From positions 3,162,001 to 3,226,000 of the forward strand of contig OZ193910.1 of the NCBI GenBank assembly GCA_964276515.1: 64,000 nt of DNA. Reading direction: 5' to 3'. The DNA comes from Gordius albopunctatus (lineage: Eukaryota). Positions 1 through 64,000 of this stretch are shown here, piece after piece; the stretch's first letter is position 1, and each line of letters starts with the position of its first letter. The notes under the pieces are model-generated. The model was not told the origin of the DNA. It saw only the letters and a program-made list of their open reading frames with translations, and searched no databases. The position numbers and the translations under genes are program-made.

Positions 1-152
1 AAAAATGACTATTGGCCAAATTTTGTTCGAAATTTTTTTTTCGTTTTTTTTGACTCGTATGTATTTATAGACCATCTCTGGGTACTGATCAATGGAAAAA
101 AATGACCATTGGCCAATTTTCGTTTTTTTTGACTCGTATGTATTTATAGACC
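1..152 (+). repeat. Internal tandem sub-repeats of the Helentron/HINE-like family
   Basis: Two copies of aaaaatgac(t/c)attggccaa..tcgtttttttt..gactcgtatgtatttatagacc. The motif recurs at ~2041, ~46515 and, reverse-complemented, at ~50690-50758. Confidence 0.6.
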
Positions 153-193
153 GTTGTAATGATCTGAAACGTCGACATTTCCCCCACCCCAGA

Positions 194-565
194 GATGCAT
201 CAAGATTTTAAGGATTTGAAAGATTACGAAGCATCTACTACATGTTTTTAGACAAAAAATTAGCGGTTCACCCAAAAATCGTTAAAGATTTAGAGAAGTA
301 TTATGCTGCACAAACTGAATCCCTCAATTTCGAAGAGGAAAATGTCGAGACAGCTAGAAATATCATAAATACATGGCTTCTTGACCAAACAGCTTAATTG
401 ACCGTGTTTTATCTGCACCCGTACCTAATAGTTTAAACAGAATGCTATTACTAAACGTTTTTTACTTTAACGCCAAATGGGAAGTTCCCTTTAAATAATC
501 TTTAAATATTTGGAATGACACCTTTCTCGCTGCTCAAGCAAATATCATAGTCCGAGTACCATCTT
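194..565 (+). pseudogene. Serpin (serine protease inhibitor) pseudogene fragment
   Basis: Manual translation gives MFLDKKLAVHPKIVKDLEKYYAAQTESLNFEEENVETARNIINTWLLDQTA, a frameshift at ~394, then LIDRVLSAPVPNSLNRMLLLNVFYFNAKWEVPFK*SLNIWNDTFL..VRVP. This matches the serpin core motifs IN.W...T...I and LlNaiYFkgkW..pF. One frameshift and one in-frame stop. Confidence 0.85.
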
Positions 566-1121
566 ATATCAGCTATTTTACCTATTTTTTATTTAATAGT
601 AATTTAATAAATACATATTTCTCAATGTTAGGCACCTTTTCAAATTAAAAAAATAATATTTGTTATCGCTAAATTAATTTTGATAGGTTATTAATTAACC
701 CTAATTAATGCCCCCCAAAAACATATTCTTGAGAACCCGCTTTCCCCAATAGCTACACTGAAATAAAAATAGATCGAAAAAACTCTCGAGTACCCCCTTC
801 CCCAATAACTTAATCTTACTTTAATTACTCAACCTTGGAATTTAATGCGTTTTCTGAGGGAAACGGATAAATCGTATAGAGAGGATGACTTTGTAAATTT
901 TTAAATACTCATTTCTTTATTTCCAATAAATCATCTACAAACTTAATCATTAACAATTAATACAGCGCGCATCATCTTAAATTCACAAAAGGTAATTATT
1001 AATTTAATTTCAATAAAATAATTTGTAATTTAAACTTATTTAAGATTTCGAATCTTCTAGAAAGATAATCCTTTTACGCTATTTTGTTTAAATTCATTTA
1101 GCACTTCTAGCTTAAGCTTAG

Positions 1122-2281
1122 TTTCTACAGTAAATTCACAAATAGCGACTTAATAAATTCTCTATATTTTTTCCCCTTAAATATCAAAGCCAAAACAAAT
1201 ATTACGCCAAAATAAAGTAAATAAAAATTAAAGAAAAGCCTATTAAGTCTGAATACTCTTGAGGTGCCCGCCTGACCATATACAAGCTGTCGGCAAGGCT
1301 CGGGGTTTTTTATGAGTCAAAGACGGCAATCGTATTTAACAAACATCTGTTACATAACTAATCCGACCAAATATTTATGTTGAATTAATGTTGAATTATT
1401 TAATTACATTTACCTTTAAATATTATAAAAAATTTTGCTAGCTAAAAAAATATGGTTGTTAAAATAAATATATATTGCAGCCATTACATGCTTGAAAGCA
1501 TGATTAGGGCTTAATAAATATACAAGTAATATTTGCCCCAAACCAAGCTTATTTGCTGGGTGCGAGCGATATATACATTTAAACGTTACATTTGATTGAT
1601 ATTATATTTTTCATTATAGATTTGAGAAATGATATTAATTCACTATATTAATGCTTAAAAATAAGCTCGGGTCGCAAATTGCCGGGCGCCATGTTTATGG
1701 CGTATATTAACATTTAATCCCTTTTCATTTTGTTATATAATTAAAGGTTAAACTTATGAAGAAATAATTATTTAAGTTTCTCATTATTCCTTCTTCCATA
1801 GTGCATATTTATTAAGTCAATTAGATCACCATTTTGGGTGAGGTTGGGACGAATTTTTTTTACTTATTAACAAAGATAAAGGCGATGAGGCTCCCAAAAA
1901 AATTTGTTCCGTTCGTGAAGCCCAGGTTTAAATTGCTACCCTTGGTTCAAAATGTCATAAACAAAGATGTTTTGAACGTTAAACTTTGGCAAGAATCTAT
2001 GGCAAATCTTGAAGATGTTATTATATTATTAACTATTTGAAAAAAAGGACCATTGGCCAAATTTGTCATTTGAAATTCTTTTTTCGTTTTTTTTAAATTG
2101 GTTACCATTGATATTTACCCTATGCCCGTCAGTTCAATTATTTGCATTTAATACCACCTATAGAGATTCTCGCCCATAAATTGCATAGCAAATATGCTAC
2201 TTTTATACAGAGTATAGAAGAGTTCCCGCTTCCTTCCCCTACTCCCATCGCCCTTACCACGGGGGCCGAAGCCCCGAGTTT
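1122..2281 (+). mobile_element. Dispersed ~1.15-kb repeat, copy 1, ending in Helentron/HINE-like 3' subTIR and hairpin
   Basis: Nearly identical to 45598-46768. Ends with gcccataaattgcatagcaa ... gggccgaagcccc gagttt. Confidence 0.7.
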
Positions 2282-3049
2282 ATATATATAATTATATATT
2301 TAATTTTTACCTTTTATTTATCGAATTTTAATGTTTTTAAATTTGTCATATATATCATTTATCCTTATAAAATGTGTAGAAAATAGAGAACTTAAATTTT
2401 ATAAAAAATCGCCATTTTGTGAAATAGGGTTTTAATAAAATGCGAAATCAAGAATATATAATAGGTCACGTGGGCCATATGAACATTCGAATCGAAGATA
2501 TGGGTTGTTGCTTCAAATAAACACCATGCACTTGAGTTAAAATTTATTTATATAATATTTATTATATAATTTGTGGCATGTGTATTGAGATATACAGTAT
2601 GCAGATCGTGTAAAGTAATATGTTGATAACTCTTATAAATATATTAAAAGAAAATTTTGGTGTTACAACTTAGAAAGTGTCTAAGTTTCGACACAAGCTA
2701 CTCAATCTAATAAAGTAGAAAGCATTTGATGGAGGTTGAGAAGATTAGTAATTTTGATAATTTATATTATTTTATAAAATCTGATTGTAAAAAAACAATT
2801 TTGAAAAATGATTGCTAGCGAAAACTTAGAAAATAATAAGAAAACGATTTTCTAACACAAGTTTAAAATGTTAAACAAAAAAAATATTCAAGGCATTATC
2901 CTTAAAAAATTTATTACTCAGTAATCGCGCTGTCTTTCAATTACATATAAGAGAATTGTGTATATGTAGTTTATTAAATCATCGTTATCTGATATAAGTT
3001 AAAATTATAAAATGTTAAGCATTTATTATAAATCATTTCAATAATTAAC

Positions 3050-3085
3050 ATTAGTTTGCTTTGCTAATTCTTTTTCGTTTCCTTG
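3050..3085 (-). CDS. Putative unique exon following the array (QGNEKELAKQTN)
   Basis: Preceded by a divergent copy of the array intron ending in aatcag. Followed by GT at 3049 and a 61-nt AT-rich intron-like segment ending in tatcag at 2989. Confidence 0.5.
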
Positions 3086-6000
3086 CTGATTGAAAATAAA
3101 AAAGAAATTAGAAATATATAGTAAATATTATATTTATAATTTTGTTAATATTTATAAAATAGTAGAATTACCATTGCTATCAACGTGTTTTCTCCTTTCA
3201 AAAATAAATCAATCTTTTCTTCGTTTCCTTGCTGATTTATAAAAAAGAAATTTGAAATATATAGTAAATATTATATTTATAATTTTGTTAATATTTATAA
3301 AATAGTAGAATTACCATTCTAATCAACGTGTTTTCTCCTTTCAAAAATAAATCAATCTCTTCTTCATTTCCTTGCTGATTTATAAAAAAGAAATTTGAAA
3401 TATATAGCAAATATTATATTTATAATTTTGTTAATATTTATAAAATAGTAGAATTACCATTCTAATCAACGTGTTTTCTCCTTTCAAAAATAAATCAATC
3501 TCTTCTTCATTTCCTTGCTGATTTATAAAAAAGAAATTTGAAATATATAGCAAATATTATATTTATTTTTTTGTTAATATTTATAAAATAGTAGAATTAC
3601 CATTCTAATCAACGTTTTTTCTCCTTTCAAAAATAAATCAATCTCTTCTTCATTTCCTTGCTGATTTATAAAAAAGAAATTTGAAATATATAGCAAATAT
3701 TATATTTATAATTTTGTTAATATTTATAAAATAGTAGAATTACCATTCTAATCAACGTTTTTTCTCCTTTCAAAAATAAATCAATCTCTTCTTCATTTCC
3801 TTGCTGATTTATAAAAAATAAATTTGAAATATATAGCAAATATTATATTTATAGATTTGTTAATATTTATAAAATAGTAGAATTACCATTCTAATCAACG
3901 TGTTTTCTCCTTTCAAAAATAAATCAATCTCTTCTTCATTTCCTTGCTGATTTATAAAAAAGAAATTTGAAATATATAGCAAATATTATATTTATAATTT
4001 TGTTAATATTTATAAAATAGTAGAATTACCATTCTAATCAACGTGTTTTCTCCTTTCAAAAATAAATTAATCTTTTCTTCGTTTCCTTGCTGATTTATAA
4101 AAAAGAAATTTGAAATATATAGCAAATATTATATTTATAATTTTGTTAATATTTATAAAATAGTAGAATTACCATTCTAATCAACGTGTTTTCTCCTTTC
4201 AAAAATAAATTAATCTCTTCTTCATTTCCTTGCTGATTTATAAAAAAGAAATTTGAAATATATAGCAAATATTATATTTATAATTTTGTTAATATTTATA
4301 AAATAGTAGAATTACCATTCTAATCAACGTTTTTTCTCCTTTCAAAAATAAATTAATCTTTTCTTCGTTTCCTTGCTGATTTATAAAAAAGAAATCTTTC
4401 AAAAATAAATTAATCTTTTCTTCATTTCCTTGCTGATTTATAAAAAAGAAATTTGAAATATATAGCAAATATTATATTTATAATTTTGTTAATATTTATA
4501 AAATAGTAGAATTACCATTCTAATCAACGTTTTTTCTCCTTTCAAAAATAAATCAATCTCTTCTTTTTCCTTGCTGATTTATAAAAAATAAATTTGAAAT
4601 ATATAGCAAATATTATATTTATAGATTTGTTAATATTTATAAAATAGTAGAATTACCATTCTAATCAACGTGTTTTCTCCTTTCAAAAATAAATCAATCT
4701 CTTCTTTTTCCTTGCTGATTTATAAAAAAGAAATTTGAAATATATAGCAAATATTATATTTATAGATTTGTTAATATTTATAAAATAGTAGAATTACCAT
4801 TCTAATCAACGTGTTTTCTCCTTTCAAAAATATATTAATCTTTTCTTCATTTCCTTGCTGATTTATAAAAAAGAAATTTGAAATATATAGCAAATATTAT
4901 ATTTATAATTTTGTTAATATTTATAAAATAGTAGAATTACCATTCTAATCAACGTGTTTTCTCCTTTCAAAAATAAATCAATCTTTTCTTCGTTTCCTTG
5001 CTGATTTATAAAAAAGAAATTTGAAATATATAGCAAATATTATATTTATAATTTTGTTAATATTTATAAAATAGTAGAATTACCATTCTAATCAACGTGT
5101 TTTCTCCTTTCAAAAATAAATCAATCTCTTCTTCATTTCCTTGCTGATTTATAAAAAAGAAATTTGAAATATATAGCAAATATTATATTTATAATTTTGT
5201 TAATATTTATAAAATAGTAGAATTACCATTCTAATCAACGTGTTTTCTCCTTTCAAAAATATATTAATCTTTTCTTCGTTTCCTTGCTGATTTATAAAAA
5301 AGAAATTTGAAATATATAGCAAATATTATATTTATAATTTTGTTAATATTTATAAAATAGTAGAATTACCATTCTAATCAACGTGTTTTCTCCTTTCAAA
5401 AATAAATCAATCTCTTCTTCGTTTCCTTGCTGATTTATAAAAAAGAAATTTGAAATATATAGCAAATATTATATTTATAATTTTGTTAATATTTATAAAA
5501 TAGTAGAATTACCATTGCTATCAACGTGTTTTCTCCTTTCAAAAATAAATTAATCTTTTCTTCGTTTCCTTGCTGATTTATAAAAAAGAAATTTGAAATA
5601 TATAGCAAATATTATATTTATAATTTTGTTAATATTTATAAAATAGTAGAATTACCATTGCTATCAACGTGTTTTCTCCTTTCAAAAATAAATCAATCTC
5701 TTCTTCGTTTCCTTGCTGATTTATAAAAAAGAAATTTGAAATATATAGCAAATATTATATTTATAATTTTGTTAATATTTATAAAATAGTAGAATTACCA
5801 TTGCTATCAACGTGTTTTCTCCTTTCAAAAATAAATCAATCCCTTCTTCATTTCCTTGCTGATTTATAAAAAAGAAATTTGAAATATATAGCAAATATTA
5901 TATTTATAATTTTGTTAATATTTATAAAATAGTAGAATTACCATTCTAATCAACGTGTTTTCTCCTTTCAAAAATAAATCAATCTCTTCTTCATTTCCTT

Positions 6001-9000
6001 GCTGATTTATAAAAAAGAAATTTGAAATATATAGCAAATATTATATTTATAATTTTGTTAATATTTATAAAATAGTAGAATTACCATTCTAATCAACGTG
6101 TTTTCTCCTTTCAAAAATAAATCAATCTCTTCTTCATTTCCTTGCTGATTTATAAAAAAGAAATTTGAAATATATAGCAAATATTATATTTATAATTTTG
6201 TTAATATTTATAAAATAGTAGAATTACCATTGCTATCAACGTGTTTTCTCCTTTCAAAAATAAATCAATCTTTTCTTCATTTCCTTGCTGATTTATAAAA
6301 AAGAAATTTGAAATATATAGCAAATATTATATTTATAATTTTGTTAATATTTATAAAATAGTAGAATTACCATTGCTATCAACGTGTTTTCTCCTTTCAA
6401 AAATAAATCAATCTTTTCTTCATTTCCTTGCTGATTTATAAAAAAGAAATTTGAAATATATAGCAAATATTATATTTATAATTTTGTTAATATTTATAAA
6501 ATAGTAGAATTACCATTGCTATCAACGTGTTTTCTCCTTTCAAAAATAAATCAATCTCTTCTTCATTTCCTTGCTGATTTATAAAAAAGAAATTTGAAAT
6601 ATATAGCAAATATTATATTTATAATTTTGTTAATATTTATAAAATAGTAGAATTACCATTCTAATCAACGTGTTTTCTCCTTTCAAAAATAAATCAATCT
6701 CTTCTTCATTTCCTTGCTGATTTATAAAAAAGAAATTTGAAATATATAGCAAATATTATATTTATAATTTTGTTAATATTTATAAAATAGTAGAATTACC
6801 ATTCTAATCAACGTGTTTTCTCCTTTCAAAAATAAATCAATCTTTTCTTCATTTCCTTGCTGATTTATAAAAAAGAAATTTGAAATATATAGCAAATATT
6901 ATATTTATAATTTTGTTAATATTTATAAAATAGTAGAATTACCATTCTAATCAACGTGTTTTCTCCTTTCAAAAATAAATCAATCTCTTCTTCGTTTCCT
7001 TGCTGATTTATAAAAAAGAAATTTGAAATATATAGCAAATATTATATTTATAATTTTGTTAATATTTATAAAATAGTAGAATTACCATTCTAATCAACGT
7101 GTTTTCTCCTTTCAAAAATAAATCAATCTCTTCTTCATTTCCTTGCTGATTTATAAAAAAGAAATTTGAAATATATAGCAAATATTATATTTATAATTTT
7201 GTTAATATTTATAAAATAGTAGAATTACCATTCTAATCAACGTGTTTTCTCCTTTCAAAAATAAATCAATCTTTTCTTCATTTCCTTGCTGATTTATAAA
7301 AAAGAAATTTGAAATATATAGCAAATATTATATTTATAATTTTGTTAATATTTATAAAATAGTAGAATTACCATTGCTATCAACGTGTTTTCTCCTTTCA
7401 AAAATAAATCAATCTCTTCTTCATTTCCTTGCTGATTTATAAAAAAGAAATTTGAAATATATAGCAAATATTATATTTATAATTTTGTTAATATTTATAA
7501 AATAGTAGAATTACCATTCTAATCAACGTGTTTTCTCCTTTCAAAAATAAATCAATCTCTTCTTCATTTCCTTGCTGATTTATAAAAAAGAAATTTGAAA
7601 TATATAGTAAATATTATATTTATAATTTTGTTAATATTTATAAAATAGTAGAATTACCATTCTAATCAACGTGTTTTCTCCTTTCAAAAATAAATCAATC
7701 TCTTCTTCATTTCCTTGCTGATTTATAAAAAAGAAATTTGAAATATATAGTAAATATTATATTTATAATTTTGTTAATATTTATAAAATAGTAGAATTAC
7801 CATTGCTATCAACGTGTTTTCTCCTTTCAAAAACAAATTAATCTTTTCTTCGTTTCCTTGCTGATTTATAAAAAAGAAATTTGAAATATATAGTAAATAT
7901 TATATTTATAATTTTGTTAATATTTATAAAATAGTAGAATTACCATTGCTATCAACGTGTTTTCTCCTTTCAAAAATAAATTAATCTTTTCTTCATTTCC
8001 TTGCTGATTTATAAAAAAGAAATTTGAAATATATAGCAAATATTATATTTATAATTTTGTTAATATTTATAAAATAGTAGAATTACCATTGCTATCAACG
8101 TGTTTTCTCCTTTCAAAAATAAATCAATCTCTTCTTCATTTCCTTGCTGATTTATAAAAAAGAAATTTGAAATATATAGCAAATATTATATTTATAATTT
8201 TGTTAATATTTATAAAATAGTAGAATTACCATTCTAATCAACGTGTTTTCTCCTTTCAAAAATAAATCAATCTCTTCTTCATTTCCTTGCTGATTTATAA
8301 AAAAGAAATTTGAAATATATAGTAAATATTATATTTATAATTTTGTTAATATTTATAAAATAGTAGAATTACCATTGCTATCAACGTGTTTTCTCCTTTC
8401 AAAAATAAATTAATCTTTTCTTCATTTCCTTGCTGATTTATAAAAAAGAAATTTGAAATATATAGCAAATATTATATTTATAATTTTGTTAATATTTATA
8501 AAATAGTAGAATTACCATTGCTATCAACGTGTTTTCTCCTTTCAAAAATAAATTAATCTTTTCTTCATTTCCTTGCTGATTTATAAAAAAGAAATTTGAA
8601 ATATATAGCAAATATTATATTTATAATTTTGTTAATATTTATAAAATAGTAGAATTACCATTGCTATCAACGTGTTTTCTCCTTTCAAAAATAAATTAAT
8701 CTTTTCTTCGTTTCCTTGCTGATTTATAAAAAAGAAATTTGAAATATATAGCAAATATTATATTTATAATTTTGTTAATATTTATAAAATAGTAGAATTA
8801 CCATTTCTATCAACGTGTTTTCTCCTTTCAAAAATAAATTAATCTTTTCTTCATTTCCTTGCTGATTTATAAAAAAGAAATTTGAAATATATAGCAAATA
8901 TTATATTTATAATTTTGTTAATATTTATAAAATAGTAGAATTACCATTTCTATCAACGTGTTTTCTCCTTTCAAAAATAAATTAATCTTTTCTTCGTTTC

Positions 9001-12000
9001 CTTGCTGATTTATAAAAAAGAAATTTGAAATATATAGCAAATATTATATTTATAATTTTGTTAATATTTATAAAATAGTAGAATTACCATTCTAATCAAC
9101 GTGTTTTCTCCTTTCAAAAATAAATCAATCTCTTCTTCATTTCCTTGCTGATTTATAAAAAAGAAATTTGAAATATATAGTAAATATTATATTTATAATT
9201 TTGTTAATATTTATAAAATAGTAGAATTACCATTGCTATCAACGTGTTTTCTCCTTTCAAAAACAAATTAATCTTTTCTTCGTTTCCTTGCTGATTTATA
9301 AAAAAGAAATTTGAAATATATAGTAAATATTATATTTATAATTTTGTTAATATTTATAAAATAGTAGAATTACCATTGCTATCAACGTGTTTTCTCCTTT
9401 CAAAAATAAATTAATCTTTTCTTCATTTCCTTGCTGATTTATAAAAAAGAAATTTGAAATATATAGCAAATATTATATTTATAATTTTGTTAATATTTAT
9501 AAAATAGTAGAATTACCATTGCTATCAACGTGTTTTCTCCTTTCAAAAATAAATCAATCTCTTCTTCATTTCCTTGCTGATTTATAAAAAAGAAATTTGA
9601 AATATATAGCAAATATTATATTTATAATTTTGTTAATATTTATAAAATAGTAGAATTACCATTCTAATCAACGTGTTTTCTCCTTTCAAAAATAAATCAA
9701 TCTCTTCTTCATTTCCTTGCTGATTTATAAAAAAGAAATTTGAAATATATAGTAAATATTATATTTATAATTTTGTTAATATTTATAAAATAGTAGAATT
9801 ACCATTGCTATCAACGTGTTTTCTCCTTTCAAAAATAAATCAATCTCTTCTTCATTTCCTTGCTGATTTATAAAAAAGAAATTTGAAATATATAGTAAAT
9901 ATTATATTTATAATTTTGTTAATATTTATAAAATAGTAGAATTACCATTGCTATCAACGTGTTTTCTCCTTTCAAAAACAAATTAATCTTTTCTTCGTTT
10001 CCTTGCTGATTTATAAAAAAGAAATTTGAAATATATAGTAAATATTATATTTATAATTTTGTTAATATTTATAAAATAGTAGAATTACCATTGCTATCAA
10101 CGTGTTTTCTCCTTTCAAAAATAAATTAATCTTTTCTTCATTTCCTTGCTGATTTATAAAAAAGAAATTTGAAATATATAGCAAATATTATATTTATAAT
10201 TTTGTTAATATTTATAAAATAGTAGAATTACCATTGCTATCAACGTGTTTTCTCCTTTCAAAAATAAATCAATCTCTTCTTCATTTCCTTGCTGATTTAT
10301 AAAAAAGAAATTTGAAATATATAGCAAATATTATATTTATAATTTTGTTAATATTTATAAAATAGTAGAATTACCATTGCTATCAACGTGTTTTCTCCTT
10401 TCAAAAATAAATCAATCTCTTCTTCATTTCCTTGCTGATTTATAAAAAAGAAATTTGAAATATCTAGCAAATATTATATTTATAATTTTGTTAATATTTA
10501 TAAAATAGTAGAATTACCATTGCTATCAACGTGTTTTCTCCTTTCAAAAATAAATTAATCTTTTCTTCATTTCCTTGCTGATTTATAAAAAAGAAATTTG
10601 AAATATATAGTAAATATTATATTTATAATTTTGTTAATATTTATAAAATAGTAGAATTACCATTGCTATCAACGTGTTTTCTCCTTTCAAAAATAAATTA
10701 ATCTTTTCTTCGTTTCCTTGCTGATTTATAAAAAAGAAATTTGAAATATATAGCAAATATTATATTTATAATTTTGTTAATATTTATAAAATAGTAGAAT
10801 TACCATTGCTATCAACGTGTTTTCTCCTTTCAAAAATAAATTAATCTTTTCTTCATTTCCTTGCTGATTTATAAAAAAGAAATTTGAAATATATAGCAAA
10901 TATTATATTTATAATTTTGTTAATATTTATAAAATAGTAGAATTACCATTGCTATCAACGTGTTTTCTCCTTTCAAAAATAAATCAATCTCTTCTTCATT
11001 TCCTTGCTGATTTATAAAAAAGAAATTTGAAATATATAGCAAATATTATATTTATAATTTTGTTAATATTTATAAAATAGTAGAATTACCATTGCTATCA
11101 ACGTGTTTTCTCCTTTCAAAAATAAATTAATCTTTTCTTCGTTTCCTTGCTGATTTATAAAAAAGAAATTTGAAATATATAGCAAATATTATATTTATAA
11201 TTTTGTTAATATTTATAAAATAGTAGAATTACCATTTCTATCAACGTGTTTTCTCCTTTCAAAAATAAATTAATCTTTTCTTCGTTTCCTTGCTGATTTA
11301 TAAAAAAGAAATTTGAAATATATAGTAAATATTATATTTATAATTTTGTTAATATTTATAAAATAGTAGAATTACCATTGCTATCAACGTGTTTTCTCCT
11401 TTCAAAAATAAATCAATCTCTTCTTCATTTCCTTGCTGATTTATAAAAAAGAAATTTGAAATATATAGCAAATAATATATTTATAATTTTGTTAATATTT
11501 ATAAAATAGTAGAATTACCATTGCTATCAACGTGTTTTCTCCTTTCAAAAATAAATCAATCTCTTCTTCATTTCCTTGCTGATTTATAAAAAAGAAATTT
11601 GAAATATATAGCAAATATTATATTTATAATTTTGTTAATATTTATAAAATAGTAGAATTACCATTGCTATCAACGTGTTTTCTCCTTTCAAAAATAAATT
11701 AATCTTTTCTTCATTTCCTTGCTGATTTATAAAAAAGAAATTTGAAATATATAGCAAATATTATATTTATAATTTTGTTAATATTTATAAAATAGTAGAA
11801 TTACCATTGCTATCAACGTGTTTTCTCCTTTCAAAAATAAATTAATCTTTTCTTCGTTTCCTTGCTGATTTATAAAAAAGAAATTTGAAATATATAGCAA
11901 ATATTATATTTATAATTTTGTTAATATTTATAAAATAGTAGAATTACCATTTCTATCAACGTGTTTTCTCCTTTCAAAAATAAATTAATCTTTTCTTCAT

Positions 12001-15000
12001 TTCCTTGCTGATTTATAAAAAAGAAATTTGAAATATATAGCAAATATTATATTTATAATTTTGTTAATATTTATAAAATAGTAGAATTACCATTTCTATC
12101 AACGTGTTTTCTCCTTTCAAAAATAAATTAATCTTTTCTTCGTTTCCTTGCTGATTTATAAAAAAGAAATTTGAAATATATAGCAAATATTATATTTATA
12201 ATTTTGTTAATATTTATAAAATAGTAGAATTACCATTGCTATCAACGTGTTTTCTCCTTTCAAAAATAAATTAATCTTTTCTTCGTTTCCTTGCTGATTT
12301 ATAAAAAAGAAATTTGAAATATATAGCAAATATTATATTTATAATTTTGTTAATATTTATAAAATAGTAGAATTACCATTGCTATCAACGTGTTTTCTCC
12401 TTTCAAAAATAAATTAATCTTTTCTTCATTTCCTTGCTGATTTATAAAAAAGAAATTTGAAATATATAGCAAATATTATATTTATAATTTTGTTAATATT
12501 TATAAAATAGTAGAATTACCATTGCTATCAACGTGTTTTCTCCTTTCAAAAATAAATTAATCTTTTCTTCGTTTCCTTGCTGATTTATAAAAAAGAAATT
12601 TGAAATATATAGCAAATATTATATTTATAATTTTGTTAATATTTATAAAATAGTAGAATTACCATTCTAATCAACGTGTTTTCTCCTTTCAAAAATAAAT
12701 CAATCTCTTCTTCATTTCCTTGCTGATTTATAAAAAAGAAATTTGAAATATATAGCAAATATTATATTTATAATTTTGTTAATATTTATAAAATAGTAGA
12801 ATTACCATTTCTATCAACGTGTTTTCTCCTTTCAAAAATAAATTAATCTTTTCTTCGTTTCCTTGCTGATTTATAAAAAAGAAATTTGAAATATATAGCA
12901 AATATTATATTTATAATTTTGTTAATATTTATAAAATAGTAGAATTACCATTGCTATCAACGTGTTTTCTCCTTTCAAAAATAAATCAATCTCTTCTTCA
13001 TTTCCTTGCTGATTTATAAAAAAGAAATTTGAAATATATAGCAAATATTATATTTATAATTTTGTTAATATTTATAAAATAGTAGAATTACCATTTCTAT
13101 CAACGTGTTTTCTCCTTTCAAAAATAAATTAATCTTTTCTTCGTTTCCTTGCTGATTTATAAAAAAGAAATTTGAAATATATAGCAAATATTATATTTAT
13201 AATTTTGTTAATATTTATAAAATAGTAGAATTACCATTGCTATCAACGTGTTTTCTCCTTTCAAAAATAAATCAATCTCTTCTTCATTTCCTTGCTGATT
13301 TATAAAAAAGAAATTTGAAATATATAGCAAATAATATATTTATAATTTTGTTAATATTTATAAAATAGTAGAATTACCATTCTAATCAACGTGTTTTCTC
13401 CTTTCAAAAATAAATTAATCTTTTCTTCGTTTCCTTGCTGATTTATAAAAAAGAAATTTGAAATATATAGCAAATATTATATTTATAATTTTGTTAATAT
13501 TTATAAAATAGTAGAATTACCATTCTAATCAACGTGTTTTCTCCTTTCAAAAATAAATTAATCTTTTCTTCGTTTCCTTGCTGATTTATAAAAAAGAAAT
13601 TTGAAATATATAGCAAATATTATATTTATAATTTTGTTAATATTTATAAAATAGTAGAATTACCATTCTAATCAACGTGTTTTCTCCTTTCAAAAATAAA
13701 TTAATCTTTTCTTCGTTTCCTTGCTGATTTATAAAAAAGAAATTTGAAATATATAGTAAATATTATATTTATAATTTTGTTAATATTTATAAAATAGTAG
13801 AATTACCATTGCTATCAACGTGTTTTCTCCTTTCAAAAATAAATTAATCTTTTCTTCATTTCCTTGCTGATTTATAAAAAAGAAATTTGAAATATATAGC
13901 AAATATTATATTTATAATTTTGTTAATATTTATAAAATAGTAGAATTACCATTGCTATCAACGTGTTTTCTCCTTTCAAAAATAAATTAATCTTTTCTTC
14001 ATTTCCTTGCTGATTTATAAAAAAGAAATTTGAAATATATAGTAAATATTATATTTATAATTTTGTTAATATTTATAAAATAGTAGAATTACCATTGCTA
14101 TCAACGTGTTTTCTCCTTTCAAAAATAAATTAATCTTTTCTTCATTTCCTTGCTGATTTATAAAAAAGAAATTTGAAATATATAGCAAATATTATATTTA
14201 TAATTTTGTTAATATTTATAAAATAGTAGAATTACCATTGCTATCAACGTGTTTTCTCCTTTCAAAAATAAATCAATCTCTTCTTCATTTCCTTGCTGAT
14301 TTATAAAAAAGAAATTTGAAATATATAGCAAATATTATATTTATAATTTTGTTAATATTTATAAAATAGTAGAATTACCATTGCTATCAACGTGTTTTCT
14401 CCTTTCAAAAATAAATTAATCTTTTCTTCATTTCCTTGCTGATTTATAAAAAAGAAATTTGAAATATATAGCAAATATTATATTTATAATTTTGTTAATA
14501 TTTATAAAATAGTAGAATTACCATTGCTATCAACGTGTTTTCTCCTTTCAAAAATAAATTAATCTTTTCTTCGTTTCCTTGCTGATTTATAAAAAAGAAA
14601 TTTGAAATATATAGCAAATATTATATTTATAATTTTGTTAATATTTATAAAATAGTAGAATTACCATTTCTATCAACGTGTTTTCTCCTTTCAAAAATAA
14701 ATTAATCTTTTCTTCATTTCCTTGCTGATTTATAAAAAAGAAATTTGAAATATATAGCAAATATTATATTTATAATTTTGTTAATATTTATAAAATAGTA
14801 GAATTACCATTTCTATCAACGTGTTTTCTCCTTTCAAAAATAAATTAATCTTTTCTTCGTTTCCTTGCTGATTTATAAAAAAGAAATTTGAAATATATAG
14901 CAAATATTATATTTATAATTTTGTTAATATTTATAAAATAGTAGAATTACCATTGCTATCAACGTGTTTTCTCCTTTCAAAAATAAATTAATCTTTTCTT

Positions 15001-18000
15001 CGTTTCCTTGCTGATTTATAAAAAAGAAATTTGAAATATATAGCAAATATTATATTTATAATTTTGTTAATATTTATAAAATAGTAGAATTACCATTGCT
15101 ATCAACGTGTTTTCTCCTTTCAAAAATAAATTAATCTTTTCTTCATTTCCTTGCTGATTTATAAAAAAGAAATTTGAAATATATAGCAAATATTATATTT
15201 ATAATTTTGTTAATATTTATAAAATAGTAGAATTACCATTGCTATCAACGTGTTTTCTCCTTTCAAAAATAAATTAATCTTTTCTTCGTTTCCTTGCTGA
15301 TTTATAAAAAAGAAATTTGAAATATATAGCAAATATTATATTTATAATTTTGTTAATATTTATAAAATAGTAGAATTACCATTCTAATCAACGTGTTTTC
15401 TCCTTTCAAAAATAAATCAATCTCTTCTTCATTTCCTTGCTGATTTATAAAAAAGAAATTTGAAATATATAGCAAATATTATATTTATAATTTTGTTAAT
15501 ATTTATAAAATAGTAGAATTACCATTTCTATCAACGTGTTTTCTCCTTTCAAAAATAAATTAATCTTTTCTTCGTTTCCTTGCTGATTTATAAAAAAGAA
15601 ATTTGAAATATATAGCAAATATTATATTTATAATTTTGTTAATATTTATAAAATAGTAGAATTACCATTGCTATCAACGTGTTTTCTCCTTTCAAAAATA
15701 AATCAATCTCTTCTTCATTTCCTTGCTGATTTATAAAAAAGAAATTTGAAATATATAGCAAATATTATATTTATAATTTTGTTAATATTTATAAAATAGT
15801 AGAATTACCATTTCTATCAACGTGTTTTCTCCTTTCAAAAATAAATTAATCTTTTCTTCGTTTCCTTGCTGATTTATAAAAAAGAAATTTGAAATATATA
15901 GCAAATATTATATTTATAATTTTGTTAATATTTATAAAATAGTAGAATTACCATTGCTATCAACGTGTTTTCTCCTTTCAAAAATAAATCAATCTCTTCT
16001 TCATTTCCTTGCTGATTTATAAAAAAGAAATTTGAAATATATAGCAAATAATATATTTATAATTTTGTTAATATTTATAAAATAGTAGAATTACCATTCT
16101 AATCAACGTGTTTTCTCCTTTCAAAAATAAATTAATCTTTTCTTCGTTTCCTTGCTGATTTATAAAAAAGAAATTTGAAATATATAGCAAATATTATATT
16201 TATAATTTTGTTAATATTTATAAAATAGTAGAATTACCATTCTAATCAACGTGTTTTCTCCTTTCAAAAATAAATTAATCTTTTCTTCGTTTCCTTGCTG
16301 ATTTATAAAAAAGAAATTTGAAATATATAGCAAATATTATATTTATAATTTTGTTAATATTTATAAAATAGTAGAATTACCATTCTAATCAACGTGTTTT
16401 CTCCTTTCAAAAATAAATTAATCTTTTCTTCGTTTCCTTGCTGATTTATAAAAAAGAAATTTGAAATATATAGTAAATATTATATTTATAATTTTGTTAA
16501 TATTTATAAAATAGTAGAATTACCATTGCTATCAACGTGTTTTCTCCTTTCAAAAATAAATTAATCTTTTCTTCATTTCCTTGCTGATTTATAAAAAAGA
16601 AATTTGAAATATATAGCAAATATTATATTTATAATTTTGTTAATATTTATAAAATAGTAGAATTACCATTGCTATCAACGTGTTTTCTCCTTTCAAAAAT
16701 AAATTAATCTTTTCTTCATTTCCTTGCTGATTTATAAAAAAGAAATTTGAAATATATAGTAAATATTATATTTATAATTTTGTTAATATTTATAAAATAG
16801 TAGAATTACCATTGCTATCAACGTGTTTTCTCCTTTCAAAAATAAATTAATCTTTTCTTCATTTCCTTGCTGATTTATAAAAAAGAAATTTGAAATATAT
16901 AGCAAATATTATATTTATAATTTTGTTAATATTTATAAAATAGTAGAATTACCATTGCTATCAACGTGTTTTCTCCTTTCAAAAATAAATCAATCTTTTC
17001 TTCATTTCCTTGCTGATTTATAAAAAAGAAATTTGAAATATATAGCAAATATTATATTTATAATTTTGTTAATATTTATAAAATAGTAGAATTACCATTG
17101 ATATCAACGTGTTTTCTCCTTTCAAAAATAAATCAATCTCTTCTTCATTTCCTTGCTGATTTATAAAAAAGAAATTTGAAATATATAGCAAATATTATAT
17201 TTATAATTTTGTTAATATTTATAAAATAGTAGAATTACCATTGCTATCAACGTGTTTTCTCCTTTCAAAAATAAATCAATCTCTTCTTTATTTCCTTGCT
17301 GATTTATAAAAAAGAAATTTGAAATATATAGTAAATATTATATTTATAATTTTGTTAATATTTATAAAATAGTAGAATTACCATTGCTATCAACGTGTTT
17401 TCTCCTTTCAAAAATAAATTAATCTTTTCTTCATTTCCTTGCTGATTTATAAAAAAGAAATTTGAAATATATAGTAAATATTATATTTATAATTTTGTTA
17501 ATATTTATAAAATAGTAGAATTACCATTGCTATCAACGTGTTTTCTCCTTTCAAAAATAAATCAATCTCTTCTTCATTTCCTTGCTGATTTATAAAAAAG
17601 AAATTTGAAATATATAGCAAATAATATATTTATAATTTTGTTAATATTTATAAAATAGTAGAATTACCATTCTAATCAACGTGTTTTCTCCTTTCAAAAA
17701 TAAATTAATCTTTTCTTCGTTTCCTTGCTGATTTATAAAAAAGAAATTTGAAATATATAGCAAATATTATATTTATAATTTTGTTAATATTTATAAAATA
17801 GTAGAATTACCATTCTAATCAACGTGTTTTCTCCTTTCAAAAATAAATCAATCTCTTCTTCATTTCCTTGCTGATTTATAAAAAAGAAATTTGAAATATA
17901 TAGCAAATATTATATTTATAATTTTGTTAATATTTATAAAATAGTAGAATTACCATTTCTATCAACGTGTTTTCTCCTTTCAAAAATAAATTAATCTCTT

Positions 18001-21000
18001 CTTCATTTCCTTGCTGATTTATAAAAAAGAAATTTGAAATATATAGCAAATATTATATTTATAATTTTGTTAATATTTATAAAATAGTAGAATTACCATT
18101 TCTATCAACGTGTTTTCTCCTTTCAAAAATAAATTAATCTTTTCTTCGTTTCCTTGCTGATTTATAAAAAAGAAATTTGAAATATATAGCAAATATTATA
18201 TTTATAATTTTGTTAATATTTATAAAATAGTAGAATTACCATTGCTATCAACGTGTTTTCTCCTTTCAAAAATAAATCAATCTCTTCTTCATTTCCTTGC
18301 TGATTTATAAAAAAGAAATTTGAAATATATAGCAAATAATATATTTATAATTTTGTTAATATTTATAAAATAGTAGAATTACCATTCTAATCAACGTGTT
18401 TTCTCCTTTCAAAAATAAATTAATCTTTTCTTCGTTTCCTTGCTGATTTATAAAAAAGAAATTTGAAATATATAGCAAATATTATATTTATAATTTTGTT
18501 AATATTTATAAAATAGTAGAATTACCATTCTAATCAACGTGTTTTCTCCTTTCAAAAATAAATTAATCTTTTCTTCGTTTCCTTGCTGATTTATAAAAAA
18601 GAAATTTGAAATATATAGCAAATATTATATTTATAATTTTGTTAATATTTATAAAATAGTAGAATTACCATTCTAATCAACGTGTTTTCTCCTTTCAAAA
18701 ATAAATTAATCTTTTCTTCGTTTCCTTGCTGATTTATAAAAAAGAAATTTGAAATATATAGTAAATATTATATTTATAATTTTGTTAATATTTATAAAAT
18801 AGTAGAATTACCATTGCTATCAACGTGTTTTCTCCTTTCAAAAATAAATTAATCTTTTCTTCATTTCCTTGCTGATTTATAAAAAAGAAATTTGAAATAT
18901 ATAGCAAATATTATATTTATAATTTTGTTAATATTTATAAAATAGTAGAATTACCATTGCTATCAACGTGTTTTCTCCTTTCAAAAATAAATTAATCTTT
19001 TCTTCATTTCCTTGCTGATTTATAAAAAAGAAATTTGAAATATATAGTAAATATTATATTTATAATTTTGTTAATATTTATAAAATAGTAGAATTACCAT
19101 TGCTATCAACGTGTTTTCTCCTTTCAAAAATAAATTAATCTTTTCTTCATTTCCTTGCTGATTTATAAAAAAGAAATTTGAAATATATAGCAAATATTAT
19201 ATTTATAATTTTGTTAATATTTATAAAATAGTAGAATTACCATTGCTATCAACGTGTTTTCTCCTTTCAAAAATAAATCAATCTTTTCTTCATTTCCTTG
19301 CTGATTTATAAAAAAGAAATTTGAAATATATAGCAAATATTATATTTATAATTTTGTTAATATTTATAAAATAGTAGAATTACCATTGATATCAACGTGT
19401 TTTCTCCTTTCAAAAATAAATCAATCTCTTCTTCATTTCCTTGCTGATTTATAAAAAAGAAATTTGAAATATATAGCAAATATTATATTTATAATTTTGT
19501 TAATATTTATAAAATAGTAGAATTACCATTGCTATCAACGTGTTTTCTCCTTTCAAAAATAAATCAATCTCTTCTTTATTTCCTTGCTGATTTATAAAAA
19601 AGAAATTTGAAATATATAGTAAATATTATATTTATAATTTTGTTAATATTTATAAAATAGTAGAATTACCATTGCTATCAACGTGTTTTCTCCTTTCAAA
19701 AATAAATCAATCTCTTCTTTATTTCCTTGCTGATTTATAAAAAAGAAATTTGAAATATATAGTAAATATTATATTTATAATTTTGTTAATATTTATAAAA
19801 TAGTAGAATTACCATTGCTATCAACGTGTTTTCTCCTTTCAAAAATAAATTAATCTTTTCTTCATTTCCTTGCTGATTTATAAAAAAGAAATTTGAAATA
19901 TATAGTAAATATTATATTTATAATTTTGTTAATATTTATAAAATAGTAGAATTACCATTGCTATCAACGTGTTTTCTCCTTTCAAAAATAAATCAATCTC
20001 TTCTTCATTTCCTTGCTGATTTATAAAAAAGAAATTTGAAATATATAGTAAATATTATATTTATAATTTTGTTAATATTTATGAAATAGTAGAATTACCA
20101 TTGCTATCAACGTGTTTTCTCCTTTCAAAAATAAATTAATCTTTTCTTCATTTCCTTGCTGATTTATAAAAAAGAAATTTGAAATATATAGCAAATATTA
20201 TATTTATAATTTTGTTAATATTTATAAAATAGTAGAATTACCATTGCTATCAACGTGTTTTCTCCTTTCAAAAATAAATCAATCTCTTCTTCATTTCCTT
20301 GCTGATTTATAAAAAAGAAATTTGAAATATATAGCAAATATTATATTTATAATTTTGTTAATATTTATAAAATAGTAGAATTACCATTCTAATCAACGTG
20401 TTGTCTCCTTTCAAAAATAAATTAATCTTTTCTTCATTTCCTTGCTGATTTATAAAAAAGAAAATTGAAATATATAGCAAATATTATATTTATAATTTTG
20501 TTAATATTTACAAAATAGTAGAATTACCATTCTAATCAACGTTTTTTCTCCTTTCAAAAATAAATTAATCTCTTCTTCGTTTCCTTGCTGATTTAAAATA
20601 AAAAATAAATTTGAAATATATAGCAAATATTATATTTATAATTTTGTTAATATTTATAAAATAGTAGAATTACCATTGCTATCAACGTGTTTTCTCCTTT
20701 CAAAAATAAATCAATCTTTTCTTCATTTCCTTGCTGATTTATAAAAAAGAAATTTGAAATATATAGCAAATATTATATTTATAATTTTGTTAATATTTAT
20801 AAAATAGTAGAATTACCATTTCTATCAACGTGTTTTCTCCTTTCAAAAATAAATCAATCTCTTCTTCATTTCCTTGCTGATTTATAAAAAAGAAATTTGA
20901 AATATATAGTAAATATTATATTTATAATTTTGTTAATATTTATAAAATAGTAGAATTACCATTGCTATCAACGTGTTTTCTCCTTTCAAAAATAAATTAA

Positions 21001-24000
21001 TCTTTTCTTCATTTCCTTGCTGATTTATAAAAAAGAAATTTGAAATATATAGCAAATATTATATTTATAATTTTGTTAATATTTATAAAATAGTAGAATT
21101 ACCATTGCTATCAACGTGTTTTCTCCTTTCAAAAATAAATTAATCTTTTCTTCATTTCCTTGCTGATTTATAAAAAAGAAATTTGAAATATATAGCAAAT
21201 ATTATATTTATAATTTTGTTAATATTTATAAAATAGTAGAATTACCATTGCTATCAACGTGTTTTCTCCTTTCAAAAATAAATCAATCTCTTCTTCATTT
21301 CCTTGCTGATTTATAAAAAAGAAATTTGAAATATATAGCAAATATTATATTTATAATTTTGTTAATATTTATAAAATAGTAGAATTACCATTGCTATCAA
21401 CGTGTTTTCTCCTTTCAAAAATAAATCAATCTCTTCTTCATTTCCTTGCTGATTTATAAAAAAGAAATTTGAAATATATAGTAAATATTATATTTATAAT
21501 TTTGTTAATATTTATAAAATAGTAGAATTACCATTGCTATCAACGTGTTTTCTCCTTTCAAAAACAAATTAATCTTTTCTTCGTTTCCTTGCTGATTTAT
21601 AAAAAAGAAATTTGAAATATATAGTAAATATTATATTTATAATTTTGTTAATATTTATAAAATAGTAGAATTACCATTGCTATCAACGTGTTTTCTCCTT
21701 TCAAAAATAAATTAATCTTTTCTTCATTTCCTTGCTGATTTATAAAAAAGAAATTTGAAATATATAGCAAATATTATATTTATAATTTTGTTAATATTTA
21801 TAAAATAGTAGAATTACCATTGCTATCAACGTGTTTTCTCCTTTCAAAAATAAATCAATCTCTTCTTCATTTCCTTGCTGATTTATAAAAAAGAAATTTG
21901 AAATATATAGCAAATATTATATTTATAATTTTGTTAATATTTATAAAATAGTAGAATTACCATTGCTATCAACGTGTTTTCTCCTTTCAAAAATAAATCA
22001 ATCTCTTCTTCATTTCCTTGCTGATTTATAAAAAAGAAATTTGAAATATATAGTAAATATTATATTTATAATTTTGTTAATATTTATAAAATAGTAGAAT
22101 TACCATTGCTATCAACGTGTTTTCTCCTTTCAAAAACAAATTAATCTTTTCTTCGTTTCCTTGCTGATTTATAAAAAAGAAATTTGAAATATATAGTAAA
22201 TATTATATTTATAATTTTGTTAATATTTATAAAATAGTAGAATTACCATTGCTATCAACGTGTTTTCTCCTTTCAAAAATAAATTAATCTTTTCTTCATT
22301 TCCTTGCTGATTTATAAAAAAGAAATTTGAAATATATAGCAAATATTATATTTATAATTTTGTTAATATTTATAAAATAGTAGAATTACCATTGCTATCA
22401 ACGTGTTTTCTCCTTTCAAAAATAAATCAATCTCTTCTTCATTTCCTTGCTGATTTATAAAAAAGAAATTTGAAATATATAGTAAATATTATATTTATAA
22501 TTTTGTTAATATTTATAAAATAGTAGAATTACCATTGCTATCAACGTGTTTTCTCCTTTCAAAAATAAATTAATCTTTTCTTCATTTCCTTGCTGATTTA
22601 TAAAAAAGAAATTTGAAATATATAGTAAATATTATATTTATAATTTTGTTAATATTTATAAAATAGTAGAATTACCATTCTAATCAACGTGTTTTCTCCT
22701 TTCAAAAATAAATTAATCTTTTCTTCGTTTCCTTGCTGATTTATAAAAAAGAAATTTGAAATATATAGCAAATATTATATTTATAATTTTGTTAATATTT
22801 ATAAAATAGTAGAATTACCATTTCTATCAACGTGTTTTCTCCTTTCAAAAATAAATTAATCTTTTCTTCGTTTCCTTGCTGATTTATAAAAAAGAAATTT
22901 GAAATATATAGCAAATATTATATTTATAATTTTGTTAATATTTATAAAATAGTAGAATTACCATTGCTATCAACGTGTTTTCTCCTTTCAAAAATAAATT
23001 AATCTTTTCTTCATTTCCTTGCTGATTTATAAAAAAGAAATTTGAAATATATAGCAAATATTATATTTATAATTTTGTTAATATTTATAAAATAGTAGAA
23101 TTACCATTCTAATCAACGTGTTTTCTCCTTTCAAAAATAAATTAATCTTTTCTTCGTTTCCTTGCTGATTTATAAAAAAGAAATTTGAAATATATAGCAA
23201 ATATTATATTTATAATTTTGTTAATATTTATAAAATAGTAGAATTACCATTCTAATCAACGTGTTTTCTCCTTTCAAAAATAAATTAATCTTTTCTTCGT
23301 TTCCTTGCTGATTTATAAAAAAGAAATTTGAAATATATAGCAAATATTATATTTATAATTTTGTTAATATTTATAAAATAGTAGAATTACCATTGCTATC
23401 AACGTGTTTTCTCCTTTCAAAAATAAATCAATCTCTTCTTCATTTCCTTGCTGATTTATAAAAAAGAAATTTGAAATATATAGCAAATAATATATTTATA
23501 ATTTTGTTAATATTTATAAAATAGTAGAATTACCATTCTAATCAACGTGTTTTCTCCTTTCAAAAATAAATTAATCTTTTCTTCGTTTCCTTGCTGATTT
23601 ATAAAAAAGAAATTTGAAATATATAGCAAATATTATATTTATAATTTTGTTAATATTTATAAAATAGTAGAATTACCATTCTAATCAACGTGTTTTCTCC
23701 TTTCAAAAATAAATTAATCTTTTCTTCGTTTCCTTGCTGATTTATAAAAAAGAAATTTGAAATATATAGCAAATATTATATTTATAATTTTGTTAATATT
23801 TATAAAATAGTAGAATTACCATTCTAATCAACGTGTTTTCTCCTTTCAAAAATAAATTAATCTTTTCTTCGTTTCCTTGCTGATTTATAAAAAAGAAATT
23901 TGAAATATATAGCAAATATTATATTTATAATTTTGTTAATATTTATAAAATAGTAGAATAACCATTCTAATCAACGTGTTTTCTCCTTTCAAAAATAAAT

Positions 24001-27000
24001 TAATCTTTTCTTCGTTTCCTTGCTGATTTATAAAAAAGAAATTTGAAATATATAGTAAATATTATATTTATAATTTTGTTAATATTTATAAAATAGTAGA
24101 ATTACCATTGCTATCAACGTGTTTTCTCCTTTCAAAAATAAATTAATCTTTTCTTCATTTCCTTGCTGATTTATAAAAAAGAAATTTGAAATATATAGCA
24201 AATATTATATTTATAATTTTGTTAATATTTATAAAATAGTAGAATTACCATTGCTATCAACGTGTTTTCTCCTTTCAAAAATAAATTAATCTTTTCTTCA
24301 TTTCCTTGCTGATTTATAAAAAAGAAATTTGAAATATATAGCAAATATTATATTTATAATTTTGTTAATATTTATAAAATAGTAGAATTACCATTGCTAT
24401 CAACGTGTTTTCTCCTTTCAAAAATAAATCAATCTTTTCTTCATTTCCTTGCTGATTTATAAAAAAGAAATTTGAAATATATAGCAAATATTATATTTAT
24501 AATTTTGTTAATATTTATAAAATAGTAGAATTACCATTGATATCAACGTGTTTTCTCCTTTCAAAAATAAATCAATCTCTTCTTCATTTCCTTGCTGATT
24601 TATAAAAAAGAAATTTGAAATATATAGCAAATATTATATTTATAATTTTGTTAATATTTATAAAATAGTAGAATTACCATTGCTATCAACGTGTTTTCTC
24701 CTTTCAAAAATAAATCAATCTCTTCTTCATTTCCTTGCTGATTTATAAAAAAGAAATTTGAAATATATAGTAAATATTATATTTATAATTTTGTTAATAT
24801 TTATGAAATAGTAGAATTACCATTGCTATCAACGTGTTTTCTCCTTTCAAAAATAAATTAATCTTTTCTTCATTTCCTTGCTGATTTATAAAAAAGAAAT
24901 TTGAAATATATAGCAAATATTATATTTATAATTTTGTTAATATTTATAAAATAGTAGAATTACCATTGCTATCAACGTGTTTTCTCCTTTCAAAAATAAA
25001 TCAATCTCTTCTTCATTTCCTTGCTGATTTATAAAAAAGAAATTTGAAATATATAGCAAATATTATATTTATAATTTTGTTAATATTTATAAAATAGTAG
25101 AATTACCATTCTAATCAACGTGTTTTCTCCTTTCAAAAATAAATTAATCTTTTCTTCATTTCCTTGCTGATTTATAAAAAAGAAAATTGAAATATATAGC
25201 AAATATTATATTTATAATTTTGTTAATATTTACAAAATAGTAGAATTACCATTCTAATCAACGTTTTTTCTCCTTTCAAAAATAAATTAATCTCTTCTTC
25301 GTTTCCTTGCTGATTTAAAATAAAAAATAAATTTGAAATATATAGCAAATATTATATTTATAATTTTGTTAATATTTATAAAATAGTAGAATTACCATTC
25401 TAATCAACGTTTTTTCCCCTTTCAAAAATAAATTAATCTCTTCTTCGTTTCCTTGCTGATTTATAAAAAAGAAAATTGAAATATATAGCAAATATTATAT
25501 TTATAATTTTGTTAATATTTATAAAATAGTAGAATTACCATTGCTATCAACGTGTTTTCTCCTTTCAAAAATAAATCAATCTTTTCTTCATTTCCTTGCT
25601 GATTTATAAAAAAGAAATTTGAAATATATAGCAAATATTATATTTATAATTTTGTTAATATTTATAAAATAGTAGAATTACCATTGCTATCAACGTGTTT
25701 TCTCCTTTCAAAAATAAATCAATCTCTTCTTCATTTCCTTGCTGATTTATAAAAAAGAAATTTGAAATATATAGTAAATATTATATTTATAATTTTGTTA
25801 ATATTTATAAAATAGTAGAATTACCATTGCTATCAACGTGTTTTCTCCTTTCAAAAATAAATTAATCTTTTCTTCATTTCCTTGCTGATTTATAAAAAAG
25901 AAATTTGAAATATATAGCAAATATTATATTTATAATTTTGTTAATATTTATAAAATAGTAGAATTACCATTGCTATCAACGTGTTTTCTCCTTTCAAAAA
26001 CAAATTAATCTTTTCTTCATTTCCTTGCTGATTTATAAAAAAGAAATTTGAAATATATATCAAATATTATATTTATAATTTTGTTAATATTTATAAAATA
26101 GTAGAATTACCATTGCTATCAACGTGTTTTCTCCTTTCAAAAATAAATTAATCTTTTCTTCATTTCCTTGCTGATTTATAAAAAAGAAATTTGAAATATA
26201 TAGCAAATATTATATTTATAATTTTGTTAATATTTATAAAATAGTAGAATTACCATTGCTATCAACGTGTTTTCTCCTTTCAAAAATAAATTAATCTTTT
26301 CTTCATTTCCTTGCTGATTTATAAAAAAGAAATTTGAAATATATATCAAATATTATATTTATAATTTTGTTAATATTTATAAAATAGTAGAATTACCATT
26401 GCTATCAACGTGTTTTCTCCTTTCAAAAATAAATTAATCTTTTCTTCATTTCCTTGCTGATTTATAAAAAAGAAATTTGAAATATATAGCAAATATTATA
26501 TTTATAATTTTGTTAATATTTATAAAATAGTAGAATTACCATTGCTATCAACGTGTTTTCTCCTTTCAAAAATAAATTAATCTTTTCTTCATTTCCTTGC
26601 TGATTTATAAAAAAGAAATTTGAAATATATATCAAATATTATATTTATAATTTTGTTAATATTTATAAAATAGTAGAATTACCATTGCTATCAACGTGTT
26701 TTCTCCTTTCAAAAATAAATTAATCTTTTCTTCATTTCCTTGCTGATTTATAAAAAAGAAATTTGAAATATATAGCAAATATTATATTTATAATTTTGTT
26801 AATATTTATAAAATAGTAGAATTACCATTGCTATCAACGTGTTTTCTCCTTTCAAAAATAAATCAATCTCTTCTTCATTTCCTTGCTGATTTATAAAAAA
26901 GAAAATTGAAATATATAGCAAATATTATATTTATAATTTTGTTAATATTTATAAAATAGTAGAATTACCATTGCTATCAACGTGTTTTCTCCTTTCAAAA

Positions 27001-30000
27001 ATAAATCAATCTCTTCTTCATTTCCTTGCTGATTTATAAAAAAGAAATTTGAAATATATAGTAAATATTATATTTATAATTTTGTTAATATTTATAAAAT
27101 AGTAGAATTACCATTGCTATCAACGTGTTTTCTCCTTTCAAAAATAAATTAATCTTTTCTTCATTTCCTTGCTGATTTATAAAAAAGAAATTTGAAATAT
27201 ATAGCAAATATTATATTTATAATTTTGTTAATATTTATAAAATAGTAGAATTACCATTGCTATCAACGTGTTTTCTCCTTTCAAAAATAAATTAATCTTT
27301 TCTTCATTTCCTTGCTGATTTATAAAAAAGAAATTTGAAATATATAGCAAATATTATATTTATAATTTTGTTAATATTTATAAAATAGTAGAATTACCAT
27401 TGCTATCAACGTGTTTTCTCCTTTCAAAAATAAATCAATCTCTTCTTCATTTCCTTGCTGATTTATAAAAAAGAAATTTGAAATATATAGCAAATATTAT
27501 ATTTATAATTTTGTTAATATTTATAAAATAGTAGAATTACCATTGCTATCAACGTGTTTTCTCCTTTCAAAAATAAATCAATCTCTTCTTCATTTCCTTG
27601 CTGATTTATAAAAAAGAAATTTGAAATATATAGTAAATATTATATTTATAATTTTGTTAATATTTATAAAATAGTAGAATTACCATTGCTATCAACGTGT
27701 TTTCTCCTTTCAAAAACAAATTAATCTTTTCTTCGTTTCCTTGCTGATTTATAAAAAAGAAATTTGAAATATATAGTAAATATTATATTTATAATTTTGT
27801 TAATATTTATAAAATAGTAGAATTACCATTGCTATCAACGTGTTTTCTCCTTTCAAAAATAAATTAATCTTTTCTTCATTTCCTTGCTGATTTATAAAAA
27901 AGAAATTTGAAATATATAGCAAATATTATATTTATAATTTTGTTAATATTTATAAAATAGTAGAATTACCATTCTAATCAACGTGTTTTCTCCTTTCAAA
28001 AATAAATTAATCTTTTCTTCGTTTCCTTGCTGATTTATAAAAAAGAAATTTGAAATATATAGCAAATATTATATTTATAATTTTGTTAATATTTATAAAA
28101 TAGTAGAATTACCATTTCTATCAACGTGTTTTCTCCTTTCAAAAATAAATTAATCTTTTCTTCGTTTCCTTGCTGATTTATAAAAAAGAAATTTGAAATA
28201 TATAGCAAATATTATATTTATAATTTTGTTAATATTTATAAAATAGTAGAATTACCATTGCTATCAACGTGTTTTCTCCTTTCAAAAATAAATTAATCTT
28301 TTCTTCATTTCCTTGCTGATTTATAAAAAAGAAATTTGAAATATATAGCAAATATTATATTTATAATTTTGTTAATATTTATAAAATAGTAGAATTACCA
28401 TTGCTATCAACGTGTTTTCTCCTTTCAAAAATAAATCAATCTCTTCTTCATTTCCTTGCTGATTTATAAAAAAGAAATTTGAAATATATAGCAAATAATA
28501 TATTTATAATTTTGTTAATATTTATAAAATAGTAGAATTACCATTCTAATCAACGTGTTTTCTCCTTTCAAAAATAAATTAATCTTTTCTTCGTTTCCTT
28601 GCTGATTTATAAAAAAGAAATTTGAAATATATAGCAAATATTATATTTATAATTTTGTTAATATTTATAAAATAGTAGAATTACCATTCTAATCAACGTG
28701 TTTTCTCCTTTCAAAAATAAATTAATCTTTTCTTCGTTTCCTTGCTGATTTATAAAAAAGAAATTTGAAATATATAGCAAATATTATATTTATAATTTTG
28801 TTAATATTTATAAAATAGTAGAATTACCATTCTAATCAACGTGTTTTCTCCTTTCAAAAATAAATTAATCTTTTCTTCGTTTCCTTGCTGATTTATAAAA
28901 AAGAAATTTGAAATATATAGCAAATATTATATTTATAATTTTGTTAATATTTATAAAATAGTAGAATTACCATTCTAATCAACGTGTTTTCTCCTTTCAA
29001 AAATAAATTAATCTTTTCTTCGTTTCCTTGCTGATTTATAAAAAAGAAATTTGAAATATATAGTAAATATTATATTTATAATTTTGTTAATATTTATAAA
29101 ATAGTAGAATTACCATTGCTATCAACGTGTTTTCTCCTTTCAAAAATAAATTAATCTTTTCTTCATTTCCTTGCTGATTTATAAAAAAGAAATTTGAAAT
29201 ATATAGCAAATATTATATTTATAATTTTGTTAATATTTATAAAATAGTAGAATTACCATTGCTATCAACGTGTTTTCTCCTTTCAAAAATAAATTAATCT
29301 TTTCTTCATTTCCTTGCTGATTTATAAAAAAGAAATTTGAAATATATAGTAAATATTATATTTATAATTTTGTTAATATTTATAAAATAGTAGAATTACC
29401 ATTGCTATCAACGTGTTTTCTCCTTTCAAAAATAAATTAATCTTTTCTTCATTTCCTTGCTGATTTATAAAAAAGAAATTTGAAATATATAGCAAATATT
29501 ATATTTATAATTTTGTTAATATTTATAAAATAGTAGAATTACCATTGCTATCAACGTGTTTTCTCCTTTCAAAAATAAATCAATCTTTTCTTCATTTCCT
29601 TGCTGATTTATAAAAAAGAAATTTGAAATATATAGCAAATATTATATTTATAATTTTGTTAATATTTATAAAATAGTAGAATTACCATTGATATCAACGT
29701 GTTTTCTCCTTTCAAAAATAAATCAATCTCTTCTTCATTTCCTTGCTGATTTATAAAAAAGAAATTTGAAATATATAGCAAATATTATATTTATAATTTT
29801 GTTAATATTTATAAAATAGTAGAATTACCATTGCTATCAACGTGTTTTCTCCTTTCAAAAATAAATCAATCTCTTCTTCATTTCCTTGCTGATTTATAAA
29901 AAAGAAATTTGAAATATATAGTAAATATTATATTTATAATTTTGTTAATATTTATGAAATAGTAGAATTACCATTGCTATCAACGTGTTTTCTCCTTTCA

Positions 30001-33000
30001 AAAATAAATTAATCTTTTCTTCATTTCCTTGCTGATTTATAAAAAAGAAATTTGAAATATATAGCAAATATTATATTTATAATTTTGTTAATATTTATAA
30101 AATAGTAGAATTACCATTGCTATCAACGTGTTTTCTCCTTTCAAAAATAAATCAATCTCTTCTTCATTTCCTTGCTGATTTATAAAAAAGAAATTTGAAA
30201 TATATAGCAAATATTATATTTATAATTTTGTTAATATTTATAAAATAGTAGAATTACCATTCTAATCAACGTGTTTTCTCCTTTCAAAAATAAATTAATC
30301 TTTTCTTCATTTCCTTGCTGATTTATAAAAAAGAAAATTGAAATATATAGCAAATATTATATTTATAATTTTGTTAATATTTACAAAATAGTAGAATTAC
30401 CATTCTAATCAACGTTTTTTCTCCTTTCAAAAATAAATTAATCTCTTCTTCGTTTCCTTGCTGATTTAAAATAAAAAATAAATTTGAAATATATAGCAAA
30501 TATTATATTTATAATTTTGTTAATATTTATAAAATAGTAGAATTACCATTCTAATCAACGTTTTTTCCCCTTTCAAAAATAAATTAATCTCTTCTTCGTT
30601 TCCTTGCTGATTTATAAAAAAGAAAATTGAAATATATAGCAAATATTATATTTATAATTTTGTTAATATTTATAAAATAGTAGAATTACCATTGCTATCA
30701 ACGTGTTTTCTCCTTTCAAAAATAAATCAATCTTTTCTTCATTTCCTTGCTGATTTATAAAAAAGAAATTTGAAATATATAGCAAATATTATATTTATAA
30801 TTTTGTTAATATTTATAAAATAGTAGAATTACCATTCTAATCAACGTTTTTTCCCCTTTCAAAAATAAATTAATCTCTTCTTCATTTCCTTGCTGATTTA
30901 TAAAAAAGAAATTTGAAATATATAGTAAATATTATATTTATAATTTTGTTAATATTTATAAAATAGTAGAATTACCATTGCTATCAACGTGTTTTCTCCT
31001 TTCAAAAATAAATTAATCTTTTCTTCATTTCCTTGCTGATTTATAAAAAAGAAATTTGAAATATATAGCAAATATTATATTTATAATTTTGTTAATATTT
31101 ATAAAATAGTAGAATTACCATTGCTATCAACGTGTTTTCTCCTTTCAAAAATAAATCAATCTCTTCTTCATTTCCTTGCTGATTTATAAAAAAGAAATTT
31201 GAAATATATAGCAAATATTATATTTATAATTTTGTTAATATTTATAAAATAGTAGAATTACCATTCGAATCAACGTTTTTTCTCCTTTCAAAAATAAATT
31301 AATCTTTTCTTCATTTCCTTGCTGATTTATAAAAAAGAAATTTGAAATATATAGCAAATATTATATTTATAATTTTGTTAATATTTATAAAATAGTAGAG
31401 TTACCATTGCTATCAACGTGTTTTCTCCTTTCAAAAATAAATTAATCTTTTCTTCATTTCCTTGCTGATTTATAAAAAAGAAATTTGAAATATATAGCAA
31501 ATATTATATTTATAATTTTGTTAATATTTATAAAATAGTAGAATTACCATTGCTATCAACGTGTTTTCTCCTTTCAAAAATAAATTAATCTTTTCTTCAT
31601 TTCCTTGCTGATTTATAAAAAAGAAATTTGAAATATATAGCAAATATTATATTTATAATTTTGTTAATATTTATAAAATAGTAGAATTACCATTCTAATC
31701 AACGTGTTTTCTCCTTTCAAAAATAAATTAATCTTTTCTTCATTTCCTTGCTGATTTATAAAAAAGAAAATTGAAATATATAGCAAATATTATATTTATA
31801 ATTTTGTTAATATTTACAAAATAGTAGAATTACCATTCTAATCAACGTTTTTTCTCCTTTCAAAAATAAATTAATCTCTTCTTCGTTTCCTTGCTGATTT
31901 AAAATAAAAAATAAATTTGAAATATATAGCAAATATTATATTTATAATTTTGTTAATATTTATAAAATAGTAGAATTACCATTCTAATCAACGTTTTTTC
32001 CCCTTTCAAAAATAAATTAATCTCTTCTTCGTTTCCTTGCTGATTTATAAAAAAGAAAATTGAAATATATAGCAAATATTATATTTATAATTTTGTTAAT
32101 ATTTATAAAATAGTAGAATTACCATTGTAATCAACGTTTTTTCCCCTTTCAAAAATAAATTAATCTCTTCTTCGTTTCCTTGCTGATTTATAAAAAAGAA
32201 ATTTGAAATATATAGCAAATATTATATTTATAATTTTGTTAATATTTATAAAATAGTAGAATTACCATTGCTATCAACGTGTTTTCTCCTTTCAAAAATA
32301 AATCAATCTCTTCTTCATTTCCTTGCTGATTTATAAAAAAGAAATTTGAAATATATAGTAAATATTATATTTATAATTTTGTTAATATTTATAAAATAGT
32401 AGAATTACCATTCTAATCAACGTTTTTTCTCCTTTCAAAAATAAATTAATCTTTTCTTCATTTCCTTGCTGATTTATAAAAAAGAAATTTGAAATATATA
32501 GCAAATATTATATTTATAATTTTGTTAATATTTATAAAATAGTAGAGTTACCATTGCTATCAACGTGTTTTCTCCTTTCAAAAATAAATTAATCTTTTCT
32601 TCATTTCCTTGCTGATTTATAAAAAAGAAATTTGAAATATATAGCAAATATTATATTTATAATTTTGTTAATATTTATAAAATAGTAGAATTACCATTGC
32701 TATCAACGTGTTTTCTCCTTTCAAAAATAAATTAATCTTTTCTTCATTTCCTTGCTGATTTATAAAAAAGAAATTTGAAATATATAGCAAATATTATATT
32801 TATAATTTTGTTAATATTTATAAAATAGTAGAATTACCATTCTAATCAACGTGTTTTCTCCTTTCAAAAATAAATTAATCTTTTCTTCATTTCCTTGCTG
32901 ATTTATAAAAAAGAAATTTGAAATATATAGCAAATATTATATTTATAATTTTGTTAATATTTACAAAATAGTAGAATTACCATTCTAATCAACGTTTTTT

Positions 33001-34772
33001 CTCCTTTCAAAAATAAATTAATCTCTTCTTCGTTTCCTTGCTGATTTAAAATAAAAAATAAATTTGAAATATATAGCAAATATTATATTTATAATTTTGT
33101 TAATATTTATAAAATAGTAGAATTACCATTCTAATCAACGTTTTTTCTCCTTTCAAAAATAAATTAATCTCTTCTTCGTTTCCTTGCTGATTTAAAATAA
33201 AAAATAAATTTGAAATATATAGTAAATATTATATTTATAATTTTGTTAATATTTACAAAATAGTCGAATTACCATTCTAATCAACGTTTTTTCTCCTTTC
33301 AAAAATAAATTAATCTCTTCTTCGTTTCCTTGCTGATTTAAAATAAAAAATAAATTTGAAATATATAGTAAATATTATATTTATAATTTTGTTAATATTT
33401 ATAAAATAGTAGAATTACCATTGTAAAAACGTTTTTTCTCCTTTCAAAAATAAATTAATCTCTTCGTTTCCTTGCTGATTTAAAATAAAAAAGAAAATTG
33501 AAATATATAGCAAATATTATATTTATAATTTTGTTAATATTTATAAAATAGTAGAATTACCATTGTAATCAACGTGTTTTCTCCTTTCAAAAATATATTA
33601 ATCTTTTCTTCGTTTCCTTGCTGATTTATAAAAGAGAAATTTGAAATATATAGCAAATATTATATTTATAATTTTGTTAATATTTATAAAATAGTAGAAT
33701 TACCATTCTAATCAACGTTTTTTCCCCTTTCAAAAATATATTAATCTTTTCTTCGTTTCCTTGCTGATTTATAAAAGAGAAATTTGAAATATATAGCAAA
33801 TATTATATTTATAATTTTGTTAATATTTATAAAATAGTAGAATTACCATTCTAATCAACGTTTTTTCCCCTTTCAAAAATATATTAATCTTTTCTTCGTT
33901 TCCTTGCTGATTTATAAAAGAGAAATTTGAAATATATAGCAAATATTATATTTATAATTTTGTTAATATTTATAAAATAGTAGAATTACCATTCTAATCA
34001 ACGTTTTTTCCCCTTTCAAAAATAAATTCATCTCTTCCTTGTTTCCTTGCTGATTTAAAATAAAAAATAAATTTGAAATATATAGCAAATATTATATTTA
34101 TAATTTTGTTAATATTTATAAAGTAGTAGAATTACCATTCTAATCAACGTTTTTTCTCCTTTCAAAAATAAATTAATCTCTTCCTTGTTTCCTTGCTGAT
34201 TTAAAATAAAAAAGAAATTTGAAATATATAGTAAATATTATATTTATAATTTTGTTAATATTTATAAAATAGTAGAATTACCATTCTAATCAACGTTTTT
34301 TCCCCTTTCAAAAATAAATTAATCTCTTCCTTGTTTCCTTGCTGATTTAAAATAAAAAATAAATTTGAAATATATAGCAAATATTATATTTATAATTTTG
34401 TTAATATTTATAAAATAGTAGAATTACCATTTTAATCAACGTTTTTTCCCCTTTCAAAAATAAATTAATCTCTTCTTCGTTTCCTTGCTGATTTAAAATA
34501 AAAAAGAAATTTGAAATATATAGTAAATATTATATTTATAATTTTGTTAATATTTATAAAATAGTAGAATTACCATTGTAAAAACGTTTTTTCTCCTTTC
34601 AAAAATAAATTAATCTCTTCGTTTCCTTGCTGATTTAAAATAAAAAAGAAATTTGAAATATATAGCAAATATTATATTTATAATTTTGTTAATATTTATA
34701 AAATAGTAGAATTACCATTGTAATCAACGTGTTTTCTCCTTTCAAAAATAAATTAATCTCTTCTTTGCTTCT
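3050..34772 (-). repeat. 143-bp tandem array, ~220 copies; unit = 60-nt exon-like segment + 83-nt GT-AG intron-like segment
   Basis: caacg occurs at 3181, 3324, 3467, giving period 143; copy number is from length/period. Example unit: exon 3231-3172 (caa gga aac ... gca atg) and intron 3314-3232 (gtaattc...ttttttataaatcag). The array itself is certain; the exon/intron reading is inferred. Confidence 0.97.
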
Positions 34773-35071
34773 TTTAAAATTATACATTAATATTTTTACG
34801 AAAGTCTTGATTTTAAATATATATATACATTTTGAAATAATTTTTGTTAATAATTGAAGGGGTCACTTTTCCTAAAGACTTTGTTACTTTATAATATTTT
34901 TGTTATACCATTTATCGAATCCTAACATTTTAACCGACATTTCCAAATGCAACAGCCTTGCTTGGATCGTCCCTTAGGAGCATCCCTATTTTTCTTTGTA
35001 ACAATATTTGCTTTTTCATGATTCTAATTTATGTCAAAATAAACAACGATGTTTCAATCTATGCGTAGATA

Positions 35072-35657
35072 ATAGCATGTAAAGTTATTGAATTTAGGTA
35101 TAAAGGATAACTTTATATAACAACAATGAATATTCATCAAAAAAATCGGAACCAATACTTACGGAGTTGTTATTTCTGTAGGGAAACACCACATTGTTAT
35201 AAATTGCTTCTATTCTTTCGCGATATTTTATATGTTTGTCCGATATGTAGCCCTTCTCCATTAGAGACCTTTCACTGCTAGTTTGTGAAGGGGCAATTAA
35301 GCGTGATTTTCGCAAGGGGCGACTTGGAAACTTGATCGAATCGGTGTTATTTAGCTGTATTTTATAGCATGTAAAGTTCTTGAATTTAGGTATAAAGGAT
35401 AACTTTATATAACAACAATGAATATTCATCAAAAAAATCGGAACCAATACTTACGTAGTTGTTATTTCTGTAGGGAAACACCACATTGTTATAAATTGCT
35501 TCTATTCTTTCGCGATATTTTATATGTTTGTCCGATATGTAGCCCTTCTCCATTAGAGACCTTTCACTGCTAGTTTGTGAAGGGGCAATTAAGCGTGATT
35601 TTCGCAAGGGGCGACTTGGAAACTTGATGGAATCAGTGTTATTTAGCTGTATTTTAT
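35072..35657 (-). repeat. 292-bp tandem duplication covering the 3' end of the large exon and its splice donor
   Basis: 35072-35365 is nearly identical to 35364-35657. This explains why the 117-aa ORF repeats KIQLNNTDS...YKVILYT. Confidence 0.95.
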
Positions 35658-36825
35658 CGCATATGATGCTTTCAACATCATGATTCTCTTCGTTTGAATC
35701 ACTGTTTATCACTTGTGTGTTCCCTATGTTTTCGCCACTTCGTTTTTCTACAACTCTTTTAGTTTCTTCTAAGCCAGCATAATTCGTTTCAAGTGTCGCC
35801 ACCTTCGAAATGGTAGGTTGTGGGGGCCATGCGCTATCCAAATGAGCGCCCAGTATTGGCAGTAACTTGGGATAGTCTCGAGCATAGCCTTTTCCAATCT
35901 GTTTAGGAGCAGGATCATTCGCCCCTTTATTCCCTTTCTCCTGACTATATTTATCCAATGTTTTATCTCGTTCAATCATGTTATTATTAATTAGGGGTTT
36001 GGAGTTGATGGCGTCTACAATTATTTCTTCCACGACTGGATTGTTGAGGGCAGCACCTGGTTTGAGCAATTCGTCGTACATTTCAAATCCAACTCTATTA
36101 TGTTTACTCATTTTGGCATCACACTTCTTTTGATATTCCTTTTCATCCTCATCTTTCCACTTTACCAATTCATTTACTGCCTTTCTCGGGTCTTTATCAC
36201 TTTCTTTACCATTTTTACCTTGATAGACTGTGGAATTCTTTGCAGCATCCTCATCTACTTCAAATATATCATTATTTTTAGTTAGGTCGCTCTCGGCATC
36301 ATTTCTTGCCTCATGATCGTTATTTGGATTCCATTTATTTTCTGAATTTTCCTTAAATCTTTTTCCTATTTCCTGGGTTTCTTCCATGGCGATATCGTAT
36401 TCTCCGACATGTTCCCCTATCGTATTGCCGCATTCATTTGATTCAGCCATTAGATCTGGCTTCGAATCCTGCCATCTGTCATTTTTTATAATTATCTCCT
36501 TCTTTAACATAAAATTCCCGTCAATCACGTCATTGTCATTGTTATCCAACATTCCACAATATTTATCAGAATCACTCCTTCCAGGCTGCTCTTCTTCATT
36601 TGTCATTTTTCTTTTCCTTGTTAAATTTATGTCATGCAAGAATCTTGATATCTTATTCAAACGCCCATTCTTATTACTTTTTCTATCAGCTTTTTCTTTG
36701 CCATCCCTCCTATTCCCCCCAAAATTATTTTCTTCCTCCTCTTTAGCTTTCGCTCTCGCATATGAGGACCCATCATCACTCTTTTTTAAATTTCTGCATT
36801 TAAGCAATTTACAAAAGTCAAACAT
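35404..36825 (-). CDS. Large first exon of an uncharacterised gene; charged low-complexity (K/E/N/D-rich) protein
   Basis: 479-codon ORF in very AT-rich DNA. A likely phase-0 donor AAA|gttatc lies at 35403, just before the ORF stop. No recognisable domain. Confidence 0.7.
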
Positions 36826-37489
36826 TAGAAGAAAATTATTATAACAATTACATAACTTGTATGGCGTTTAATTAATATACTTAAGTGATTGTTGTTAATA
36901 TAACTAATTAATGCATACATTCAATGGCTGATTTGTTTTATAAAACATTGCAACCTTATTATTTAATATCCCTTTTCTAAATAAACACTGCAGGCATTAA
37001 TGATAGAATCCCTATACCGCATAAGACAGCAAAAATCGGCGTTCCTTAAGATGTAATAACAAATAAATACTGTTTGTATAAGCTTTAAAAGCCACGCCAG
37101 TTTTGAGGTGGTGAATCTAGATAGTATAATGATTATTTTATATGGAGATGCGTTGCGTGTTTGAAATCACGGTTTTTAGTTATCTTCAGAACTCCTATCT
37201 CTCACAATCTTTTTATAATAAATTCAAATCTTATTTATATTTGAATCTCTATTTTTAAGGAAACCTGTAGGAGTAATCATCATAGATGAAAATTTATTTT
37301 TTTATAACATTTGAAAAGCAATTTTAAATCTATTCTTACAATAAAATTTTGTAAATAAATGATATATATTTCAAATTATTAAACATTTTGATAAATACTC
37401 GATTCCACATGAAGAAATATGTTTGAAGTCATTTTTTAATTTTTATACATTATATGGGTTAGCATGTTTAGCTCTATAGCTGGGAAACT

Positions 37490-38060
37490 TACTTTTGCAC
37501 TGTAACTAGTTAAGTTACAATTCCTTCCATAAAAAATGTAACTAAAAAAATAAGTGAATACAGTTCGAGTTATTTACCTAATGTAACTAGTTACATTAAA
37601 AGGTACTCGGGAAAATTAAAAAAATCATTTATTCACATATTTGAATAAAAATCGCAGGGTAATACATGATAATTCAATTTTGATAAAACGTCATGTGCCA
37701 TATTGTCGTCTAACAAGCTTGTCCGCTTTTCATTAAACATTAGTTTACCAAGACTTAATAGGCGCTCGACGGGGGCGCTGAGTGGTAAGTGTACATTGAA
37801 TTTACAAAATAAAAAGTGTCGATTCAGGAAAATTAGCATATTAAAGATCCATCATTATTATTAGAATCAATAAAAGTGTAAATGCACTCTTGGATCCATT
37901 CCGACTTTCAGATTTCAAAAAATTGAACTTAGTAGATTCAACTAAATCCTGTCGTTCTTCCGGGTGAGGGATCCATGGATTAATATAATTAAAGGTGCCT
38001 CACATCCAATTCCTTTAACAAAGTGGATGGAGATTTGTCGCAACCAAATCATCCAAACTA
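37490..38060 (-). mobile_element. hAT transposon remnant (C-terminal dimerisation domain plus end-proximal gtaact repeats)
   Basis: The ORF segment PLSAPVERLLSLGKLMFNEKRTSLLD resembles the hAT motif S(A)..ER.FS......R..L. Repeated tgtaactagt motifs lie at 37501-37595. Confidence 0.7.
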
Positions 38061-39019
38061 TGTAAATCGTGAAATCAAAATTATTTTTAAAAAGGAGCAA
38101 AAGCAAGATGATAGGTGAAAACTCTAAACTTTACTTGAATGGCTTAGAAAGGCATAAAAATGGCAAGAATTTGAGCGATATCATAATGAAAATAAATAGG
38201 AAGGGTGGAGAAACGATGAAGGCTAGATTGAGAGTCGTCTCCTTTTCTTTCGAAGACTTAAGATGTGGGTGTATAGTATATCCATTTGTCATAGAGACTC
38301 AGATGTGCCATTCGATTTTTGCTTAGGAGGTGTTAGCTAGTTGTTGTTGTCAATGACACGCTGTGTGGTGCGTAGAGACCTGCACGGGTGCCCCGAGGCC
38401 GGCCCCGGAAATGCCCGAGCTCTAAATTTTGAGGCTTTAAAATTCCGGGCCCTCCCCCCTCCCCCTGGAGTCATATATTATGGGATTTGGGAGGTTGGAA
38501 TCTAAATCAATTATTATTGGCTTAGGTTGATATCATTATGGGAAGGTAGCTCCGTTAGGGGGAGGGATTTTACAAATTAAGATTTCCTGCAATTCTTCGC
38601 TTCCCCAGGTTCTTGGCTCACCATTTGCCAAACTGAACCCAAACATCAGCAGGTTGTGCATATCAATTGTTCAGCAAAGTCGATAAATCTTTCAATTGTT
38701 AATATTTGCATTCGGACCCTACACACGATTGTATTAGTTTTGTGATATTTTGCGTGCATATAAGCTGAAAATCGAGAAAATTTTTATAAATATGGCTTGA
38801 AATTCGTTTTTAAGGTCCAAATTTGTGTATTTTGCTTTATTGATTATCATTATTGTCAATTTGTTGGGAGTTCCCTGAATTTAGGATGGCCTAAAAACGC
38901 GTCCATGCAAAATTCTTATTAAAAGCCATACTTTTTGAAGCAGTTTTTGTTTGAGTAAACGCAAATATGATGTAAAAGTTGTGCTTGCCAATGACAAGAT
39001 TGCTTGTAGTGGGACGAAA

Positions 39020-39770
39020 TGTAGAATGCCAACCTGATAACCTCCCTTCAAATGCACTACACACATTATCTGATCATGCTTCAAGGCTGATGTTATATGA
39101 TACAATTGTAAGAAGTACAATAAATTATCTACGTTCTTTGGACAAAAACTCATTGATTATAGCTTCCGTAGGTGCAACTAAATTTCTATGAACAAACAAG
39201 AAATATATATTATAATGTATGTTTACCTTTCTTGACCAATTGTATCCCTCAGCAGGTACGTTTTAAGTCTTCTTAACGTAGAAAAACTTCTTTCATTTGA
39301 ACAGCTCGTGACTGGTAATTGTTTTTATGTTCGGGTATAACATCAGCCTTGAAGCATGATCAGATAATGTATGTAGTGCATTTGAAGAGAGGTTATCAGG
39401 TTGGCATTCTTTGAATGACTGATACCATAGCTGAATTTCAGCCTTGTATAGTTCATCATTGCCCTTTAGGTCATCACCATAAACATTGGCTAATTGTAAA
39501 GGGTTTTTAACTTTTTCTTCACACAATGTAACTGGGTGTTGTAAGAGTAAAGAATTAAATCCCTTCAGAATTTGCTTATTCTGGAGGAATCTAGAATCCA
39601 TTTCATTCAAAAATGTATCTAGAAAAACATTATACAATGTTGTTCTAAAATAAATTTCTGGGGTTTGATGGGCATTTCCTCTGGCGATTACTAGCTGACC
39701 CAAATTCTTTCATATATTTCCTATTGATCACGTAGATAATTTATTGTACTTCTTACAATTGTATCATATG
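39020..39770 (-). mobile_element. Rearranged hAT (ZMYM1/PRKRIR-like) transposase remnant
   Basis: TPEIYFRTTLYNVFLDTFLNEMDSRF, and at ~39290-39228 SFSTLRRLKTYL..TIGQER (hAT dimerisation motif). 39024-39134 is an inverted copy of parts of the same sequence. Confidence 0.8.
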
Positions 39771-40398
39771 ACATTTATAATATATTACTTATATGAATAT
39801 GATTATATTACTTTATATGTATAAATAAACTATTATTTTTTAATGATTTGGTCTCAAAAACCCCTCCAAAAAAACATTTCTATCTACGCCCCTGAGTAGC
39901 ATAAACCCTATAAAATACATAGCAAAATGAAGCATATAATATAAATTTCATAGAAATTAACAATTAAAAATTTCGAAACCCAAACATAGCAATTAATAAT
40001 AAAACTTAATAACAAACATAAAAAGTTGCAAATAATACAATAATAGGCAAAAAAAATTAATAACATTTACATTAATCGACGAAAAATCAAGGAGAGGGGC
40101 AAATCACCCCCTCCCCCCATAGGTTGATTAAAAATTTACTAAATATTAACTTTATTGTTCATTTAATAAATTAAGCATAAAAATAACATAATATTATTGA
40201 TGATTGACGTTTTTATCCGCCAATAAGAACTATTTCGACAATTTTAATCAAAATAATAAATGAGACTTGTGATGGTCAGTAGGAAGCGTAGGGCCAAAAA
40301 GTAATATTATCAATGATATTAACAAGAACAATATATTAATTTAATTAAAAAAATGGTATACAAAAAATAAAAAAATTATATACACGACTAAAAAATAT

Positions 40399-41054
40399 TT
40401 AAAAAAACGCGCTATAACTAAACGGATGGCATTGATCCGTGTGCATGGATATCGTTTTGGATTTAAAGATTTCCATTGTGATCTTTTGCCTGATAAAAAA
40501 GTATTCTTTCAAATCTAAAGAGACTCTGGAGATCGCTTTTCCAATTTGTTTCAGGAGAGCGAGAGCTTCAACGCCTAAATTTCCAATTGTGGTTGCCACT
40601 ATGGGAATGAATATTGTGTCCGCGAGGGAAAAATATTTGGCTGTCTTCCTATTCTCTGCACTGACTATAAGGTCGGGAGAGGAGTTGGATGGGGCAAATA
40701 TGTCGACCGTGGTGAAGTCACAAGTGAGATTCAGTCCACGGGACCATGGGATGAGTGTGACCCCATCTGGTCTTTTCCCATCGGTGGTGCTAAGGCCAAC
40801 GGGTTCCAAGGTGTTTGGGTAGCCAGGCCGATGATTTTGTTGATTGCCGTGTGCCTGGGGTTGCGGCCTTTGTTGTATTTGCAATGGAGGGGATGATGAC
40901 CATTGGGTTGGACCGGCTGTCTGCAGAGATCGCATACGAAAGGGGATACTATGTCGCATCCGAGACGGAGGCCTATGGCTATGCGTAACTCCTCCCCAGA
41001 CATATGGAGTCCCAAATTCCTGCTCGGGATAGCTTCGATTGAAATAAATGACAC
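40399..41054 (-). mobile_element. 5'-truncated non-LTR retrotransposon with restriction-like endonuclease (CRE/R2-type 3' end), frameshifted
   Basis: Two overlapping frames give LRIAIGLRLG..CDLC..HPLHC (CCHC finger), RH..IN, then KRPDG.TLIPWSRG..L..D.T..D and AENRKTAKY (PD-D/ExK-type RLE motifs). Confidence 0.85.
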
Positions 41055-41454
41055 TTGATTGATATTTTTGACGTTACGTTAAAGTTAACGATCACTGAAT
41101 CCAATATTACACCGTAGCGTACAGAAATCTCGAACTTTGTAAAATACCGAACGTCAATCCCGAATTGCTATTCGTTAAAAGCACAAAATAATGAGTTTTT
41201 ACGTTATATCACGTGTTTTTCACTAGCAGGGGATTGGGTGGGGATTGGGAAAAAGCATTGTTACTTTTGACGATGCCATTGTTATAACATAAGCGTTTTT
41301 AAATTTGAACGTCAATTATTCCATATTTGAATTAGAGATAACTAATTCATTTTCCACCCCCCCCCTCCTTATTTTTTACCCTCTTTCTCACCAGGGAGGA
41401 GGGGGGGAGGAGGTAATTTGCCCCTCCCCTTCTCATCAATTTTATTAACAAGGA

Positions 41455-41705
41455 TTATCAATGTTAGGTTAATTTAAAAAAAATTTGACCTCACCGAGAT
41501 TCGAACCCATATCAGTATAGTGGCATAGGCCCTTGTAGGGGGGGGGCACAGGGTATCGTACTCAGGATGGCTTAATACAATTCCAAGCAGTCGCAGTGGT
41601 AAATACGACGGAAAAAAACGAAAAGCGTTACGTTCGGTGCGTGACAAGTTCGGCGTGACAGTAAACAAATGGAAAGTGAGCCCATAAATTGCATAGCAAT
41701 TAATA
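41455..41705 (-). mobile_element. Partial copy of the Helentron/HINE-like family
   Basis: Shares ccg(a/g)gattcgaa..ggcataggcccttgtagggg with 50600-50660, and the subTIR gagcccataaattgcatagcaattaataat at ~41679. Confidence 0.6.
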
Positions 41706-41821
41706 ATTTAAAAGGGTTTTTCATTTTTAACAGTTAAATATGTTTATAATTTTAATCTGATTTTTTTAGTCGTGAATGTAATTTTTTGTACAACACTTAA
41801 TAAACATGTTTTATGTATTTA

Positions 41822-44275
41822 TCTTCTTCTTTATCAGTTATTTGGTCCCACATTGGTGGGGTTTGTTTTGATAAGTTTCTTCCATCTTGACCGGGTTAGT
41901 GCCATGCCTTGACGAATCTCTTTAGTTTCCATAACTTTATCGACTTGCCCTTTCCATGTGACACGGGGTCGTCCTCTTCCTCTCTTCCCCGGTATTTTCA
42001 TGTCTAGCACTTTTCGATTTACGTCATCCGGGTCCCTTCTTAGTATATGCCCATACCACCTTAGCCGATTTTCGTTAATCATGTCCGCCATAGGTTGAAT
42101 ACCCATTTTTGTCATGAGAAAGTCATTCGTCATATGGTCGAGCTTAGTATACCCCAAGCTCCACCCTATCATTCTCATCTCTGTGGCTTGTAATAGCTTT
42201 AATTCCGTGGTGTTTAATGCCCATGTTTCACTTCCATAGAGTAACACCGGTCTTACGATGGATTTTTAAGCTTTGATCTTCAACCATATAGGCATTTTCT
42301 TGTCGCACATTACACCGGATATACTTCGCCATTTAAGCCATCCTTTTTGGATCCGGGCATCGACTTCCGTTGCGCAACCTCCCTCTTGATGTAGCATCGA
42401 GCCGAGGTATGTGAACCTGTCTACTTTTGGGCACTTTAGATGGTCATCCAGCGATGGGGTGCCTGTACCGTTCATTTCCATGTATACCGTTTTTCTATCG
42501 TTGACCTTTAAACCATATTCAGCTAATCGCTTTGACCATTTTTCGGCTTCTTCGAATACTTTCTCTCTTGTTTACTCGCATAGTACTATATCATCGGCAT
42601 ATAGCATACACCATGGCGAAGGCTTTTGAACGTCCCTCGTTATCATGTCTATAATTATATTAAATAAAAATGGACTTAAAGCAGAGCCTTGATGTAATCC
42701 AATATTAACCCGAAAAGGTTTAGAGTCTCCAACTGTCGTCCTTCTTCACGACATCCGAGCAATGCTTCCATAGGTATTCCATCTGGACCATTTGCTTTTT
42801 CTTTTTGCATCTTGTTCATTTGTGTCCTAACTTCATCCTCCTGAAAGAGTTCGACCATACTTATATTTGGCTCAATTTCGGGAAGAGAATCCTTGTCATT
42901 TGCAATATTCATAAGTTTCTTAAAATATCCTTTCCACCTTTCCATTACCTCTTTTGGCTTGAATAAGGTTTGACCCTTTTCGCTTTTAACTATTTTAAGA
43001 ACTCCGACATCGCGACTTTTCTTCTCCCTTATCTTGGCCAATTTGTACATAAGCCTATTGCCCCCTTTATGATCCAGTTTGTTTGCCATCTCGGTGTACG
43101 CAGCATTCTTCGCTTTTGCAACGACATTTTTTGCGGCCCTCTTTGCGTCCCTGTACTCTTGATAATCCTCCGACTTTTTTGATTTATGCCACCGTCTATA
43201 TAGATTTTTCTTTAATTTGATGAAATCTTTTACCGATTGATCCCACCACCATAGTTCCCTATTCATAGCTTTGCCTCCTTTGGTCTGTCCTAGAACACAA
43301 ATCGCTGTTTCCTTAATGTCCTTAGATAGCGTTTCCCAATCTTTGTCTACGTCCCTTTGCAACTTCCTTGCACCCAAGAGTGAGGAGGCTTTTTGATGGT
43401 ATTCTTTGTTCGTCGATGTATCCTTTAGCCTTTCGTATCGAATTCGAGGTTCATATACCTTTCTTTTTTCAGGAAATACTCTTCTGTCAAGATCCATAAC
43501 AAGGGGACGATGTTGCCTGGCGATTTCTTCTCCCGGTATTACTTTGCAATCCTTGATACTCCATAAGTCCTTTCGCCGTATATGCAAATAGTCGATTTGA
43601 GTAAAATGCTTCCCACTTCTATAGGTCACAATATGATCTTCGCGCTTTTGAAAATAGGTGTTAACGATCGCCATGTCATATGCTAGGGATACTTGGAGCA
43701 GTTTTTCCCCTTCTTTGTTCTTCAGACCATGCCCATAGCCTCCATGATTGCGTTCATACCCGAGGCGATCTTTCCCAACGTGAGCGTTGAAATCTGCCCC
43801 AATAATTAGCCTTTCTTCCTGTCCTATTCCTTGTATTTCCTTTTCCAATGAATCGAAGAATATGTCTTTCTCTGATTCCAAACATCCAATTTGGGGGGGG
43901 GGACATACGCGCACATAATGGTTAGGAGGCCTCCTAGATCTGCAATCTTCACCCACATTAGCCTGTCGGAACAACGCTGGACTTCCACCACCTTGTCCTT
44001 GAACGATTCGCTTAGAACGATACCGACCCCGTTTCTACGATTTGATGACCCACTGTAGAAAGGCTTGTATCCTTCTCCTAAATCGCGAGCTTTCGTTCCG
44101 TTCTACCTCGTCTCTTGTAGGCAGGCGATGTGTACCTTTCTTCTTTTTAGCATCTGTGCGACCTCGATGCTCTTCCCCGTTAACGTTCCCACATTCCAGC
44201 ACGTAATTCGCATTCTTTTCACAACTAGTTTCCTTAACCGCCTTCGTTGTGAGTTAGGCAGTAACTCTAGTGTAT
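41822..44275 (-). mobile_element. RTE-clade LINE, decayed, with internal deletion
   Basis: APE motifs WNVGTL, CLQETR, IGADFNAHVG and TQIDY; RT motifs GLHQGSALSP and PWCMLYADD (~42590-42616); C-terminal LLYGSETW, RLRWYGH and GKRGRGRPR; (AAG)n tail at 41822-41831. Several frameshifts. Confidence 0.95.
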
Positions 44276-45410
44276 TTCAGAATTTATCCCTTTTTTAAAA
44301 CTAAAAGGAATTTTAGGAATCTGCAAAAGCTATTAATTTAAATATTATTTATTTAATTTAAATAGTTTGTCAAACCCCAATAATTTTGACCTTAGACTGT
44401 AACATTTTTATTATACCTTCAAATATCTAATTCGAGAAAACTTCAGCCTTGTATGTATGACGTCATTATTGTATATGCTGCTATAAATTAAACTGGCCGG
44501 GAAATGTCCGATATTTTTAAAACGAAAAGGTATTTTAGGAATCTGAAAAAGCTATTTTACCCCTGGCCGCCCTGGGAACCTACGGGTAAAGTTTCGAGCG
44601 AATTGGGCCGGTAGTTTCAGAATTTATCCCTTTTTTAAAACTAAAAGGAATTTTAGGATTCTGCAAAAGCTATTAATTTAAATTTTATTTATTTAATTTA
44701 AATAGTTGATTAAACCCTAATAATTTTGACCATAAACTGTTTATACTTTTAAATATCTAATTCGAGAAAACTTCAGCCTTTAATGTATGACGTCATTATT
44801 GTATATGCTGCTATAAATTAAACTGGCCGGGAAATGTCTTATATTTTTAAAATGAAAAGGTATTTTAGGAATCTGAAAAAGCTATTTTACCCCTGGCATT
44901 CCTGGGCATCTACGGCTAAATTTTTGAGCGAATTGGGCCGGTAGTTTCAGAATTTATCCCTTTTTTAAAACTAAAAGGAATTTTAGGATTCTGCAAAAGC
45001 TATTAATTTAAATTTTATTTATTTAATTTAAATAGTTGATTAAACCCCAATAATTTTGACCATATACTGTTTATACTTTTAAATATCTAATTCGGGAAAA
45101 CTTCAGCCTTTAATGTATGACGTCATTATTGTATATGCTGCTATAAATTAAACTGCCCGGGAAATGTCCGATATTTTTAAAATGAAAAGGTATTTTAGGA
45201 ATCTGAAAAAGCTATTTTACCCCTGGCATTCCTGGGCATCTACGGCTAAATTTTCGCGCGAATCGGGCGGGTAGTTTTAGAATTAAGCCATTTTTTAAAA
45301 CTAAAAGGAATTTTAGGATTCTGAAAAAGCTATTTTACCCCTGGCCGCCCTGGGAACCTACGTGTAAAGTTTCGCGCCAATCGGGCCCGTAGTTTCAGAA
45401 TTTAGCCCTT
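44275..45410 (+). repeat. ~331-340-bp tandem repeat (~3.4 units) with internal sub-repeats
   Basis: ttt(c/t)agaatt..ttttttaaaactaaaaggaattttagg recurs at ~44275, 44615, 44946 and 45277. Confidence 0.9.
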
Positions 45411-45597
45411 ACTTACACACATAAATAATTTTGTACTAGAACCCATCACTTGATACCTAAATTGCCTGCCAAAGCTAGCCAAAACCTTTTAATTGACCAA
45501 TTCACTAATGCCGTCCAAACAGCCAGGCAAAAATGACGATTTTAAATTTCAAGAATTTATTTTGTTTCAAAAATTTTTGATCTAATTCTAGATTTGT

Positions 45598-46768
45598 TTT
45601 TACTGTAAATTCACAAATAGCGACTAAATAAATTCTCTATATTTTTTCCCCTTAAATATCAAAGCCAGAACAAATATTACGCCAAAATAAAGTAAATAAA
45701 AATTAAAGAAAAGCCTATTAAGTCCGAATACTCTTGAGGTGCCCGCCTGACTATATACAAGCTGTCGGCAAGGCTCGGGGTTTTTTATGAGTCAAAGACG
45801 GCAATCGTATTTAACAAACATCTGTTACATAACTAATCCGACCAAATATTTATGTGGAATTCATGTTGAATTATTTAATTACATTTACCTTTAAATCTTA
45901 TAAAAAATTTTGCTAGCTAAAAAAATATGGATGTTAAAATAAATATATATTGCAGCCATTACATGCTTGAAAGCATGATTAGGGCTTAATAAATATACAA
46001 GTAATATTTGCCCCAAACCAAGCTTATTTGCTGGGTGCGAGCGATATATACATTGAAACGTTACATTTGATTGATATTATATTTTTCATTATAGATTTGA
46101 GAAATGATATTAATTCACTATATTAATGCTTAAAAATAAGCTCGGGTCGCAAATTGCCGGGCGCCATGTTTATGGCGTATATTAACATTTAATCCCTTTT
46201 AATTTTGTTATATAACTTATGAAGAAATAATTATTTAAGTTTCTCATTATTCCTTCTTCCATAGTGCATATTTATTAAGTCAATTAGATCACCATTTTGG
46301 ATGAGGTTTTTCAAAAATAAGGGACGAATTTTTTTTACTTACTAACAAAGATAAAGGCGATGAGGCTCCCAAAAAAATTTGTTCCGTTCGTGAAGCCCAG
46401 GTTTAAATTGCTACCCTTGGTTCAAAATGTCATAAACAAAGATGTTTTGAACGTTAAACTTTGGCAAGAATCTATGGCAAATCTTGAAGATGTTATTATA
46501 TTATTAACATTTTGAAAAAAATGACCATTGGCCAAATTTGTGATTCGAAATTTTTTTTTTCGTTTTTTTTTAAATTGGTTACCATTGATATTTACCCTAT
46601 GCCCGTCAGTCAAATTATTTTGCATTTAATACCCCCTATAGAGATTCTCGCCCATAAATTGCATAGCAAATATGCTACTTTTATACAGAGTATAGAAGAG
46701 TTCCCCCTTCCCTTCCCTTCCCCTACTCCCCTTCCCCTTACCACGAGGGCCGAAGGCCCGAGTTTTTT
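45598..46768 (+). mobile_element. Dispersed ~1.15-kb repeat, copy 2, with Helentron/HINE-like 3' end
   Basis: Direct repeat of 1122-2281. Ends in hairpin gggcc-gaa-ggccc followed by gagttttttt. Confidence 0.7.
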
Positions 46769-48033
46769 TAGTTTATAAAGATATATGTATGGTGTTTTTG
46801 TTATTAAAGGCAACTTTTTCCACCCTATCGATTGTTACCTTTGTGCATTTAAGTCAAATAAATAACCCATCCTTTAACATGTGGTTACAGTAGAAAAATG
46901 CAGCTTGCATGATTTCTACAAAATTATTTTTGTCCTGGTTTGTGATTCTTTGCCCCGAGTTCTTAAGGATGTTATAAACAATTTGATATACCACTTGACA
47001 TCACCTCACTCTCAGGTATTGTATTACACAATTTGTTTGGCGATTTCACTAAATACGGGTGATTTACTACGCTTACCTGACTTGATTAAAGATTCAAACA
47101 ATTGCTTTTGATTGTTCGATCACCTTGCAAATAAATAATCAAGATAGCTGAGGATGACAGTTTTCAAAATATAGATAATATAAGAAGTGATTAAGACTCC
47201 TCTGAAGTTTTAACGAGAGAAGTCAAGTATTTCAAGACTTTTTTATTACTATCGATATTTATTGGATATAGTGAGAAAGGCCAATAGTCTTAATCAAATT
47301 ATTGACAATGTTGATATAGAAGCAATTAGGAGAGGAAAATCGGGATTGCCATTAGAAGGTTTACAGGTATTTTACAAATTAAGATTACCAAGATATAATT
47401 AACAACCACCTCTTTGCTTTAAGAAGGCAAGCCTACCATTACCAACATATATATCTACAACATCTTTTACTTAATACTCATTCAATTTAGAAGACCCCAT
47501 TTAACCAAAATAGCTGATGATGATATATTGAATAACGATAGGAAAGTCAAATTAATCGCTTAATATCACTGGTCTACAAAAAAATAACCGGAAAACGTGC
47601 AACAGATTCCGATAGTTTTTTGTGGTGAACACAAATATTTTTTTCGTTTTTTCCCTATACGTCAAGTCTTTTAGATATTTCGATTCAAAGTTGAAAAAAT
47701 GACCGTTTTTGACCCTTTTCGATGCTCAATACAGCGATATTGAATGGCTAAAATTTTTTTTAAACCTCTAAGCGGTAGAACCAACTTAGGGTAAAACATT
47801 GAAAAATGATTTTTTCCCTATTGTTTTTACTTTTTAGGATATATCGAATTTGAATTAGTCCCTATGCGAAATCGCGGCATCCTTTGAGCCTCCCTCCCTC
47901 TCATCTAATTGGGTTTATAACACTATACTCTTGGTGCATGTGAGTGATTGATGGATGATGTTGGGGTGTAAGAGTAGTGCCGTAATACGAGCTATTCCTC
48001 TAGTAGAGCTAGAGAGGATGACAGGCGTAGCAG

Positions 48034-48228
48034 TAGAGTCGCTAACTTTCTTCAAACTCCAGACGCGAGCACGCACACTGAGTTGCTTAATATGCGCGTT
48101 AGCACAATATGCGCTCTCTGTTTGGTGCACTAGGTAGAACATTAGCATATAAAAATTCTCGAGGACCGAGTAGAAACTCGAGCAGATGGTAGCTGGAGTT
48201 GAAGAAAGTTAGCAATTTAACAACTCTA
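48034..48228. mobile_element. hAT-type MITE, copy 1
   Basis: TIR TAGAGT...ACTCTA with a small deletion in the left TIR. Perfect 8-bp TSD CGTAGCAG (48026-48033 / 48229-48236). Confidence 0.9.
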
Positions 48229-48310
48229 CGTAGCAGTAGGAATAGTTCGTATTAAGCCACTACTCTTGCACCCACCACACTCATCAATCACTTACATTAC
48301 ATGCAATAAG

Positions 48311-48513
48311 TAGAGTTGTTAAATTGCTAACTTGCTTCAAACTCCAGACGCGAGCACGCATACTGGGTTGCTTAATATGCGCGGTAGCACAATGTGTGCT
48401 CGCTGTTCGGTGCACTAAGCAGAGCAGTAGCATATAAAAATGCTCGAGGACCGAGCAGAAACTCGAGCAGATGGTAGCTGGAGTTGAAGAAAGTTAGCAA
48501 TTTAACAACTCTA
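48311..48513. mobile_element. hAT-type MITE, copy 2 (203 bp)
   Basis: TIR TAGAGTTGTTAAATTGCTAACTT. Perfect 8-bp TSD GCAATAAG (48303-48310 / 48514-48521). Confidence 0.92.
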
Positions 48514-50366
48514 GCAATAAGGGTATAGTGTCAGATAGAGAGGGAGGGAGGCTCAAAGGAAGCCGCGATTTCGCATAGGGACTAATTGCATTTTTGTTAT
48601 ATATTAAAAAGTAAAAACAATAGGAAAAAAAATCATTTTTCAATGCTTTACCCTAAGTTGGTTCTACCGCTTAGAGGTTTAAAAAAAATTTTAGCCATTC
48701 AATATCGCTGTATTGAGCATCGAAAAGGGTCAAAAACGGTCATTTTTTCAACTTTGAATCGAAATATCTAAAAGACTTGACGTATAGGAAAAAAACGAAA
48801 AACATATTTGTGTTCACCAAAAAAAACTCTATCGGAATATGTGGACCGTTTCCCGGTCATTTACACAAGACCATTATTTGTTGACTAGTGTATTTAAAAC
48901 TTGGCTAAACAAACATTATGCGCCCAGTTTTTGTATGAAGAGCTCTACTCTTACTTCTTCAGTTATAACAAAAATTCCAATAATTCCCTGGCTGTAATGC
49001 ATTTACAACAAGCGAACCGCATCAAACATCACCCCCTAATTATACTATCACAAGCCTATTATCGGGTACTAAAAAATTATGGGTGCACCTAAAATGGAAG
49101 TTTTTAATGAGTGCCTTTCTTATAGTTCAAATATTACTTCCAGACTCTAATTTCAAGAGCAAAATTACACATAAAAAACATTCTCAGTGATGATAAATTT
49201 CCTTTAGACAATCAAGATTGGTATCGAAATCGAAGGAGACAATACGATAATAGAGGTTAGATTAATTTTTGTCAATAAAAGCACGCGTTAATTAAAGCAC
49301 GTGGACGGAGAAGTTCTTCTTTAATAAGGTTTTGGTACCAATACACAATTTTGAAAAGAAGTGGATGTTGCGGTCTTATACCCGCTATCAATGGCTCTTT
49401 TGGTTAAAGAATTTTTGGTTTAAATACTAAAAGCAAAATCACCTCTGATTTAAACATATCAAACCATCAGCTGATAAAGTCGATTTCAATTTCTAAGATC
49501 TTGTTTGGGGGAAATAAATATATGAGGCTCCAGCTGATGTAAAATTTAAGTTCGACCCCCCAATGAAAAATAAGGTGCCCTATCAACTCGCCGAATTTAA
49601 TGTCCCCCGGGGAAAAAAGGTCCCCTAATTTAAAATCGTCCCCCATTCAACCAATCACAAAATGTCCCAGGTGAATTCGGCGAGATTGTTTTCGACAAGT
49701 TGACGGGCCACCGAAAAATGCTAGATACGCCACTGCTAGGTTTAAAAAACAATATGGATCAAGCTAATATTGAAGAAGCCATTGCAAATATGTAAAGGTC
49801 GCCAAAGTAATTGTTAAATTTGTAACTTTTATTAAGTATTTTATAGGTTCAATAGATCAAAGCATCTTGGTAAGATGCATAATTTTGTCATATTTACATT
49901 AGGAGGCATAATATAAAATAAATAACATTATTTCCTTCTCCGCTATTTCGTATTATTATTAAAATAAATGAAATTGGAGAGCGAAAATCTGCTCAATTAT
50001 GTCTTATATATATGCTAGAGCTAGAAGGTATGGCTAGAGAAGAAAAAGTATCTTGCATAGACAATTATAATCAGATTAAGGAAAAATTTGATACAGACAA
50101 TATATGGGGTATAAAGGTAGATAAAGAAACACTAAATCAATGGCTGAAGGTTTTGTTGATGATGAACCGAACCAACTTCATAGCAATCATCAGACAGAGA
50201 TATAAATGGAGGTAATTGGCAGTATTAGTCTTGAGGAATAAAATAGCGACGCATTTTGATGCTAGTCAATTTGTCGATGATATATCTCCAGACAACTTTA
50301 AAGAGGATAACGCGTAAAGAATCGTATTGGCGAGTAAAAAAGGGTTCCCGATAAGTTAAATAAAAT

Positions 50367-50950
50367 AAACTCGGGCCTTCGGCCCTCGTGGGAAGGGGGA
50401 AGGGAAGGGGGGAGAGGAAGGAGGAAAGGGAAGGGGGAACGAAACTCATCTATACTCCGTATAAACGAAGCATATTTGCTATGCAATTTATGGGCGAGAA
50501 AGGTCGGAAGGGGCAGAAATGCCTATAGAATGGTATTAAATGCAAAATGATTAGTTAATTATTAATACAAATTTTCCATTTAATTAAAAAAAATTGCCCT
50601 CGCCGGGATTCGAATCACATCAGTAGAGGCATAGGCCCTTGTAGGGGAGGGCATAGGGTAATTATCAATGTTAACCTATTCAAAAAGGAAAAACGAAAAA
50701 TTAGGATTTATTTGGCCAATGTTCATTTTTTCATTGGTCAGTAGCCAGCGGACGGTCAAAAAGTCATATTATCAATGGTATTAACAAGAATAAAATATTA
50801 AATTAATTAAAAAAATAAAAAAAATTGTCCTCTCCGGGTTTCGAACCCGCAACCTCCAGGTCGGGAAGCTGGTGTAAATAACTTGGTGGACGACGAACGG
50901 ACGGACGACGGACAACCAAAAACGAGCCCATAAATTGCATATCAATTAAT
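50367..50950 (-). mobile_element. Near-complete Helentron/HINE(DINE-1)-like non-autonomous element
   Basis: Asymmetric ~20-bp subterminal inverted repeats (ttgctatgcaatttatgggc ~50477; gcccataaattgcatatcaa ~50926). GC hairpin gggccttcggccc at ~50373-50385 next to an A/T-run end. No TSD seen. Confidence 0.65.
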
Positions 50951-52560
50951 AATACATCCGTTAAACGACATACTTTAAGGATTTGGCTCAGGAAACCTCA
51001 ATTTAAAAGCAATGTCATTGGTGCTGAAAAAGCTAAATTTGCTGTTTTAAACTTACTTAGCGGTGATAAGTTAGGATATAAATCAGATAAATATAAATAT
51101 ACTAAACAAAAACGATGATATGGTAGTAAGCTGTAAAACTTAATTAATTAAGAAACGATTAGATTTGAAGCTAGGTCTTTAAGAAACTTTTAGAAATAGA
51201 ACTAAGCGCAAGGCTAAGGATTACAAAAATTATAAAGTTAACAAGGAACAGAAATGTCTTAAAAAGGTATCTTATGTAACTACCCACTAGAAAATATGTA
51301 TAGTTTTTAATCTTAAAAAAGAATAGACAAATTCCTAAGAAATCACGGGTAAAATTAAAGCTAAAGAGACCACAGCAAATGGAAGATCAAACTCTTATGA
51401 TGTCAGCTATACAAGTATGGAAATAAATTCTACTGGTTCAAAATTCCAACCATAGTGGCTTTAATTTTTAAGAATGTTGATATGGAAACAATTACCCCTA
51501 ATTACTTTATCGCTAAGTTTTCCATTATATTATTCTTTAAAGAAAATTAATGGGACATTAGTACAATTATCGACGTATCGTTCTTAATTTATAACAAAGT
51601 TGATTCTTTCAACGTATAATGGGTCTTTTAAAAAGAATTTCTTAATATTATTTAATTTGAAAACAATCATTTAAAATTAAATTAAAACCAAAAGTTTTAT
51701 GCCTTATTTAATTTTTAGTTTATAAGTTTTAAAACAATTTCGGTGCACATCATCCATTTCAAGATCCATAACAAGTGGAGGATGCTGTATAAAATTTTTT
51801 TTCCCCTATTTTACTGTGAAATTTTTAATCCTCCATAAATCCTTTGCGATATACAGTCGTGTAAATAAGGATTTTTTATGAAAAACAAAATTATTTTAGA
51901 TCTAAAGTTTATATTTTATAGTTGTGCAACGTAACTGACCAAGTTTTCTTTATGTTTTATACCAGATTTTATAATTTTGATATTGAAATAAAAATGTTAC
52001 AAATTTTTTTTGTAAATTCCCCCCCCCCCCGGGAGAAAATCCTGGCGATATAATCAGATCGTAAATTTATCTAATATTAATTCCATTCCAATCAGGATGT
52101 GATCTTTGCGCTTTTTAAGTAGGTTTGTTTAAGTTTCTCTACTTTCTTGTTCTCTAGATCATGCGCATGTTTTCGGTGTTAGCGTTCATAGATGTGCACG
52201 TGGTCTTTGGAGTCTGCCCCTAAATTTAGACTTTCCTCCTGTCGTTTTCCTTATCTCATAAAAAATAGAAGAAAATGACCCATTCATTTTACATCATAGG
52301 CTTATAAGACTGCTTACCCCCATTTAAAAAGTGTTTCAAATAAAAGACTTATAATTATATTGGCGAAGTCCTGTATAATGTATATCCATTTTGACAAACC
52401 ATTTATAATATTATCAGCTCAAGCCTTTTATAATAATTAAAAGGCAATTTGGAAATAAAATTTATTTTTTGGCACCATCTATATTAGCTTATTTTCTAGA
52501 ATGAATTTGTTAAATTAACCCTAGAATGATTAAAATGGATTGCTACATATTATAAGTTAG

Positions 52561-52734
52561 CATGAGCGTAGCCATGTTTTGGATTAAAAGGGGTATGGAG
52601 CGAAACGTTTAAAAGTTCAATTAGGAGGGGGGGGGGGCAAAACATAATATTTTTGTAATTTTTAAGAGTTTTTGCATTAAATTTTTTTCTCGTCATTTAG
52701 GGCCGCCTCCCCCCCCCCTTTGGCTACGCCCATG
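52561..52734. mobile_element. hAT-type MITE (CATG.GCGTAGCC family)
   Basis: TIR catgagcgtagcc / ggctacgcccatg. Perfect 8-bp TSD TAAGTTAG. Confidence 0.88.
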
Positions 52735-52849
52735 TAAGTTAGAGATTATTGACCAATACAATCCATCACGATCATCAATGCTAGTGCATGAATATATATA
52801 GGGGTTAAGTAGAGTATTAGTCTATGGTTAATGTCGCCCAATTTGCGAG

Positions 52850-53190
52850 CTTGACTTCCACCACCTTGTCCTCGAACGATTCGCTTAGCACGACACTCAC
52901 CTGTTTCTACGATGTAGTTCTAGTTACCCATTGTAAAATGCTTGTAGTTCCCTTCTACCTCGTTTTTTATAGGGAGGTGATGTGTAACTTATTTTAGCAT
53001 TTATGCAACTTCAATCAATTTTCCGCGAAAGTACCCATATTTTAGGATACTTTCGCATCCTATCCACTACTGAGTCCCTTAACGTCCTTCGTTGTAAGTT
53101 AGACGGTAACTGTAGTGTATCGGCAGAAGTTGGCGGACGGAAGATAGGCAGTGCAGTGCGCCTTTCAAAGATGACTTCCTTCTATTAGGT
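52850..53190 (-). mobile_element. Older degenerate 5' fragment of the same RTE family
   Basis: acttccaccaccttgtcc(t/c)..aacgattcgcttag matches 43981-44015. Similarity continues through the equivalent of ~44270. Confidence 0.75.
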
Positions 53191-53732
53191 TTATATTTAA
53201 ATTGTCATCATTTTGGGATCAATTTTTACACGATTTCTGACTGACCTTAACCCTCAACTTTTAGCATAGGGATTTGGAAGTGTCGTTAGTAGTGTTGGAG
53301 CAAGCTTTATTTTGATGTGTTTTTTATTTACTATATGCGCATTTTTATTCCTGTAAAAATGTATATTCTTTATGTTTGGCGGATCATATAATCAATGCAT
53401 TTGAAACTTAAATAGATTTTTATAAATTTATTTTAAAAATCCAAATATATAAAAGTATTTTAACTCTGGAAATAATGGTAAGAAATTGAATATAACACTA
53501 TATACAATGTCGTATATTATGAACAAACTCAGATGTGCAAAATAATGACTAGAACAAATTTTTAGGAAATTATTTGTAGCACAAATATTATCTAAGGTAA
53601 ACTTTAACATGTTGTATCAAAATTCTAAGTTTATCAAATGTTATATACATTAAAGTTTAACTTTATTATTCCAACAAAATCGTTTAGCTATTCATGTAGT
53701 AGATTTCTAATTTTTGGCATATATTTTAAAAA

Positions 53733-56700
53733 TTAGGTATTTGGCCTAAACAAAGAGCCTATTAGTGGAGCTCTCCACAAATATTTTTTATAGCCAGATG
53801 TCCACTGATTAAATTTGGAAGAGCTCAATGATGTTCTGCTAGCTAGGGAACAAGTAGAGCCACCTACGTAGGTCGAACATAATCTACTCAAATTTTTAGG
53901 GTTGTAAGATGTATATTCGGTTGGATTATCATCCACGGAGAAACCATTATTTTCTCTGTATTCGTTACCTTCTGCGTGCAATTCACTATTATGTCCATTA
54001 TTTGATAGAGCGGTTGTGGGTTTTGATAATGCACTTCGCTGAGAATTATACTCTTGTTGGTGTTTGTGTCCAAGATAGTTATTCTTGTTTGTAGATATTA
54101 ACGTATGTGCCAATACGATTGCAACTAGGACTATAGATATTGTTGATAAAACTATACTAATTTTCACTAGATGGACATGGTTGGGTTTAGTATCAAAGGC
54201 GCTCCTGCCGTATGTTTGTTTCAAAGCTTCCCTGATACGGCTAGAATATCCTGGACCTGAATTCTCGTTCAGAAAACTCATTTCATTATATGAGTGTGGC
54301 AGCGATTTAGTTTCTAATCCATCGTGGGATGTTAGATTATTAGAGTCGGGACCGTCGTTAATCAAGTGCAGCATCGTGTCTGAAAGTTCCTTAATTTCCT
54401 TCATAATCATAGAATCGATAGTCTGTTGACGAAACAAAGCCGCTGTCAATTCTTTGTTTGTATATTCATGATCATCTGAATCCACGATTATACCTTCCGA
54501 AATTTCATCATTTGTGTTGCCAATCCCATCTACATTATAGACAGATAAATCTTCCTCATGGTCTACACTATCACCTTAAATATAAAATACAACAAATAAT
54601 AGTATCTGCTAAATTTAAAAATTTCTCCTATAATATAAACTACCAGAATTAAAATTGGCAGAAAAATTATAGCCAGGATCTTGGGACGTGTCGATTTCGG
54701 AAATGAGCGTTGCCCTGTGCTTTCCATCGATTTCACCTTTTTGAGTTGAATGACATATGAACGCATTCAATGGTGGGTAAGAGATCGGCACGTCGAGTAG
54801 ATTAAGAGGGCTTTCACACTTAGCTCTATTGAGTATGGTGCGGGCTTTGAATCGATGGAGAAAAAACAAGTTTGATATACGGGACTCCAACCATAATCTG
54901 AACTCCTTCATTTTGCAATCGCAGTGCCATGGATTAACTTAAGTTAAAAAATCAACTTTGCTATTTACAATCTATATACGCAAGATGATATTTAGATTTG
55001 TAAAATTTGCTTACATGCTATGTCCATGTGTGTGAGTCTATCTTGGGACTTCCTAAACAGATTGACATCCAGTGTTGACAAATTATTGTAACTCAGATCA
55101 ATGTACGTCAAGTTTTCAAGGTTTGACAATACCTTGGTGTTTATTTGAGACAAGTGGTTATGATAAAGTTTGAGATCAAACAACGTTTTAGCCGGTCCTG
55201 AGAAGCAGCCGACATCAAGTGAGCTCAATAAATTTGCCGATAAATCCAATATCTGAAGTTTTTTATTAAAATCAAACGATGTGGTAGGAAGTTGGGAAAT
55301 ACGATTTTTTGACAAATCAAGCAGCTCTATATTTGGTAAAGCCTTTAGCAGTTTTGTCGGCAACGACGTTAGGGAATTAGATTTTAAATAAATTTTTGTA
55401 AGCAAAGTTCCTCCTCTGATTAATCTACGTCCTTCAAGGCCCATAACATCTCCCAATTGAATGATACGGTTATATTTCAAAGAAAGTGTTTCCAAATTAT
55501 ACAAATCTTTAAAGATGCCATCATTCAGGGTTGATAATTCATTACCGGACAAATCCAACGTCCGTAATTGCGTTAATCCTATGAACGTTCTTACGTCGAG
55601 ATTTGATATCTTGTTATTTCGAACGTTGAATGTTTGTAATGTATTTTTCAGGGGATATAAGGCATTATAGGCAATGATTGAAAGGTTAGAGTCAGGGATA
55701 AACAATTCCTTCAAAAGAGGTAAATTGTTAATGAAATCTTCTTTGACTAGCCGTTTCAGAGTGGTGCTCGTCAGAGTGAAATGGGTTACATTGACAGCTG
55801 GGCCTGGTAATTTAGGTAACCTATCCATAGAATCAGTTGAAAGATGGATGGCTGTTAAGGAAGGTGGTAAGCGTGGCTCGTAACTGTTATAAGATGCGTT
55901 ACCGATAAATGTCTTTAAGCCCGAAGATTTTACTACTAACGATTTTAACTTTAAAAATTGAGACAATTTATCTATAGGCACAGACTCTATGTTAGGGGAA
56001 CTCAATTGTATGTCTTCGAGGGTGTGCTTCAAAGGTGAAAGTGCTATGTAAGGGAAACCTGAAAAGTAATCTTGAGGGTCAGTATGCCAGGAATGTTCTA
56101 TAATCTTTAGGCGTTTAACTCCAATCCCCAGATCATTAAGTTTGGGATGCGTCGATGAATAATCCCTTACTTCCGCTTCGGATATTTCAAAATCTAAAAA
56201 TGCATCTGAATCGATATCTTTAATCTTATTGAAGTAAAAGTATAACTCCCGAACCGTGGATAGTCCGTTCGGTGAATTATCGAGATGTCTTAACGCAGAA
56301 AATAGTTCCCGTTTAAGTATTGGTATGGAATTAAAAGTAAAGGTGAGACTGGAAAATTTGAGGCCTTTCTTCTTGCTACCATTACCATCAATGAATGCGG
56401 TTTCGTAATAATTTTTTTGCTCATCGCCCGAGTTCGGCAGAGGACCTGGGGCCGGGGCTATTGTGTGCATGGGAACGGGACCGGTCCTTTCTCTATTTTC
56501 CCTACCCCTATTACGTTTCCATAAATCATTGACCAGGATATCGCCGGCTTGTTCATCAGGACTCGTTAATGGATTATGAGTTGATGGATATTTTAAGTCG
56601 TTTTTTCGACTGGATGATGAAGCATTCATAAAGGCCCCCAACAATTCTGGATAGATCATACCCCTACAAACCATTTCAGATTCCTGCGTTATAAAATCTA

Positions 56701-57028
56701 GTTTGCAAGTGCACGGTGGCACACAACCTATGGCTTCGGATAGAGCTGTTGAAAAGAGAGGAGCTGTTCCGAAGAGTTTTAAGGTTGGTTGGAACAAAGC
56801 TGACGATAGTATGTGCATCAGACCGGATGAGAAAGGACTCTGTCTATGCATCGGTGGTCCAAATGATATTGATGAATGAGGTATCAGCAAAATCTTTTCC
56901 GAGCTATCATCCTCATTTCCCGTATGGTTAGTATTTTGTCCCGATACTGGCACTGCTTCTTGTAGCAACAAGAAAACCAGAAAAATGGTCACATCCATAC
57001 AGCAAATGCCTTTTAATCCAATAGCCAT
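53733..57028 (-). CDS. Single-pass type I leucine-rich-repeat membrane protein, 3 exons: join(57028-55015, 54937-54644, 54574-53733), 1049 aa
   Basis: Signal peptide, Cys cap CVPPCTC, many LxxLxLxxNxL repeats, and LRRCT FNPWHCDC formed across a 77-nt GT-AG intron (55014-54938). Second intron is 69 nt (54643-54575). TM helix ISIVLSTISIVLVAIVLAHTLI, then a Ser/Asn-rich tail. Exons sum to 3150 nt, in frame. Confidence 0.92.
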
Positions 57029-57504
57029 ATCAAACTTATTTTATCTGAATAATGTTAAATATACTTGTAGTTATTAATTCTTATTAATATAATTTAAGTG
57101 TTTAAAAGTGACAAGCTTTATTTGTAAGACTTAAAGATAAATAACATAATTCATTTAAATATAACATTAAATTTATTTGACGGACAACAAACAAAGAGAC
57201 TTTAATCGAGTCGTGTTTAACAACTGAATATAAAATATAGGTCATCATTATTATAATAGAGTTGTTGTGTAAGCGTCACTCTGAACACATCTAAACTTCA
57301 TGCCTCTTTAAATGTGCTAGGCTGTCATTTGGTACCGAAATACACCAAAAAATATGCTTGCAAAATCTTTTAAATCTTATCATATTAATGATCTTAAAAT
57401 CAATAATTAAACATAAACGGGTTGTAAAAATTTAAATGTTATTGAATTGTATACAATCGACATATTAATAGTGATGTTGATTTTCTCGAGTGAGCATTGC
57501 TCAG

Positions 57505-58207
57505 TGTGAGCTCTGCACCCTCACACGCACTGTGTATCCTACTTGGTTCCGTGCACGGGCCGCCCAAAGTCGGGCCGGGATCGGGCAGAATTTAATAAAA
57601 CAATTGGGCTCGGGTCGGGCCTGATGAGGCGGCCCGACTTAAGGCCTGAACCCGGCCCGATATGACTAAAGCAAACTAATCTTTTATAAAACATGATTTA
57701 AACAAACTCAACTCGATATTAAATAATTATCTTCGTACAACATACACAATATAGCTTCCAAGCTTCAGCTTTTTCCCCCTGTCTATAATATTTTGACCTA
57801 AATTGAAAATCTTATTCTAGTATTTAAATAAATTCATAGTAGCTATTACTTTAGAAATAAAATAAGGAAATATTTTTAAACGTTTTCTATTTGGAACTGT
57901 TAGATAAAAAATATTTTATAAAGTTAGATTTTCAGTTTTAAATTTATTGGCTGAATAAAGTGTAGCGAGTGAAATTTTATTTCAAACTTATCCTAGTTGT
58001 AAATTACGATTGATAACAATTTACGGCATTATGTATTTATATTATAAAATAATTTTAAAATCAATTTTTAAAAATTTTTTATTTGAAAAATCGGGTCGGG
58101 TTCGGGTCGGGCCAAAAATAAAAAAGTCATTCGGCGGGTTCGGGCCGGGCAAAATAAAAACTGAGAGTTCGGGCCGGGCAGAAAAAAATTCATTCTGCAG
58201 GGCTCTA
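57505..58207. mobile_element. Degenerate hAT-like non-autonomous element
   Basis: Imperfect TIRs gagctctgca / tgcagggctcta with clustered cggg(c/t)c subterminal motifs at both ends. Related single ends (tagagacctgca) at ~38373 and ~63124. Confidence 0.55.
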
Positions 58208-58393
58208 ACCTACTCTACTAATGAGACTGTTGATGTATCAGATGGAAATGCTCGAGAGGCGAAGGCGTAGTAACAAAAAGTAACTCATGTATAGAGCTGC
58301 TGTGTGCCTGAGCAGCAGTAAAAGTTTACTAAACAGATTTAATATGAGCAAATGCTATGACCAAGTAGTTTCTCTAAACTGCTTGCTCATAGA

Positions 58394-58596
58394 TAGAGTT
58401 GTTAAATTGCTAACTTTCTTCAACTCCAGCTACCATCTGCTCGAGTTTCTGCTCGGCCCTCGAGCATTTTTATATGCTACTGCTCTGCCTAGTGCACCGA
58501 ACAGAGATCACATATTGTGCTAACGCGCATATTAAGCAACTCAGTGTGCGTGCTCGCGTCTGGAGTTTGAAGAAAGTTAGCAATTTAACAACTCTA
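58394..58596. mobile_element. hAT-type MITE, copy 3 (inverted relative to copies 1-2)
   Basis: Reverse complement of 48311-48513. TSD CTCATAGA/CTCATAGC (7 of 8 match). Confidence 0.9.
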
Positions 58597-59664
58597 CTCA
58601 TAGCAACTCATCTATTATAATGTGATAATGAATGCGATGAAATAAAGCGTGCTTTGTTTTAACACACTACATTATGTTGTCCAACAATAATTATGGCTAT
58701 TTGAATAGGAATAAGTAGGATTCCCTCAAGGGGGGGGGGTTAAATTTTTTTGTAACTATTTTTTGATCAATGTCTTGTCTCCTAAATGTTTAAAGTGACA
58801 TTGGCGTAAAAATACTAAAATTGAAATTCCATCGTATATTTTTTTTATAAATATACAATGTAAAAATTATATAAATTGAAAATCATGGGAGGGGGGTTCT
58901 AACCGGAAAACCACCCACTCCCTAAGCCAATGGGGCTATTTGTTATGAATTAATATTTTTCCAGGCGATTTTTTTTTGCAATTTTCTTTATATATGGCTA
59001 AAATATGCTTAATGATATTAAAATTTATTATTTATACATGCCAAAAATTTTATAAAAATTTATTCAATTATAAATTTTTGAATTTTTTGTCTCGCCCAGG
59101 TGGTAATAATTTTTTTTGACAATTTTAATATGGTTTAACTTTATATTTTATCGTTTTTAAGAACATATGTCAATGTTATAATTTTATTAAAGGTGCGAAC
59201 TACTTTTTTTCGTTTTTCATTATATATATATATATCTAAAATGATTTTTTGACATTTTTAATATGACTTAATGTTTCTAAATTTATATTTAATAATATTT
59301 TTAGTCCATGTCGCAATGCAAGGTTTTATAAAAGGTGGGAAATTTCGTTTTATATAATAGAATATTCAGGATAGATGGCTAAAATCTGTTAAATGATTTC
59401 AAAATTTACGCCTTTATACATGCCAAAAATATGTTTTATTGTTTTAAATATAAATTTTTGAATATTCTGCCTGACCCTAATGCTAATAAATTCTTTGAAA
59501 ATTTTAATATGGGTTTTTAAGCAAGGTTACAATGTTCATCTGTTAATGGATTATTTGCCATAAAAATTTTTGGGTTGAGCGAATAATGAAATGGGGAGAG
59601 AGGAGGACTTTAATAACAACGTTTCATGCTATGCCTATGAGAGATAGGGAAGAGGGGATAGGCG

Positions 59665-61265
59665 ATATGTAGTGATGGTGAAACGCTTAGAACCAGCGCG
59701 TGTAGCGCCTCCCATCTACATAGCATAGTCACGTGGAGGCGCTAAAGCTATAGCACATAGTCACGTGGATGCGCTAAAGCTATAGCACATAGTCACACGA
59801 GGGCGCTAGAGCTGTAGGACATAGTCACATAAGGTGCTAGAGCTATCGCGTGGCGCTATCATTGTTATGATTTGTTATTGTTAAGTAGCATATGCGCACA
59901 TGTGGTTTGAACTAAGTTTATAGGCTAATTTAATTAATAAGCTCAGGGCCATCAATAAGTGACCTAAATTAAGTATGAAAGACGCAGGCATATAAATAAA
60001 CAGAATCTGGTCTGACGATATCAAACAACATTACAACCTTCGGTCATTGGTGTTTGATAAATCTGGCCACGAATGGCTTGAGGCTTACCCCAGTAAATAT
60101 TCAAACATGAAGTTGGAGGACTCCGAGCTATCCTACAGTATAGCTCTACGCCTTGGCATCAAATACACCAAACCATATGCATGTAGGAATTGCGACTTGC
60201 CAGATGACGAAGAAGCCCGTCATCCATTAAATTGCAGGTTAAACAAATTCAGACACATAAAACACTCTAAAATCAACTCCATCATCCAGTAAGCCCCTAA
60301 AAAGGCTGAAATCCCGTCCATTCTTGAGCCGTCAGACCCCTCTCCTTAGGGTCGAATGCGCCCTGACGGCTCTTCACTTGTGCCTTGGGAAAACGGTCTA
60401 TTCTTGAAATGGGACTTGCCCCTTCAAATCTCAATTATGATCCAATGGTCCTCGCCGAGGGGTGCAAATTAACAAAATACAAGGCCCTTTTAAACTCAAG
60501 TATTTTTATCCTCATAGTTTCATCCTGTTCGGCTCTTATGGGAAAATGGCATTAGCCTTTTTCAAAGAAATAGGCAGACAATCTCCTCCTTCTAAATATT
60601 CTCCCGCATTTCTACTAAAACAATCAATTGCGATTTTAATCGCAAAATTCAACTTTAAATCCTTTTTGGATTCTTGCCCTTCGCTGAAAGAGGAAGATGA
60701 AGATATATTAGGCATTTAACGCTCTTATTTAATTTTTTTTTAATATACTAAATTTGTATCACATTCTACCATATCATAATTAGCCATATATTAATAAACT
60801 TTTTATATTAAAAAAAATATTTAAAAAAGTTAATTTCAATCGATCTAAAAAAACACGATTTTTAGATCTGTTATTTCTAATTAAATAATTTTAATATTTT
60901 AGGCTTTTTTAATAATTAAAACCGTATTGAATATAAATTTAGTTCCTCGTATAGAATACTATTTAAAGAATTTAACCGTAGTTCTATGGATTAAAATTCA
61001 ATTATAAAACGTTATAGTTTTCAAGTAAATGTATTATAAAACTTAAAAAATTCAGAAATGAAAAAACCATGCCTAGTTCTTCATAATTTTTTAAATATAA
61101 TTAAATTAACCTATAATGCTACTTAAAAATAAAAAATCATAACAATGATAGCACCACGCTATAGCAGCGCCCTCGTGTGACCATGTGCTATAGCATTAGC
61201 GCCTCCAAGTGACTATGTGCTATAGCTTTAGCGCCTATCAAACGCTATTTCACCATCACTAGCGA
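59665..61265. mobile_element. Foldback-like element with arms built of 32-bp tandem repeats
   Basis: catagtcac... units at 59724, 59756, 59788 and 59820. 61130-61262 is the reverse complement of the left arm with fewer units. Confidence 0.75.
60040..60820 (+). mobile_element. Second 5'-truncated RLE-type non-LTR retrotransposon fragment
   Basis: WLEAYPS, IALRLG, CRNC..HPLNC, H..IN, then RPDGSSLVPWENG..LKWD (~60358-60415). Contains stops and frameshifts. A-rich tail at ~60809. Confidence 0.8.
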
Positions 61266-62764
61266 TATGTCACATAAGACATAAGTAATTAACACATTTG
61301 CTGAACAGATTAATTGCGATACGTCACATAATTAATTTACACATTCGTTGAGCAACTTGCTATCAGCAATCGCTCTTACAAAACTACTTTTATCTAAAGT
61401 TGTAAACAAGCTAATATTCCTACTGCTTGAGCTTGTATTTGCTGTTCTTAAAACTGGAACCTCTTAGGCATTTTACCCCTCTTGATGACAGAGCTTATGC
61501 GTCCAAGCACATATGCTAGCTATTATGCTCCGAACTTTACATCTATACATATTAAGAGATTAAATCAATAACTTCACAGTAACCTACCCAAAATTTTGTG
61601 AGTATAAATATTTTTAATTAAAATATGTTTTAGGTAAACGATATATTAAAGGCTATATTAAACGCAATTAGCTTGGCCCAAATAATAAAGAGTTTGGTAT
61701 TAATACAATTTAGCTTTTAGGATTTTCAGGATTATATAAATGTTTGATAAGGTTAATGAGCTTTACAATTCTACAGACTTCGGATTACTAGTATAAAAAT
61801 GTAGAAAAACGGAGGCAGAGTTTTACCATCTTAACGACTTTAATTTATAATTTCCAATAAAATCATAACTATTTAAAAATGCTGCTTATTTAATATTATT
61901 AGTAAACATTCTTACCTATTGAGTCACAGAATTCGATCCTCGAATATATCAGGAAATATATATTATTGCCCTTATTTATTTATTCAATCGTGTATTTCAA
62001 CAATAAACTTTTTTTACAATTTTGCTATTTAGGGATTAATATTGAAGTAGTCTCTTATGCATGGGGGAGGTGATAGCGAGGACAATTAGGGGAAGCAAGG
62101 AGACAAGTCCAACTTAGACGCGTTTAATATTGTCGTACGAGTGTATATTAAGGAATTCTTCTGCCCTGTGGCGCATTTGATGCGCGGAAACTTTTATTTT
62201 ATTTTCACGACGGAGTGGAGGGAGAAATAGCCATTTTCGTATAGTATTTTTCCTCTTATAAATTTAAATTTTCACACCATTTTGATTTTAATATTGCGAA
62301 GAAGTTTTAATGCGTTTTCTCGTCATATTTTGGCAGGAGCTTATAATTTTGTTAATTATCTGGTTTGCTGATGTAGCGACAACACTGAAGAGGCGTGAAA
62401 CGTAATTTATATGCAGAGCAAGTGCGAATCTTGAAAAGTTGTTGTTTTCGTCGTAGAATATTAAAATATTATGCTGTCATATTTGCATTTATTTAAAAAA
62501 GCACAACGAAAATGAATATAGGCTTTGGGTAAGTTTAAGTCATGCGTATAATTAACGACTTTAAGACCGGGAAAACTTGACAACGATTTGATTACACCAA
62601 GATTTGGTAAATAATGAAGATTTTAAACATATAGTTTATGTTGATAAAAAGCTTTTATGCCTAAACCTGGTAAAATGCTGGTGTTATGCTCGATTTAATC
62701 TGTAATTGCTAAAAGTCTGCCAAGGGCGTCGATGATTTGTTTCATTAATTGATCCGAGTCCGAC

Positions 62765-63690
62765 CCACATGCGCGCCAGGGTGTGGCAGGAAGGGGCGGC
62801 TGCACCCCCCCCCCCCTAAATCCCTCCAAAATTAACAATATTATTAAATTATAGCTAAATTTTCAAAAATGTTATTTCGCCTATCCCAGAATTATTATTG
62901 CCCCCCCCCCTCTAATTTCAATCCTGGCTACGACCATGCCAACCCAACCCAGACTTTTTCATTTTCTGGCTTTATCCCATTGGCCCTATACATTTTGGAT
63001 ATGTATTCAAAATGAACTTAATCTCTTTCATTTTACGTTGACAAATTGCCCCAGACTTGGTCGCCCTCCCTTCCCTTTAACACTAGGAATTAAGTGTGCG
63101 TGTTATTGTTTATCTGCTACTACTAGAGACCTGCAAGGCCGACCCTCGGACGGGACTAAAAGCCAGGCCCGCGGGTCTGGCTTGAACGGGCTTCTAAAAT
63201 AAAACAACGAGCCAGGATTGGACAGGCCTAAATGTAACCCAACGGGCCCGGGGCGGGAATAGATATACGTAAGGCCCGCTAAAAGCTCGTTATGTATAAA
63301 TTTTAAACAAAAGTTTGTTTTATATTGCTCCAATTTATAATTTGATGTTTATTAAATTAACAAAGGTTTAATGGATTCCTCTCTCCTTTATTTATAAATA
63401 CAATTTATAAAAAAAGTTTTTAGCAACCTTGGCAGCAAATATTTCATTTTTATATTTTTAGTTTAAATTATATCTGATTCTTCTTATGCCTATTAATTCG
63501 AATTTCTATTGATTCAATTAATAATTCATTCATGGTCGTAGCCGGCGTTTGAATTAGAGGGGGGGGCAATGATGATTAAAGGAGGGGCAAAATGATCATT
63601 TTGGAAATTTTAGCCATAATTTATATTATTTTAACAAATTTTTAGATTTTGAGGGGGCAGCCGCCCCTACCTGCCCCCTCTAACTACCTC
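62765..63690. repeat. Two oppositely oriented copies of a ~160-bp CATGGTCGTAGCC-ended MITE-like element
   Basis: ggctacgaccatg at ~62926 and catggtcgtagcc at 63531. The adjoining C/G-run cores are reverse complements (62765-62938 vs 63531-63690). Confidence 0.6.
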
Positions 63691-64000
63691 CAATAATTCA
63701 TTTCAATACATATTTATCAAAGTTCTATAATTTTCGCTTAGTTTTCTGATAGGTAAACACTAAACGCTGATTTAAATTTTAATAATTGAACACTTATGAT
63801 AAAGGCTATTAAATATTTTCATATGGTAGTTGCCATTACAATAATATAAACAAAATAAACATTTTACAAAAATATATGACTTACACAATTGGAATTTAGT
63901 ATACAAATATGATATTTGAAATGATTACAATTTTTTAATTGTAAATTGAATGCTAGATCGTTTATTATTCAGATGAGATGCTTTGGAGTTTAAATATGAA

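Follow-up and report, generated by a model that had tools for sequence, protein, structure and literature searches.

The window analysed here, a 64,000-nucleotide stretch of Gordius albopunctatus DNA, contains a 143-bp tandem array (3069 to 34765, 97% match in Tandem Repeats Finder) whose units, on the minus strand, have the look of an intron joined to a short exon, and the question that this locus raises is whether such an array is a satellite, a set of coding exons, or a piece of a gene that has come to behave like a satellite. An earlier note, made from the letters alone, had described ~220 in-frame 60-nt exons separated by 83-nt introns, and had proposed either an uninterrupted protein of ~4,400 residues or a pool of skippable cassette exons. 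The reading that we favor, at a probability of about 0.5, is that a real intron and its exon flanks were amplified in satellite-like fashion within the 3' end of a gene, and that the array does not make a giant protein. The features on which the argument turns are collected in Table 1.

Table 1. Features of the array and of the gene upstream of it (positions in the window).
Feature	Position	Strand	Description
Whole array region	3042..34805	-	Degenerate unit 1, 220 full exon-like units, 221 intron-like pieces and terminal exon-like piece
Core	4798..33332	-	200 consecutive units, each with a 60-nt, phase-0, stop-free exon-like piece
Typical exon-like piece	32695..32754	-	QGNEEKINLFLKGENTLIAM; GC 28%, purines 68%
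Typical intron-like piece	32612..32694	-	83 nt, GT...CAG, GC 12%
Orphan ORF	35455..36825	-	457 aa, hydrophilic (rich in K, N, E, D), ends at phase-0 GTAAGT donor
Tandem duplication	35072..35662	-	292 bp, exon end plus intron start
Candidate last coding exon	34922..35023	-	33 codons, GC 36%, cysteine-rich end, then TAG
Degenerate unit 1	34716..34805	-	Donor intact, standard acceptor missing, in-frame ATG at 34787
Unit 2	34574..34629	-	56 nt, frameshifting; frame-restoring AG absent from first 20 nt
Second copy of the 56-nt form	33419..33474	-	Frameshifting, as unit 2
Two 58-nt units	4516..4714	-	4714-4657 and 4573-4516
Fused unit	4316..4432	-	Donor and most of intron deleted; 117-nt piece open, in frame
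Terminal exon-like piece	3042..3089	-	QGNEKELAKQTNVNY-stop, unique, 15 codons
AATAAA	3022..3027	-	Shortly past the stop of the terminal piece; chance 12% within 60 nt

The anatomy of the array, including its frameshifts, stop positions and block duplications, can be read directly from the DNA. In the minus-strand parse all 222 acceptors are TCAG and all 221 donors begin with GT (GTAATT in 218, GTAACT in two and GTTATT in one). The variant donors lie at 23962 and 31404, close to where the earlier note had put them (~23960 and ~31399), and additionally at 32551. The claim that GT and AG are intact in every copy read holds for the 221 intron-like pieces, each of which retains GT and CAG, and fails for one unit that has lost its donor (4432-4376) and for unit 1, where possible AAG acceptors occur at 34805 and 34770. 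A length of 83 nt is found in 207 of the 221 intron-like pieces; the other 14 measure 86 nt owing to a recurrent 3-nt insertion, which is indeed intronic. Among the 220 full exon-like pieces 216 are 60 nt long and open in frame 0, and four frameshifted units (34629, 33474, 4714 and 4573) had been overlooked; each of the 216 intact units begins and ends in phase 0 and carries stops in both alternative frames, one of which the note had seen closed only in the aat variants, and the 220 units encode 27 distinct translations. The exon-like unit is a multiple of three in length, and its phase matches that of the upstream gene's donors. Base composition steps at the splice sites, from 28% GC in the exon part to 12% in the intron part (Fisher p=0.013), and no further copies of the unit occur in the window outside the array.

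Layouts of this kind can also arise by chance, and their expected frequency was estimated from shuffled units, with thresholds that were simple site counts chosen after the unit had been seen. At the observed site strength, an open exon of 3n nucleotides between sites appeared in 0.2% of 5,000 dinucleotide shuffles, and relaxed cut-offs raised this to 2% and 9%; separate shuffling of the exon part and the intron part reached the layout in 0.9% (observed strength) and 14% (lenient). The open frame and the constancy of the splice dinucleotides carry little weight, because 48% of 20,000 shuffled 60-mers of the unit's composition have at least one open frame, and GT/AG invariance has a chance probability of 0.35 with 33 of 143 sites variable, which is not significant. 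The lack of stops among 19 exon changes is not significant either (P=0.25-0.41). The introns of the LRR gene in the window, 77 and 69 nt as the note had reported, are of similar size, and their splicing yields a single frame of 1,049 aa. Their donors agree with 5 and 4 of 7 consensus positions and the array donor with 5 (against a consensus not trained on this organism), and their acceptors hold 10 and 11 pyrimidines of 16, compared with 11 in the array (simple counts). The unit thus resembles an intron followed by a phase-0 exon, with sites that score like those of the LRR introns, and since the layout is rare among shuffles and the GC step falls on the splice sites, it is probably intron-derived. 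That the array is instead a locus-specific satellite of the ordinary AT-rich kind, in which GT, AG and an open frame came together by coincidence and drew attention as many satellites were scanned, appears improbable: the lenient shuffle frequencies (9-14%, and 48% for the open frame alone), the unremarkable GT/AG invariance, the higher-order blocks, the ragged edges, and one contig of a public run (X2) with a shorter, TA-rich unit 1 all accord with it, whereas the 0.2-0.9% at observed strength, the coincidence of the GC step with the splice sites, the terminal-exon-like piece that closes the array, and an intron-bearing gene on the same strand only 151 nt away do not.

That neighboring gene is an orphan. 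Its ORF has no homolog at E<=0.001 among near, shorter or longer proteins, where the search of longer proteins extended to 2,355 aa, so that a 4,400-aa model could not appear in it; no homolog was found among 1.84 billion representatives, and there was no Atlas match and no Pfam match. It contains no signal or membrane segment (maximum 19-residue hydropathy 0.6). The 292-bp duplication at its end creates a 192-nt phase-0 exon-like piece (35354-35163) with three codon differences, two of them synonymous. Splicing from the donor at 35162 to the next plausible acceptors (35058 and 35023) would run into a stop 9 or 33 codons further on, and the stop of the candidate last exon, which is covered without differences by an X2 contig, precedes the array by 151 nt on the same strand. 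Neither AATAAA nor ATTAAA occurs between this stop and the array (chance 6%), which fits read-through into the repeats. Both motifs are likewise absent from the consensus unit (chance of lacking both 17%) and are present in five variant units, and an AATAAA has arisen in the exon part of three core units. Rfam gave no matches in 32000-38500.

Whether a giant protein could be read from this gene into the array depends on the edges, as the frame is broken at both of them and open across the 200 core units. A frame that includes every unit closes in unit 3: the route from the ATG at 34787 stops after 53 codons, and routes joined to the upstream gene stop at residue 580 or 598. The uninterrupted protein of the earlier note is thus not supported for this haplotype. 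At the 3' edge, the 58-nt units run into a stop at codon 7 from their usual acceptor and are open from an AG 4 nt downstream; the first 12 nt of the terminal exon-like piece match the unit exon. A frame of 4,889 aa exists, and it would need skipping of the candidate last exon, of unit 1 and of both 56-nt units, as well as use of the +4 AG in both 58-nt units. Owing to the broken copies at both edges and the upstream stop, a giant protein from the array is unlikely in this haplotype.

The copies turn over as satellites do, in a long head-to-tail array with concerted evolution, higher-order blocks and diverged edges. The 221 units fall into 65 distinct sequences, with exact block repeats of 18 units at lag 19 and of 11 units at lag 16, and copies at the 5' edge differ from the commonest unit by 8.3 on average, those at the 3' edge by 5.4-6.9 and those in the core by 2.4-3.7; all four haplotypes are seen at site pairs 6 nt apart. 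Array copies are not independent and the p-values on their variation are therefore rough. Diversity is 5.5 times higher in the exon part (0.056) than in the intron part (0.010; site permutation p=0.004, or 0.02 with sites 54-56 merged), and seven common variants lie in the exon compared with one in the intron (Fisher p=0.017; 0.056 merged). Within the exon part piN/piS is 0.45 and substitutions are less drastic than expected at random (p=0.01-0.08); codons for hydrophobic residues either stay the same or change conservatively, and codon 19 has seven alleles and no stop. There is nevertheless no clear signal of purifying selection on the module, given that rare variants are similarly dense in exon (0.17-0.18 per site) and intron (0.22), that synonymous changes make up 6 of the 19 in the exon (P=0.10-0.36), and that three small indel events hit the exon, two of them frameshifting, and one the intron.

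These patterns bear on a reading in which the array is a block of coding tandem exons, similar to a silk gene with homogenised introns, that is used in an alternative isoform or an intact allele. The product, of up to ~4,900 aa, would consist of the disordered N-terminal region of the orphan followed by some 200-218 repeats of one 20-residue module, and this haplotype would either skip its edge units or be a null allele. We regard this as possible though doubtful, and retain it mainly because of the gap between exon and intron diversity and the core of 200 unbroken phase-0 units. Introns more uniform than exons recall the homogenised introns of MaSp2 (PMC9779670) and e-fibroin genes, and the phase-0 donors upstream, the terminal exon with its stop and AATAAA, the conservative hydrophobic codons, the stop-free alleles of codon 19, and the 4,889-aa frame that opens with the skips listed above point the same way. 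Set against them are the frameshifts at unit 2 and at 33474, a candidate stop exon between the upstream ORF and the array, an upstream ORF that has no homolog and, unlike secreted silks, no signal or membrane segment, and selection tests that are individually weak. Skipping is a further obstacle. In mammalian data, recognition takes place across the intron when it is shorter than about 250 nt, with nearest sites paired (PMC9225289), which makes the skipping of edge units flanked by 83-nt introns less likely. It is only tentatively that more than 220 near-identical 60-nt exons of the orphan gene, concealed entirely in DNA that repeat maskers class as satellite, could be taken to yield a protein of up to ~4,900 residues by way of an alternative 3' route. 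The same pairing of nearest sites, together with units that differ by few residues and an unremarkable RNA folding of two units (z=-0.21), speaks against the note's other proposal, a pool of cassette exons that would generate many length or sequence isoforms; with phase 0-0 in every intact unit and 27 translations such a pool could be built, yet we consider it very improbable.

Returning to the reading of an amplified intron with its exon flanks, the starting point would have been a single real intron, with exon on either side, in the 3' part of an orphan gene that evolves fast. A short AT-rich match may have been the site of an unequal exchange that fused the beginning of the terminal exon with the last stretch of the exon preceding it, and the resulting 60-nt chimeric exon plus intron could then have been multiplied and its copies mixed by further rounds of unequal exchange and conversion. 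The region would probably lie within the transcript of the upstream gene, and since its short introns would each be spliced out individually, all units would be retained. Ribosomes would terminate either at the stop ahead of the array (554 aa) or within unit 3, and the array would form either a long spliced 3' tail, extending about 13 kb behind the stop, or a decaying repeat region. An RNA with such a tail would be a likely target of nonsense-mediated decay. This sequence of events is consistent with a layout beyond chance, the GC step and site scores equal to those of the LRR introns; with the closure of the array by a unit-like terminal piece, a stop and AATAAA; with a second exon-plus-intron tandem duplication, the 292-bp one, in the neighboring gene; with satellite-like turnover and edges more diverged than the core; with the lack of a clear purifying signal and the AATAAA motifs gained by core units; and with the end of every route that keeps all units by residue 598. 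It is at odds with an exon more diverse than the intron, which a neutral array does not predict and for which ancestral heterogeneity or intron-centred conversion must be assumed, and with the piN/piS of 0.45, the mild changes, the multiple-of-three unit and its phase match to the upstream donors, the 200 unbroken core units, and the 58-nt and fused units that can be read in frame; the upstream last exon, moreover, is a candidate deduced from sequence.

Titin, with 364 exons, sets a scale for what coding units would mean: they would constitute a new module with an exon count near the known top, and a 30-kb 'satellite' dropped by annotation would turn out to encode a protein domain spread over at least 200 exons. 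Webspinner e-fibroin genes have 96-196 exons per gene in one species (bioRxiv 10.64898/2026.08.07.743568), and a coding array would exceed, with a far smaller unit, the 196 homogenised exons of the largest silk gene found in print. The array shares with e-fibroin genes their many small repeated exons and homogenised introns (bioRxiv 10.64898/2026.08.07.743568). It differs in its unit, a 60-nt exon plus an 83-nt intron as compared with kilobase-long units of 2-5 exons in all but one gene, and in lacking the Gly/Ser/Ala composition, conserved termini and intact frame of those silks; nor does it have a homolog. The Argiope MaSp2 spidroin genes have nearly identical small introns between similar exons, with a mean intron identity of 97.6% and a proposed role of introns in homogenisation (PMC9779670); those are known silk genes with recognisable termini, while the array's neighbor is an orphan with a candidate stop before the array. 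Titin PEVK likewise comprises more than 100 short repetitive exons missed by gene finders (PMC6469411), although these are conserved across mammals, diverged from one another and of proven splicing, in contrast to ~97% identical, lineage-specific copies read from sequence. Judged against silk-type exon-intron repeat genes in general, the array has tandem units with intact splice sites, frame-preserving exons and introns homogenised within the gene (0.010 against 0.056), and it has no single frame running from an N-terminus through the repeats to a C-terminus, no recognisable family termini, no secretion signal and no silk composition. Lacking a continuous frame, termini and homology, it is not a member of the e-fibroin, MaSp2 or titin PEVK families.

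A non-coding parallel for the amplification of splice sites is the 37-bp VNTR in intron 7 of human F7, a splice junction amplified as a minisatellite, in which the copied sites are competent yet normally silent (PMC1557585); it copies the donor only, in a few units, whereas the array copies a whole intron with both sites ~220 times. In the literature searched, which included few subscription papers, no case of more than 200 single exon-plus-intron units of such size came up. If non-coding, the array would exemplify clearly how an entire intron can give rise to a satellite, and would offer a natural experiment on the splicing of 220 identical short introns and of the effect of such a 3' tail on mRNA.

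Several candidate similarities were discarded. A 'unit 0' at 34908-34806, similar by eye, was matched in score by 61/300 and 150/300 shuffles. The PDB match of the fused unit's 39-aa piece to the designed repeat protein 7udj was the sum of five weak QGNEE matches, none of which passes alone, and the 20-aa exon has no PDB match; a CUB match to the 49-codon frame at unit 1 (E=0.016) fell below the cut-off.

Two public runs of one study contain the stretch, and no RNA run is listed among them, which speaks neither for nor against splicing; both behave as DNA, given that the predicted introns and their flanks are covered in all 30 bins and no joint at a predicted intron occurs in either run; the sole joint, 36284-36471, is not GT-AG. 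In this comparison, which did not extend to the 3' end of the array, depth in array bins exceeds that of the junction contig by factors of up to several hundred (31,322-100,165 against 296 in X2), which lends only rough support to the array not being an assembly artefact, as depth is not copy number and one run may be the source of the window. Contigs at 90-99% identity represent other alleles or paralogs of the upstream gene, and all 7 substitutions listed for the upstream ORF, from a table with 25 further rows, are non-synonymous. A single base is inserted at 36187 in one contig of each run, and one X2 contig keeps the 35162 donor and has exon gaps of 1 and 2 nt. Another X2 contig carries 26 letters in place of 34433-34786, a form that amounts to a shorter, TA-rich unit 1 lacking both the ATG and the purine-rich half, and therefore weakens the case for a start at 34787.

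The gene upstream of the array, a 457-aa open reading frame without a found homolog (35455-36825, minus strand), carries a tandem duplication in which a new acceptor arises from a glutamine codon, and an in-frame piece of 192 nt is its product. Several versions of this frame, at 90-99% identity, are present in two public runs of one study that cover the stretch and behave as DNA, and these versions are alleles or paralogs. They differ by in-frame losses of 3 nt and 186 nt as well as by a 1-nt insertion, and among the substitutions listed all were residue-changing (7 of 7). Both predicted ends of the orphan product have cysteine and basic clusters.

Within the array of 143-bp units, the AATAAA or ATTAAA motifs arising in variant units could serve as premature poly(A) signals. 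In the LRR gene, both introns end in AAG, and the product combines a predicted signal-like start with an LRR C-cap and a hydrophobic stretch late in the sequence.

The two serpin fragments match consecutive parts of the PF00079 profile (positions 87-136 and 138-171) and are separated by a stop and a change of frame, and are therefore likely a serpin pseudogene piece. The broken retroelement frames gave a weak Pfam match (E=0.053), and the further two retroelement-like pieces had no match in Pfam. The second tandem repeat overlaps a pair of 118-bp repeats, and translations of the dispersed repeat are near-identical between its last two copies.

Features of the window outside and within the array
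Feature	Position	Strand	Remarks
Dispersed repeat	1-160, 2040-2290, 46488-46778		recurs in flanks
Serpin fragments, two frames	212-498	+	Pfam PF00079, E=1.6e-6 and 1.1e-4
AATAAA or ATTAAA in variant array units	19723, 19580, 17292, 3567, 34436	-	
Tandem duplication, 292 bp	35072-35662	-	exon end and intron start of upstream gene
Retroelement-like pieces	40399-41078, 59996-60719		
Non-LTR retroelement frames, broken	41834-44102	-	endonuclease/reverse-transcriptase-like by eye
Second tandem repeat	44275-45407		330-bp unit, 3.2 copies
LRR gene	53733-57028	-	three exons, 1,049 aa

Follow-up and report, generated by a model that had tools for sequence, protein, structure and literature searches.

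Satellite DNA poses an old problem, for the sequence from which a satellite came is usually unrecognisable once the array is long. The window studied here, by which we mean the whole stretch of 64,000 nucleotides that was analysed, holds an array of some 220 units, each of which reads as a small exon followed by a small intron, and it therefore raises two questions: from what the unit was made, and whether the array is a gene for a repetitive protein.

The array (3069..34765) has a period of 143 bp, or 146 bp where the intron is 86 nt long, and amounts to about 222 units (221.6 periods, 97% matches) in a block of ~32 kb; like every part of the array and of its host gene described below, it is read on the minus strand. 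Once splice-like sites had been located through fuzzy junction motifs, it parsed into 220 exon-like intervals (216 of 60 nt, two of 56 and two of 58), 221 intron-like intervals, all of them GT..AG (207 of 83 nt and 14 of 86 nt), and a donor-less 57-nt piece at 4432-4375. These boundaries are predictions made from the letters throughout the array. The first-pass annotation had seen a ~220-fold multiplication of one intron here, and its letters, coordinates and copy number agree with our count. Introns of 83-86 nt are normal in this setting, since a leucine-rich-repeat (LRR) gene in the same window (53733..57040, minus strand), with a likely membrane segment, has two introns of 77 and 69 nt whose ends are T-rich with AAG and whose removal would join open frames.

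The array is not an assembly artefact, as four observations indicate: the words of 34630-36900 are found in two runs, X1 and X2, at shares of 0.81 and 0.76; both array-flank junctions are spanned by X1 and X2 contigs without other letters; in these runs the unit has a summed contig depth hundreds of times greater than that of the flanks; and the tandem unit also occurs in X3, a run from another study. Either X1 or X2 may be the window's own source, and both were treated as DNA, with introns covered and no splice joints. Within the array, 86-nt introns occur at indices 0-4, 8-11, 19, 29, 65, 98 and 220 of 221, while the middle is filled with the 83-nt form, and the 86-nt form, present at both ends, is likely the ancestral one. 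Blocks of 8-19 units have been duplicated at lags of 16, 19, 35, 36, 72 and 88, and the array introns are ~99% identical to each other.

The flanks place the array within a candidate gene. Its long coding exon X (35455..36793) ends at a strong donor, GTAAGT at 35454. A second duplication in the same gene, 292 bp repeated twice with 98% identity (35072..35662), comprises an exon tail and an intron head, and its joint is found in both X1 and X2. Then come a candidate exon U (34935..35023), 89 nt long up to an uncertain donor at 34934, with read-through stopping 14 nt later and with a counterpart in a diverged sister copy, and a candidate upstream intron (34771..34934), which measures 164 nt if this weak donor is used. 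From 34770 the right flank reads ag|A AGC AAA GAA GAG ATT, the beginning of the 55-nt interval (34716..34770, behind an outer acceptor AG at 34772-34771) that the first-pass annotation took for an exon A. It is followed by the first intron copy (34630..34715, 86 nt, GTAATT..TCAG) and by the first internal unit exon (34574..34629), of 56 nt. At the opposite end, the last intron copy (3086..3171), also of 86 nt, carries private edge variants and is overlapped by an X1 contig without other letters at 2810-3109; it leads into the terminal exon B (3038..3085), where the left flank reads ag|QGNEKELAKQTNVNY* from 3085. An AATAAA lies at 3027-3022, which is weak evidence of a gene end in flanks where this motif occurs 1.9 times per kb per strand.

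Sister copies of this locus, found in the same two runs, may speak to its state before the array. Two X1 contigs, among the loose ends listed, track the array intron and its donor and then depart from the window at 3175. Their loose letters, read by hand, run through 19 bases of exon into the acceptor of 34772-34771, here longer by one base; the added base is also seen as an insertion behind 34775 at a depth of 495. With the four matched bases the sister exon is 23 nt long. Its first 7 nt are identical to 34770-34764, and four of the last 16 do not match 34731-34716; behind it come the same donor and 64 nt of similar intron, all of this being known from short contigs. The copy in X2 has diverged further: its exon, which follows a similar upstream intron and ends at the same donor, measures 21 nt, a length that does not keep the frame of the 23-nt form. 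Four further loose ends, at 3104, 3118, 3148 and 3153, were set aside as likely chance matches of AT-rich sequence, at 80% likeness.

The ends of the array are in register with each other, and its acceptor, donor and intron recur in the X1 sister copy, so that birth in place is well supported. The contig signal running on from it into unlike sequence is at most 1% (0, 0.01, 0 and 0, 0 across comparisons), and the earlier proposal of a satellite born inside a gene by an intron-spanning duplication holds well, as does its prediction of an intron at this position in homologues, now seen as the donor and intron stretch of the X1 copy. The idea that collapsing the array would restore an ancestral arrangement of exon A, intron and exon B is not supported as regards the 55-nt exon A, since the sister exons are 23 and 21 nt long and the 55-nt form holds a duplicated acceptor.

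That duplicated acceptor is the key to the anatomy of the unit. Inside the 55-nt interval, which seems to be a derived composite, a 23-nt microexon A (34716..34738) sits behind an inner acceptor (AG at 34740-34739) and would be the equivalent of the ancestral exon. Ahead of it and into its first bases run 32 extra bases (34732..34763) that the X1 sister copy does not have, 26 of which copy the upstream acceptor region and exon A's first 7 nt. Indeed, 34757-34732 aligns with 34791-34764, that is, with those 7 nt and the 21 nt of upstream intron that precede them, at a score of 31. No control window drawn from the non-array part of the window reached this score (0 of 64,426, the best being 28; 0 of 19,352 among AT-rich ones). 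The right edge, previously read as unique sequence running straight into the unit, is thus itself a copy of the acceptor region, and the end of the upstream intron is the apparent source of the inner acceptor of every unit. This acceptor is present in 220 of 220 units, 23 nt from the donor in 218 of them and 22 nt in two; the acceptor of the X2 copy resembles it. The unit exon corresponds without gaps to positions 1-12 of B followed by positions 8-55 of the flank exon, and a composite built from flank pieces alone (B head, upstream intron end and A) aligned end to end with the four units tried. From the acceptor copy, this alignment and the inner acceptor in every unit, it follows that the unit is made of the head of B, an intron end with its own AG, the whole 23-nt microexon and the intron. 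The present flank differs from the X1 copy at one place in ~50 nt and the unit at 10 in 80 (P 0.05), and by this comparison the unit may be older than the present flank.

How such a unit formed is a question to which we offer an answer with only slightly more confidence than doubt: the satellite formed at its present site, out of the gene's last two small exons, in two duplication steps, and lies mostly behind a stop codon. The ancestor would have had exon U, an intron, the 23-nt microexon A, an 86-nt intron and the terminal exon B. In a first step, a tandem duplication of ~32-34 bp would have doubled the acceptor and first bases of A, an event that would leave the product unchanged as long as the inner acceptor was used. 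In a second step, a 146-bp duplication with breaks in the head of B and in the duplicated acceptor region, at an imperfect, A-rich microhomology, would have produced B head, intron end with AG, whole microexon and intron in a single segment. The AAAGAA/GAA microhomology suggested by the first-pass annotation does not serve for this join, as it predicts an exon of 63 or 57 nt against the 60 nt of 216 of the 220 units. An exon of 60 nt requires an overlap of AA or AAGA, joining B to the copied acceptor at ATTA yields 59 nt, and only the two 56-nt units come near the GAA register. Unequal exchange, which we put forward as the mechanism behind a pattern that is itself plain, would then have multiplied and homogenised the unit to ~222 copies; the 83-nt intron variant would have taken over the middle of the array in this process, the 86-nt form surviving at both ends.

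The main rival, which we hold to be unlikely though worth keeping in mind, does with one duplication what we attribute to two. A single 146-bp duplication, with breaks at an ATTA in B and an ATTA in the upstream intron, would have made the unit, and a later deletion of ~110 bp at the edge would have brought the opening 7 nt of the original A up against the middle of a unit, giving the 55-nt edge exon. Both B and the upstream intron do have ATTA after an A-run, the sum of B head, intron end and 23-nt A predicts ~59-61 nt, and the six bases before ATTA in the edge type are, by hand comparison, nearer to B than to the upstream intron. However, the deletion must land exactly where identity to B ends, at unit position 13, an endpoint that the two-step route gives for free while being able to yield the same unit.

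With U spliced at the weak donor 34934, the 23-nt A leads into B read as RKRKRISKAN* (its stop ending at 3051), and the 55-nt A leads into the frame chosen by the first-pass annotation, in which B reads in phase 0 to the stop of its QGNEKELAKQTNVNY* reading. This latter frame is coherent across U (phase 2), the 55-nt A, the 60-nt units and B, but it is not preserved through the array as had been claimed, because the first internal exon (34629-34574) has 56 nt and the protein would stop in the second unit. That exon is not a one-off error, since an identical copy recurs at 33474-33419, within a block copy (550/564 identical). Nor is there support for the preserved frame as the ancestral or the working one: a 23-nt exon A puts B in another frame, in which every unit stops early, with a stop in the unit head in 220/220 units and one within the microexon in 75/220, and in which the first unit ends RKRRD*. 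We modelled the donors in or after U at five of the seven GT sites, those with at least 4/9 consensus matches (the other two have at most 3/9); with four of the five the protein would be terminated no later than the first base of A, and one carries the frame into A. The alternative acceptor at 35060-35059 would end the protein 9 codons later. Most of the array therefore probably lies behind a stop codon, on the evidence of these reading frames, and does not encode a giant repeat protein. In the ancestral-type frame the first unit would supply a near-native basic tail and a stop, and growth of the array was likely cheap and tolerated, since the protein would be complete before or within the first unit.

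One small feature of the unit concerns this same frame. Positions 54-56 of the unit exon (for instance 32844-32842) are three adjacent bases that co-vary in at least seven combinations and form one codon of the ancestral-type frame, the one that is a stop in 75 units; the two common combinations could be related by a deletion and an insertion of one base each.

A second rival takes the array to be a working repeat-exon gene, which would use the outer acceptor, join 60-nt exons in phase 0, leave out broken units and yield a protein whose 20-aa repeats vary in number, as in silk. We consider this quite unlikely. Nearly all exons (216/220) are 60 nt long and stop-free, all introns are GT..AG and of normal length for the genome, the frame continues from U through the 55-nt exon to B, and per-site diversity is 0.056 for the exon and 0.009 for the intron, the latter measured over the 207 copies of 83 nt. 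No single open frame runs through the repeated exons, however, as four of the 220 are frameshifted, the first one included, and one unit is without a donor; about a third of the 'exon' is an intron-derived acceptor, and each unit contains a competing inner acceptor, the use of which shifts the frame. The 20-aa peptide shows no sign of selection: among 18 derived alleles in the 216 full exons, a sample of low power, 4-5 are synonymous against an expected 19% (P 0.25-0.46) and none is a stop, which has a probability of 0.29 by chance, so that both the synonymous share and the avoidance of stops fit neutrality. Positive selection as a cause of the higher exon diversity was likewise rejected, as this diversity comes from about six common variants, and the variable columns are similar in number in exon (15/60) and intron (14/83; P 0.29). 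Chance would nevertheless give a 60-nt exon free of stops in a given frame with a probability of only ~0.10 (from shuffles) x 1/3 = 0.03, for which reason an early phase of translation is possible, a figure to be read with the fact that the boundaries of U were chosen among several options. A long shot of the same kind, and one that we would not expect to be borne out, is that the gene is alive and transcribed through the 32 kb, carrying 221 near-identical introns with two competing acceptors per unit and switching between a short basic tail and a tail of 20-aa repeats of variable length.

The last rival, a pre-existing dispersed satellite inserted here with exon-like flanks that are decayed edge units, or else an error of assembly, is highly improbable: in its favour the upstream intron is weakly like the unit's intron, but the sister gene copies share the order of acceptor, microexon, donor and intron, the contigs hardly run on into unlike sequence, no second copy of the array was found in the rest of the window among the matches listed, and the clean contigs over both junctions and the tandem unit of X3 argue against an artefact.

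The origin in place that we favour has relatives among known cases of intron multiplication. The creation of introns has been distinguished from the multiplication of a pre-existing intron by tandem duplication in the available text of one source (PMC4974935), which cites Arabidopsis TOUCH3 (Knowles and McLysaght, 2006) and the study of Gao and Lynch (2009) for the latter. As TOUCH3 is presented there, the duplicated segment comprises an entire intron together with exon sequence at either end, and because the same is true of our array, where all 221 GT..AG copies lie between the A microexon and the B head, the intron has in both been propagated rather than created. TOUCH3 differs, on that description, in having two duplications in one gene where the array has ~222 homogenised copies over 32 kb, and the array unit also holds the acceptor end of a second intron, its copies being probably untranslated. 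The MaSp2 and flagelliform silk genes of Argiope have iterated, homogenised introns with a mean identity of 97.6% within a gene (PMC9779670, in the part available). There, as in our array with its ~99%, near-identical small introns alternate with similar exons, and the array introns are as a set homogenised within the gene. Silk repeats as described in that source encode a working protein, in contrast to an array whose frame breaks in the first unit without sign of peptide selection, and whose 'exon', unlike theirs, is partly derived from an intron. The Rogers model, with the potato RdRp gene as a case, explains intron gain by tandem genomic duplication (PMC4974935, in the portion available). 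In the likeness of this model as outlined there, a duplication supplies splice sites, and the upstream 292-bp duplication could recruit an exonic AG at 35356-35355 as a candidate acceptor, which would give an in-frame 192-nt exon (35354-35163). The array does not follow the model so described, as its 143-bp unit copies an old intron that also lies behind the exon in the sister copies and none is new around AGGT. Intron multiplication by internal duplication is thus already known, and what is unusual here is the scale and the traceable parents. The literature that we covered, an incomplete set, offered no case of a satellite with hundreds of exon-intron units whose parent exons had been identified.

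Locus-specific satellites under concerted evolution typically have AT-rich, head-to-tail units near nucleosome length, block duplications and older variants at their ends. The array has such properties: it is long, head-to-tail and homogenised, with block duplications and divergent ends. It is unlike an ordinary satellite in that an identified part of the flanking gene accounts for each segment of its unit, and in that near-ancestral sister copies exist. In Schistosoma, micro-exon genes have runs of symmetric micro-exons whose lengths are divisible by three, and skipping of these varies the protein; the microexon of the array, in contrast, measures 23 nt (22 in two units).

The interest of the locus is that the pieces of the unit map to a neighbouring gene, that the same species has near-ancestral sister copies and that the ends hold older variants, which makes the order of events testable. 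It also suggests that an array may grow within a gene, as the duplication likely left a stop codon ahead of the array. For annotation it is a caution, as 220 clean repeats of a 60-nt exon and a GT-AG intron need not mean a gene for a repeat protein. Should the 23-nt sister copy of X1 prove to be an allele of this locus that lacks the array, the origin of a satellite out of a gene would still be segregating, with the ancestor in hand.

The host itself is an orphan, lineage-specific, multi-copy gene. No homologues of exon X, searched as 445 codons, were found by word-based searches among 5,292 candidates of 244-779 aa and 7,986 of 780-2,225 aa, and there was no match among 1.84 billion representatives, in Pfam or in an Atlas feature search. 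That it is multi-copy is suggested by contigs with other letters or loose ends over exon U, over exon A and over the end of the 292-bp exon; the depth ratios of X1 and X2 over eight contig spans are 2.2-5.8, depth not being a copy number. At an X1 loose end at 35162, a sister copy retains the intron and donor, while the preceding exon bases, compared by hand, are unlike those of the window, though with open codons in the same phase; in this gene family, exon sequence seems to change more quickly than the intron beside it. The 3' end of the host gene has been duplicated internally at least twice. The weak likeness of the upstream intron to the unit's intron falls at 34810-34855 (77% over 48 nt, E 0.18), and this segment, which has a stretch resembling the 21-nt exon of the X2 copy, may be the decayed remnant of an earlier duplication of this kind.

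The only match of the LRR protein mentioned above is an unnamed protein of Gordionus, another horsehair worm, at 38% identity. The Gordionus genome has a GC content of ~27%, according to the accessible part of its description (10.1101/2023.06.26.546503). Repeats occur elsewhere in the window too: a 330-bp sequence repeated 3.2 times in tandem with a 118-bp tail (44275..45407), a dispersed 1.2-kb repeat of 94% identity (1115..2302 and 45590..46789) and a 330-bp inverted pair (47582..48862). Three offset ORFs on the minus strand (41834..44034), with a weak Pfam match to Exo_endo_phos_2 (E 0.053), look like a broken non-LTR retrotransposon. At 2708-2839, both X1 and X2 carry an alternative version that replaces 2737-2784 at a depth similar to that of the window's form, likely a polymorphism just beyond exon B.
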